Positions 1-64,000 of a DNA stretch of 64,000 nucleotides are shown here, one piece after another. The notes below the pieces were generated by a model. The model saw nothing but the letters and a program-made list of their open reading frames with translations, ran no database searches and was not told the DNA's origin. The translations under genes were made by a program, and so were the position numbers. How positions within the stretch are numbered: position 1 is the first letter of the stretch; each line of letters starts with the position of its first letter. The DNA lies in assembly GCA_010093605.1 (NCBI GenBank), contig MU004204.1, positions 142,959 through 206,958 of the forward strand. Reading direction: 5' to 3'. This DNA comes from Lophium mytilinum (taxonomy: Eukaryota).

Positions 1-236
1 GCGCGGAGAAGGTTTGTGTGTTTGGATGTGATTGAGTATCCCGGGGAGCATGATGATGTTACGGTGGGGTTTGAGAGTGCTGTTGGTATGTTTTAGTTTC
101 TTCCCCCTCCCCCCTTTTTCCCCGGCACATGAGGAGGAATAAGGCTAACACGCAAGCAGAGCGCGACCGTTTCGCCGAAGCCCTGCCAGCGGCATCGCAG
201 ATCGGCCGCCAGATCACCTTCAAGCGCAAGATCTGA
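1..236 (+). CDS. 3' end of a hypothetical protein gene (partial, 2 exons visible)
   Basis: Frame ARRRFVCLDVIEYPGEHDDVTVGFESAV, then intron 86-159 (gtatgt...gctaac...cag), then ERDRFAEALPAASQIGRQITFKRKI* with TGA at 234-236. Confidence 0.7.
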
Positions 237-1655
237 AAGAAGAAGAGAAAAAAGAAACATGGCGTGGTTAGCTGGTTGCTGGTTCACTTTCTACCAATCA
301 TCGGAGTTCTGTTAAGGCTTTTTTTCTTTGTATACCCTTTTCTGTTTTCTCTCTCTCTCTCTCTTATATCCGGTAAGGGTAAGGGTTGCGGGCATAGCGC
401 ATAGCGCATCAGCGGGGCATTTCTGTGAGCGGTATGTGCGTGTGGTCTGGTAGTAAGTGCGGGGATTAGGGGCGGATGGGATGGCGTTCACTGTAGGCTT
501 AGGACGATAAAGGAAGGGTGATGAGCTGTGATCTGCTATGCTTCTGCGAGCCATGGAGTGCAACAAACCCTAAGTCTATTCCCACCCGTTTATTTACACC
601 GCCTGGGGTACCCCCATAGGGTTTAAAAAACTAAGCGCGATGTCAAGTTCCAGGCAGTTCAAATCAGACTGCTGTTTGACCAACTGCTGCTTAGCTAGCC
701 GGGCTACCCCTTCCAGTGGTGTCAAGTGAGCAAGATTGAGGCTACTCGAACGCTTGGGTGCTCTGAGGAGCTAGCTTCGAATACCCACAAATCAATCCAG
801 AACTTGGACTCAAGTGCCTGACGTACTCTCCTTGTGCACAAGAAATATAATCTGGAGCAGACATGCTAACTGGAGTCTTAAACCAGGGAACGCTAACTAT
901 TTCTCGGGATTAAAGCTCAGCAACCAACATCAAGAGAAGGAAAGAAGTCAAAGATATGAGGAGAGATACTCTGCAAGCATATTAGTCTCTTGACCCCCCA
1001 GAGCAAATCCTGCACCGCCTCCCGCGACGCGTAGATCTAAGCGAACCGCCCAATCACAGCGTCTCCTGTACGCAACCATCTTTAGCTTGCAGCCCAAGGT
1101 TCAAAGTCCTTGCTGGCTCGTGGAAAATCAGCCTTACGAGACGGGTGCTGCCGTTCAGCGAGCTCTGTAAATGGCTCGCTTGGTGGGTAGTACGCCCGGG
1201 CTCTCGGAAAGGTGGACCTTGCGAAGTCGTGGTGCGGTGATGCGGCGTTTGGATATAGCATTTGCCTGTAGCGGGGATGCAGGTAAGCAAAAACTTGTGA
1301 GACGGTTCTATGATTAGGACTGTTAGGGAAGAGTTTACGAAAGACTTGGTGCGGTGGTTGGCTGGGGAGGGCGTCGTCATAGGCGATGGGGATACGAGGA
1401 ACGCACCCAGGCTTTTCGGGTTCGAGGGTTCGGGTTTGGATGGAGGATGGTGGTGGCTATGGGGGATTTGGATGACGGGGTGGGTTGAGTGGTCGGGAGG
1501 TTCTTCTCTACTACTTAACCTGGTCTGTCCCGTCTAGTCTAAGGGTATATCTCGAAGCCGTTCTTCTTACATCTACTCTACTTTCCTTCTTCCCGGTCTT
1601 GTTGTGCTATTCCCATCTTCTTTTTTCCCGTTTATCTGTAAAGACTCGAGTAGAG

Positions 1656-2972
1656 ATGGCTTCGACTACTCTAGCGATGATGGTCGTTCGAGCGACCCCA
1701 TCGATCACCCTCCCCTCCCTCCCCTCTGCCTTTCACACCGCAACAGCATCAGCCTCCTGCACGACGGCCGTCCCAGGAAAGCATGGCTACGTCTCGGACC
1801 CGATGGCGTGCAACGCGTACTGGAGCTACAACCCCTCCTTCGCCGCGGCCGTCCTATTCTCCGTTCTCTTCGGCCTACTTCTCGTCACCCACATCGCTCA
1901 AGCCTTTCTCTACAAAAAGGTACTCTACCCCTCCCACCATTCCCTCAATCACATAGCCGCTAACCCCCCTACGCAGAGCTACACCTGGGTCCTCCTCATG
2001 GGCATCGCCTGGGAATTCGCCTCCTTCAGCACCCGCGCCGCCTCGACCCTCGCCCAGCAAAACCTCGCCCTCGTCATCGTCTCCCAACTCCTGCTCCTGC
2101 TCGCTCCTCTCTGTACGTCGGTGGTGGGCGTGGTGGGCGGGCCTTCCCCTTCTTCCCCCATCTTCTCTCCCCTTCTTCTAACACCCCCCAGGGATCAACG
2201 CCTTCGCCTACATGACCCTCGGCCGGCTCATCCACTTCTTCCACCCCTCCCACCGCCTGCACCGCCTCCCAGGCGCCTCAGTCGCCAAATACTTCGTCTG
2301 GGCCGACATCGCCTCCTTCCTGATCCAGGGCACCGGCGGCTCGCTGCTCTCCCCGGGCAACTCCGCCTCGACGATGAAGTTGGGGATCGATGTGTATATG
2401 GGCGGGGTGGGCGCGCAGGAGGGTTTTATCCTGCTCTTCATCGGGTTGGCCGTCGCGTTCCAGCGCGAGATGGGGCGGGTGGAGCGCGCGGGGGAAGCGG
2501 TGGTTGGGAGGAGGGGGTGGAAGGGGTGTGTGGAGGGGTTGTATGCTGTGCTGGTTTTGATTTCGGTGAGTTGTTGTGGTTGGATTTGCGTTCTATGCCT
2601 CTAAAACCCTTCCCATATCCCCCGCTACCCCTACATGCCGGCTGACGATTGTTCTTTTTGGGGTGATAGATCCGGATTATATATCGGTTGGTCGAGTATG
2701 CACGCGGCACGGATCCGAATAACCCGCTCCCGTTCCACGAGGCGTACATGTATGCGCTGGATGCGCTGCCGATGCTGCTGGCGGTGCTGGTGCTGGCGGT
2801 GGTGCATCCGGGGAAGGTCTTGGTGGGGCCGGAGAGTCATTTTCCGGAGGTGAGTCGGAAGGAGAAGCGGGCGGCGACGAAGGCGAAGAAGGCGGAGAAA
2901 GCGGAGAGGAGGGCGGCGAGGAGGGAGGGGAAGAGGGGATTGCAGTTGGAGGAGGGGATTTTGAGGAGATGA
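1656..2972 (+). CDS. RTA1-like (lipid-translocating exporter family) multi-pass membrane protein
   Basis: Exons ~1656-1919, 1977-2112, 2192-2565, 2670-2972 with canonical introns. Motifs YNPSFAAAVLF, LLLLAPLWINAFAYMTLGRLI, FVWADIASFLIQGTGG, IRIIYRLVEY and YALDALPM..HPG are typical of RTA1 proteins. Confidence 0.9.
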
Positions 2973-5658
2973 GGGCATGAGGGCATGGGTGGTGTTGGGA
3001 AGAGGGTTTTAGGGAGGTGAGGGCAGATGTAGTTTTTGGAATTTGGGATTCGTAGAATAAGGGGTTGATGGATTGGGGTCTAGTGGGCTGTATGGAGTGT
3101 AGAAAAGTACACGAGTGTTGGAAGATTTGCATTAGAGGACAGGCCGCAAAAGAGGAGACTATTGCGAAACTCAAAATGAGAATTCGGAGATAGGAAAGCT
3201 ATAGGCCATCAAGACCGCTCAAGTAGGACGTCTTGATCGCGGTTATTTATGATGCTTTGACCCAACTTAGAGATGGAATTAGAAATGAAGCGACTGAGCG
3301 CAGAGTATACTATTTTTCCACGTAAAGAAACCAGTAGAATAGCAAAACGTTTCAATTTCAATTATCACGCAATAACGTCGGTAATGCCAATAGCCCTAAG
3401 CTTCTCGCTGGTTATGCGCCGCCCTTGAAGCTATGTCGTCCTTTTAAGCTCGCCTTCCTTCCAGAAAACTACAAGCCTTGGTAGATAAGCGGAGCAGGAA
3501 GAGTGGAGCTGAGGCAAAAATGGCGATCAATACCTGAAAGATGTCCATGTTGTTGGATGATCAGTCGGGGTCGGCACGGGAATGCGGCTGCAATTTTACC
3601 TAAAAAGCCCACGACATTTTCGCATTTAAGAGAAATAACTGAATCTTGTCCAATTGCAGGGCGCGTGGCCAAGCGATTTGTCGTCGGGACCACATAGCGC
3701 TGATGGCACGGTTGCGCTCGTGTAGCTCGTCAACCGCATCTGTAATGACAAAGGGCGCGGCTCGGTGCGCAGTGGAGCTGTGGGGGAGTATTAATGGGAA
3801 CGCAGCCCATGGTTCTGCGGAAGCCTATGTCAACTCTCTTCCGACCTCATCTGCCACGCCTGCGGTCACCTGGACTTACAGCAATATTCTACATGTACCT
3901 CATGTAGGACGTCGGCCTCCCTGGTGGTGCGACAATCGCAATACCACCCCCACGACGCACGCATCCATACGGCCTTCGTAAGCGCCAGCACCGCACGACG
4001 ACTGCCCGCCCGCATGCTCAACCACAACCTCGTCGATAATTGGAATGCTCCACGCCAGCGCTTCCTCGGCCAGCAAATAGCACGGCCACGGACGACGGGT
4101 TCGAGGAAGAGATGCCCCCAACTGGGACGTCGCAACGCGGCCAGAACGCGTCGCCAGCGTGGACTTACCTGGCTGCTGGGACTGTGGTGCGACGTCTTCC
4201 CCAGAGTCGCACTCGGTCCGACGCCAGCGTGCTCGAGCTTCCTGTTGCGGCAAGGCTTCGTCGAGGGCTCTTTCACGCCTCGGCCGCCACAAGGGCACAC
4301 GTCTCGTGTTGTGTCGCTCTGGCCGTGAAGCTGCGAGATTTGCGATTTGCAATTTGTGTTTCGGATGGTGCATGTCATGATGACAGCCAGTCGCCGCCCG
4401 CGGTGAGCTTCTCTTATCGGTTTCGCGCGTCGTACTAACGCGATGAAAGGCCCCCCATTAGCTGCACCTCGACTATCTCCCGCAATCGCGCAAGCGCATG
4501 GTCTGATGCGGTATAGCGGCATGATAGGCTGAAAACGCGTCCGGGGAGAAGATCCTTACGACATGCGAGATGCAATTGCTAGCGTCAGGTTCGGTACCAA
4601 GCCGTATTCGATCTGTGCGCTGTGCAACCGCGACGGCGAGTGACCACAGACTACGAGTAACGGCGTGCAAGAGATAGCAGCAGGGCAGACTATCGTGGCC
4701 GCTATATCGTGGCTGAGGCTCTGGCAGAACGCCGGTGAAAGAAAAACCTCATCCCCAGGCCGGCCACAATCGGGTCAAGGACGGAGGGACTGCGGCGTGC
4801 CCGAAGCTGTGGTATCAAGACGCGCTACTCCAGGGCCTCAGGCTCGGTCCAAGGGCCCCGCGGCCTCTTTCTGCGCGACTACGGCCAGACGGCTGCAGGA
4901 CCATGTCAAAACGAAACGGCCTCGCGCGGGACGGCGGCGCAGGGACACAGTCGGCCCGTGCAAGGTTTTGCGGCAGAGGGTTGGCGGCGTGATCGGGAGT
5001 TCCAAGGGGCGACGAAAGGATTTGATGGTGTTGGTGTTGCGGCTGGCGCTAGGGGAGATCAGTGAGTGGCCGGGTGAATGCATTCACTCCCCAAGGGCCC
5101 CCAGCCCGGCTCCAATCCGCTCCTCCACCCACACCCCCAAGCCGAACTTCGAGGCTCCAGAAGGACGCTACTGCATGGAAGCATTCTAGATGGAAGCAGG
5201 GGCCCTTCGGCGCACCTCCAACGAGTGCGTCAGTGGAGCAGGCGGTAGAGCTGTGGGCGTTGGGTGGCCAATTGCGGGCAGAGTGGCCTCTCTATCGGCG
5301 GATATTGTTGCCACCTGCCTGATATCGGCGGCCTCGCGCAGCAAATGGCCCAGCAATCTGGCAATCAAGCGGCGGTACCAATGGGGGAGGCTCGCTGCTC
5401 TTGCTGCTTATCGGGGCTAGGCGACTGCAGGGACCCTAGCCATATCGATGCTGTGTCGGGCTAGGGTGCATGCGGCAGAAGCTCCCCAGCGAACACCATC
5501 GAGCTACACAAGAGTGACAGAACACGGTCCTGCCGCCCGTCCATAAAGCTCACCACCCGCCCTTGCTCCCAGCGTCTCCTGCATCGCGACTCTCACCCGC
5601 TGCGTGTCCCCTCGAACCACCACCACCCGCCATCTCTACGCCCCCACCAGCCGCAGCC

Positions 5659-7643
5659 ATGGCTATCACCGAGCCCGCACCGACATACCATGGTGACATG
5701 AAGAACGTCGACCTCGAGAAGGATGCCCGCGGCGAGGTCCACAGCCCGGCGATGGGCAGCGACGACATCGTCGGCGACGACCGCGCAAAGAACCCTCTGA
5801 AGCGCAACCTCCATGGCCGCCACATGCAGATGATTGCCATTGGTGGCGCCATCGGAGCTGGTCTGTTTGTTGGTTCCGGTGGAGCTCTCCACACTGGTGG
5901 TCCCGCGTCTCTGGTATGTTTCCCTTGCGCGAGAGGAGCGACGAGAACGAGAGAGCGCGCGCTGACAGCCCCAGGTTATCTGCTTCATGATCATCGGCGT
6001 GTCCATCCTCATGATGATGCAGGCCCTCGGAGAGCTGGCCATCATGTACCCCGTCAACGGTGCCTTCTTCCAGTACATCTGCCGCTTTATCGATCCCTCC
6101 TGGTAAGTCGTCTCACGTGCCACAACATCAGAGCACAGCAGCCAGCAAATCACGGCAAACAAGAACTGACAGCATGCAGGGGCTTCGCCATGGGCTGGGA
6201 CTACGCCATCCAGTGGCTCACCATCCTGCCATTCGAGATCACTGCTGCCGGTCTCACCATTGACTTCTGGCACCACTACAACATCGGTGTAAGTTGCATC
6301 CCCAGACCCTGCCACCTGCACCAGTCCCTGCCAAGAATCCCGCTGACATAGCCAGATCTGGATCGCCGTGTTCCTGACCATCCTCACCGCCATCCAGTTC
6401 TTCGGTGTCCGCGGCTACGGTGAAGTCGAGTTCGTACTGTCCATGATCAAGGTTGCTGCCTGCACTGGCTTTATCATCTTCGGTATCATCGTCAATTGCG
6501 GCGGCGTTCCCACTGACAATCGTGGCTACATTGGTGCCCGCTACTGGCACGCCCCTGAACAGGCGTTCCGCAACGGCTTCCATGGCTTCTGCACCGTCTT
6601 CGTCACTGCCTCTTTCGCTTTCGGTGGAACCGAACTCACTGGTCTTGCTGCCGCCGAGTCCGCTGATCCCGTCCGCGATCTCCCCAAGGCCACCAAGCAG
6701 GTCTTCTGGCGTATCACCTTCTTTTACGTCGTCAACCTGTTCATCCTTGGTCTCATCGTCCCCGCCAGCTCCGAGGTCCTCCTCGGCTCTTCCGGCGCCA
6801 ACACCAAGGCCTCTCCCTTCGTCTTGGCCATCACGCTTGCCGGTGTCAAGGGCCTCCCGTCCGTCTTCAACGCTGTGATCACCATCTCGGTCATCTCAGT
6901 CGCCAACTCCGCCACGTACGCCTCTACCCGTACCATCCAGGCTCTTGCCCAGAAGGGAATGGCACCCAAGTTCCTCGCCTACGTTGATAAGAAGGGTCGC
7001 CCTATCCCCACCATCATCCTCCAGCTGGTCCTAGCCCTCCTTGCCTTCTGCAACGAGCAAGCGAACTCGCAGGTCTTCACCTGGCTCCTCGCCTTGTCCG
7101 GTGTGGCCAACTTCTTCGTGTACGGCTCCATCTGCGTTGCCCACATCCGATTCCGCTCGGCGTGGAAGCTCCACGGCCATACCGTCGAGGAGCTTCCGTT
7201 CCGCGCTCAGTTCGGCGTTTGGGGTAGTTACTTGGGCGTGCTGCTCAACTTCCTCTGCTTGGCCGCCCAGTTCTACACTGCCCTCTACGTAAGTTGCACC
7301 AGCCCACCCCAATTATAAACACTCTTGCTAACACCCTTACCAGCCCATCGGTGGATCCCCCAGCGCCGAGAACTTCTTCGAAGCCTACCTCGCCGCGCCC
7401 CTCATCATCGCCCTCTACCTCGGCTGGAAGATCTGGTCCATGTTCATGATCCCCGAGAACCGCCCCATGTACGTCGCCATCAAGGACATCGACCTGTACA
7501 CTGGCATGCGCGAGGACCAGTTCAACTTCTCGGCTGAGGGCGTGCCCGAGGCTATCCGCCGCCAGTCGGTCGCGTCGCTGCCGATCAATAAGCCTAAGAA
7601 GTGGTATGACTACCCCAAGAACATGGTCACGGGCCTTTTCTAG
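5659..7643 (+). CDS. Amino-acid permease (APC superfamily, GAP1/YAT-like)
   Basis: LKRNLHGRHMQMIAIGGAIGAGLFVGSG, GVRGYGEVEF, FAFGGTELTGLAAAE, SPFVLA. Four introns near 5914-5974, 6103-6179, 6288-6355 and 7289-7343. Confidence 0.95.
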
Positions 7644-8894
7644 ACTATTTCTTGCGTTATAAAGCCGGGGTGGTTGATGAGGAGCGTGACGGGGATTGGG
7701 ACTGTCACGATTAGCGTGGATTTAGCAGTGGGCTTATCCACGAGACGGTTGCAAATGAAAGATCGTTGCTTTTTGGCGTGCTGCTCTAATTCTGACGATA
7801 ATGAAAGCGTGGTTTTGGGGGTTGAAAGCATGCGTTAGGCGACGACGATGGTAGAGCTTCACTCTTGAGATCGCGCTAGGTAATCGGACCGGGTAAAACT
7901 AGTCCTACAATCACATAATACGATACCCTCCCCCTCCCTTTCCTCTTCACTTGCATACACACATGCATGCGTGCATTGATTCCCCGAGATCTCGAACATC
8001 GTCAACTCGAACATTCTCCACGACTCCAGTTTGGGGTGAGGTTTCCCCCAACCAATCACCCGTCCCTTACATAACGCGCGTTCTAGAACGAAACCAGGGG
8101 CGGTGGTGCCTGGGGCGATCCGTGATCTGATCTCGCAGCGTTCCTTGATGTTCCTTCGCGCCCGCGGTGGCATTTCGGTGCCAGCTTTACTGTTGTAGGG
8201 AGGTGGTTACATCTTTTAGCTAGGCTAGGTACGTAGCGATGAGGATCCTGGATCCTTGCGCACATCGCGGGATCTCCTGCGGTTTTGGGGCGTGTGGGGA
8301 TGGAGAGGACGGTTGATTCATCTGATATACTTGAGCTACAGATGAGTTTGGATCAAGGTGCTTGTCTCATCCGATGTTGCTTGGGGGTTTGTATTTTGAC
8401 AGGTAGTAGCACGTGCGCGTGTAGCTAGCTAAGTGGAAGGGCGAATACCAGAGCGTATCCATTGAAGCACTAGGAGCATTTTGCTGCCGTCGAGGGTGCT
8501 TCAACACACTACGAAACCCCCAAAGTCGATCGTTTTGAACGGTCCGAAAGCGAGCTGGGGCATCTCAGACGTCGGTAGCTCTAATCCATAATCCTCTGGA
8601 TGGAACTTCGGTACGGAAACCTTAGCTCTCCTCGTCACCCCTCTACCCTTAAGTTGCGACAATCCTGTTTCGCTGGGATGCCCATCTGCATTACACCACC
8701 TGGCGCTGGGGCTGAAAGAAGACTGCATCGCTACGCACTAGATTCACCTTCTGCACCTCGTCACTAGTGTCTGTTACGAGGGCGTGTAGAAGAGACAACA
8801 CTAATTTTGGGGTCGAGGTAAAAAGTTAAGAAGGATAGCAAGGGGTTAGATTTCTGTGGGTCTTAGGGCTAGGCTGGCACGTGGCGGGGCGGAG

Positions 8895-9275
8895 GTCAAA
8901 TTGCAAACTTCGACATGCCGAACTTTTGACGTTTTGACAGTGCTGAACTTTGATATCGATCACGTGCGGGCCCGGAAAAGGAAGGTTTCAAGGAAACCGT
9001 GGAGCACCGAGTCAAACTGCAAACTTCGACATGCTGAACTTTGACGTTATGACCGTGCTGAACTTTGATATCGATCACGTGCGGGTCCGAAAAAGGAAGG
9101 TTTCAAGCAAACCGTGGAGCACCGAGTCAAACTGCAAACTTCGACATGCTGAACTTTGACGTTATGACCGTGCTGAACTTTGACAAAAGTCACGTGCGAG
9201 TCCTGACAATGGAAGGGTCTAGGAAGTCGTGGAGCACACGGTCAGGACAGTCAAACTACAAACTTCACCATGCTG
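8895..9275. repeat. Tandem array of ~115-bp units (3 full copies plus 1 partial)
   Basis: Units begin gtcaaa(t/c)tgcaaacttcgacatgc at 8895, 9011 and 9126, with a degenerate start at 9250. Each full unit has two tgctgaactttga-like subrepeats and one CACGTG. Confidence 0.95.
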
Positions 9276-9578
9276 CGGTGAAGCGTAGCGGACTCAGATG
9301 TTTTTCACCGGTACTGGAAATACGCACGGAGGGAAACGCTCAACACCAGGCGCTCGGAACTCACGATACCGGAGCAAAAATGATCAAACCAGGCCTAGCA
9401 ACCTCTCAATTCCATTCGCGGGCGCAGGTCTCTCAACCTGCTACAACAGAGCGTGCTCTCGTCGTAATTTGTATCGTACACTTCGTATACAGCCAAAGCC
9501 TCATCACCATCGTACATCGTAGCCCCCGAGCATGAAAGCCCAGCGCTGCACCAGCAATACCACGCCCAGACGCGCCGA

Positions 9579-12479
9579 CTAATGCCTCGTACTTTCCCGA
9601 TACATACAGCAAATGCTGTTCTCCTCGCACCATCTCTGCACCATCTTCGCCTCGAGCTCTTTCTCCACCACCTCTGTATCCTCTTCGTGACCAGCAGCAA
9701 CAGCGTCATCAGCTTTTTTCTTTCCCTTGCCCTTCCGCTTCACCGCCACAGACCAACGGACGCCCTGCGCGCTGAGCCATGCAGTGAAGTCCTCCAGAAC
9801 GATAGGATCGTACATCAGGATCTTCTCGTACCAGCTAGGTTTCGACGGATCCGTCGTCCTCGGTGCTCCCTTGACTGTATTCGTGATACTGGGAAAGAGA
9901 TCCCGCCGCATCGCTGCGTCTGCGAGCTTAGCGGCCTCGGCTTTCGCCGCGAGTTTCTCTGCCTTGAGCTTCTCCGCGGCTTCGCGGTCGCGTTTAACCT
10001 GCTCAAGATCGATCTCCGTCACCGCTTGGGCGGGGCGGAGTTGGAGTGGAGATGAGATGGTAGGACCGTTTGCGTTGCGGTTGCGAGGCGGAGAAGGAGA
10101 AAGAGGGCTCTCGGCCTCCGAATCCTGTATCTCGTCGATGTGGACAAAATCGAGGGTCTTCTTCTTCCGCGGCGGTGTGCTTGGGAGAGGGCGGCTGGTC
10201 TCCGGCTTCTTCTTTGGTGCTGTTTTCGCTCGCTTTGCCTTCTTTGCGGGAGAAGTCACGGCGGCTTTGGATTTGCGGGGTCGGCCTCGAGATTTCTTTG
10301 CGACGGGAGGTTTGGAAGGGCTGGCTTGGGATTTGGTTGCGCGTGCTTCTCTGTTTTCGAGTAGCTTGATGTGGCCAGAGGCTGCGATGGCACTTGGATC
10401 GCCCTGCCGAGGTTCACTACACTGAGGTTGCTGGAAGTCTTCAATATCGATGAATTCAGATTCATCGGCTGGTCCATCGAGCTGAATCATGCTGTTATGA
10501 GCTGGGCGCGTTTTTAATCCTGCGCGAGATGGGACATCTTCTAAGTCGTGGAAGTCCTCGATGGAATGGAACCCGGAGTCTTGCTGCTTAGCCGGGGAGT
10601 CCTTGGGGTTGGTGAAGTCTTCGATGGGAAGGAAATCCGAGTCTTGCTGTTGAGCCGGCGCATCGCCATCGGCATTGAAATTGTCAATATCAATGAACGA
10701 GTCGTCTTTCTCGGGTTCGGCGCTGCGGGGTGGTGGCGCGGGAGGGTTCCAGAACTGGTCATCATCGTCTCGAGCGGCTGCAGACCACAGCGTCCGACTC
10801 GCGGTGAATTTTGAGAGCTTCTTGCTGCGAATTGTGTCGTTCACCACAAATTTAGTGGCTTGGTGAATTGAGGCGTTCGCTTCCGCGTCAGCCTCCGATT
10901 CGCGAATTGCCAGTTGGATCTGACGAATGAATCGCGGAGACTCGTCACGTGCCAGTTGACTCGAAGTCCCAAAAAGGATTTCTTGCTTGTTCCATTTCCT
11001 CGCAGCAGTCAAGGGCGAAAGGAGCTTGTCAGCGACGAGCTTGGGCTGCGATTTGGGCTGCTTCGTTGCTTTCTTGGTCTTGGGATCGGCCTTCGTCGGC
11101 GACTTCACACGAGGAGCTCGTTTCCGTGCAGATTTTGGCGCTAGCAACGCTTTCGTGTTGTCTCCTATTGCCCCAGCTACGGGAAGAACACCTGCCCGAG
11201 GGCCGAAGAAATCACTGGTAGTGCCAGCTGTAACATCATCTGGGCCATTCGACTTGTACTGTCCTGTGACGAGGTCGGTTATCGTAGTCGCTTTCTTCTT
11301 TAGCGCTTTGCTAATTTCGACTGGATTGACATGCTGGCCTGGGATGTCTACGAGCTCAATGCGTCTCCGCTTCGTCAAGGCCTCTCCAGAGACCTTTCGA
11401 GTGATTTTTTCCGTGATGACAGCCTCTGAAGTGTTTACATAAGCGAATGTAGCCAGTATGCTAGTGAAGGCAGGTTTCTTGTGAGATTCTGGAGATTCCC
11501 CAACTTTAGTATTGGTCGGCGTGACTTCATCCAGCATAACGATTTCCGTGTCCTTGGTCGGTGTCCAATCGGTTCTCCTCTTGAGTGCAACATCAAGTGA
11601 TAACGGCTCATCGACTCTCGTGGGCTCCTTTTCCGTAGCAACCTTGTCCATGGCGTCCTTCTTCGTTCCCCTCGCGATGGGTGGCAGCATTGTATCCTTG
11701 GCCCCAGGCGCAGAGATAGAGGCTTCGAGAGTTTTGGCGTTCCCCGCGTCCGGAACTGATATGTCGCCCACCTCCGGCGAGATATCCTCAATAATTGGGT
11801 GGAAGTGCGTTGACTTGACACCAGTAGTCTTGGTTTCGACGTTGTATTCTTGAATAAACTCGAATTCTTTCGATTTTACACTACCCGTGCCTGGCTTGGT
11901 GATTTTCCCTTTCTTCAGCTTTGTCTGGGTGTCTGCTTTCTCCTTCGGAACCCTTGGTTTTCGAGGCTTTCCAGGTTTCGGCTTCGGGGCTTGTTGGAGC
12001 TCCGCCTCTTCACGCGGATTTACGAGGGGGACGGAGATTGTCGCTGCATCGGATTTGGGGAGTGGAGGATGTGGGATCGCGGTGTCTGCAGTCTCCTTCC
12101 GCTTTCTTGGCTTCTTTGCTACGACGTCCCCAAGCTTGGTCGCGGAGGTTTTGGCAGGGCGTTTGTTGGCTTTCTTAGGCGCATTCGTATTAGGATCCTT
12201 TTCAGAAAGCTGTTTCCGCCGCCGCTTGGGCTTCTCCTCCTCGGTGAGGTCTTCTGTGGCCAGGCTCAATTGCCTGCTCTTGACTAAGCTGCCTGCGGTG
12301 GCAAAGCCTGTAAAAGCCCCATCCGGCACTGGAGCTGCCTTCGAGCCACTTCTTAACGCGCCGCTCCCCTTCCTCGAGAGGAGATCCGAAGGCGAGGGTA
12401 GGGGAGACGATGGTGGGGACATGGCAGCGCGTTGTTGATGGCTCGGGGGTGTCGAGCGGAGGCGGGGAGAGGCGTCCAT
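9579..12479 (-). CDS. SLX4: Structure-specific endonuclease subunit SLX4
   Basis: 966-aa ORF, largely low-complexity, with ILFGTSSQLARDESP and LWSAAARD blocks and the C-terminal Slx4 domain WYEKILMYDPIVLEDFTAWL...VQRWCEENSICC. Confidence 0.92.
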   Translation of the reverse strand: MDASPRLRSTPPSHQQRAAMSPPSSPLPSPSDLLSRKGSGALRSGSKAAPVPDGAFTGFATAGSLVKSRQLSLATEDLTEEEKPKRRRKQLSEKDPNTNAPKKANKRPAKTSATKLGDVVAKKPRKRKETADTAIPHPPLPKSDAATISVPLVNPREEAELQQAPKPKPGKPRKPRVPKEKADTQTKLKKGKITKPGTGSVKSKEFEFIQEYNVETKTTGVKSTHFHPIIEDISPEVGDISVPDAGNAKTLEASISAPGAKDTMLPPIARGTKKDAMDKVATEKEPTRVDEPLSLDVALKRRTDWTPTKDTEIVMLDEVTPTNTKVGESPESHKKPAFTSILATFAYVNTSEAVITEKITRKVSGEALTKRRRIELVDIPGQHVNPVEISKALKKKATTITDLVTGQYKSNGPDDVTAGTTSDFFGPRAGVLPVAGAIGDNTKALLAPKSARKRAPRVKSPTKADPKTKKATKQPKSQPKLVADKLLSPLTAARKWNKQEILFGTSSQLARDESPRFIRQIQLAIRESEADAEANASIHQATKFVVNDTIRSKKLSKFTASRTLWSAAARDDDDQFWNPPAPPPRSAEPEKDDSFIDIDNFNADGDAPAQQQDSDFLPIEDFTNPKDSPAKQQDSGFHSIEDFHDLEDVPSRAGLKTRPAHNSMIQLDGPADESEFIDIEDFQQPQCSEPRQGDPSAIAASGHIKLLENREARATKSQASPSKPPVAKKSRGRPRKSKAAVTSPAKKAKRAKTAPKKKPETSRPLPSTPPRKKKTLDFVHIDEIQDSEAESPLSPSPPRNRNANGPTISSPLQLRPAQAVTEIDLEQVKRDREAAEKLKAEKLAAKAEAAKLADAAMRRDLFPSITNTVKGAPRTTDPSKPSWYEKILMYDPIVLEDFTAWLSAQGVRWSVAVKRKGKGKKKADDAVAAGHEEDTEVVEKELEAKMVQRWCEENSICCMYRESTRH

Positions 12480-15400
12480 GGTGGTGCGTTTGAGAAGGGG
12501 TTGGTGCCTAGTGAAAGCTCGAGCGGAAGGTCATAAGCCAGGTGCGAAGGTGAAGGGCATTCTCCTGGCCGAGTATTGGGAAGACGTGAATGTCGAAAGG
12601 GCGATGCCGTGCCTCCGTCCAATGCGGGCTGCCGTGTTATCCCACCGCTCACTCGCCAAACAAGTCTATTGGCGGTCTCCCCAAAGTATCGGAAGCCTCA
12701 CAGCACTACCACCCCTCCACTCCCCAACACCCTCTTCACGACCACAACACGAAGCAGTTCTGAGACTGTTGCTGTCTCTCGAGACTCACCTTACTCACAC
12801 TAACCACCGCATGCGGCTTACTGACCTCCCGGGAGTTCCTGGCGAAGGCGGGGAACCGGCAGAGCTAATCCACCCGAACAGCCTCTTCATCCTCCATTGC
12901 TCATCAGAAGCCTCGTCCCAATGATTGGAGTAGCTTCCAAACCATCTCAAGCTATCCCTCAGCAAGCTGCTGCAGGGATAAGATGGTTTGGACATGCTGG
13001 TGTTGAGCCAAGTGCCATACTCCCCGAGCCGGCACAACGCAATCTGCCTCCGCACCGCCGCAGCACTACCTCTTCCTCGTTCTCAGCTTGAATGGGCACT
13101 TTCGACTCTTCTCCTGGATGCTCCCATCCAGCATTGACGCAAGCGGCATCGTTGACGCGTCCGTGTCGCCTCCTCACCTGACCTAGATCTCTAAAGACCT
13201 TCGGGCGTCTGCCGCACTGCAACATCGAGTCTTCGTCGCCGACGTTTCGAGTCAATGCCATATCCTACTCTCCCAACATCTCCCAGCCATCCTGTGAGGC
13301 ACCCCAGCGTCCTCAAGACAAGAAGACATCCGTCGAGAAATCCCCTTTCCTGGTGAGATGGCCCGTGCTGTGGTGCGCCTCACTGCCAGAAGTGCACCGC
13401 CACAGCTGTTGGCGAAGACTCGCTGCATTGGTCGGATCCTTCGCTGGGGGGTAACAAGTCGACTCGATCCAGGATATCTGTTGTTTGATACCGGCCTGCC
13501 CTAAATCGTATGGAGGGTCATCTGTTCTGGTGGACTTTGTGTTGAAACCTTGGGCAGAGACAGCTTCCGGTCTTCGATATCGGCATCCAAACCACATTTG
13601 TTTGCGCCCTGGGGATCCTCCGGGAGAGCAAATCGTTGAACCTTACACACTTCGTAAGAAGAGAGCACTTAGAATATCTCGACACCCTCCTGTCCCGTCG
13701 TGCGGTGGAAGATACACTTAGCATCGCGCTGGATAGGTAAGGCGTGGAATTGCAAGGCCAACGGTAAGATGAGATGTAAGGTTCCAGTTGTCCCTGGCTA
13801 GATGCCCTTCCTCCTCTTTACGAATTCTTAGCTCGTGCTATTTCTGCTGAATATATACTTTCACTCTAGATGCTTTCTTTCCGTTGCCCAGATCTATTCG
13901 ATTTCAATTTCCATTCTTTTTAGCTTTGCATCAAACTTCTTCGTCGACAAATCCTCCGCAGCCTCATAGATCTATTATACCTCAAAGAGATCCCTCTCTT
14001 TAAACCTTAGTCATTCCCAGAATCTGTCCGTATTTCTTTGCCGAAGATAGGTTCCAGTTAGCTTTTGGGGAGGATGCCTCTTGGATGACAACAGTCTGCA
14101 GTCCTTTTCTAACTCTTGCTCTGTTCCGATCTTTTCGACCACAAGGGAGGCAAACAGTTAATCTTTTCGTTGCTCAGTAGTAGTCTGTCTTTCCGGGTCC
14201 GATGGTACTCCCGTGACTATTTTCCTTCACTCGATGATTTCTGAACATCTCCTCGGATTTCTTCACTAGAGGTAGGTCCTCGTTCAGCTCCTAACACTAA
14301 GAAGCCTTCGGATCTTTCGAAAATTCAGTGGTCTCCTCTTGCTGCTTTACTTGCTCCATGGATGATGCATTTGCGTCCCGATGCATATTTCACTCGAGTC
14401 TCGAACTCCTCAAACCCCTTTCATATATCTCTTGCCAAGTTAGGTCCCTGCTCGTTCTCTTCACCATGCACTCCCAAGTTGCGCTTCTTGATCTCCCTGA
14501 ACATCCTGAGTCTTTCTCGGCAAAGGTGAGCCAACTCTATCTGTCTTTAGTAAGTTTCTTGCATCTCGTTTCATAAAGTCCTCGATTATCTCTTCGTATA
14601 TTCTCTTCGCCACTGTAGGTTTAGAGACTTCTCTATAGCCTCTCCAATGAACGTCTTCCATCCTGCAAGTCTACCTTTGCCAGTCCAATACAAAGGTAGG
14701 TGGCAGCGTAGAGTCATGAGTGCAGTTTCCATTTGATCCGTTTCAGATGTTCGTCATGAACAGATTTGCTCGCATCCTTTCCTCATTTTAGCCAAAGGCC
14801 CGGACGGTAAGTCGTCAAGTCGGCGAATTTTCTCCCTGGGCACCGATGGCTCCCAGGGTGGAGCTTAAGTCCATCGCTCATGATCGCATCAGTTCCTTCA
14901 TCTTTTGTGTTTCGACCTTTGATTCCGGGACTATACCGCAGTTAGGTGGATGCTTCCTTCGGCCCTGGACACCGATGGTCTCCAGGGGAAAACTCTGCAT
15001 GCTTTGCTCGATTTGCTTAATATTTTTCAATCGCTTGACGTCGAAAACTTCAACTCATTCCAAAATTCGAAGGGAAATCGGCTTATTGTTTCGTCCTGGT
15101 TACCGATGGTCTCTAGGGCAAACGTCTTTTCCTAACTACTCGCCAGCTTGATCGAGCTTCTCAACTCTTACGCGTCGAACTTCTCGTTTTCGTAGGACAG
15201 TGGTCCTTGGATCAAGTTGTCTTCGTGTTTGCCTGGCAGTATTCCTGATCTCTGAATTGCTAAATCTTGAACCCCTCGGCCACGGTTATTAAGGGCCATA
15301 CCGGGGCTAACCTCAAGTTTATTAGTAGTTGTCAGGACTGTTCGGCTCCTCCGAATCCTGCATAACCCTCTCTTTCTTGTCACATTGGACGTCTAGTCCT

Positions 15401-16199
15401 TCGTTCATCAGCTACGTTTACAGTCGTCGGTAGCTTCAGCCGCATCAGCACTTTCCCATACTCGTTTGGTCCCATGTTTCCTCGTCATCAAGTTCCCCAG
15501 AGTCTCAAAGATAGGCAATATAAACAGGAGGCACGGTCGGGGATAAGTGCAAAACCTGAAACTAGGGATCAAGGTATGCATGAAAGACCAAGGTGGGTGA
15601 GTGTCCTCTGGAGCCCCTTTTGATGTTGCTCTGCTCAACAGTCAGCATGTTGTTCGTGCTTCGATTTCTCTCACCATGAGTCTTCCGCCTTGCGAGTCGC
15701 TGTTTCTTCCTATCATGGCCTTCTCCTCTGCCAAAACTTCCTCGTTACTCTCGATCAGATGTGTCCGGCCGTGAGTGGCATTCTCCTTCAGTCTTGACAT
15801 TAGCAGGGTTTCTTTGCCTCTTACTCTCTGTGCTGAAGGCCCTTTCGTCCGCTCTTGAATGTCGTCTTGGGCTTGGACCCTTTTTAATGTTACTCAGTAT
15901 ACCCATTCGTCGTTGCTTCCATACCTCAAGGGTGTCAGCTCTCGCAATGTCCACATGGAGTCTCCCAGATCATGTGTTGTTCATTTCAGACTTGAGTCTT
16001 CTTTCCTACGTCGTGCAGCTTTCATATTTCTTAGTCGAGAGGTTTCCTGACTTTTGTTAGCAGTTGTTCTCGTTTTCGTAGGTCTTCTCTTATTCAGTTT
16101 CGGTCTCCGCGCCTTTCATTATTTCTCGTCTATGTGTTTCTGCGAAGAATCATAGTCTCGGACGCTACATGGGAATCCAGTCCCGAAGCTGGATCAAGA

Positions 16200-18180
16200 T
16201 GTTGAAGGTTCTGTATCGTCGTTAGTCTTGAAGACGCCAAAGTGGTGTTCTCGCTCACGTCTCCGGTTAAGATCGTCCCTGTGGCCCTGGAGAATGAGTT
16301 ACTGTGTGTCCCGCCTGGGTGGTTGCATCGACATTTCCCAAGCGGTGTGTTTTCGTCTCAGTTCCGCCCATACACCTTCCGAGGTCGTCCGGCAAGATGT
16401 CAACGCTCTAGGGAGAGCTCGAAAGTTGTGTCAGTGTGCTTTGAATAGATCCACGTTAGATGCCCGACGCGTGATGCGTAGGAAGTGTCGATGGTCTGGG
16501 CTCTAGTCCGAGTGATGAAGAGACGATGTCCAAGGATGAAGGAAAGCGCACGCGGACAAAGGCTCTATCGAGTGCATCGCTGCGAGATGAAGCCCAATCA
16601 GTGTACTACCAACGGCAACATCAGCCGAATGTTTCAGAGAAAAAATCTGGAAGAAATCGCAAATACAGAATTGCTCTTGCTCCCATGGAAGTTGTACTGG
16701 AGAACTTTTCAGCAAGAGAAGTGGAAGTTTGACTTCAAGGAGAGTTCTGGAGCAGGCCTCATGGTATAAAACGCGTCTCCCGTCTTGTAGCTCCCGGTCA
16801 AAAACGTCGATCGGTCAACCTTGCTAGCGCATCGAGGCCATAAAGCAGACACCATACCCAGCCGATCGCTTAGGATGTCTTCGTCGTTGTATGTGTAGCT
16901 CATCCGAACCTTCTGCTTGCAGTCATCATAGCTTGAGTTGCATATTATCAGGACCAGAAGTTTACCCATCGGTCCCTGCTGGAAGCCGAGACACTGGCGA
17001 GCGCGAGATGCGCTGGAACAGCTGAGGGCTATGTGCGGTATGTTGACCCGACGGCCGGCCGTGGAGGAGTCGACAATTGCCGAAGTTCGAGATGAATGGT
17101 GTTCCGATCGAAGTCGTGCCTGGAGACTAAACGAAGCCAAAGACGAAGATGATGTCAGCTAGGAGACCGCCACCTGAGTCTATGCCGATCAGGACTTTTT
17201 GGTTTCCCTCACGGTTCTTTCGTATCGACTTCGAAGTCCGCGCCTCCTTGTCTTGCGGGTACAGACGTCTTGTTACCGAGGACTGGAATGTTACCATATT
17301 CCCGCGCCATACTAATATTGAGGGTCCTGGCTTATTTTGAGGGTGAAACTCGGAAAAGGGGCATGTCTTCCAACCTAGGCCTGAAGTAACTACCGCCACA
17401 TAGAGCATGATTGTGGTCCTATCCAATTCCTAAGGGTCGTCTTCCAAGTTGCGGCGTTGGTATGCGCTGTCGAAAGCAGAAGTCCAGTGGTCGTTTGCCC
17501 TAGCCATTTTTTGATCTCAAAGATTGAACTTATTGTGGACGCATCTTAGGCAGGGTTCGTTGGACTCTGGATTCTAGGCCGTATCCCCAGTCTTGTTGTG
17601 GACCTCCTGGGTGTAGCCGCAGGTATCCAGGCTGCTCAGCGATTCCATCATCCCCGCCCAGCGAAGGCGAGGCATTGCATTGGGATCCAAAGAAAAGCTA
17701 GTAGGATCAGGAATCGTCAGTAAAGTACAAGGCCAACCGTCAGGGTTGAGCGCCAGCCTGTCGGCAACGCCAGGGGTTATCGATCGCCGCTTCGCGACCC
17801 ATATGTCTCGCGCAATGCCGTGGGACGCGCAACCGCGGTGCTCCTATGCCCGCGTCCAATGGAATTCTTCGTTGTCGCCGCCGTTTGGTCTGGGTTTGTG
17901 CACAGGCTGCCGGTAGTGGGTTCGCTGGCGTGGAGGTTTCCAGCGCCCGTTCATCTATAGCTTGGGCATCCTGATCCGTTCTGTTCTTAGCCGATACCGA
18001 GGACGTCAAGCTTCTCACGCCCTCCGGCCTACCCTTGGAGTCGCGTCGGTGCTGTTGTCCTCTAAGCTCGCCTGCCTCAGAGCTTAAAACTCATCGGCGA
18101 CGGCGCAAACTTCTCCTGCGCAAGCTCGATGTCCTTGGAAATATGATCTACGGTGACGAAATTAACCCTTCTCAGCGGGC
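16200..18180 (-). pseudogene. Heavily decayed DEAH-box (Prp43/Prp22-like) RNA helicase remnant
   Basis: Degenerate motifs occur in the expected order across stops and frameshifts: AACAQTQ (cf. ACTQPRR), QEVHNKTGDT (cf. DEAHERT..TD), PGPSILVW (cf. PGDILVF), EGNQKVLIG..DIIFVFGF, KQKV..YN, AFYTMRPAPEL..N..LLLLKS, STLIGLHLAAMHSIEP (HA2-like), HNFRALPRA, LILQGH..GVFKT. Confidence 0.5.
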
Positions 18181-19340
18181 CTGCGCGTGTTCTTTCGCGG
18201 TCGTGCTCTGTTAGATCCTCTGCAGCTCCGTAGATGTCGCGCCATGAGAACATCCCTCACCCGTGCGTGTTGCCTTCAGTGACGACTCTCTGCTTGCGTT
18301 TTGCCTCCGCGGGCTTCTCGCTGGGCCAATCTGTTCTCTCAAGTAAGGCGAGGGGGTAATGGAACCAGGAAGCGCGTGTGCTGTTTCGTGGAGGCGTCGC
18401 GGCCTCGTCATCGTAGCCTTAGGCTCTCCGAGGGCCGCCCCGCATCGCTGCTGGGGGTTATAGATTGGACACTTCGTACGGATACGCTCTCGTTGGACTG
18501 AAGAGATCGTCGAGAGCTGCTGCTGCGTCGAAGAGAGTAAGATTCTTCGAGTTTTGTGTGCTTGAGGCTGTCGCAAGACGTCTCCCCGAGTCGGACCCCC
18601 GAAACGTCCCCCTCGCCGCCGTGGCCGTCATGGTCCTCTTGCGTGGCGGAAACCAAAAGCGCTGGCTTTATTGAAGGCTGAAGAAGCTGGAGGGTCAGTA
18701 AAGAAGCGACCAGAGAAGAAATGGGAAAATCGAAGTCGTGGTGTTGCGGCTTGTCGTAGGCAAACACCGCCGTCTCCCGAAGGAGATATCACCGCACGGG
18801 CCGCATCAGAGCACATTGCGCTCAGCAATCAGCCATCGCGAATATGCTAGAGCTTTAAAACAGGCGCAATCATAGACGCTGCTGCGAATGACTACAGGCG
18901 ACATTGAAAAACTGAGCTACTTCGGCGATGCGGGAAAGCGAGTAAAGCGCAGTCGGCCTCCTCCTTGTTCAGCATACACAAGCTAGTCACGGTGCGAGTA
19001 GGCGATTTTGAAGGGATGATATGCATTTGATGGCGCTGAACTACGATTGAGGAAGGAAAATCTCATTTTTTTCTTTAATGCCGTGCTACGCTTTACAGAC
19101 TTCACGACACAGCAGCACGCATGGAATATATGAGAAGCGGCACTGAAACGTTTCATGATCTGCCTATCTACCTTGGGGACGCCGACGACGGTCTCATCCA
19201 GGTTCATGACCATTTAAAATCTCATGCTTTCAGCCAGCCAGCCAGCCATCGAGCTCAGAGCCATCTCCATCTCAATCTCAAACCTTGAATGGTATCTTCT
19301 GCATGTTGTATCAGTACCACATCCTCACCGTCGGTTATCA

Positions 19341-19451
19341 ATGCAACTTACAAGCTATTCGCATACCCGCGCGCCTCATGGATTTCCGTACTCTACAGCG
19401 CAACATACGAGCTGTCGGCGTATCCGAGCGCCTCGCGGATCTCCGTACTCT
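19341..19451. repeat. 57-bp tandem duplication (19 codons on the minus strand)
   Basis: caac..gct..cg..ta.ccg.gcgcctc..ggat.tccgtactct at 19344 and 19401. Minus strand reads STEIREALGYADSSYVAL* then STEIHEARGYANSL*VAL. Confidence 0.85.
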
Positions 19452-19943
19452 TAAGCCCCCGAATCTTCCGTCGCTTGGAGGTGTTTTGGTCTCCGGTCGA
19501 GATCCATTCGTCGAAGTCCGACACGAACGCTTAAAAGGACTGTAGGCTCTGAGCCAACGCCATTTCGCACCATGCCATGATAGGATGAGTAACAAGTATG
19601 CTCGTTGATTCCAAAGCTCAGCATCTACCTGCAGCCTGAAGTCGAGCAGAGGCATTGAAACTGAACAGACTGTCTGAGACAGCCTTGGACCGGTGTCAAG
19701 TCTCCCACATCCCAACCAGAGCTACAATGCTCGTCATTACCGACCTCTTTGTGTCTGACATGAGACTCAATCCGATATCCACCCATCCATCAGCTGCTCG
19801 CTCGTATAGCAAATCTTGGTGATGTACAGTCGTAACAATTTTGGCGTGAGCGATGCCCTTGCGGTGCAGAATCGTGCCTTTTTCTTTCTTCCCGTACCAA
19901 AGACTAATGGCGCCGGAGGAAACGAGCACGTTCAATATTCGCT

Positions 19944-20048
19944 CCGGCTGACGAGTTAGTCCTTCTTCGTCGTTAGTAGATGCGCGGTCTGGCATGCCCT
20001 CCATACGCAGAGCCACTAGCGACGAAGAAGGAAAGACTCGTCAGCCGG
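19944..20048. repeat. 34-bp imperfect inverted repeat with a 37-nt spacer
   Basis: ccggctgacgagttagtccttcttcgtcgttagt (19944-19977) versus the reverse complement of 20015-20048, ccggctgacgagtctttccttcttcgtcgctagt: 30 of 34 positions match. Confidence 0.9.
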
Positions 20049-20224
20049 CACTCTTGTCGCGGGCGCGCTTGGGCTCAGGCTGTGGGAGGAGTTCGAAGTT
20101 GGTGATTGAGGTCCCACCGTGTCGAAGGGGCGACAAGAAGGCCTGGCAGTCATTAGCATAAGGCCCTTGCGAGGAGTGAGAGAGCCACTCACTTCGCCTT
20201 CACCAGCAGCTCGTCTCCGATTAT

Positions 20225-20960
20225 GCCGACTTCATTACGCCTTCGCGTGCTCGCATCCAGTTTTTGTTGCCTCGGAGGGTGTTGATCTGACCGTTGTGAG
20301 CAGCCCATCGGAGCGGCTGAGCACGGTCCCAGCTGGGAAAGGTGTTCGTCGAAAACCGTGAGTGGACCAACGCGAAGTGTCCCTCGTAGTCCACAGAGAC
20401 CAGGTCAAAGTAGTACTGATAGACTTGCACAGGTTGCAAGCTGTCCCTTGTACACAATGTTCTTGTTGCTCAACGAGCAAAGGTAGAACCAGTTTGAGGA
20501 TCGATGGTGTGTGTCGCCCGCTTGCGTAGGTCGTATAGCTGTCGCTCGAAACAAGATTCCTCAAACTTCTGGGCGAAGCTTCGTTCGGCTGCTTGCCGCT
20601 ACTATAGGCCGATTTCAAGACGACGAATGGCTGGAGAATGACAGGCTTTCGGGATAATGCCGCGGACCCCAACAAGGTTGAGCCTCGAGGGACATCTCGA
20701 GCGTCTGGGCCAAGCGGCCGAGCGAACCGAGCACCGATGAGATCACGTTGCATAGTAGGGACCGACCTATTTCGCAGCTTAGCTTCTTGAAGCTTCACAG
20801 TTTATGGAGTCTTCTTACCATCGCTCACAATCTTATGGCAGGCCTTGCCCTTGATATGGCTGTGTCCTGTTAGTGGCCTCGTGTCTTGACAGAGACAGAG
20901 GCGGGGAGAGACTCACGCAGCAACTCCAATCCCGCAGGTGTCTTTAACGTCCTCGGATAT
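20225..20960 (-). pseudogene. GLT1: Glutamate synthase (GLT1) N-terminal amidotransferase-domain fragment; introns retained, internally deleted, frameshifted
   Basis: KDTCGIGVAA [intron 20860-20916] HIKGKACHKIVSD [intron 20767-20818] GRSLLCNV..., then PDARD fused to [72 protein letters not shown]...[47 protein letters not shown]. It then ends abruptly. Confidence 0.93.
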
Positions 20961-21715
20961 TGTTCGGCACGAGGGAGCAAGACCGGTCCAGCTTGAGAAT
21001 CTGAGACACCAGCTGCAGGTCATGATTCTGGACGATGAAGCCACCCCTCTGACCGCCATTGTACGGCGTCGTGGACAGGTCCATCGGCCAGAATGATGCC
21101 CTGAACGATGTCGACGGCTCAGCGTCCTCAATCGCACCCAATCTGCCGTGCCAGAATGGGTCGTTCAATTCGAGGTTCTTCAGGTCTAGCATCTTAGGCG
21201 GCATACCTTGAAAAGCCATGTGGTGGCTTACGGCGGTATCTGATCTGTAAAGCACACAACCATTCGAGGGTTCGGGGATGGCCATCAGAATAGCAAGCTC
21301 GAGTCCCAAGGGAAGTCCAGAGCACTTGATACCAGTCCATCTGGAGGCACTAGCGCCACCATCGTGCCCGGAGCTCAGAAGGTGATCAGCATTCGCCTCA
21401 GGGATGCGACGGTACCAACTCCAGGGGAGGGTCGAGATCTCGGGCGTCTGAGCCAACGTCGGTGTTTGTGCCTCTCCTGCTTCTTGAACATCACATACCT
21501 GACATTGCCTTCCTTCTCTTGAGGCAAGCGGGTCTCGGCGATGGGATGGATCACTTCGTTGACTTGGCGGCTGGAAACGATGCGGTTCCGGTTACGGGTT
21601 TGCATGACTTCGGCTCGCTCTCGCTCTTATTGCCGGTAGAAAAAAAGCATTTCGTCCCGAATAGTGGGATGGGTACTGGCGAGGATGGCACAGAGCTTCC
21701 GGAGCTTCAGGTTCG

Positions 21716-21856
21716 TTCTATGGCTTTAGCATCTGGGTTTGATCGGGAATTTCTGTCGTAGAGGCAGTCAACGTCCGTCATCAGGAATAGGTAGTCAGTC
21801 TGGACCATGCCGGCGGTGATGGCAGAAAGAGTGTCGTTGTCGCCAAACTTGATCTC
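21716..21856 (-). pseudogene. PRO1: Glutamate 5-kinase (PRO1) internal fragment A
   Basis: [47 protein letters not shown] contains the FGDND and LxTDVD motifs of glutamate 5-kinase; flanks are unrelated. Confidence 0.92.
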
Positions 21857-22989
21857 CCCACGACCTGCTGGGTAGCAGGATTGAGATTTCTAGCATCTAA
21901 GCCCACGGCGTGGAGACTCGCAGTGGTTCTGACGTGCAAAACGATTGTCAGATGTGGACGTGGTGGTAGGAGAGACAGCAAAACCAGAAAGGCGCAGGAA
22001 AATATGGGCAGTCGTTTAAGCGAGCTAAGCCTTTTTGGGCGACCAACACCACTATCCTTTCCCGGAGGTTTCAAATCCGGACGGAGCCCACAGAGACCGT
22101 CTTGAACAGTTAAGTTCAGCTGTTCTACCTCAGACGACATCATCTATAGTTCAAAAGGGACGTCGTGATGATCGTTTCTTGAGGCTCAAGTGAGCAGAAA
22201 GTCTTCGCCTCTAGATTTAGACGTTCAGTCACTGAACATGGATGGAGGATACGGCGACATCTTGCTTGACAAAGAGTTATATTCTGAACCGTATCAGCCC
22301 GTACAACTAGCCCAAGTGTCCTGCAAAAGCGTGGGGCTCCACGCAAAGGCGTCGCCCAAAAAAGTGAAAAAAAGCACTACCCTCCCCACTGAGGACTCGA
22401 ACCCGCCCAAAAAGAATTCGAAGCTACTCTTTGATAAAGCGTGTCATCCTTAGTGCCGGGGCCATGCTAATCTTCTATGGATCGTTTCGAGTTATGACAA
22501 GTGCCCGAAGGCGAAGTGCGTTAACTTTGCACCAAATATATACCACAACAAGCGGGCAGGCCGTGGTCAGTGCGCTACTGGTAGGCATATCAACCGCGAG
22601 AAGTTCGGCAAAACGTTCGAAAGGTAGCTGCGGCGAGTTTTTAACGCTTATGTAGTGCGTGTGAGCTGGAAAAGGTCTTCACTCTTTACACCGAGATGTA
22701 GTAATGGATGGCGCATTTTGCATGCTTTTCGTTAGCACTTCTACAGACACCTTCTCTACGTCTTTATCTACTAGATACTCGGTCTCCAAGCCACGTTCAC
22801 CATAGCTTGATCTTGTCTCTTTAGAAAGGATAACCGTCACGTAAATGCCATTGGAGTCGAGATGCTGTAATACTTCTACCAAAAGCGCCAGTAGGCATAG
22901 TCTTCTTCCACCATCCTTTGCCTCCGTCTACTGCCACCAACGTTCAGAGCCCCACCGTCCATAAATGGCGTCGATCTTAGGCCTGTATG

Positions 22990-23580
22990 TCAGGCGTATG
23001 GGCGCATCACCTTGACATATTCTTGAACTCTCTCAACAACGTCTTCAGCACCCCAGTCGGCGTGGAACATCGAACTCAAGACCATTGTCGCAAATCCCAC
23101 TCCCGAGCCCACCTCCCTAGCAGGGTTTACTGTACCGCAAGCCATCAGGCTACAACACCGTACGTCGATGTCCCGCAGGATTTGTCCGAGAGTTTGGCCC
23201 ACTCCCTGCATGTCCTCGATGAGCTCGAGCAGCTGATCGTGTAAGAACTCAGTTGCCTGTAGCCTGTTCGCGTTCTTGGCCGCCGTGATGTGTACCTCTA
23301 TGTCTCCTCCCATCGCTAGTGCTAAGAGCATCGCCGTCTCGATCGCATGTCGGTATCCACCACTAGCTTCCAGTATCAGGCTGTCGATCGCGTCGTAGTC
23401 GACCCTGTCCTCTTGAGTTGCCCGCCCCGCCTCGACGCGGGCTGTCAAGTTGCCATACCAGGGCACTGAACGGCGGTATCTGGTCTTGGTCACTTCATGC
23501 AAGCGTGTGAGCGCGTCGTCGGCTGTCGTGGGCTGGTACACGCCCGTGGCAATGTCTCGGATGATCTCTACTGCCGCCAT
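22990..23580 (-). CDS. Hypothetical 196-aa protein, apparently intact, no recognised family
   Basis: Open ATG-to-stop frame with protein-like, helix-favouring composition. A candidate 5'-UTR intron lies at ~23612-23685 (gtacga...actaac...aag). Confidence 0.6.
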   Translation of the reverse strand: MAAVEIIRDIATGVYQPTTADDALTRLHEVTKTRYRRSVPWYGNLTARVEAGRATQEDRVDYDAIDSLILEASGGYRHAIETAMLLALAMGGDIEVHITAAKNANRLQATEFLHDQLLELIEDMQGVGQTLGQILRDIDVRCCSLMACGTVNPAREVGSGVGFATMVLSSMFHADWGAEDVVERVQEYVKVMRPYA

Positions 23581-24469
23581 CTTGAGAATCAGGGTCGAGG
23601 GGGACTGGCCGCTTGTTTTGGGTTAGTAAAACAACGCCAGAGGCTAGTTTGGGGCGGACTTGGGCTATCGGAAGTTCGCTCGTACCTTTAGAATGCAAGA
23701 CTGGTTGGTACTTGGCGATACTAGCCTCGTGGCACTGTGCTGCTCAAGGCCTCTGTGCCGTTAACACTGCGGACGTAAAGTTAGGGCGAAGGATCCCTCG
23801 ACCTGCGCTGCGGACTTTCTGAAGCTTCCTACGCACCTTCGGAAATCAGAGAGCTGGACTGCCTTCACGGCCCGCAGATGAGTGTATAACGGGTACGAAC
23901 AACCTCGAAGGGCGCGGAGTAGTGTTGGTGATGGTTTTCGGGTCGTAGCAAGACCTGGGCGGAGATATCAAAGTGGGTTGTGGCCAGCTCGTCTCATTAT
24001 TGGCGGTACTTCCGCCGAACCCGCCATTTGCTACCCAATAATTCATTCACCTCAAAGCTGCTCAGATTGCCCCTCATACGTCAGCACCCTACAATCTAGT
24101 CTGCTATCGTATACTGGTCATTCTACATCGTCATAGCATCAAAGCGAGATTCTTCTACATCACAGTTCCACGTCACCAGGTCAATATGAGCATGTAAAGG
24201 CAGAGTAACGCATATTCAATGGACAATCTTAATTTCGAAGGTCAACTATCCACAAGATACGTCTCTGCGCTAGCCACTCAATGTGAGTGTTACCAGGTGA
24301 CACCGACGCGGAGGTCGCAGAGTCCGATTTCGTCACCCAACCCACCACCAGTGCTGTAGAGAGCTGCAGCCAGCTTCTCTCTACAACAGATTGGCGCGCT
24401 GATGGTAGGCCGACCTGAGCTCAGCATGCCTCCACGGTGGTCCTCGGAAGGGGCTGCGTGGAGGGTGCG

Positions 24470-25035
24470 TCCTCGCCCAGGTCTGGTTGGAATACAGGCA
24501 GGGGCTGTATTCCGGCATGTACTCCGCAGACCTCCGTAGAGGGGTGCATCTTCGTTCATGCATAATGACCTGACGCTCATGGGCTCCGCAGGCCTCCGAG
24601 GAGGGGTGCATCTTCGCCCATGAATCGCCAGTTTCAATTACATCTTTTTGGCCGTGACTGAACAATCCTGACTCTGCGTCGACGCCCCAAGCACGTCTTG
24701 CAATGTCGGATGGAGGGGCTGTGAGGTAATCACCGCCATCAGTGCCGGCAGTGCTGCAGCCGGCAGTACTACCGGTTTGAAGGACAACACTGATGACGGG
24801 CCATGGGCTCCGCAGGCCTCCAAAGAGGGGTGCATCTTCGCCCATTAAGAACTGTTCTCGGCCTCTGCGTTGACGCGGCAAGCACGTCCTACAAGGTCGA
24901 ATGGGCGGCTGTGAGGTAATCACCATCATCAGTGCCGATAGTACCGCAACCGGCAGCACTACTGGTTTGGTTGACGAGACTGATGACGGGTAGGCTCAGC
25001 AGGCTTCCGAAGAGGGGGCTGCGTCCTCGCCCAGT
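24470..25035. repeat. Compound tandem repeat (two ~190-bp units plus shorter ~65-bp units)
   Basis: gg(g/c)ggctgtgaggtaatcacc..catcagtgccg at ~24715 and ~24904. (g/a)ctccgcag.cctcc...gaggggtgcatcttcg at ~24521, ~24583 and ~24807. Confidence 0.85.
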
Positions 25036-25474
25036 GGATTGTGAGTCTCGGTGTCGCTGTCGAAGCTGAGGGCCGTGGTGTCGTCTTCCGGCGCTGCTGG
25101 CTGCTGTGCTGCCCGATGAGGAGTCGAGAGGAGCATGTCGTAGAATGAGGTAAAATTCGGCGCGATGTTTCGCACACACTTCTCGCCAACGAGACCAGTG
25201 CGTTGCTTCAGGAGTCTTATGATCCGCTGAGTTAGCTAAGCGTGCTTCCAGATGGGTGGAAGGTACTAACTTTGTGGTCCTTGTTGTGCGAAGCAGGTTG
25301 ATTCAGCTTCTATCTGCCTGCAGGTTGCACTCTTCTTTGGCCCCTTTGTCAATTCTGGCTTCCAATCGATTCCTTCACTATGACTAGTCAGTGTCGGCAC
25401 GAAACAATCTTCGAGATGCACCTACTTCTCAGCCTTTCCCACGTCGTAACGTCTCACAGTACGACACTGCCATG

Positions 25475-25671
25475 ATCCCTACGGAGGTGGCATAGCGAGC
25501 TGCCACAATCTTGGTCGACATGCCGCCTGTCCCAAGTGCTGAGCCGGCGCTAGAGACTTCCACTTCGAGATCGTCAATGTTCTTCACCACCTTTATGACT
25601 TGAGCATCTGGGTTTGATCGGGGATTCTTGTCGTAGAGGTAGTCAACGTCCGTCATCAGGAATAGGTAGTC
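25475..25671 (-). pseudogene. PRO1: Glutamate 5-kinase (PRO1) internal fragment B
   Basis: [29 protein letters not shown]...SSAGSALGTGGMSTKIVAARYATSVGI includes the GTGGMxTK signature. It overlaps fragment A by ~75 nt with high identity. Confidence 0.93.
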
Positions 25672-25714
25672 TCGACACAGTGGCTAGCCATAAGAGGCTC
25701 GAAAGAAATGGCCT

Positions 25715-25925
25715 GTTGCAGACTGGGCTGGTTTGCCTGGCGGTGGCTGTCGGTGGCGGACGGGCAAGGCTGACAGGCGACGGCGGTGATCTGATTTCTC
25801 GTGTGCGATTTCTGCTTGGAGGCGGCGCGGGCCTCGGTCTGCTCCCATGGCCCGGCTCTGCTTCCCCTGGCGAGCTCTGGCGGGGCTGGCAGGATTGGGC
25901 TGTCGGCGAGGCTGCGTGTTGCTAG
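25715..25925 (-). pseudogene. Possible Zn(II)2Cys6 transcription factor N-terminal remnant
   Basis: PILPAPP...KQKSHTRNQITAVACQPC, then TSPVCNR in another frame, resembling ACxxC...PxCxxC. The cluster is incomplete and abuts PRO1 fragment B. Confidence 0.45.
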
Positions 25926-28900
25926 AGGCGTGATCGAAGGCGGAGTCGCTATAGATGATCATGGCGTCATGGTGAAAACTACGCAATGCAGAGATCTTCC
26001 ATTGTCGCTGGCGTTGAATGTGGTGTGATGAAGGAAGCTAGGCTGTTGAGGCGGGCGGAACTCTGAAGATGAAGGAAACTGGCAACTTCACCTGCAGCAC
26101 TAGCGAAGCCGGTGCCCCACATGACGTGACCAGCAGCAGCCCTTCTTGTCCCGAGCTGATGGGACCAGTTACCATGACCTTTTAATAGGCCTTCGCGGTT
26201 CTCCAGTGACAGGCCAGCTCTGGGCACACAAATATCACAGCTGGAGTGTCACTTATGAAGATACACAGTACTATCAGGGGCATACTCATTGACGGGATGT
26301 TGTTCAGTCAAGCAGCAGCTCAGATGCTGCTGGGGCCCGGCGTACGCATACAAAGTAGACTATAGACTCTCCAGGGAACGGCCCTTAGTAATGGCAAACG
26401 AAGGTACACGGAGTCAGATTATGTCACTGCTCGAGCTTCACGCTGGCGCTGGCGCTATTGACCTTAATTCGTTGGCAAGAACTATGAGAGTGGAGAAGTT
26501 GAAACTCCGTAGCATCTCTGTGTTAGCACATCCAGGGGCTCTGTTCGGAGCTCAAGGAGGACATGTGATTTGACACAGTCAAGGCCGTCTTCAATGTGTA
26601 TAAGCTTCGCCATTGTAGGCCCAATAACTTTCAAGTCCCAGCCCAGCCTTCCACGTCATCTATACCCAGCGTTTCATGTTGTCCTCTATCCATGAGCGGA
26701 TGTGTTCCTCCCGGTGCCTCGTCGCTAGGAAAGCTTGTCAGAAGTCCTGGAGATCTTGCGCGGTTTGCTCCAGAGGCAGAAGGGTAGAGTCTCATTTGAG
26801 GGAGTCAAGCGGAGCGGTGTCTTCGCTGTAGGGTGTCCGTATACGGAGAATGGCGCCGCAAGGGAGTTCTCGCTTGATTTGCTGCGAATCTGAGGGCTCG
26901 TAGGGTGGTAATTTGGCAAAGGGGAGATGTCTAGGCGGTCCTGTATCACTGTATGCGTGAGTGCAATCGGCGCAGAGTAGCTATGCTGTGGTAACAGGTA
27001 CCTCTAGCCAGTACAGCCAGTGCATTTGCTTGATAGCCCGTAGCTCGCTCCCAGAAAAGGGGCTACCCTGAGGCTCTCGACTCGGCTCGTATCCCATTCC
27101 AGTGATCGAGTGATGCTTCCAAGCATTCACCCGTGTGCCTCGATTTGCTGGTTGGGTGCCCGTCGGCGCGCCGCGGCGGCAGCGCTGGGCGTCTTGTGGG
27201 GTCGACCTCAAGATGCTGAGGTGGCTAAGATTCTGCTGGCAATAGATGGCGCTGGCAAGACGGCTGATGCGCTAACCAAAGGCGAGATTTTGGTGTCCGA
27301 AGGGCGCGAGCTTCGCTCGGTGACAGCCTCTCAACTGACAAAGATGAATATCACACCCGCAATCGGCTCAACCGTGCATGCAGCGGCTCACAAAATTCTG
27401 ACATCTTTATGATTGAGTCAACGCACTTATAAGCAGAAGACGATGCTTTTCAAGTTCTACCCAAAAACTCGAGTCTTATGCCCGCTCTGCAACCATGACT
27501 AATCTATAGTAGCTGCCCCGTTCCTAGGTTTGGCAGGGCTTGAATCAATATTCTGGTCATATACTGAAAAGTTCAGGGCGTCCCTCACATACATGGCAGT
27601 ATTTTCCAATCGCAAAAAGTTAGCAATCCAAATCATCGCCTGCACCAAGCAAATAGCTAAAGCTTAGGGAAGCACGCGCTAGGGTTCAAGAAGATGAAGA
27701 GTAAGATCAACCGTTTGCAAAATCAATCATTTTGCTTGATCGAAGTCATATCCACAGTAACTGCAAGAATGAAAAGGTTGTGAAATTACTTATCACGATT
27801 CCCTTTATCAAGAAGCTGTGCCAGTGATCAAAAACCTCATCCTCCATTCCGCCAAGACTTGCTACGAGGCCAGATTCAAAGATAAAGGTACTAGACATCC
27901 TCTGAGAGTTCGATGTTGGGGTAGGCAGGAATTTGTATGAAGCTGGAGTACGGCTACTAGCATTGCTGCTCTATTCTGGACGATCAGAAGACAAGAAGCC
28001 AAAGACAGTGCTACCATTGTGATGAAACCCGATCGGGTTTAAATGCGCAGTATGCCACTATTGATGAATGTGAGGACCGTACTTCGTAGCCAAGAGCTGA
28101 AGTTGGATCAAGCTCGCATGCGCCTTCCCGGGAATGCAATGGTGGGGCGCCATGTAGAATAGCCCCGGCTCGCCCCTTTCTTCGGCACTACTTCTGTTTC
28201 AACGTTGACCTACACCTTTTCAATGCTAACACAGGGTCAAGCTTCCTTTCAAAGTGGCTTTCGTCTGCCTACAGAACCCAGTATTGAAAGATGGCCGGCC
28301 TCGTGATGTTCTCCCATCATTCCAATTACCGCTGCACGACTGCTCGATTTGGGCTCGACCTCAACTCGCATTGAGATGATACTGTAGAGATCAGGTTGAT
28401 AAGAGATGCCACGGGATACCACTAGGAGTTCTAAAGAGACTAGCCACGATCGGAGTGTGAAGGAAGAGTAGGATGCGAAGGCAGCCTAACGGTGACGAGC
28501 CGATACGAATACCATGTGCCTAGAGAGCATTACGGTGATTATCGGCGGTAGTCAGCTCAGGGTATCAAGAACAACAGCGGTATCGTAGAGTGGGAAAGAC
28601 TTTCATTATGAGGTCTTTGATGATAGGAAAGCTAAAGGCCCACATCCACCACCGTCTCGCCATTGCTTCCCCAAATTCTCCGCCTTCATGTGTTCCACAG
28701 CGACTGCGCTTCGTGCCTCAACTCCTCGACCCCAAAGCCGCCTCGTAGGCAGTATTTCCAGAGCCGGCAGATCCTTACTACTTTCAGCTTTGCTTCCATG
28801 CTTTGCTCTGGCTGATAAATTGTCGTCGTTCGGAATTCGGAGGCCCTGCTTACACATTGTCAAAAATGGTCTGAGGAGATGGTGATGGCATATGAAGCAA

Positions 28901-29145
28901 AGAGTTGGCGATCAGAGAAGATTAACATTGAGTGTCTCCAGATGTGACGGGGCAACATATGCGCGAGTACTCGCAACAAGTGTCAACCCCAGTTCAGTTG
29001 TTTTGATTTGAAACAACACATAATCGAAAGTCATCATTTCACGAGTTTAACAGAGAAATAAACGGCGACTTACTTCGATTTGCATGCTCTACTGGACCGT
29101 AATGGTCACAATTCATAGTGCGGATATTGGGCTTCCTGCAAATGC

Positions 29146-29705
29146 GTCGTTAGAACGTTCAAACAAGCCAGAGGATAACGGAGAAACGGAATTGGAAAGG
29201 GGCTCAGAACGGAGAAGAAAATCTCGGGGATTTCCGCATGTGTAGCGCCAAGAGAAAAGTCGAAGACAGAGGTAGCTTCAATCGAACTGCCAACGGCCCT
29301 CCCTCGACGCTTCGGATTTTGTGAAACATTTTTTATCATCATAGAAAGAAGGAGGTTCAAAAGAGAGGGTTCGACGACTTGCCTTGCCGAGTACCCACAG
29401 GGGCTTGGTGTCCACGATGTTCATACGCCATCCTTCGTGATACGGAGATCGTATTTCCTACGTTGCCACGTCAGAACGTTCAAAGTAGCCGAAAAGTAGC
29501 AAAGAGGTAGTAGCGAGATGGGTTTCAGAACAGAGAAGATTCTCCGCCGAAGATGCGTTCCACATGTTTCACGCCAAGAGAAAAGTCGAAGACAGAGGTA
29601 ACTTCAATCGAACTGCCAACGGCCCTCCCTCGACGCCTCAGGGTTTTTTCTTTGTATCATCATGAAAGAGGTGGTGGATGGGAAGATGCTTCAACGACTT
29701 GCCTT
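29146..29705. repeat. Direct duplication, 326-bp offset
   Basis: Core cgccaagagaaaagtcgaagacagaggta(g/a)cttcaatcgaactgccaacggccctccctcgacgc at ~29246 and ~29572 has 1 mismatch; flanks are more diverged. Confidence 0.9.
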
Positions 29706-29840
29706 ATCAAAGACCCCAAAGCCATGGTAGCCGGGTTATCCATAAGTCTACAAGCCTTTCCAGAACATATTAGACCGTAGGTGGGAGGAAGAAGAAAAAC
29801 TTGCCCGGATTAAAGCGCAAGGAAGGCCTGATCGAAAAAT

Positions 29841-30194
29841 GTGTGGTCCCACCGCTTACCCACCCAGGCGTATAAGGTGCCACACGTCCAATTGGTTATG
29901 TTGATGGTCCAAGCTACCATGAGTGTGTCAGCCAGCGCTTGTGTGAAAGGGGGCAAGACGTGACCGTGAGTATCCTTCAAGCAGCTTCGAGAAGGTGTGG
30001 TCCCGCCCTTACCCCACCCAGTCGTGAAAGGTGCCACACATCCTGTTCGTAGATTGCTTTGCTTTCCTGCCCTGCGTCAGCTTGTACTTGGGTTGGAACA
30101 GAAGGGAAGACTTAGCAGGCTGTAGCCTCTAACGACAGATATTGATCGAAGTGTGGTCCCTCCGCTTACCCACCCGTCGTGTTGGGTGCCACAC
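29841..30194. repeat. Three ~45-bp units spaced ~155 bp apart
   Basis: gtgtggtccc..cttacc(c)cacc...ggtgccacac at 29841-29885, 29995-30039 and 30151-30194. Confidence 0.85.
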
Positions 30195-30232
30195 ATCCTG
30201 GTCGAGAGCATTCGTGCACTGGAGGTGCTGTT

Positions 30233-30735
30233 TGGAAGTTGCTGACGCTATATGAAGTGTGTCAGCCTGTTCTTGAATGTGGTATGGGAATGATGGTGGA
30301 ACGAGTTTGCCGCTCAGAAAGTGCAAGAAGTGTACATGTGCGGATATCGCATAAACGTTGAAAACTACCAATGTAGGATCATCATGGCGGGGACTGTGGA
30401 CCAGTATTGCAGTGCAGAGGGGATAAGAGAGTAGACTTAGCTTTGTCGTCGAAGGAGTCGCAAGCATTTGTGGACTGGAGATGCTGATCGGAAGTTGCAG
30501 TTCGGAAGTCGTTGAAGCTATATGAAGTGTGTCAGCCTGTTCTTGGATATGATATAGGAATGATAGTGGACCCAATTTGCCGCTCAGAAAGTGCAAGAAA
30601 TGTACATGTGCGGATATCGCATAAACGTTGAAAACTACCAATGTAGGATCATCATGGCGGGAACCGGGACCACTGTTGCAGTGTGCAGAGGGAGGAAGAG
30701 TGGAGACTTAGCTTGATGTTGTCGAAGAAGTCGCT
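30233..30735. repeat. Tandem duplication, 270-bp offset
   Basis: gctatatgaagtgtgtcagcctgttcttg...gcggatatcgcataaacgttgaaaactaccaatgtaggatcatcatggcggg at 30247 and 30517. ORF 30129-30641 shows the repeated peptide. Confidence 0.92.
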
Positions 30736-31171
30736 AAGCCTCGAAGAAAAGGTGGACCCGTGGCCGGCCGAACTGACCGCCTATTAATTGCTATCGAAAG
30801 GGCATCAAGCAGATACCAGCATGCCCTTGAGCCCGAGCGACGGTGAAGGGGAATGGGCCCGCTCAGTGCCTGGTCTCACTGCCGTTTGTAAATATGCCGC
30901 GCTTCTATCTTGGTGTAGGAGGGTGGAGGGAGGAAAAGAGAAGATGGATCTCAGCTTGACTCTGTTGTATCGGAGGAGGTGTACCGGAGGATTTGTGGAG
31001 CGATGCTCATGCTGCCATGACACGAGAGACTTTCTACAAGCTGAAGAGTGTCAGTATCGATCTTCTCAGTTTGAACATGGTATTCAGAAACGAAACAAGA
31101 AGTCCCGGTCAGACTGCCTCTGTATTCCAAAGCCCACTATCCTAATGCAGGGCAGGTGCTTCTCTGTTTGA

Positions 31172-31705
31172 ATCATCGCCATTGTCGGCTTGTCAGAGTT
31201 GGAAACTGGTCGTGGGCGGCCCCTCGGTCCGGACCCACAACGTCATCATGGACATGGAAATAGCACAAGTCTTATTGTACGAGAAGATTGGTGACTTACA
31301 GCTGTACGATCGGGTTGGTGGATCGGAGGACGTGTCGAGCGATACGTATGCCACTACGATATAAGATGAATTTCTGGAAGTTGAAAAATGTCAGTATCAA
31401 TTTTTGCAAAGTGATTGTTCGAAGCAGAAAAGAAGCAAGTAACGTTCTCAGACAAACTCATATCGTAGCGAACCAGTTCCTAGTGACAAGAGCGGTGCTG
31501 TAATATGTTGATCTTCTTCATCTCGCCATTGTCGGCTTTCGAAAGTTGAAAACTAACCACACAAGTTGGAAACTTGGAAGTTACCCCCGATGGGCGGCCC
31601 CTCGGTCCGGACCCAAGCGTCATCATTGTAACGTAAAGATAGCTCAAAGCTCAATGAAAGAGAGAAGACAGTGACTTACCAATGGTAGACCATGTTGGTG
31701 GGTAG
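31172..31705. repeat. Diverged duplication containing a minus-strand splice-donor-like site
   Basis: tcgccattgtcggctt...gggcggcccctcggtccggaccca...gtcatcat...gtgacttac at ~31176-31299 and ~31523-31679. Confidence 0.8.
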
Positions 31706-34539
31706 GATCGGGCGGCTTGTGGTCTGGACGTGGCGTTGAACTGGTTGAGGCCAGATGACTAACTTGTTCAGCGACAACAACACCTGTGTGCATCAAACGT
31801 CAGCGGAAGAAAGAGAAGATAGAAAGGTCGAACAACTGCTAGGTTTGGAATTGTGGGGGCTTCTTGACTTGAGGCGAAGTGGACAGGTCGTTCTGTCGCA
31901 CGGCCAGGCCAAAGCCTAATCCACAAGACCAACTGTTGCAGGAAGCTCAAGGACTCACACACCTTGGAGAGGAAGTACCACTGCTGCAGACCACGTTCCA
32001 CAATCTTGTGGGCGAACGGTGTCCCTAGGCGTGCAAGGCTTGCAGCCCATTTCGCGGCTGGGTGGAGGCACGTCAACGCCACGGCGACTTGCTGGTGGAT
32101 GAGGAGACAAGCAGCGCCAGAGCAAGTGACGAATAGACTTACTTGCTATCATGTCTCGGAGTGGTAGGTGCAGAGAGGGGTGCAGAACGTTGCTATTGAA
32201 GGAGGAGGAGGAGGAGGTGGTGGAATAAAATTGGTGTGGGCGAGCAACGAGCTCGCGGAAAACCAAAACAAGGGCTTCACGAGACGAGCTAACTCGCAGT
32301 TTAGCCGGGTCACAACTAGGCTCCAGCGCTCACACTCTCTTGTGTGGCTACGTCATTGCCCTGCCCAAGTACACATTGTACTGAGCCGAAGCACTGTCCC
32401 TGAGGCAGGGCAGTAGCGTCACTGATTGACTGCACTATACACAAGATGCTCTCAGGCTTGTAGCTATCTGTAAGTTCTGTAAAACTTGGACTTTCAGCAT
32501 TGGGAACCAAGAAACAGTGCTTAAGCTTGGGTGTTGAAGTTGTTTTCAGCTATAAGCCAGCTTACGCCGTCGCGTCGTTCCGTGGCTCCAAGCACAGTGC
32601 AGTCCGTTTCACGCGATCTATGAGACTTCTCAAGGGTGAAAAACGCTCATTGTACTATTTTCAACTATAATGGAGCGGTTGCCTAGCATATTCTGGTTTC
32701 TAAAACTCTGTGTTGTGTTGCAACATCTACGAGGCCGAACGCGCCTCGAAGTTAATCGTACTTCCTCGTGTTTCGGCACTACGTCAGTTCTGAACTACGA
32801 CCTCGTCTTATCACTACTCAACTCACTGGCGTCCAAGAATGAAGGCTTATAAGACACTCAAGCGCCGTCCAAGAAAGCATTATACTGCACAGAGACGAGT
32901 CACCCGCCCCTGAAATTGAAGCATTACCGGAGAATTTGCGAGTTCAAGCTTACCAGCTTCACATTACAGCTCAGGTTAGTTCGGGCCTCGGAATATTATC
33001 TCAATCCTTTCCTGTTGATGTTCTCCTGGGCGCCGATGAGCCAGACGAGCATCGAGGTTGACGCCAGCCAATGGACGTTGCATGGTCCCTGGCTAGCACC
33101 CTCGGTAGCGAGCACGTCTCCAGACCCATGGATCACTACGAGCATCAAAAGCCAGCAAACCGCCTGCGTACTTCCGTCTATAAGCCATACTTGCAGGGCC
33201 ACATTCGCACGCCGCTATACTGAGGTAATGTGGATGTGGGCAGGGGCGCGAAGGGAATTGGGTTGGTTGTAGCTATGTAAGCAAATCGATTCATGAAAAC
33301 AGTACTTGATGGAGCACGAGTGAATTAGGACTTGCTGCGATAATCGAGAGTATTGGTAGCTTGTCCAAAGGTTTGAATACGCTTACAAACAGCTTGATTC
33401 CATTTCGTAAGATATGTATATAGTTTTTCGGTCCTATAGTACGAACAAAAACAGGACAATAGTAAAATCGACTGTAAGGAACTATTCCGTGGTGCCTCTT
33501 CGGCACAACCTTCACTTTTCTCACCAATCTAAGCCTTTCAATCGAACACCCACCCTTTCCCCTCCTAGCCGATTTTCCTCGTCCTGCAGCGATCCTACCA
33601 ATATCCCTCAAAACCGCATACAATCCTAAGATCCGCAGGAATGCCCTTTATCACCCGCCTCCACTCCTGCCCCTGCGCCCCCATTCTCGTCACCAGCCAC
33701 GCCCTTGGCGTCTTCACCAAAATCACACAGCAGGCCCGCAAGTTCGCAGACGCAGAGCTCAATGATCCCTACAACCAGGAGCATCTTGACGCTACATGGA
33801 CGGCCAATCAAGAGCAGAGAGTATGCAGAATTAGACACGCGGCGGCGAAAAATCCATTGCTCAAGATGACGACGGGAGAGATATTTCGGTTGAGCAGCGT
33901 GGAGTAGTTGACCACGATGAAGAGGAGGGCCGATGTTGAAGGTATATTACTACGGGAATCATTTGCTAGCGGATGCTAATGATGAGCCGTACATATCAGG
34001 CGGTAGGATGATCTCAGCTACCTACGACAAAGGCATTGAGTGGATGTCCTCGACCTATTGAATTTTGAGTATACAGAATGGGCATTTGCGTCTGCTCAAA
34101 CCTGGGCTGAGCTGGATGCACTTTGAAGACGGCGATGACCTACGAAGACATACCTGACAATGGTCTTTTCAGCTGGGCAGCATGGTAGGAGCGAAAGGAT
34201 GATAATTAGGGGAATAGAGAAACCACGGTCCTACTGTGTGGCGTTTCGAGTCTTTGATCTCGCTTTTGATTACAGCAAAACGATTTAGAGCTAGTAAGAA
34301 GTCCGTTTGTTAAGCTGTTTAGAGATTCGAAGAGCTGCTCCCAGTTGTAGCCCGCAGGTAGCGTCGACAACACAGCTCGTCGCCACCTTTGCAGTATCAC
34401 CTTTTCTTCCCGGAAGGCCCTCCTCTCAGTTGGAAGAATCGCACATAGTTGTCCCTATGAGACAAATGCAGTAAACGAAATATGAAGCCACAAAGCATAA
34501 GTATAAGTACCTTGTATTGCTCTCTCGAGTGGAGAGTCT

Positions 34540-34690
34540 AGGATCTCGGGCATCTGAGTCAACGTGCATGCAGTCTTTCGGCGTCCGGCATGAACAGGCT
34601 CTAGGATTTGCGTTGACCGCGTCCGTAGGGCATAGAGCTGTCGCTCGAAGGGCGTTTCATCGAACTTCTGGTTGAAATCTTCATTAAGCG
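34540..34690 (-). pseudogene. Second, scrambled set of GLT1 micro-fragments
   Basis: NEDFNQKFDETPFERQLYALR (34622-34687) matches 20524-20590 at the DNA level. It is followed by VDSDARD (~34543-34563), which lies upstream of FERQLY in native GLT1. Confidence 0.7.
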
Positions 34691-34997
34691 TAGAAATTAC
34701 GTCCTTCTCGATGCCAATTTACCATCCTTTACCGCCGAGTGGTTGCCAATGCCAGTCAGCGTTTCCAAGAACAAGGTAGTGGATCGACGTCTGCTATTGG
34801 GAAGATGTTTGACCCAGAAACTCATGGCGTTCCTTGGTGTCCCTAGCATCAGCTTCGAGGCAGCTCGAAATGATGGCAGCCTTACGCTCTTCGCTCCTCG
34901 GTTCGAATACCATCTCGAATGGCAGCGGCTTCGTGATGATCTCGGAGGTCGTCTTCAGTCTCGAGGCTGTAGAGGAGCCAGAAATGGCTTGCATCTT

Positions 34998-35475
34998 ATC
35001 CGTCTCCAGGCGCCGTAATCGATGCAGCGGGCAGGTAGATTGCAATTCGACCTTGCGTTCGCCGGTTAGCTTGTCAACCATGACAAGAGCCATGTAGCCT
35101 ACACAGCAGCGGACATTGCTGGATTCGGACCCAGATCGGAAGATCCGTCTCTAGGCGCCGTGGTCGATGCAAGTGATGAGCAAGTACATTGCTGTTCAAC
35201 CTTTCGTTCGCCGGTTAGCTTCTCAGTCATGACAAAAGCCATATAGCCCACGCAGCGGCGGACATTGCTAGACTCGGGTCTAGATAAGAAAATCCGTCTC
35301 TAGGCGCCGTAGTCGATGCAATTGGTGGCAGGTCAACCGCAATTCACCCTTTCGTTCGCCGGTTAGCTTGTGAAGCTTGACAAAAGCTATACAGTCCACA
35401 CAGCAGCGGACGTTGCTAGGCTCGGATCCAGATCGGAGGGTCTTCACTCTTTCTCTAGGCGCCGTGGCCGATGTA
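34998..35475. repeat. Tandem array of ~145-157-bp units (3 full plus 1 partial)
   Basis: atccgtctc(c/t)aggcgccgt..tcgatgca...cgttcgccggttagctt...cagc.gcggac.ttgct at 34998, 35143 and 35292, with a partial copy at ~35452. Confidence 0.9.
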
Positions 35476-37030
35476 GTTTTCTTCGCGTCGAGGAAGCAGG
35501 GGCATTTTGTTTGAGATTGAACCCGAACAGCAATCAAAATGCCGTATTGTCGATTGGCCGTCAGACGTCCGTCAACCTGTCCACGAATGGTATGCTGGCT
35601 CGACGTCTGTGCAGCTGGGAAGCTGGACGGAGGAACTCCTAGATTCCGCATATCTTTGTGATATAATTCTGGTCACTTGAGGATGATCGCAGCCTCGCAC
35701 TCTCCGCTATTTGGCTCGACCGGCGTTCTGGAAGGGCAGTGGCTTCGTGAACAGCGCTACCGGTACAGTCGTCTTTTCGACTGCGGGTAAGACGGGATCC
35801 TAGGAGTGGCCTCGTGATAAGCTCGGAGGTCTGCTTCATCAAGATGTGAATCTTAGCGCCAGGAAGCGGATACGTCTTATGTCTGAGATCGACGGTCCAC
35901 AGGAAACCAAAAGATTTAGGGCCGAACCTTAGGCCAGTATGCCCTGCGCCAGAGGGTGAGTAGACTGGCATATCTGAGCCTAGATAGAAGCAGTCGGGGT
36001 TTAGGGCGTAAAGATTGCAACTTTTGGAATCGATATTCGAGAAAGCACTCGCTGGGAATGCTGTTGAAGCTTGATGCAAGGGCTTAGGATGTGACCGCCT
36101 ACGGTAAGGCGAGGTGAGGTGCCGAAAGGACATTGATGAATGTCGTGGTCAGCAAGACGAAGAATGCTGAAGTGGAGGTCAGTATATGCAGTGAAGGATC
36201 CGGGTTGTTCGACTGGTGGGATACATACCATTGCGGCATCCCATCACGAACGATGCTCTTGTCCGGTAGAAAGTGATGACGGTTGAAGATAGTTAGGTGG
36301 CAGCGAAAAACCCCGGTCTGCTGCTCATGCTGGAGCTGACTGAACAGTACAAGAAGTCTCGTGAGGTAGGTGAGGTATGAGTAGACGTTGGCAATGATGA
36401 AAGAACTCTGAAAGAGAGTGCCGCTCTTAGTGAATGACTAGAAGTAATGAAAGGCTTAATTGAGTGGACATACCTCGAGTGATGGCAAAGGCTTGGTGGC
36501 AGAAAATGAAAGGAGAACTTGAATGGGAAGGAAGACGACGGTGACGTGCGAAGGCGTTGAGTCTTCATTTTAGTTGTTTATGTGAAGAATGGGAGCATGA
36601 GATGGAGACCTCAATATGACGGGAAGTAACAGTTGACTGGTAGGTTCTCATCAGTTCTTCCGAAGGACGACGTACTCGGCTGAAAGGTTGTCACTTACAC
36701 TTTTTTTTTTACCAAGGCTCACCCCGACCTTCTTCTGCATGTATTCAGAAATTGCAAGGAGACAGTTGAGATCTCTCGCAATTAGAGGGAACCATCTTCA
36801 CGGGAACCATCACATGTCCTGGCCCGTGATGACCATCCCCAATCTGCCTGCTTTTTCTGTTCTCGGTTTCGAAGGTACGGCGCATTTGGAGGGATAATCC
36901 TTTCGGAGGATTGAAAGGCAAATATGTAGCCCTAACACCATCGTGAACATGAGACTGATGATATTGTTTACTCGTATAATAGCCCACACTCCAGGAAAGC
37001 CATCACAGACCGGCCATAGAACACAATCCG

Positions 37031-37726
37031 CTAGTTACCCATCGGCATACCCATTGTTAGTAGTCCACCCCAATTGCCCACGAAGCCTGCCACATCATTG
37101 GCCTTCTTGCGCTTCTCTCGACTCCGCTCCTCCCTTGCATAGACGCAGACTGCAGTGAGCACCAGAAGGCCGCACCAGTCTAGGTCCCGCACGACCTGCT
37201 CCTTGTAGATTTCGAGCACTCCGAACTCGCTGACTCCCGTCTCAGCACCGGCGAATCGTGCAACGACCTCGCCAGAACCTTCCTCCACCAGCTTCAGCCT
37301 TCTGTCTGGGCTTGTTCGCCCCCCGCCGTCAGCGTCATGCTCCCACTTCAAGTTCGGATGCTCCTGTGCTGAGATATTGTACCAAGCTTTCGTATTGTTG
37401 AAGCCGCTGCCTTTCCGCTCTAGCTGGACATCTGTACCGTCAGAGTCGAGTCGGCACTCCAGGAACTTGCCTCGTACAACCTGGATAAGGCAGTGCCCTA
37501 CAACATCCGACGTCGTAGCAGGTGTAGCCTTTCCAGACCGGTGGACAACAACGTCGATTGTGTCGCGGATGGCGCGAGGCTTATTGAGGGTTATGGAGTA
37601 GGTATGATAGGTAGAGGGCGTGGGGGTAACGGTGAGCTTTCCGGACAGGGTCTGTGTCAAGTGGTAGGTAACAATTGGGTCTGCAGGAGCTTCTGGGGCC
37701 TGGGATTTGTGCTTTCGGAAGTGCAT
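37031..37726 (-). CDS. Hypothetical protein, 231 aa
   Basis: Single clean ORF with globular, beta-rich composition and a C-terminal helix (LLVLTAVCVYAREER). Confidence 0.75.
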   Translation of the reverse strand: MHFRKHKSQAPEAPADPIVTYHLTQTLSGKLTVTPTPSTYHTYSITLNKPRAIRDTIDVVVHRSGKATPATTSDVVGHCLIQVVRGKFLECRLDSDGTDVQLERKGSGFNNTKAWYNISAQEHPNLKWEHDADGGGRTSPDRRLKLVEEGSGEVVARFAGAETGVSEFGVLEIYKEQVVRDLDWCGLLVLTAVCVYAREERSREKRKKANDVAGFVGNWGGLLTMGMPMGN

Positions 37727-38307
37727 AGTGGTCTGTAGATTCGTGGTGAGGGTCCTAGATTGCCTAGAGAAAGAGAAAGCTTGTCAGGTCAGGTCAGAAA
37801 AATCTTGCGCTGCACTTGCACGATATAGTGTTCCCAGAGGCTATCAAGGACCTATACAGCGCGTGCTCAGAGAGCTGTGAGGATCCAGGATCGTCGCCTT
37901 GCAAGGTTTGTGTCCTGCTTAGGAACCTGGAGAATATTATGTCAGTGGACGATGTGCTACCCGATCGGTAGGAAAAGTGCGAGTTTGGCAAGGCTTGACG
38001 AAGTCATAATAGGCAGCGAGAGCCATCTTCGGCCATTCCTCAGCACGCAGCCTTCGTCCAGTGTTTCAAAGCGGAGTGAGAATGTGAGGTCGATGAAGTT
38101 GAGAGGCGGGACGGAGTCGAGCTGCCCCTGGCGCCAAATTGGTGTAGCGAAGCACCCCTCCAAATCTAGTCCTGTCGTTTTCTGTCTAATGACGGCACCA
38201 TATCAACTTTCGTGACCACTCCCATCGCCATCAAGCATGAAGAATATAAACCTAGGGCGGCAATCCTGTCCTGTTCCACTTCCCAACTCACGCTCCAGCT
38301 ATCCACC

Positions 38308-39219
38308 ATGCCTTTGGGTCTCTTCCTCGGCGGCTGCATTGTCGCCATCCCCGTCGTAACAGGAGTGGCCGAAGGCGTCTCGGAACAGAAAAAGCAGAAT
38401 GAGGAGGCAAATAACGAGGAGCGAATGATCAAATTCAACCTGGAGGTGTTCTGCGGTGCAGGATCGTCAAGCAAAGATCAAGTACATGGTAATATCGTGG
38501 TATTGCGGCATAATAAGGTACTCTCCCCTAATTATTAGCCTCTCTATGTATCTCGGATCGCACGATGCGACTTCAGAGCTGTTGAAAGCGTGCAGAAGCT
38601 TGTCCAGAGGCACGACTAACAGAGCGTTGCCTAGGCCTGGCTATGTCCCCAAGTACCAGAAACACATACTCCAATCCCGCAAGTCGAAGGCCTTTCCCCT
38701 CCGCTCCACCCCTTTGCGGGTTTCTATATTCAATATCCGGATGAAAACAGATCTCCACCCCAGCGGGGTCTAGTCAGCACGATCTCGGATGATCCTCCTA
38801 TGCTCAATTGGCTATATGTCGATAAAGAAACGCAAGAGATAAAGTACGGCAACCGCACCGCAAGTATCGAACACTTAGTCGGGGACTGGGACTGGACGGA
38901 AGACCACGCTGGTCTTCTATTGGAGAAGTGGGAAGGATTCGTGGCTGTTGATGAGGGCGAAGAGGGGAAGGACGGACTTAAATGGGCGCTATATTACGAC
39001 CGATACAACGACAAACTGGACAAGGGGAATCTGGTAGATGGGCAAGAAATATTGGAAGTCAGCCTGGAGCGGAAAGTGCAAAGCGCGGAACAGCAGCTTA
39101 AGCAAATGGAAGAAGCGGAGAAAAAGATGCAAGTCAAGAGCTCCGGAGGCATGAGCTCGCAGTTTACGGCTCCTGCCGCAGAGGCAAAAAGAAAGGCAGC
39201 AGCCCAGCAAAAGAATTAA
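38308..39219 (+). CDS. Fungal hypothetical protein (2 exons)
   Basis: Exons 38308-38517 and 38635-39219 (intron gtactc...actaac...tag) join in frame. Blocks HPFAGFYIQYPD, GLVSTISDDPPMLNWLYVD and WEGFVAV look conserved. Confidence 0.85.
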
Positions 39220-39692
39220 TAGCCATTACCTAACTTGGTGCTTCTTGGAGCTGGGGTGACAGCGATCTTGTTTGGAATACCATGCGTCGCCTGGCATTGA
39301 CCCAAGGTCGTCAAACGTTTTCCTTCTCATCACCTTTCCCCACATCAAATTGAACCCGGTTCCTATCCTGCACATACATGTGCGAGCTGGTGTCTTCGAG
39401 GATGCTCCACCCATTGAAGGTTTTAACGATACTTCGAGCAACCTGCCGGTTTCGGGCCGTTTCGGGCCCATATTGAGCCCTCGTGCAAGGTAATTGGATA
39501 CCCCGCGCCTCTCTTACCACATCTTCAACATATGCTCGCTAACATGCACGACTAAATATCGGTCGAAAAAGCTCGGCGTGTTTCCTTAGCTACGGCTTTA
39601 ATTAGCATTTTCAGCTCGACTGAAGCGCGACTTGATCGCTCATCAGATAATCAAACCTATTATAAACGCTCTGCAACAACCTACCGGATACC

Positions 39693-40483
39693 ATGGCGCC
39701 TACGCCTGGTCTTCTTTGTGTACGGTCCCGTATCACCTCCGAAGCGCTCTCCGATGCTGCATTCAACGACTGGTATACGAACCATCATCTCCCAGACTTC
39801 ATCTCTTCCGGCGTCGCGGACCTCGCACTCCGTTACAAGAACGCGGATGCGTCCAAGATGTGGCAGTACTTAGCACTCTACCGTGTCCCAGATATTGGCT
39901 TCCAGTCAGACCCCGAAAAAATAAAGGCAATCCGCATGAATCACGAGACGCTTCCGAACGGCGGAAACATCACGGACTTTACCGAACTGAAAGCCAACAT
40001 GTATCTGCCTATACAATCGTTCGAGGGAACAAATCCGAACACGGAGAGAGCAAAGACTCTCTTCATCGCCGAAATCGAACCAGAGCAGGGTACAGATGAG
40101 GAAGCCTTGGGGGATTTCTACGAGAAACAGGTGAGTGTGCGGAACGGTATGCACGCAAATTGTCCGAAAGCCGCTAGATTGCAGAATAAAGGAGCGATTA
40201 CTGATCTTTCTAGCACTTCCATATGCTGAGCATGCACCACCAATACCACCGCTCTAATCGCTTCAAAACAGCTGACGGGTCCAAGCCGCCCTTTGCGGCA
40301 CTCCATGAATTCGACAATGCCGACCTGGACCAGCGTATGCGGACGACAATGAATGCTACCAAGTGGGCTAAAAACATCGAGGGCAACGCGCAGATGCTAG
40401 AGATAAGCTGTTGGGAACTCATTACGGAACAAGGAAAGATAGGTGAGAATCTTATAGTAGACGCCGCTCTGAGGGTTTCGTAG
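39693..40483 (+). CDS. Hypothetical protein, probably tandem EthD-like/dimeric alpha-beta barrel
   Basis: Exons 39693-40129 and 40214-40483. Two similar halves: FNDWYTNHHLPD...YLALY and FYEKQHFHML...FAALHEF. Confidence 0.75.
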
Positions 40484-41134
40484 AATTGTAGAAGACAACC
40501 GATACGGCGATCCCCATCTTTCGACTTGAGAGTAGGTACGGAATGAGCAGTATCTGCAGAACACTTCTTGCAGATGCGTCTTGCGTATACGTTCTGACTT
40601 CCTTCCCGTCTCAACTTTGTCTTTCTCCATTACCGGCATCTTGCCAAACGTCTGGGCAGCCTTGTCCATGGCTACTGTTAGCGTCACCAATAGCTTTCAA
40701 AGATCTAGATACGGTGTAAAGTCCAAAGGATTAGAAAGAAAGCTGATTAGGGAAGCATTTTGATTCACTAGCTCATTCGCAGCAGAGCTACTCCTAGCAG
40801 TGATACTCGGAAACCAAAGTGGCACTCCAGCAATTTTGTGTCTATAAGCGCACCAGCTTGGAACGAGCTCGTCAGCTGTGAAGACGCTCCCCAAGAAGAC
40901 ACAGCTTTGCAGGTTTCAAGAAACAGAACAGTATCTATCCAAGAACGGAACTCATAATACGAGAGCTAAAGACTAGGAAGCGAGTGCGCTACTGCCGTGG
41001 GACACAGCGGCGGCTGACACCAATAAGTACTTTCAGGACCGAACCGTCATGAACATGATTGACATCTACGTAGTATGTATGGATGCTTTTGTTCCAAAAG
41101 GATTGTACACAGACCATTCGTCCAAGAAGACGCC

Positions 41135-43676
41135 CTAGTCCTCCAAAGAACTGGCCGCTTTCTCCACCAATCCAGTAATAATGCCAGCCCACCTGAAAGC
41201 ATTGCCCCGGTCCTCGTTCTCGATGCTCTCAACCAACCCGGGGAATGTCGCGCCGGCGTAGCCAGTCCAAATGCCGGGCGCGAAAACAACGTGCTTGAAC
41301 CAACTCCGTCCATCCAAGCCAGGCGCATACAAGAATTGTCTTTCCAGGAATTTGTACTTGGCGTTCACGCGGCGGACCGCGTAGTAGAGCCGCACTTTCT
41401 GCCACCATTTCCACCAAGGGATAGGGTCCTTTGCAATCTCGTCTGTCAAGGCTTGAGCCTTGGCATCAAAGGAGACGGAGACATTATGCAGGCGGTCGAT
41501 GGACTTTGTGAGGCCGTAAAACAGGGATTTCTTTGTCCAGTCTTCGTCCTCTGCCCCCATGAAGCCTGGAGTTGCCAAAGCTTTGCTTTTCACGCTTTCT
41601 AGATACCCGGCCAAACCCTTCGCATACTCTGTTGCGTTGAGCTGGATGACGGGTGTCTCAACAAGTTTGGCGGCGAGCAAGCCCCACACCTGTGCAATCG
41701 TGGCGTGGTAGTGGAAACCTGGGTCGCCGTACTTGTCCATCCAGTCGAAAGAATCGTAGTTTGAGTGATAATGATAGACCGCCGTATCGGGGCCGCCGCT
41801 GAAGCCCATATCAACGCACGGGATTCCTGCGAAATCCTGGAATGCAGTGAAGTCGGAACCAGATCCCATCGTGCTGATGTGACCGTCCCAGACGTCGCCA
41901 ACGGTCTGATTAGTGACAGTTTGGTTCGGAGATAGAACAAGGCCAACTGCGATGAAAGTTAGAACAGCATCTTGGCCGGCAAGAATTATCTTGACTTACC
42001 AGTTTCAATGAGTGCCTTGTTCAATAGAGGAGCTGCCGCAGCTCTGAAGTGTGGTCCAGTCGTACCAACATCGACATTCAGATATGCCACAGTTGATGCT
42101 GATAGCCAGGGAATGTATTCTTCCACCCATTCCGTAGAACCAATCAAGCCGTACTCCTCTCCATCCCAGCTTGCAAGTACGATAGTTCGCAGAGGCTTCC
42201 ACCCTGCCTTGAGAGCTTCACCGAAACCTCGAATGACTTCATTGAAGGCTGCGGAGCCACTGTTGGGATCTCCGGCTCCGCCAGCAATCCATGCATCTCT
42301 GTGGTTGCCTAGAACAACTACTTCGTCCGCAAGACTGCCGTTGATGATACCAATAACGTTCCACATCGGTGTTATAACGTACTCCTGCTCATTGACCAGG
42401 TTCAGGAGAAGGTTGTCCGGCGAGGGCCCAATATTGTAATCAACGCCCTTGTAGTCCAGCCCTCCACCTTGCCAGTATTTGTTGAACGACGATGCTTTCG
42501 GTCCATGCCCGTTCAATGCTTTGAGTAGGGGCAATGCGTCCACATATGATATCGGGATCGAGGGGATCTTAGGGAGAATAGTATCGACGGGCTTTCTTGG
42601 AGCGCCGGGCTTCGAAGGATAGCCTGGAGTGGTAGGATCGCCAGGAGCTATACCTTGAGAAAGTGTCAGTGTCATCTATAATACATGCATGGATGACCCA
42701 ATGGTGGACACTTACTCAAGAATTCCACGCTGCCACGTTGCACACTACTCGGCTCTCTCGCGGGTCCTTTTGGATATGTTGAATTGCCATTGTGTTTCGT
42801 TACTTCGCCATCGTCGCCTGGATCCGAGTAGATGACAGCGCCAACCATACCAAGCTCTTGCGCGCGCTTGATCTTCAGTCCTCGGAAGATCCCACCATAT
42901 TTGATGAGAGCGATCTTTCCGGCAAGGCTCACGTTTGCTGCTAGCAGTTCCTCGTAGTCTTTATAGGTCCCGTAGTTCACGAAGACGTATGGCGCAGTGA
43001 CGTTTCCAGAGGCGGAATATCCGTGGAAAGTTGGGATGCGGTCCGAGAGCCCGCTGGAGCTGTCCTCGTCCAAGACATCCTCTTCCAGGCCCGCCTCGTA
43101 TTGAACACTCCATGACGCCTTGGATCCAGTATCTACAGACTCTTCCCTCTTTGTCTTCTTGTCCTTTTCCAAGAGCGCCAATCGATGACCTTTGGGATAG
43201 TTCACGTAGATGTCGTAGTCTACAATCAAGCTGTTGGAGATGCCGAATTCCTGCCATTTCTCTTTTGTCCAAATCGCCTGCGATAGGTTCTTGCCAGCAA
43301 GATGCGGTCCGGCAGTGTAGTATTTGCTCCATTCCCTGGCCTTCGTCGCATTCGGGGTCGAGGTCAAGATGTCCTGGAGACCTTCGTATGTGAGTCCGTC
43401 GGTCTGAGGCCAGGCCTTGCTGATGCTGGCTCCCGCCCACGGGAGGTAGGATGCCCACTCTGAGCCATCTTCACCGTCAAGAGGAGTAGGTAGAGCCAGG
43501 CAAAGGAGGAAAGCGGCAACGACAAACAGAGGCACAATCGCCAGGACTAACGTGCATGCGCGGCGGACGGAGTGGTGGGAATAGCGAGGCACCGCGGGGC
43601 GGATCTGGACTACTTGGATGAGCGGTGTATTCTCGTCGGCCATGGTGGGCTTCTCATCGCTGTAGCGGCTGCTCAT
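41135..43676 (-). CDS. Glutamate carboxypeptidase II-like peptidase (M28B; PA and TfR-dimerisation domains; Vps70/Tre-like)
   Basis: Exons 43676-42716, 42653-42000, 41946-41135. N-terminal TM segment, PHLAG, YVFVNYG, GNHRDAW, GAGDPNSG, SWDGEEYGLIGSTEW, YLNVD, GSGSDFTAF, YHSNYD. Confidence 0.95.
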
Positions 43677-44401
43677 CAGAAAAAGTGAGGCGTAGATGCG
43701 ATTCGAGGCTCGTGATGTCTCGCCACGATGAAGGTAATATTACAGATGGGTGATGGAGCTCAAGCTATTCGCCAAGAAGGCACCTATCGTCATTCCGCAG
43801 CTCGAAGGCGCACGCTTCGCTGTTGCTTGTTTAGTCAGCCGCAGCGGGGACACCTCATCCCTTTCCCGTATTCTCTACTCCACTTCACTCATGCATCGAT
43901 TCCCAGGGCTCAGCAAGATCAACCACGATCGTACCCGAGATCGAACCCCCAAGCTATGATTCAGCGATAGGGCTAGAGATGTTGGCTGTCGAGTCGAGAT
44001 ATTACGCAGCAAGCCCTCACGCAGCATCCCTACCGATTTCTGAAAACGGTAACATTTATGTGCATGATTAGTGGCTGTATTGATAAAGAAAGTACCCATC
44101 TTTAAACTATGGAGAATTAGTTTGTCGAAGAATGTTTGCATGCTTCTCGTACGTTCGGGTGGTAATCAACTGGGTGAAGCTTATTGATGTTGTGATTGGA
44201 AAGAAACGTACTGTTTGGTATTGTCCATGTACTCAATAGCCAGGTCTTGTTTCCCGCCATTGCTCCAATATCTCTATAAAACCTTCACTCTGCCCTCCAA
44301 GAACTTTCCTTAAACGTTCATCTCGCTTCTGCATAAACGTCTGAATTCCCCTCAACAGCTTCATATTCTACAATCCACCAGACTCATCACAAACCACCGC
44401 A

Positions 44402-45331
44402 ATGGCCACCCAACAGACCGCCCCAACCCTCTACCTCAACACCAACGGCCATAGATATGCCTACCGCTACTTCGGCCCCGCCTCCACCCCAAACCCTCCT
44501 GTCCTCTTCCTCCAGCACTTCCGTGGAACCATGGACCATTGGGACCCAGACCTGATCAACCCCCTCGCCGCCCACCGCCCCATCTTGCTTTTCGACAACG
44601 CCGGCGTCGGTAAGTCCTCTGGCATCGTTGCCGACTCCTTCTCCGGCTGGGCCGCCCACGTCGTCGCCTTCCTCGACGCCTTCCTCCCCACAATCAACCG
44701 CACCAACGTCGACCTCCTCGGCTTCAGCATGGGCGGCATGGCGGCGCAAATGGTCGCGCTGGATACGCCACGCTTGGTGCGCAAGCTCGTGCTCGCTGGC
44801 ACCGGGGTCAGCTGGGGACCGGACGTGGAGGCCGGCGAGGTCGAAAACGTCATGCTGCTTGCTTCGGCGTCGACGGATGCGGAGGAGAAGGCGGCTTTCT
44901 TGAAGACTTTCTACTCACCAAGTGCTGAGAAGCAGGCGAGGGGTGCGCAGTGGTGGGAGAGGATGAACCAGCGACAGCTGGACGGCCGGTCGCCGTATCT
45001 GAATGCAGAGGGGACGCAGCGCCAACTCGCGGCCGTCGGGAAGTGGCTCAACCCTGAGACTGATCCTCGCGAAGCGAGCTACAAGCGTCTAGGAGAACTG
45101 AAGATGCCGGTGCTGGTAGCTAACGGGGACAACGATGTGCTCATTCCATCGCACAATAGCTGGGTACTCTCGCAGAGGATCAAGACAGCGACCCTGATGA
45201 TCTATCCGGATGTTGGACACGGTTTCCTCAATGAGCAAGCCGCGATGTTCGGCAAGCACTTGGAGCTGTTCTTGGACTCCGAGGCGGTAAATCCCTTGAG
45301 CGGAGAGCAGTACTGTGAGAATCCTTTTTGA
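44402..45331 (+). CDS. Alpha/beta hydrolase fold protein
   Basis: FLQHFRGTMDHWD, FDNAGVGKS, nucleophile elbow GFSMGG, NGDNDVL, YPDVGHGFL. Confidence 0.93.
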   Translation: MATQQTAPTLYLNTNGHRYAYRYFGPASTPNPPVLFLQHFRGTMDHWDPDLINPLAAHRPILLFDNAGVGKSSGIVADSFSGWAAHVVAFLDAFLPTINRTNVDLLGFSMGGMAAQMVALDTPRLVRKLVLAGTGVSWGPDVEAGEVENVMLLASASTDAEEKAAFLKTFYSPSAEKQARGAQWWERMNQRQLDGRSPYLNAEGTQRQLAAVGKWLNPETDPREASYKRLGELKMPVLVANGDNDVLIPSHNSWVLSQRIKTATLMIYPDVGHGFLNEQAAMFGKHLELFLDSEAVNPLSGEQYCENPF

Positions 45332-48300
45332 TTTAGTCCAAGTTCGCCAACAAGCTGCAAGTACTACTCTGGCTGACCCATCTTGCTAGAGCACTATTAT
45401 GCGCAATATGAGTTACAGGTCCTGGGACTAGGTTGCGAAGAGCCGTGGTTACAGGTAGCTTCATTTCTGATTCTGTCTGTTTTGACTATAGAACGACAAA
45501 GTTAATTCAGTAATTGTCCACTCGGTTCAAATCAAGTGTGATTGTTTCAGTGACTGGTGCTGTCTTTATGATGTTACGGGGCCTCTAGTAGACGGTGAGA
45601 TTTTCGGTTCGTATGCCACTCCTCCAACCTCCCGATCTGAAATTGCGAATCGATGCTGTCCGCGCTCCAACGGACGATGTCGGGGGTGCGCAGTACTACC
45701 GATATGTCGCACACGAGCACCGTGAAATGGATGCAAAACAAAGGCCTTTCGAAGCTCTAACAGCTACTTCTACCTCACTGAGCGCAGTGAGTGACTGCAC
45801 CATGCAATACACAGCTAAGTGTGTGCCTTCTTGACCTCTGTTTGGCCAACGCGGTGCAGCTAGCAGATGGTTGGTGAGGTGATGGCATAGTCTGCTCATC
45901 ACATGCTCTGATGACCTCACAACAGTATCCGCGTCGCGCACGGGCCCAACACTTCTCAGGCTATATGTTTAGTTTAATTTTCGTTGGCATTCAGGAAAGT
46001 TGCTGTAACCAGTATTCGTCGCCGTCGCCAGCCGTGCCGTTTGTCCAGTGGGACCCTTTCCTTTTGCCATTTTTTGCACTTTGGGTCCGAGGGTGCAGAC
46101 GAGGTTCGATCCCTGGCGAAGTTATTATTTTTTATTTTTGTTTGTATAACGTTTACGCAGATGATTGTTTCTTCTCTGAAGACACGTCCATCTTCCCCCA
46201 TTACTGATAGATCGACTGCGATGCTTTTAAAATATCGTACTTGTCGACAAAGATCCTAAAGTTTGCCCGCCTAGGCCAGCTTCCAGCTTCCAGCGAAGCC
46301 GCCTTGCACTTTTTCCGACGCAACGCTGTGTCATCCTTGCGTCCATTCTTTCCCTTCGTATATAATCACGACCAGCTTGCCTGTCCACTATCATCGCCCA
46401 CCGTCACGACTTTAGCACGCATACGCCATGTGTAGCTTTTGAGCGACGCGTCAGTCTTGCTCCACGACCACTCAGGTAACCAAAGTGTAACGTCTCCGCC
46501 TGAGATCGCCTTCATATCCACTGAAACGACAATTCCTAAGCTGAAGCCAACCCAGACGACGCGGTTATTGACTCGCGATCGGCGCCCTCAGCCTCGACCT
46601 CACATATCAATGAAGCTACGACACCCTACCGCATATACTCGAAGAACCCCTGGCATCAAATATGGAAACGGTCCGACTGTAAGCCGCTGATCTCTGTGGC
46701 ACCCGCCAGGCCCACCACGCACTGGAACAAACGACTTCAGTTCCTTCGCACACATTGCAACCACACTGGATAGTCAATCATAACGCTGCTTTCGCCTTCG
46801 ACAACTCTGGCAGTAGCAGAAAAGAGGAGGGAAGATAGGAAGGAAGGATCGATGGCGCGGAAGGGGGCCCGGCAGCATGGTTTCCATCGCCTCGTAGTCT
46901 GCGCAATGCGGTCCAGGGTGTCGACAGATCCACGCTCGAATCTTGAAAGCCACTCATCAGAGGCTGAATCGCCGTGCTGTCCTTGGTAACGCAAAGGTCA
47001 TAGATAGTGACAGGCTTCAAGTTCGTTCACAGCATGCCACGGCGAGAAGTCGCCTTATGGGTTCCAAGATGCTAGGCGCAATACAAAGTTCAATAGAGCG
47101 GAACCTGAGCGGCCTCTCGGAGGTCAGCCTCCTTGCAGCGGGGCTGCCTGTTCCTGACAATGGTGTCCAGCTTCCAAAGCAGGACGCAAGCAGTGGTATA
47201 TCCGTGTGCTCAGACTCATAGCCCAGTACTGGAAATAATCAGGCCTCTCCTCCCCCCCACGAGACTGAACGTGGACATAGACTATCAATAATACTTACTA
47301 GGTACCCTTGCGTGCCATGAACTCAGGAAGCGACAATAATCCGCTACAGGGAATGCCTCCTTTACCCCGTCTTTTAACGCAGTATTGCGTGGAGCCCCAG
47401 TCACGTGGAACTTAGATTCATTCCAACGCGAACTATCGATTCGACCTAACCGCTTCCCTTTCGCTGCTACTTAGGCCGTTCCTATATCACCGAGCCCGTC
47501 ATTACTGGGAACTTCTCCCGCCGGAGTTCCCCCGCCATTCGCTGCAACTCGTCAGTACTTTCATTTAGATTTTTGGAGATGCTTCCCATCATGGTACACT
47601 AGCCAGAATGGGACTCGCATGGAACCTTCTGCGTGATAGCGAGCTTCGAAAAAGCAACCACGGCGCCCAAGCGAAGTCGCAAGGATAACGGACATCGTCA
47701 TCTGGGGTTGAGGGATTATCAGCATTGCTCTACGCACTTTGTGTCAGAGATGGAGTCTTTCTTGAAAGCATGAGATCCTGAGTGGTCGACAAAGCTCATG
47801 CACCGCAGAAGGGTGAGCGAAGTGGCTTGTGCACAGCTTGTGCCGCTGTCAGTTTGGCCGATTGGCAGCCAGTGCAGATTCTTTTAGGGCCGTGCATTGA
47901 CATGTTGGAGCCTCTCAGACCTCTCAGACCGCAGACTTCTTCGACCTTCCACTTGCAGAACCGCTGCCGTCTACGAACGGCGACAACCGCTCAGTCGTAC
48001 GATCCGCCTTCACATGCCCACATGTACGGCGTTTTGGCGATCACGACTCCGTCCTTCTCGTCTCAGTATCACGCAAGAACCCCCCTCGGAGCTGTAACGG
48101 TGTGATTACGAACTTTCTATTTCCTCCAAGCTTCTCAGATCCACTTCCTTCCAAAGTACAGCCGATAGAAAATTCTAGCGGCCGCCGCTACCTCCCGCTC
48201 GGCGATACAATGTGAAGCCAAGGTCGCCATCACTTCGGCGCCTCCTCAGCATCCGCGGCCAACCGGCACTGAATCCACGGGCGCCGTCAAGCCTCGCTCG

Positions 48301-49071
48301 CTCGCTGCAGCCACCGATGGCGATTCCATGGCGAGTTCTCTCCAGCAGCTGCCGTGCCGCGTGGAGGCGTGTAATGGCGTCTTTAGCGCCGGCGAGACTC
48401 GCTTCTAATGCAGCTTTAGGCAGTTCATTCCACTCCCATGCACTTCAAACACTTATGTGCCTGAACCCCACGTGTGGTCTAGGGTGTCGCTTGATGCTCA
48501 CAGGGGTAATTCCCCTCATCGGGTGAAGCTCCCTGTTTCTCCCTCAGCCGGCATCGCCAATACCAATAATTACTGGCCCAGCATGTGCCCAGACACTCCA
48601 GAAGACACCCAGAAGGACCCCTCCAGCCGGGCCTCCTGCCTTACGCGAGTCATAGACTGTCCTACCATCACGATCACTTGCGTGTTCGTCTGATGGGCGA
48701 TAACGCTCCTATCTAGGCCTCTCCTACTTGCCCCCATTTGCCGTCGCAGTGGCAACACGGCAAGGGACTGAGTAATTGAGACGATTCTCATACATCATGG
48801 CGGCGCGGAGTTAAAGTTATAGAACGACAAGCGGCGGGCTGCTGTGCCCCATCCGATCCGCGCTGGCTCATCGTGATATAGGTGGGAACCCCCTGTGTCC
48901 TTGCACGTACGCGGTCAGTGATAAGCCTCCCACTTCCTGATCGACGCGGTGATCAGATCGTTGCTCTCCACATGCCCATTTAGCCTTAATAACACTGCAT
49001 CCTCCTTCCTCCACTATTCCTTCGGGATATCTTGGCATTCCTATGAACTGCACGACTTCGCACCGCTCACG

Positions 49072-50537
49072 ATGACTATCCTCGAGCCAGAGTCTGCAAT
49101 CTGGTACACGCTCTGCTGGCTCGTTGTGATAGCGAGAATATGGTCCAGAATCATTCATTATGGCAGCTGGAAGAAACTCAGGGTCGACGATTACCTCGTC
49201 TTACTCGCTATGGTACGACCTCTCCTCAGACGCCCACCCCGCAAGCCACTTGTTCCTTCGGCTTCAAGAACACGAACTACTGCACATGTGTATTTCAGAT
49301 ACTATAGTTGATGCTTATTCGAAGTCTAGGTTACGGACACACTATTGATGGCCTTTATGCACATTGTTCTGGTTACAAGTAGCAACTTGATTGCTCCCGG
49401 CGACGACATCTCAAGTTTCACCCCGGAGGAGATCCGATCGCGCATCTATGGATCCAAACTTGTCCTAGTTGTCGAACAGATGCAGATTATCACCGTCTGG
49501 CTCATCAAAGCTTGCTTGCTCATCATGTATAACCGCATGACGTGAGAAGAGCCTACCATCACCTGTTAGCTTTGGTCGCTAACAAGATCTACAGAATGCT
49601 TCTTCCTCAGCACATCATTGTCAAGGTCGTTGCCGGATACGTTGCGGTCGGCTTTGTATTAATGGAAATACTGTACTTCGGTGTATGGTGCCGACCCTTC
49701 GACCAGTATTGGGCCGTACCAACGAATAGTAGTAAGATTGGCCTTCTTCCCTTAGTCCATAGATACTGACTAGACGGCCAGCTCAATGTTCTGCTGCTAC
49801 TAACCACCTGATAACTAACGCTGTGCTCAACATCTCGTCTGACCTCATGATCATCGCCATACCCATGCCACTATTGTTCAAAGTCAAAATCCCTGCGCAA
49901 AAGAAAGCAATACTAGGCGGTGTGTTCCTCATTGGAACATTTACAGTAAGCATCTCTCAACTTTCAATCCACTTTCGCCTTTATACTTTCCATTATGCTA
50001 ACGTTGCGCCCTCAGATCGTCGCCGCAGCTTTGAACAAGTACTACAGCTTCACACACCCATTCGCGCCTGACTGGACTATCTGGTACCTACGCGAATCCT
50101 ACACCGCCATCCTATGCGCCAATCTACCCCTCACCTGGCAGCTTCTCCAACGCATCTTCAACCTACGCAACTGGTCCTCGAATTCTTACCCTTCGAACGC
50201 ATATGGCCCTAGCACCACTATTCCTCGCTCACATGGCAGGTTCTCCCAACTCAAAGGCAACAGCAACCACACAAACAGTAGAGTAGCCACTACCAAATCG
50301 GCAATAGGGCGATCGAGAAGCGATAGCCAAGAGCGGATAAATGGGAGGCCGCTCGAAATCGTCTGCAATGTGGATTTCGACGTAAGGTCGACGCAGGTCA
50401 AGGGCCCTTCGCAGCTATCTGTGATGGAAATGGGAGATCTTAGCAATAGTAGCAATGAGACCGTGGGTAAGGCGAGGGGGAGTGAGAGTTCTTCTACCAA
50501 GGCTGGGGAGGTGACGACCAGTTGCCATAGGGTCTGA
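49072..50537 (+). CDS. PTH11-like / fungal rhodopsin-domain integral membrane protein
   Basis: Multi-exon (about 4 introns). LRVDDYL, WLIKACLLIMYNRMT, WCRPFDQYW, NISSDLMIIAIPMP, ESYTAILCANLP. Confidence 0.88.
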
Positions 50538-51190
50538 GCAGTTTTCTTTGTTTACGCGCTATGAGTGGGGATACCTGGATACCTGTGTGCTTGGTTTTGT
50601 ATTGTGAGCGATGAACTTTAATTTTCTAATCTCATAAGTGCTGATACATAAATGCGACTCTTGACACAGTCTCCAATAATTACGGCTTGACTACGCGTAG
50701 ATAGCACCTAACATAAACAGCGGGCCGGCGTGGTCCGAAAATCGCATCGCGCCAGTTGAGCAGCTAGCAGACAATTTGGAGGATTCCTCATGGCACCTCT
50801 GGCTGGCAGGGCTGGCCGATTTGAAGCCCTCCAATACGTCATCCAGCGCTGGGTTCGTTGGATTATAGCCCACTCGAAATCTGGGATCACACACCGCAGC
50901 TAAGGGTCTATTACTAGTCCTGCCGGGACAGACCAGGGTCTTGATGATCCTACCCTTGTACCCTGGAGAGATCAATCCTTTGGTGTTGTGGCGTTCAGGG
51001 CGTTGGCCAGCACCAGCCACTCGCGAATCGACTTGGCGATCCAGACTCCAGATCCCAGGTGCCAGCATCGGAACGTCATAGACTTAGCAGGGGTACACCA
51101 TCCTTCAGAACGCGTCTTCAGCTGACCCCTTACTTCCTGGTTCCTCCTCAAGTACTTCTCTATCTCCTACGTCTGCAATTGCTTCCCTTG

Positions 51191-53209
51191 ATGCTCAAAA
51201 AAACATATTCTACTATACCGCGAATTACTCACGCAGCTTCTACATTCCTTCCCAAAGCACGCGCCAACCACCTCCAACTCTCACACTTCAACAATCACAT
51301 CCTCACGCGGAGACCTCTACAACCGCAAACGCGCCTCTTCAACACCACACCCTCCCTCACCATGCCCCCCAAACGCAAAACCCCAGCAGCCCCCTACACC
51401 GACCCCGTAGGATCCGCCCCCAACAAACGCTCCCGCGCCTCGAAGCCCGCCCCGAAAGCCACCGAAAGCAACGGCAACGACCCCCCGTCCTTCGACCACT
51501 CCCGCCCCGAAGAGACCTCTGGCATCGTCCAGCGCGAATTCTACCCCGCCGAACTCTCCAACGAGCGCTGCGCCATGTACAACTCGGGCGAGATCCCTCG
51601 CCCGCTCGCCGTCCTCGAAACCACGCTCTCGGAAACGCGCTCCGCGCGCGAAAAGACCGAGATTGGGGAGAGCGTGGTGCACTGGTTCAAACGCGATCTG
51701 CGCCTGCGCGACAACAAAGGGCTGAGTCTCGCGGCAGCGAAAGCAAAAGCGGGTGGCGTGCCGCTGATCTGCGTGTTTCTGGTAAGTCCGCAAGACTACC
51801 AGGCGCATTTGACGAGTGCGCCGCGGGTGGATTTCGAGATCAGGACGCTGGAGGTGCTGAAGGGGGATTTGGGGAGGCTGGATGTGCCGTTGGTGGTTGA
51901 GACGGTGGAGAAGAGGAGGAGGCTGCCTGGGAGGTTGTTGGAGATGGCGGAGAGGTGGGGCGCGAAGCATGTGTTTTGTAATGTTGAGTATGAGGTGGAT
52001 GAGTTGAGGAGGGAGGAGAGTTTGGTGAAGTTGGGGTTGGAGAAGGGGATTGCGTTTGAGGCGGTGCATGATGATGTGGTGGTGCCGCCGGGTGCGTTGG
52101 TTACGGGGACGGGGAAGCAGTATGCGGTGTATAGTCCGTGGTTTAGGTCGTGGATTAAGCATGTTCATGCGCACGCGGAGTTGTTGAAGGTGTGGGAGGG
52201 ACCTGGGAAGAATCCGAGTGATGCAAGGACGAAGTTTAGGACGTTGTTTGACAGTGAGATGCCTGAGGCGCCGGACAACAAGAAGCTCGAGCCGGAAGAG
52301 AAGAAGAAGTTGGAGCGTTTGTGGCCCGCTGGAGAACATGAGGCGATAGCACGGCTAGAGAAGTTCTTGGGTGAGAAGGTCGGAAAGTACTCCGCCATGA
52401 GGAACTTTCCAACCGCAAATGGTACTGCTTGTGTCAGTGTTCATCACAGCGTCGGTACACTTGCGAGCAGAACCAGTGTACGCATGGCAAGGGACGCCAA
52501 CAACACAAAAAGGCTCGACGCAGGAAATGAAGGTATCAGAGTTTGGATATCAGAAGTCGCGTGGCGAGACTTCTACAAACACGTACTGGCCAACTGGCCA
52601 TACGTCTGGTAAATTTTCCATCCCCCCTTCCTCCTAACCCTCAACTAAACAGGCGGCAGCATGAACAAACCCTTCAAGTACGAATACACCAACATCGAGT
52701 GGGAATACAACACCGAGCACTTCGAAGCCTGGTGCGCTGGCAAGACCGGCTACCCCATTGTCGACGCCGCCATGCGCCAACTAAACTCCACCGGCTACAT
52801 GCACAACCGCTGTCGAATGATCGTCGCTTCGTTCCTCGCCAAAGACCTCCTGCTCGACTGGCGCATGGGCGAGCGCTACTTCATGGAGCACCTCATCGAC
52901 GGCGATTTTGCGTCCAACAATGGCGGGTGGGGCTTCAGTGCGTCTACGGGCGTCGACCCGCAGCCTTACTTCAGGATCTTCAACCCGTTGTTGCAGAGCG
53001 AGAAGTTCGACGCCGAGGGTGACTATATCCGAAAATGGGTGGAGGAGTTGAGGAATGTTGAAGGGAAAGCGATTCATGATCCTTATGGGAGAGGGGCTGC
53101 CGGCGAGGCAAAGAAGAAGGGGTACCCGAAGCAGATTGTTGAGCACAAGTTTGCGAGAGAGAGGGCTTTGACGAGATACAAGGCTGGCATTGGGCGAGAG
53201 ACAGCATGA
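51191..53209 (+). CDS. PHR1: Class I CPD DNA photolyase
   Basis: VHWFKRDLRLRDN, YAVYSPW, EVAWRDFY, intron 52609-52659 giving WPYVC|MNKPF, GKTGYPIVDAAMRQL, GYMHNRCRMIVASFL, DGDFASNNGGW, YFRIFNP. Start is either 51191 or 51362. Confidence 0.95.
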
Positions 53210-53568
53210 TCTTATATTAGAGGTATATTGGAGTACTACCTAGATCTATATTTCTTACTTGTACATATAATGCCCTACGAAAGTCTTCTTCAAAGTTGCG
53301 TGAAGGGGCTTAGTTCTTAGTCCGGCCTTCGCTAGTAGAATCAATTATAACTATTCTTATCGCTCTTTCCTTACAAAGTCTAGAAGGGAAGGCTGGTAGT
53401 ATGGATTCTAGGCTTATTTCGAAGAAATGGCGAGAGCGATGGTATGATGAAGTGAAGGCAAGATACATATCATTTTTCCAGAGGCCGTGGTAGGTATCAC
53501 TTATATGCTGCTTAAAGATCTTGGGATTCGCAGACTTGCGAAGAATATAGGGTGTAGGAACGAAAGGA

Positions 53569-55461
53569 TCATTCCATTTCCAGCTGATCGTGACACCAAT
53601 GAGGATCAGATCGGTCGATGCACCGCAATCGAAGTCTACCTCGCCCATCGTCTTTCTTGGTTAGCCGGTTCGCGTTACAGAGCCCTACTTCGACTTCTTC
53701 GATCACTTTGGACGAGTCGAGCAGTATTGCTATAATGGTCAGCATGAATGGTAAAGCTAGATCAACGGCTTGCAACTTACAAGTCAGAACTGGATCCCGG
53801 ACCGGAGGCCGTATGCAGCCGGATTGTATTTTCCATAGAAGAATGCTTGCGAAAGTTAACAAAGTGTTTAGTGCGACCCAAAGAATGACTCTCCAAGTAG
53901 CGACGCTAGCAATAACGGCAGGTGCAGCCACGTCTATTGTTGTGTTCGGGTTTGTCGAACCACCCAGAGTATTGGTAAGGCCACTCCAGAAGCCCTGGTA
54001 TGCCACTTTTAGTACATTCTCGATAACGATCTGCACAGCAGCAGGGTCGGCAGAGTTAGGGCTCCATGAAGTTATGACATGCATCATATCGAGCCAGGAA
54101 ATTGTTTGCGTTACGGCTGAAAGAGAATACTCTGTCAATGGATCTGACATAACTTCAAATTGCATTTCCCCGGGGTGGGGTAGGCATTCCAGTATAGATG
54201 GTGCGACTAGAGTGGCCCTCGAACCCGCACATTCGACGACGCCAGCGTTGAAGTGGACGCCTGCAATGGCATAGCAAGTCGTTAAATTCGTGCTCGAATG
54301 ATGTGTCACAAATTCGTCGACAGGAAGATCATTGGACCCATCGTCAAAAGGCTTCCAAGAACGGGAGCAATTGGTCAAATTCCCGTGGTTTGGGTATCGA
54401 AAGGCTTTATAGACAACATAGGTGTGTTCACTGACTCTCCATGGCCGAGGAAGTGCGTCGTCATCCAAGGATTCGTTGTTTGGTTTTCGAACCAACCCGA
54501 CAACCGGCGTATCCGGCCTGTAATCGCCGTCACCGATATTGAAGTACGCGTCGTCATTATAATAAACGGCGTCCTGGATTTCTTGCGGGATTGAGCGTAA
54601 TCTTAACCATCTGAAATTGGAGATTTCAAAGGCCGGCATGAAAACCGACTCGACGGTGCTACCATTCGCATAACCTTCGACCTCAGGCGTGAACCTACGC
54701 AGGTTCTTGATTGGGATAGAGATGTTAGTATTTATAGAGTTGCCGAATATCTTGAGTGCCGCCCCCGCGGCTACGTGAAGCTGGACGAGTCTGTATACGG
54801 GCTGGTAATCGCCAGCAACCAGGCGGTACCAAGGTGGCGTAGATGTCCAGTCCGTTGCATGCGCAGAAGCATGTGCGATTTGGAGGTTCGATCTTTGCCC
54901 ATACGTCATTAGGGCAGGCACCCACGTTATCGCGCCAGATAATATTGGGGAAGCCAGCTGGGCAGGCCAACCCAACAGCAGCACAAGGCCTAGAAGTATT
55001 GTCGTCTTGTCTCCACCAAGCAGTGGAGTCCTGAAGGAGATCTGGTTAGATAACTGAGAAAGCTGAAGCCCAGTTTTCTCAAGGGCGATGAAAGCGCAAC
55101 GCCATGCCGTTATAGCCTGCCATGCCGTTATAAAAATACTGATAATCTTTAGACCAACGGAGAAAAGCGTGGTAACGTCGGATTGGGTAAGGTAGTGCTG
55201 CGGTACTCTGTAGACTGGAAACGTGGTCTCTCTGATGCTCCATTGTACCAGACAGGCTAGCAGGATAGTGCAGAAGAGGTGGCCAGGTGCCAACCACCAC
55301 GTTTGGACTATTGACAGAAGACCAGACTGTTCATGCCGCTGTAGGCACTTATGATGTGGCTCTTCCACGTCGGCAGAGCTGATGGAACCTGGGTATTGGA
55401 GAAGTGCGATGCTAGAGCTAGCGCTGTGACCAGAGTATGCCTGGTCTTCCTGGTCGTCCAT
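53569..55461 (-). CDS. Hypothetical membrane glycoprotein (~610-630 aa)
   Basis: Long ORF with three N-terminal hydrophobic segments, a large domain with N-x-S/T sites, and a C-terminal TM. A probable in-frame intron lies at 53730-53780. Confidence 0.8.
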   Translation of the reverse strand: MDDQEDQAYSGHSASSSIALLQYPGSISSADVEEPHHKCLQRHEQSGLLSIVQTWWLAPGHLFCTILLACLVQWSIRETTFPVYRVPQHYLTQSDVTTLFSVGLKIISIFITAWQAITAWRCAFIALEKTGLQLSQLSNQISFRTPLLGGDKTTILLGLVLLLGWPAQLASPILSGAITWVPALMTYGQRSNLQIAHASAHATDWTSTPPWYRLVAGDYQPVYRLVQLHVAAGAALKIFGNSINTNISIPIKNLRRFTPEVEGYANGSTVESVFMPAFEISNFRWLRLRSIPQEIQDAVYYNDDAYFNIGDGDYRPDTPVVGLVRKPNNESLDDDALPRPWRVSEHTYVVYKAFRYPNHGNLTNCSRSWKPFDDGSNDLPVDEFVTHHSSTNLTTCYAIAGVHFNAGVVECAGSRATLVAPSILECLPHPGEMQFEVMSDPLTEYSLSAVTQTISWLDMMHVITSWSPNSADPAAVQIVIENVLKVAYQGFWSGLTNTLGGSTNPNTTIDVAAPAVIASVATWRVILWVALNTLLTFASILLWKIQSGCIRPPVRDPVLTCKLQAVDLALPFMLTIIAILLDSSKVIEEVEVGLCNANRLTKKDDGRGRLRLRCIDRSDPHWCHDQLEME

Positions 55462-57373
55462 ATCGGAAGAGGCTGTTGTAGGCTGTCGATGTTAACGTTA
55501 TGACTGATGCGGAACGTCGGGCTCTTTATAGCTTTTCGACTCCCATAGATTCGGAAAAGAACGTGGCCAGTGCTGTGCAGCCCGCAGGAAAAAGCAACGA
55601 GGCTGAACTTCAGCCTCGCTGATGCGCATGTTGCGTTGCTATATCGGACGATAATGTTCTTGGCACTGAGACTTGATAGGAGGTCAAGTAGCCGCCCTGC
55701 ACGGGGCTGAAGCGGGCTCTTCAGCTACACCTCGGGAACTGATCTACATTGTGGGGTCTAAGACTCCTTGGGCATGCAGGTAGATACAGCCCTTAGACGC
55801 ATTCTGTGGCTAGACTGCAGGTGGCTTTTTAGGAAAGACGGAACGGGACTCCATGAGATTGTGGTTATTGGTACACAGCAGCCTTTCTCAGGGATCAAAA
55901 GCCATCATGACACCGTACCCACTTGTATCGATAACGACGAGACGCGTCTAGGGACTGTAGAAATCTGACCTACTATTGGCTCGTCCGAAGCCGCAGCTCT
56001 CTTTCAGTATCGAAAATACTTGGCTTAGTCTAACCTGCATGCTCTACCTTCGCAGACATAGCCCACTTGAGATATTCTAAGATTGACGAGGAAAGACACA
56101 TCAAGAACACAGAAAGCTCAGCCTCATGGGGGCCAAGTCATGGGGCTCTGCGTATGAACTGCCCTTGTACGGCTGAAAGCGTGAAGGGGCTACGTGGAAC
56201 GATTTGAGCATGGGAGGAGGAAAAATCCCTACTATGTAGTAGCGGAATTCCTCGACTGTAGGCTGAAGAATCTGCGGCGGGAGACTCTAGCCGCGACCAG
56301 AATGGAAGGCGTGACTTTAGTGGGCGTTTATAAGAGAAGGTTTCATTGGCCATGGCTCGATGGCAGACGCCTATCGCAGCAGCTGTCACTTGATGGATAG
56401 CTCAGTGAAGACTATTAACGCTAGGACCATGCCTCAGACGGTGGATTGGGGTTCTCCATTAAATTCAGGTCCGCTCGGTCTCGACCTGGTGTTGACAGAG
56501 CAATCACCTTGCCAAAAAATTGTAGATAAGTCGTGTTATCCGGTTTGCGAAGGGCTGGGTTGTGGTGTAATGGCTCGTCGCGGAGACGTTCGATTCAAGG
56601 AAAGCGGATATGTCACGTGCAATGACACTTGAACATCATGCTAAATGGGAAGAGACGCTCTATTTTCAATCTGGCACAAACTACAATCTTTGATCTTTCG
56701 ATTTCTATCCTCGTACTATAGATAGACCTTTTCGATAGAGCGTAAACCATATCGACGTCCATCTAGCGCCTCTATAGCCACAAAAAGGGCAAAAAAGCCA
56801 GCTTCCATTTCTGCGTCCTCAATATACCGAAGCCAAACGAGTATCTCCAAGGTCACACCATGGGTATCATTCGTTGCTTTATAAAACTCTTAGCGTGTTC
56901 AGTTAGTGGCTTTTCCGCTGTCAAATATTCTATACCTCCTAGAATAACGTAGCCGAATTTCTTACGTATTTCAAGTTGTTTCATGCATATATAGCTATCT
57001 TACCTACTAGTCATCTTTGATGTAGTTTGAGGAGCCTATGAGATGAACGTAAGATAAAGCAGGAAAGAATGAAGTAAAACAAGATAACAGACAATAAAAC
57101 AGAATAAGATGAATCAGTACGAGTAAATAAATCCCGGCTAAGATATTAGTTCAACGCTTGCTTTACATCCACAAATCTCAGCCTTACGCAGCTATGCACG
57201 CTTCATATAACGCAATTTGGTAAATAGGCACCCGGCGTCACAGTTACGAGAATCTTCTTTACTTCTAATGCAATATGCTAGATTGTGTATAGATTTCCAA
57301 ATCTCTAAGATGAGGCTAAGCAGATATATGTGTTGGGGGTGTAGATAAAGGTTTACTTCAGACACCCTTGGTC

Positions 57374-59552
57374 TTATCCACCCCAAGATCCTTCCGGCAG
57401 GCCAGTGCTGCCTAGGTTCGAGCTATATCTGCGGAAACCCACTCCCATGCCAATCGGAACGCTAGACCTCCGCCTCAAAGACCTTCTTCGCGGGGGATGC
57501 GACATGCTTGTCGATCGTATACGCGCTATGCGCTCATTCTCTTCATCGCTCGATTCATCATCTGTGTTCAAGGCGGTACTAGTGCGCGACGCCGTGTGGC
57601 TCAATAGATTGCCTGGTTCGCCATATTCAGATTCAGCCTCCAGGACCTCCTCATCTGATTTGTCGTCCTCGTCGTCTGAGGTCAAAAGGGCATCCGGATC
57701 ATCCGAATCAACCTCCTCATCGTTCGCAAAGCCCTTTCCTTCAATTAGGAAGAAGGTCGGAATGGCCGCCAGGAGCGAGATTGCGCCCAGTATCCAGAAT
57801 GGGGTAATAATGTAGCCGTGCTTTACACCCATTGTGAACATGCCACCTCCAATAGCTGGCCCAAAGGCTCGACCGATGGCGGAAGCGCTCGTGGCCATGC
57901 CATTTAGTGTCCCGAGTGTTTTGAGGCTGCTCGCGCTATTGGTGAGTAGGATAGTGGAGGTTGGGAATGCAAATGTGCCTGCCATGCCGCGGATAATCAT
58001 CAGTACCGACATGACCACGAATCTGGAGGCATTGGTTGGCAAAAGCGCGGTAAATGGCGTGAGGAAGAAGATGAGTGGGAATGTAAGGAAGGCGGTTCGA
58101 AGGCAGCGGAGGACGCCAAATTTCCGGGCGATGGGAGGGAAGAGGATGAGCTGGGAGGCTGTCGCTCCTACGCTGAAGACAGTGAAAAGTAGGCCAGTCT
58201 CGCGGGTACCTTAAATTCACATCAGCTCGAATTCTACTCTGTATATGAGCAGTAAGGCTGATTGACTTACCAACGCCATAGCCGCTCGCAAACTTAAAGG
58301 GCAGAGTGACATCCGGCCCGTTGAGATCCTGAACGGGATGATGCAGGAACACCGGAATGAGTTGGTCGAATGCAACACTATATAGGGCCAACAGCGCATA
58401 CACAAGCAGATTAAGAGATGTTTGGGTTGTCAGGACGTCTCTCCACCTGGGCTTTGGGGCTTGCACCGCGGAGGTGGAGTTTTCAGCGAAGGACTCTTCG
58501 TCGTCTATGAGCCTTGCCGCGGCGCCTGGTGATTTCTTATTTAAGAGGGGCTCTCTTTCGCGATCCTCCGTTTTTCCTTTCCCAGTCAAGGTTCTCACTA
58601 TGCGCCTAAAACTGGCAGTCAATTTCTTCCCTAGGATTATGCCAATATCCCGCTCGTTCTTCTTAGACTCTAGCGATTCCTGCCGTCAAATCAGCTCCAG
58701 CCCTGAGCGCAAATTCCTATGACATTTGCTCATAGTTTCGGGAACATACTTGGAGAAAAAGGAATCCGGTAATGATGCCAGTAAGGAACAATATAGCCGC
58801 TACCATATTTGGCAACGCATACGGATACTTCTCAAAGAATTTCGTGCCTCGAGGTTTTCGGGGATCTGTCTGTAACGGATTTGACAGGGCACCCCCAATC
58901 ATCTGCGGTATTCACGTTAGATTTACAGTTCCCGAGAAAGGCAAGATGATGTGAGTCTTGCATACCGGTCCGACCATGGCCCCAAGCGAGAAGACAAGAG
59001 GCATGATACTGAAAGCCCTTGGTTGCAGCTCCTGCGAAGAGATTAGCACCTACGCTAGTATAAAGAAAGTTCCAGAGCGTTACTCGCTTTCCAAGGGCAC
59101 AATTCCGCCACTACTGTCCGCAGTATTCCTACGTTTCCATTGCCCGCTCCCTGCAGTGCTCTGGCTGCGAAAGCCATAGGCAAAGACGTCGAGAAGCCCC
59201 AGATCAACATGCATATCATGGTATTACACAAGCCAATCAAGATCACAGTCTTGCGGCCAAATCGATCGGAGGCAGCGCCCCAGGGTATGCCGGTGACGCA
59301 CTGGCAGGCTGAGAACACTGAACTTGTCAAGCCAGCCCACCTTGCAATATCATTCTGAGCAACTCCGAAGCTCTCGATCATTTCGGGGAGGTAGGGGAAG
59401 ACCGACGTGAGGGCGATTGGCTCTGCGATCCGGCATATTGCTAAAGTGAGGTTAGTTTTCTGCGAAAAGCTGAAAGCATGGATTCAAGAATCATTGCAAG
59501 GCGTCTTACAAAGTATCACCAGCTGTTTTACTGGTAGACGTCTCTTTGTCAT
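57374..59552 (-). CDS. MFS transporter (DHA/ZIFL-like)
   Basis: MTKRRLPVKQLVIL, intron, ICRIAEPIALTSVFPYLPEM, WGAASDRFGRK (MFS motif A), GAGNGNVGILRT, LGTLNGMATSASAIGRAFGP. About 5 introns. Confidence 0.92.
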
Positions 59553-62500
59553 GGCGGCGGGTTTCTTGCACAGTTGTGCATGCTGTCGCGACGGAGAGGT
59601 AAAATAAGGCGAAAGGACCAACAGAGTCATGATTTGAGGCAGAGAATGAACCTAAGGCAGACCCCCGTCCCCGCCATCGGCTTGCCTTCACCGCGCTAGC
59701 CTTCCGCAGCGGCTTCCCCGCTGAACTGCAGTTCGGCATTCCTCATCTCGCTCAACCCGGGCGGCAAAGTTGTGATCACAAGGCATAAATGCGGTGTGCT
59801 TTTCGTGATGGTGGTGTATGGAAATGCAGGATGCGGAGGTGTAGTGGGAGGCCTAGGCTGAGGTTCCGCGAAGACCCTGACTGGCCAAGCTTTGCTATAC
59901 CAACCACGCATCCCGACTGATTTACAACCTAGGAACCTTTCCATTCACACTATAGAAAGTCGAGATGGCCCAGGGCGTCTTCATTGGTATCTTTCCTCCA
60001 ACACACACGCCTTTATACTCTGGTATTGATAGCACGCGAGAAAAGTGCAAAGATGCTAGTCACATGATCGAGGTCTGATTCACGAGCGTTGAAAACTTGG
60101 CATTCACTATCCACCAGGGAGTCTAGAGAGTCCAGGGGTATCTTCATCGGTACCTACATTGTCAAAACGCACACTAATAGCCCCTAGTCTTGAACTTGTG
60201 AGGAATAGGTGACCAAGGCCTCATTAACAACACGGGAACTTCAACCTTTATTCTCTAGAGGGTCGATATGGCCCAGGGATGTTTGATGTGGCTATTTGTA
60301 CCCAAAGGTACACATCTACCTGCCCAAAATCGGGATGCAAGAAGTCTTGCACGCTTAGGATATCGCATGTCTAAGGCCTCTTTTACCGTGTGCGAACCAT
60401 TACTTTCTTTTCAAAGAGAGTCAAGATGGCCTAGAGTTGTCTTCTACAGGGAGCTACACTGAAGAGCCGAACTTACAGATCAATTTTCCATTTGAGTAGT
60501 GACGAATAAGGCTCTGGACAGCATGGGGGTTATCATAAGTACGACTTATCCTAAGTGTCAGTTAGTCTCAAGCTTCACCTTAGCAACTACGAGGAGCAGC
60601 AAAGGAAGGTCTATTCCGGCCGCATTTAGGAAATACGCTAGACAGAAAGTCCGGCCGTAAAGAGACCTCAAGTCCTCCTTTCCCTTCACAGTAAGACGAA
60701 CCCACCCACACTTCATCCATACAAGACTGCCTCTATCATACCGTCCATCCCTCACATCGCCGCCACATTTCCTCTCTACCACACCCTCCTAATCATCCGT
60801 GTAGCCCTCCAGCTTCACACATCCGATAAGTTTGGTACAACCAGCACCGCATCTATCTTACGCAATCTCGGCCCTGGCCGCACGAGGTGACGCACAGCAC
60901 TCTGCATCTCTCAGCCACGAGCGGCCCAGATAGGCGATGGTGGTACAACGGGGGGTCTCGGAAGCCGGAGCTGATAATGGCCACGGCGGCTGTCACGGCA
61001 CGGCTGTGCGACCGCTGTCACTGTCTTCTATGACCGGCTCCCTGCAGCGGCCGATGGATGGATGTCACCAGAGCGTTCGTGTGTGCTGCTCACGTGCGAC
61101 TGTTCTGTTCGTGTGTTAGTGGTTGCACGTTCAGTCGTTGGCAAGTGTCGGCGGGTGTAGAACGATAGGGGACCGGGGGGGGCCCAGTGGCGGGTGTGAC
61201 GCTTCGAGTGTTGTTCGATGGGATGGGCGCAGAAGTGATGGAAACGGGTTCCTGCATGGCGTTGACGGTCACGGTGGCGTTGGAGCCACTGAGTGCGATC
61301 GGAGTAATGTGTGCCGCGGATGATGATATCGCATGCAGGTCTCAGAGGACATGGCGGAGGCGGCCTTTTAGGCTTGCTCGGGGAAGTCGTCAGCTTTGTG
61401 AGACATAGACTCGAGATTGACGAGCGGGCCCTTGCATGGCGGAGGAAGCGTGGGAAGAGGCCGAGTTGGAGAGAAGAGGATATCAATGGCGGTAGCGCTA
61501 GTCGTCTAGATTGCTCAACTGATTTTGCTAATATCGCGATAGTCATCCGGCCTCTCCCGTGCATTGAAGCCCGAATTGCTTCGGCGCCGAGTTTCTCTCC
61601 TCTCACAGCAACTCTGAACTACCCTCATTCCGTTTGCTTTGCAACTCCGGAGACCCCAAACGTACAACCGTCTCCACTCGTTTTCTACTCCAATGGGCAA
61701 CTATCGTCCGCGTCTAACCTTTGTCACTATTACAGTAGCAGAGCCAACCAACCGTGTCGCAGTCACCTCAAACCACGAACCTCTCATCTGGTAGCTGGAC
61801 CTAGAACCAGGTCCAAATACGATTCCTATTCTCCCATCGTTGTACAAAAAACCGTTAGCCCAACAACACACAAATCGAGCTTCTACCTACTAGCTAGCAT
61901 CTGACCTACCTACTCCAACCACATCTTGTGCCTTCTAGAGTGGCGAATACCAGAACGAGCGTGTTTGAAGAACTACCTCACGTGCAATACAGCACGACAA
62001 CGAAAAACCTCCAGCGCAATCACACCTATAAACGCAACCACAAAGCCCCGAAGAGCGCAGTCACACCCCCTAACTCACCTGTCCATCCACCCTTCCCCTC
62101 CGAAGTCAACTACAACCAAGGTATCATCCATCTAAAATGCCTCAATTTTCACCAAGTGTGTACAACACGGTCCAAAATCCGGCCTGGAGATGATGCACCA
62201 CCATCTCCTCAATCATCGAGGGTCGTGCCTTTGTCTTCAGCGTCACGTTCCAGGCTACATCAAAGGGTCTTCGAATCTTTGCCATGTATGAGAGTCTCAT
62301 AGTACAGTACCACGCCTCCTCTCCGTCTGACGTGAATTGTCCAAATGTTCGTTGTTCACCAGGCGAGACCTCGTGAATCGCAGTTGCCTTCGGCGCTAAG
62401 CCGCATCAAGCACGCTTGCCTTGTTGCAACGTCGTGGATGTTGAGTTTCGCGCTAAGCCGTAAAAAGGGATAAACGCTATACAGCTTTAGCATCTCGGGA

Positions 62501-63113
62501 CGCGGAGGATCGGTCGGCTCCACTTTTGATAAACTCCTAAAATGCCCTATTCGACCCCTTAAGGCAGTCAAGCTGAACAACTCCAAAATTTCTTCACGCT
62601 AGGCAGGGGATTTATTTCACGGTAGGTAGGAGATTTTTTGACGGTGAAAGGATTTTGCTTCACCCTTTTGGCATTATGTGGATATAGGCCGACTCATAGC
62701 AACAAATTGAAGCTTCAATATGTTCCTTACCTGATTCATCATGGGAAAGAACAAAGCAGCAAAACCTGACAAAAGCTCCCAGAAATTCCCCCCATGATAG
62801 TGACCAAGAGAACCTCTTTGATATCGTGCCCAAACTTATCCAGCTTGAACCCACCCACCCTAGGATCGCTTAGCCAAGCTATCCATATTCCAGAACTCCC
62901 ATCCCCGTTAAATACTGTACAAATACCGCCGTAGCCGTTGTTCCCGCCGTAGGCATGTCTCCTAGAGCGCCATTCCGTTTCCTTTCCATCCCACTCCGTG
63001 AAAGCAGAAAGCCGTTTCGTAATCGTCCATAAACTCCGAAGCCAGAGGCTCTCGTTGGGATGGCGCAGAATTTCGACAGGTGCCGAACCAATCTGACCCA
63101 ATCAGGTGCTCAT

Positions 63114-64000
63114 CTATGAAGCACGGTCCCGGTGACGCCTCCTGAGGCAGATGTCTCTGATCTCATGGCGCGAGGTGACGCCGTAGATGATGGCGTTCCC
63201 CAAGCCCTGCAGCGGTAGCACAATGGCGGCGGCAAGGTTCATGCCGTAGTTGGGCTCCTTGGGGTTGATCATGCCTTGAACGCGGTTAATGGTTGACGGG
63301 ATCTGTGCGATGAATTAATGCTGGCTCGAAAATGGTGGTCACGGGGAATGGACTTACCCAGACTACCAGTAGGACTAACCAGACAAGAGCTGCAGTCAAG
63401 AGATAGGTCCGAGCGTTCCTAGCCGCCTGCTCAGCGGGTGTTACGGCTTGGCCTCCAGAAATCACGATGTTGTGCATGGGCTGGACTTCTTCAATGATGT
63501 GTGTGTTATGCGCGCCATGTTGCTCAGCGGCGAATGATGTCAGAGGACTAGTGCTGTTGAACGACGAGAGGGTGGTCTCGTCAGCATGAGCACGCCTCTT
63601 CGTCTCCGTAGTAGTGACGTCGATGTTTGTAACGGCCTGAATCTCGCTGAAATCTTGCAAGTTGTTGTCAAATCCCAAGCCAAAGTTATAGAGTGGAACG
63701 GGATTCTCTATGTTGTGGAGGGCACGTGCATTCGTGCGGATGTACTTGACGAAGACAATGACGTAGAGCATGAACGTTCCCAAAATGATGGCGCTGGAGG
63801 GTGTGTTAGCTTTGGTATTTGGCGAGCTGCCTCATTGTGAGCTTACAGGACGGGTCCGTAGAAGAAAGCGAGCCGCATCCAATCGTACTCGCGGGTAACC
63901 CAGCACCAGATCTACCACCAATGTCAGCCAGTTGTCATAATGTCGGAGAGGCTCGTTGCTCACGGTCGCTGGCCCATATATCGGTGCCGTGGTTCTCGAA
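63114..64000 (-). CDS. G-protein-coupled receptor, cAMP-receptor-like/Git3-like (3' part)
   Basis: GIYGPAT, intron, WCWVTREYDWMRLAFFYGPV, ...LVVW, intron, IPSTINRV...VLPLQGLGNAIIY. Stop at 63114-63116; the 5' end is outside the window. Confidence 0.85.

Follow-up and report, generated by a model that had tools for sequence, protein, structure and literature searches.

The stretch of DNA analysed here (the window) comprises 64,000 nucleotides of the Mytilinidiales fungus Lophium mytilinum and holds a gene-poor block of about 24 kb. On the left the block is bordered by an intact SLX4 gene (9582..12479, minus strand; ORF 9582-12530), which matches Pfam Slx4 with an E-value of 1.1e-16, is 100% identical to the fungus's own 966-aa model with the start codon at 12479 and has a 76% identical orthologue (P0246) in Mytilinidion resinicola. 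The right border is a gene for a 231-aa protein (37034..37726, minus strand; ORF 37034-37783, end at 37031-37033). No Pfam family was found for this protein, and its resemblance to small ascomycete Tubby-C-like/DUF6593 proteins (atlas feature score 0.96) is taken as a lead only. The initial annotation had named SLX4 and the gene at 37031 as borders, and the ORFs, the Pfam Slx4 match and the SLX4 model bear this out. It had also described the block as not AT-enriched like RIP-degraded DNA. This agrees with our values: with a GC content of 0.515, a TpA/ApT ratio of 0.74 and a composite RIP index of -0.47, the block equals both flanks, and neither AT enrichment nor a RIP signal was detected in it by composition and RIP indices.

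The block was searched against Pfam in all six frames as 15 read-through frames with stops as X (12600-37001, E up to 0.1). The matches obtained were limited to GATase_2, AA_kinase and a weak one to Glu_synthase. Two remnants proposed earlier were not recovered: a probable DEAH helicase ruin had no counterpart in any of the six frames, and a Zn2Cys6 remnant was found neither by Pfam in six frames nor by a search for the cysteine pattern, the pattern search returning one isolated DEAD tetrapeptide only. A PDB sequence search with one minus frame (12602-16000) gave no match, and for some 16 kb within the block (12.9-19.3 and 26-33 kb) no match of any kind was obtained.

We then used profiles built from 11 GLT1 and 70 PRO1 relatives at a cut-off of domain E<1. 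Six GLT1 and four PRO1 matches were obtained, all ten within the block and in minus orientation; the rest of the 64 kb gave none, and tblastn and Pfam agreed. At least nine pieces can be counted, all on the minus strand, where at least six with this orientation had been claimed. The largest GLT1 piece encodes aa 144-301 of the amidotransferase domain (20227..20699; profile match 3.3e-61; Pfam GATase_2 5.8e-34, or 9e-37 in the read-through frame; tblastn identity 60-73%) and carries a frameshift at 20571. Colinear with it, sensitive tblastn located an N-terminal piece, aa ~32-70, at 20700..20996, in which two canonical parental introns are kept at 20916-20860 (57 nt; GTGAGT..ACTAAC..CAG) and 20818-20767 (52 nt; GTAAGA..GCTAAG..TAG). 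Removal of both introns in silico gives one continuous reading frame corresponding to the GLT1 N-terminus, and their retention indicates copying from DNA or from unspliced RNA. The C-terminal reductase part is represented by aa 1729-1763 (20056..20166; tblastn 54-62%, E 2e-7 to 3e-6, with a weak profile match). The FMN domain is represented by aa 1077-1114 (21292..21405; tblastn 66%, E 1e-9; profile 1.7e-11; a weak Pfam Glu_synthase match under the cut-off), which lies out of order, upstream of the N-terminal pieces. A small piece with weak tblastn and profile matches, aa ~108-128, is found at 34602..34682 and is a 74% copy of 20497-20577 (repeat family D7). These copies are minus-strand and disabled, by the frameshift at 20571 and by stops in their frames, and the GLT1 pieces have 54-73% protein identity to relatives at positions where the relatives closely agree among themselves.

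The PRO1 pieces, likewise on the minus strand, begin at 19343..19473 with aa 451-475 (profile match 19393-19473; tblastn 92% over 25 aa to the PRO1 protein P0121, 19396-19470) and a partial tandem self-copy formed by a direct repeat (19343-19394 and 19400-19451, 79%). Only 7 nt separate this piece from aa 59-76 (19478..19531; tblastn 67-83% over 18 aa; profile match 19472-19528). A piece covering aa 150-196 (21716..21856; tblastn 94% over 47 aa; Pfam AA_kinase 5e-10) looks like the youngest copy, and one covering aa 170-238 (25465..25671; Pfam AA_kinase 4e-10; tblastn 81%; profile 7.8e-40) repeats 21719-21796 in its first 78 nt at 92% (repeat family D6). Along the minus strand the pieces follow one another as PRO1 170-238, PRO1 150-196, GLT1 1077-1114, GLT1 32-70, GLT1 144-301, GLT1 1729-1763, PRO1 59-76 and PRO1 451-475.

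Contigs from another locus align on 21716-21857 with 12 differences and diverge at both ends. Eight of the differences are transitions, four in each direction, so there is no RIP bias. By hand translation, the departing contigs continue as VVESIEDLEA at one end and as TLAVT at the other, the residues that flank the same stretch in P0121; the aa 150-196 piece is therefore cut inside an exon. On the right-hand side the match to P0121 holds for 5 residues only before the contig diverges, which could reflect an intron or another copy. P0121 is encoded on a 1.45-Mb contig, as opposed to the 342-kb contig of the window's own proteins. The interval 25763..25916 also behaves as a piece of a further locus, since X3 (depth 38) and X1 contigs align there with 8 differences and diverge at both ends; no Pfam family was found in it.

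The view that the block has almost no intact gene proved overstated, as an intact gene, a U6 copy and a spliced RNA (34152-37799) are present within it. The gene encodes a 196-aa protein (22993..23580, minus strand; ORF 22993-23622; 100% identical to its own model P0241), whose homologue P0242 in M. resinicola is 38% identical end to end (E 1.6e-31). In that species P0242 (KAF2815901.1) and SLX4 (P0246, KAF2815903.1) lie on one contig of 3,067,355 nt and, by accession number, one annotated protein (KAF2815902) stands between them. The homologue's position two accession numbers from SLX4 disfavours entry of the block as one insertion and indicates that at least its centre is ancestral at this site; this synteny has a single gene as its basis and presumes that GenBank and RefSeq protein accessions follow gene order, and a homologue of 38% identity could be a paralogue.

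The U6 snRNA copy (22412..22514, minus strand) is full length and intron-free and scores 61.6 bits with Rfam RF00026 against a gathering score of 44. It spans model positions 1-105, and its ACAGAGA box reads CCAUAGA; judged by this spoiled catalytic box it is probably a pseudogene. Its depth is multi-copy in DNA and RNA runs, and the other copies diverge at 22463.

At the right end, contigs trace a minus-strand spliced RNA (33356..37799) that extends beyond the 231-aa gene and reaches about 3.7 kb into the block. An X3 contig of 3739 nt and depth 179 covers 34152-37799 with three joints, and the extension to 33356 relies on another contig and on one weak joint. The introns (36637-36698, 36408-36473 and 36167-36228) have CT..AC ends on the plus strand and hence canonical GTAAGT/GTATGT..CAG signals on the minus strand. 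Downstream of the 231-aa frame the longest ORF is 169 aa from stop to stop. This end of the block is apparently a long, intron-bearing, non-coding 3' extension of the neighbour's transcript.

Comparison of the window with itself by blastn gave 17 repeat pairs, 14 of them in the block, which makes up 37% of the window. Direct orientation prevails (16 of the 17 pairs, and 13 of the 14 in the block). About 10 short direct duplications were found, in line with the at least seven local duplications reported earlier. Their periods are 57-380 nt, and two further copies lie at longer range, 3.9 and 14 kb. The sole inverted repeat in the block (19944..20048) has 43-nt arms and a 19-nt loop, and the DNA contigs break there at 20008. 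Direct duplications cluster at 24516..25033 (periods 62, about 190 and about 224 nt) and form a run at 29204..31707, which includes 29204-29705 (period 321), three units of ~154 nt that share a conserved box (29829-30204), a duplication at 30201-30739 (period ~260, 83%) and two pairs at 30978-31707. Within the spliced RNA lie three ~149-nt tandem units (34998..35473; TRF period 149, 3.0 copies, 80% matches), with a mean column identity of 78% in the unit alignment A1. Across most of 17.8-37.8 kb the contigs of two DNA runs have a depth of about 141-173, and excess depth is confined to the gene pieces and the U6 copy. The contigs of both runs, which may be source reads, cover 17800-37799 and show no mismatch in the listed pieces.

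Taken together, the 24-kb stretch looks like genomic debris slowly built up in an old spacer rather than a jumping element. We favour, with moderate confidence, a syntenic spacer of long standing that took in ectopic partial gene copies which were later shredded. Lying between SLX4 and the neighbours downstream of it, this gene-poor spacer would have served as a dump for ectopic sequence, receiving partial, non-processed copies of the unlinked GLT1 and PRO1 genes along with a U6 copy and one or more pieces of another locus. The likely route would be copying from distant donors, either in error-prone repair of double-strand breaks or through template switching during replication, and entry events may have been few. 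The copies would never have been functional in the spacer and would have decayed, presumably neutrally, without RIP; internal deletions would have trimmed them, short-range direct duplications by slippage or template switching would have reshuffled them, and one small ancestral gene would have survived in the middle. Few entry events followed by direct duplications would account for the one strand common to all pieces.

As to mechanism, the initial annotation had suggested repeated template-switch repair that assembles short gene fragments, and the sequence is compatible with this as the likeliest family of mechanisms. DNA-type copies, a piece cut inside an exon, scrambled order and direct duplications speak for it. 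The colinear runs, GLT1 32 to 301 to 1729 and PRO1 59-76 to 451-475, fit equally well with longer copies eroded by deletion. One feature runs counter to a random dump: GLT1 and PRO1 both act on glutamate, as consecutive users, and a pairing through a shared metabolite is not predicted.

Copying of nuclear RNAs into the locus by a reverse transcriptase or by RNA-templated break repair, in which template switching of a LINE-1-like kind joined unspliced GLT1 and PRO1 pre-mRNA with mature U6, is an unlikely alternative. LINE-1 makes U6-chimeric retrocopies in mammals by template switching. The full length and lack of introns of the U6 copy, the divergence of the other genomic U6 copies at 22463 and the derivation of all recognised pieces from transcribed gene parts on one strand agree with such an origin. 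The two introns of the GLT1 copy, however, are a hallmark of DNA copying, to be met here only by the special plea of unspliced RNA. Poly(A) tracts are absent from the piece ends, no reverse-transcriptase domain was found in the searched region (12600-37001), and the U6 copy may itself be a decayed variant of an intron-free gene.

It also seems improbable that the block is a functional locus, a source of long non-coding RNA or a nursery of new exons, whose transcripts regulate GLT1 and PRO1 through antisense or small RNA or feed chimeric genes. The spliced RNA at depth 179 (34152-37799) does include a GLT1-derived piece and the 149-nt repeats, unspliced X3 contigs of low depth run over 17800-22449 across GLT1 and PRO1 pieces with both GLT1 introns left in, and both parent genes are consecutive glutamate users. 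Yet no frame is conserved, the pieces are decayed by stops and frameshifts, neither conservation nor small RNAs came to light, and the low-depth X3 contigs are unstranded and come from a run that may hold DNA carry-over.

It is very doubtful that a degenerate mobile element of the Starship, Helitron/Helentron or Pack-type TIR kind, carrying captured pieces, inserted in the interval from SLX4 to the 231-aa gene, an origin raised in the initial annotation as accessory cargo. Several short pieces of unrelated genes share one orientation, as in known captures by Helitrons and Pack-MULEs; the block is poor in genes and its flanks are ordinary, and capture took place at the DNA level with introns included. 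Against this, six-frame Pfam searches (12600-37001, E up to 0.1) revealed no DUF3435 captain and no RepHel, DDE or reverse-transcriptase domain, and self-comparison of the window showed neither terminal inverted repeats nor long direct repeats at the edges of the block, in keeping with the earlier report of neither mobilising gene nor termini. Outside the gene pieces and U6 the depth is single-copy, and the homologue of the central gene near SLX4 in M. resinicola marks the centre as ancestral. A chimeric mis-join of GLT1, PRO1 and U6 reads can be dismissed almost entirely: Logan contigs do break at pieces and repeats (20008, 21273-21302, 21783-21823, 22410-22457, 25670, 29305 and 30360-30632), but these are sites at which repeats are expected to break up a de Bruijn graph, the contigs of a different assembler cover 17800-37799 without a mismatch (though not independently if the runs are source reads), and pieces that differ by ~8% from their source copies are separate loci.

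The favoured reading, debris gathered in an old spacer, has partial parallels in known systems. The U6 retropseudogenes and chimeras of LINE-1 in mammals share with the block a full-length U6 with a disabled catalytic box beside pieces of transcribed genes; unlike them, the block has no LINE, poly(A) or visible target duplication, and its GLT1 copy keeps introns. Helitron, Pack-MULE and Pack-TIR capture occurs in plants, bats and some fungi, and the captures are sometimes transcribed as chimeras. It resembles the block in its short DNA copies of unrelated genes in one orientation, whereas the block is devoid of element protein, termini and extra copies and has an ancestral centre. FoSTeS/MMBIR or multi-donor synthesis-dependent repair likewise places short segments from distant donors out of order and with local direct duplications. 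Templated insertions of this type are usually seen as single young events whose joints show microhomology, in contrast to the pieces of the block, which differ in age (70-94% protein identity). The dispensable chromosomes of Zymoseptoria tritici, also a Dothideomycete, hold duplicated core-gene fragments and so offer a parallel for scattered partial copies, while the block is flanked by conserved core genes and belongs to a 342-kb contig rather than to a demonstrated accessory chromosome. Fungal non-processed pseudogene fragments, or 'gene relics', which occur in intergenic and repeat-rich DNA, are likewise partial DNA-level copies of housekeeping genes with the intact parent elsewhere; they retain introns, have broken frames and a scrambled order, and seem to decay neutrally. 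The block differs from them as a mosaic in DNA that is single-copy and free of RIP and TEs, next to a syntenic gene, and it adds a U6 pseudogene and unusually dense short direct duplications.

The block at about 12900-36600 (roughly 24 kb) is flanked by ordinary genes. Its borders are those claimed in the initial annotation. On the left stands SLX4 (ORF 9582-12530, minus strand; Pfam Slx4, 1.1e-16), whose 966-aa model starts at 12479, and on the right a minus-strand ORF at 37034-37783, which ends at 37031 and carries a 231-aa gene. The flanks hold an amino-acid permease (5.5-7.3 kb), an M28/TFR-like peptidase (41.1-43.7 kb), an alpha/beta hydrolase (44.3-45.3 kb), a photolyase (50.9-53.2 kb) and an MFS transporter (57.4-59.5 kb). 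In its GC content of about 0.52 and its genes with short introns, the window resembles the DNA of a filamentous ascomycete. A second gene-poor stretch at 45.3-50.9 kb, used as control spacer, contained no captured pieces; part of an intron-split Fung_rhodopsin gene lies in it. The Fung_rhodopsin domain at 49.7-50.0 kb on the plus strand (1.1e-11) appeared only in a read-through frame and probably marks an intron-split membrane-protein gene overlooked by simple ORF lists.

To describe the gene pieces, Pfam was applied to two sets of ORFs, 148 read from stop to stop with a length of 70 aa or more, and 127 of 40-69 aa from the minus strand. At this level only GATase_2 (5.8e-34), AA_kinase (4e-10) and a weak Glu_synthase match were returned inside the block. 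Full-length proteins of relatives were also mapped onto the window by tblastn, and profiles were built from 11 GLT1 and 70 PRO1 (glutamate 5-kinase) proteins. All ten profile matches fell on the minus strand of the block and none in the rest of the 64 kb, among them GLT1 144-301 at 3.3e-61 and PRO1 170-238 at 7.8e-40. Read in minus-strand order, the pieces are PRO1 aa 170-238 (25671-25465), PRO1 150-196 (21856-21716), GLT1 1077-1114 (21405-21292), GLT1 ~32-70 (20996-20700), GLT1 144-301 (20699-20227), GLT1 1729-1763 (20166-20056), PRO1 59-76 (19531-19478) and PRO1 451-475 (19470-19396), the last followed by a partial tandem copy. In addition, a small GLT1 piece at 34682-34602, also on the minus strand, repeats 20497-20577 with 74% identity. 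The initial annotation was therefore correct in listing at least six pieces of GLT1 and PRO1, all on the minus strand; our count is nine. They are 18-158 aa long, against parent proteins of about 2100 aa (GLT1) and 502 aa (PRO1), and their frames are disabled by a frameshift at 20571, within GLT1 144-301, and by in-frame stops.

A 78-nt repeat (21719/25594) was considered as a long target duplication around an insertion and was rejected, as PRO1 170-238 lies upstream and 150-196 downstream, the reverse of the predicted order. At 25519, contigs of two DNA sequencing runs pass from the PRO1 piece into sequence belonging neither to the window nor to the coding part of PRO1, and one of their joints, 21933 to 21857, goes back 77; both hint at more copies or variants of PRO1 fragments elsewhere in the genome. 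The top match (86%) to the GLT1 piece of the block was a 307-aa model, P0001, from an unrelated ENA assembly (87,671-nt contig). GLT1 aa ~150-400 is preceded there by an unusual N-terminus, to which it is joined, and the model may represent another partial GLT1 copy in another fungus.

A further Pfam run used 15 read-through translations, with stop codons written as X, that together span 12600-37001 in the six frames; at a limit of E 0.1 it again returned only GATase_2, AA_kinase and weak Glu_synthase. The remnants of a DEAH helicase and of a Zn2Cys6 protein that had been read into the block could not be confirmed: these frames held no DEAD, Helicase_C, HA2 or Zn_clus domain, and a pattern search found a single isolated DEAD tetrapeptide and no Zn2Cys6 cysteine pattern. 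The HMM search that had been proposed for DUF3435, RepHel and DDE remnants was negative: the same six-frame run, with its limit of E 0.1, yielded no DUF3435, Helitron Rep/helicase, DDE transposase or reverse transcriptase. A PDB search with one minus frame of 12602-16000 gave no match, and about 16 kb of the block (12.9-19.3 and 26-33 kb) was without a match in any search run.

The impression that the block is not AT-enriched was borne out, and RIP indices agree with it (GC 0.515, TpA/ApT 0.74, composite index -0.47, equal to the flanks). The local duplications remarked upon earlier were equally evident when the window was compared with itself by blastn: 14 of the 17 repeat pairs lie in the block, which makes up 37% of the length. 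All but one of these 14 are direct. The direct pairs have identities of 70-92% and periods of 57 to ~380 nt, apart from two copies at longer range. The block is not the only place with short direct duplications: the spacer between the amino-acid permease and SLX4 has one in tandem at 8895-9275, with 87% identity and a period of ~120-230 nt. At 29829-30204 on the minus strand, three ~154-nt tandem units have drifted linkers and share a conserved ~50-nt box (GTGTGGCACC..ACG.C.GGGTGGG..GGGACCACAC), the ends of which, GTGTGG and CCACAC, could pair; the box pattern has three matches in the window versus none expected by chance.

Two canonical fungal introns are found in the GLT1 N-terminal piece, GTGAGT..ACTAAC..CAG of 57 nt and GTAAGA..GCTAAG..TAG of 52 nt. 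When both are removed, a single open frame resembling the GLT1 N-terminus results; introns of the parent GLT1 at these sites were deduced from colinearity with the proteins of relatives. For PRO1, contigs of the two DNA runs that stem from another locus cover 21716-21857 with 12 differences and exit the block at both ends. By hand translation, their onward letters give VVESIEDLEA past one end and TLAVT past the other; exactly these residues border the stretch in P0121, a PRO1 protein named Lophium mytilinum. The PRO1 piece was hence cut inside an exon. The loose end on the TLAVT side agrees with P0121 for five residues and then diverges. Eight of the 12 differences are transitions, four per direction, indicating that 21716-21857 has no RIP bias. 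P0121 maps to a contig of 1.45 Mb and the proteins of the window itself to one of 342 kb, so the source is probably unlinked. By these matches the window probably comes from L. mytilinum or from a species very near to it. The segment 25763-25916 has a near-copy elsewhere, present at depth 38 in the RNA-type run X3.

The ORF at 22993-23622 on the minus strand, in the middle of the block, is a real gene with a 196-aa model in public databases, spanning 22993-23580. Its protein matches a 200-aa protein of Mytilinidion resinicola, a relative named alongside other MYTILINIDIALES and Gloniaceae, from end to end (38% identity, E 1.6e-31), and this is its single full-length homologue among 1.84 billion representatives; SLX4 next door is 76% identical. 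The gene is either very fast-evolving or a paralogue. No Pfam family was assigned to the protein and an Atlas search gave no usable match; it shares 8 stretches with a long protein of 900 aa and 6 with another of 1176 aa. The homologue (KAF2815901.1 / XP_033582865.1) and SLX4 of M. resinicola (KAF2815903.1 / XP_033582867.1) are encoded on the same 3,067,355-nt contig. Protein accessions within one annotated genome normally follow gene order. If they do so here, a single gene lies between the two in M. resinicola and the middle of the block would be ancestral at its present place, in which case the block would not be one 24-kb insertion.

The most likely origin, to which as a whole we give somewhat better than even chances, is an old spacer that received a few ectopic copies and was shredded later. 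A small number of copying events, presumably break repair or replication using distant templates, would have brought partial copies of GLT1 and PRO1, along with U6 and other scraps, into a little-constrained spacer. Deletions and slippage-type direct duplications would then have shredded and multiplied these copies. All pieces would share one strand because entries were few and the duplications direct. The colinear order of GLT1 from 32 to 301 to 1729 suggests that the first copies were longer, and the out-of-order pieces cannot be explained without some rearrangement or template switching.

The multi-copy spot at 22.4 kb had been considered as a tRNA; ARAGORN found none and Rfam identified U6 snRNA. 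The U6 copy at 22412-22514 on the minus strand is full length (RF00026, 61.6 bits versus a gathering score of 44, model positions 1-105) and without intron. It was filed as a probable pseudogene because in the alignment to the model the invariant ACAGAGA box reads CCAUAGA. Other genomic U6 copies diverge from it at 22463. RNA-templated capture of the pieces, favored solely by this intron-free copy, appears improbable; retention of the two introns means that DNA, or at best unspliced RNA, was the template of the GLT1 copy.

Transcription was judged from run X3, which is RNA by the tool's guess only, no run being on record as RNA. One of its contigs (3739 nt, depth 179) spans 34152-37799 and omits exactly 36637-36698, 36408-36473 and 36167-36228, which on the minus strand are GTAAGT/GTATGT..CAG introns of 62, 66 and 62 nt. 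These three exact GT..AG joints show that X3 holds cDNA. The spliced RNA begins upstream of the 231-aa ORF, extends ~3 kb past its stop and crosses 149-nt tandem units and the small GLT1 piece. Its introns (36167-36698, minus strand) all lie downstream of the stop codon, where the longest open frame is 169 aa, stop to stop. Two readings fit this part, a long 3' extension with introns or a separate non-coding RNA that overlaps the end of the gene. If it is a 3' UTR with introns, the transcript of the 231-aa gene is a likely target of nonsense-mediated decay. Three X3 joints with short sides and odd ends (22463 to 24316, 29456 to 29702 and 34052 to 34152) were left out of the analysis, the last being a possible fourth intron. 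Over 17800-22449 X3 has further contigs of low depth; they are unspliced, still contain the two GLT1 introns, and reflect either transcription or DNA carry-over. X3 has gaps at 23136-23802, 24470-25136, 26471-27804, 31140-31806 and 32474-33140. Most of the 196-aa gene falls into these gaps, which are taken neither as silence of that gene nor as absence of DNA carry-over.

The splicing would suit a functional non-coding or regulatory locus, as would the odd pairing of two parents, GLT1 and PRO1, that both act on glutamate, in two successive steps of glutamate use; we consider this explanation improbable. Very unlikely, in our estimate, is an ongoing, transcription-linked process in which short pieces of co-expressed genes and U6 are copied from nuclear RNA or contacting DNA into transcribed spacers, in the sense of the local transcript. 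Such spacers would be nurseries in which the majority of captures decay, as in this block, and some turn into new spliced exons within chimeric genes. The pairing of GLT1 with PRO1 would then be a footprint of genes transcribed and spliced together at capture, and the intron-free U6 beside intron-bearing pieces would belong to the same footprint. A mobile element, proposed in the initial annotation in the form of degenerate Starship- or Helitron-type cargo, has very little probability, as element proteins and termini are missing, depth is single-copy and the middle of the block, with its central gene near SLX4 in M. resinicola, appears ancestral. An assembly artefact is hardly credible: contigs of the two DNA runs tile 17800-37799, agree letter for letter in the listed pieces and break only at repeats, which, as these runs may be the source reads, argues only weakly against a mis-join.

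By itself, the block, read as an old spacer with later-shredded copies, is ordinary genomic debris. The main value of the analysis is a correction, namely that a Starship- or Helitron-like cargo block is not supported and that two claimed remnants did not appear in the six-frame search. It also provides a well-resolved case of a DNA-level mosaic without RIP or transposons, with introns retained, a breakpoint within an exon and a probably syntenic anchor gene. In literature listings and the opening parts of abstracts, mosaics of gene fragments were not described for Lophium or Mytilinidion. If such mosaics were unusually frequent or still forming genome-wide, the species would lend itself well, as a natural system, to two questions: how capture through template switching or repair seeds the shuffling of exons, and how fungi without active RIP come by new genes.

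Among known systems, the block differs from Starships in that the six-frame search, with its limit of E 0.1, gave no captain tyrosine recombinase (DUF3435). Terminal repeats were not seen at its edges, and in M. resinicola the homologue of its central gene is probably a close neighbour of SLX4. Unlike Helitrons and Helentrons, it has no Rep or helicase domain in the six read-through frames, and its depth is single-copy outside the gene pieces and U6. In contrast to Pack-MULE and Pack-TIR elements, in which captured pieces lie between terminal inverted repeats with a target-site duplication, its only inverted repeat, at 19944-20048, is internal, with adjacent arms. It is set apart from RIP-degraded repeats by the lack of AT enrichment and by RIP indices that are not raised. 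The U6 copy reaches the gathering score of RF00026, whereas it has lost the invariant ACAGAGA box of a functional U6. Judged by sequence features, the closest known kind is a duplicated, non-processed pseudogene fragment, with which the block shares three of four defining features, namely similarity to a functional gene, kept introns and a disabled or truncated frame; on the side of the PRO1 source, the contigs from the other locus over 21716-21857 continue as PRO1 coding sequence.
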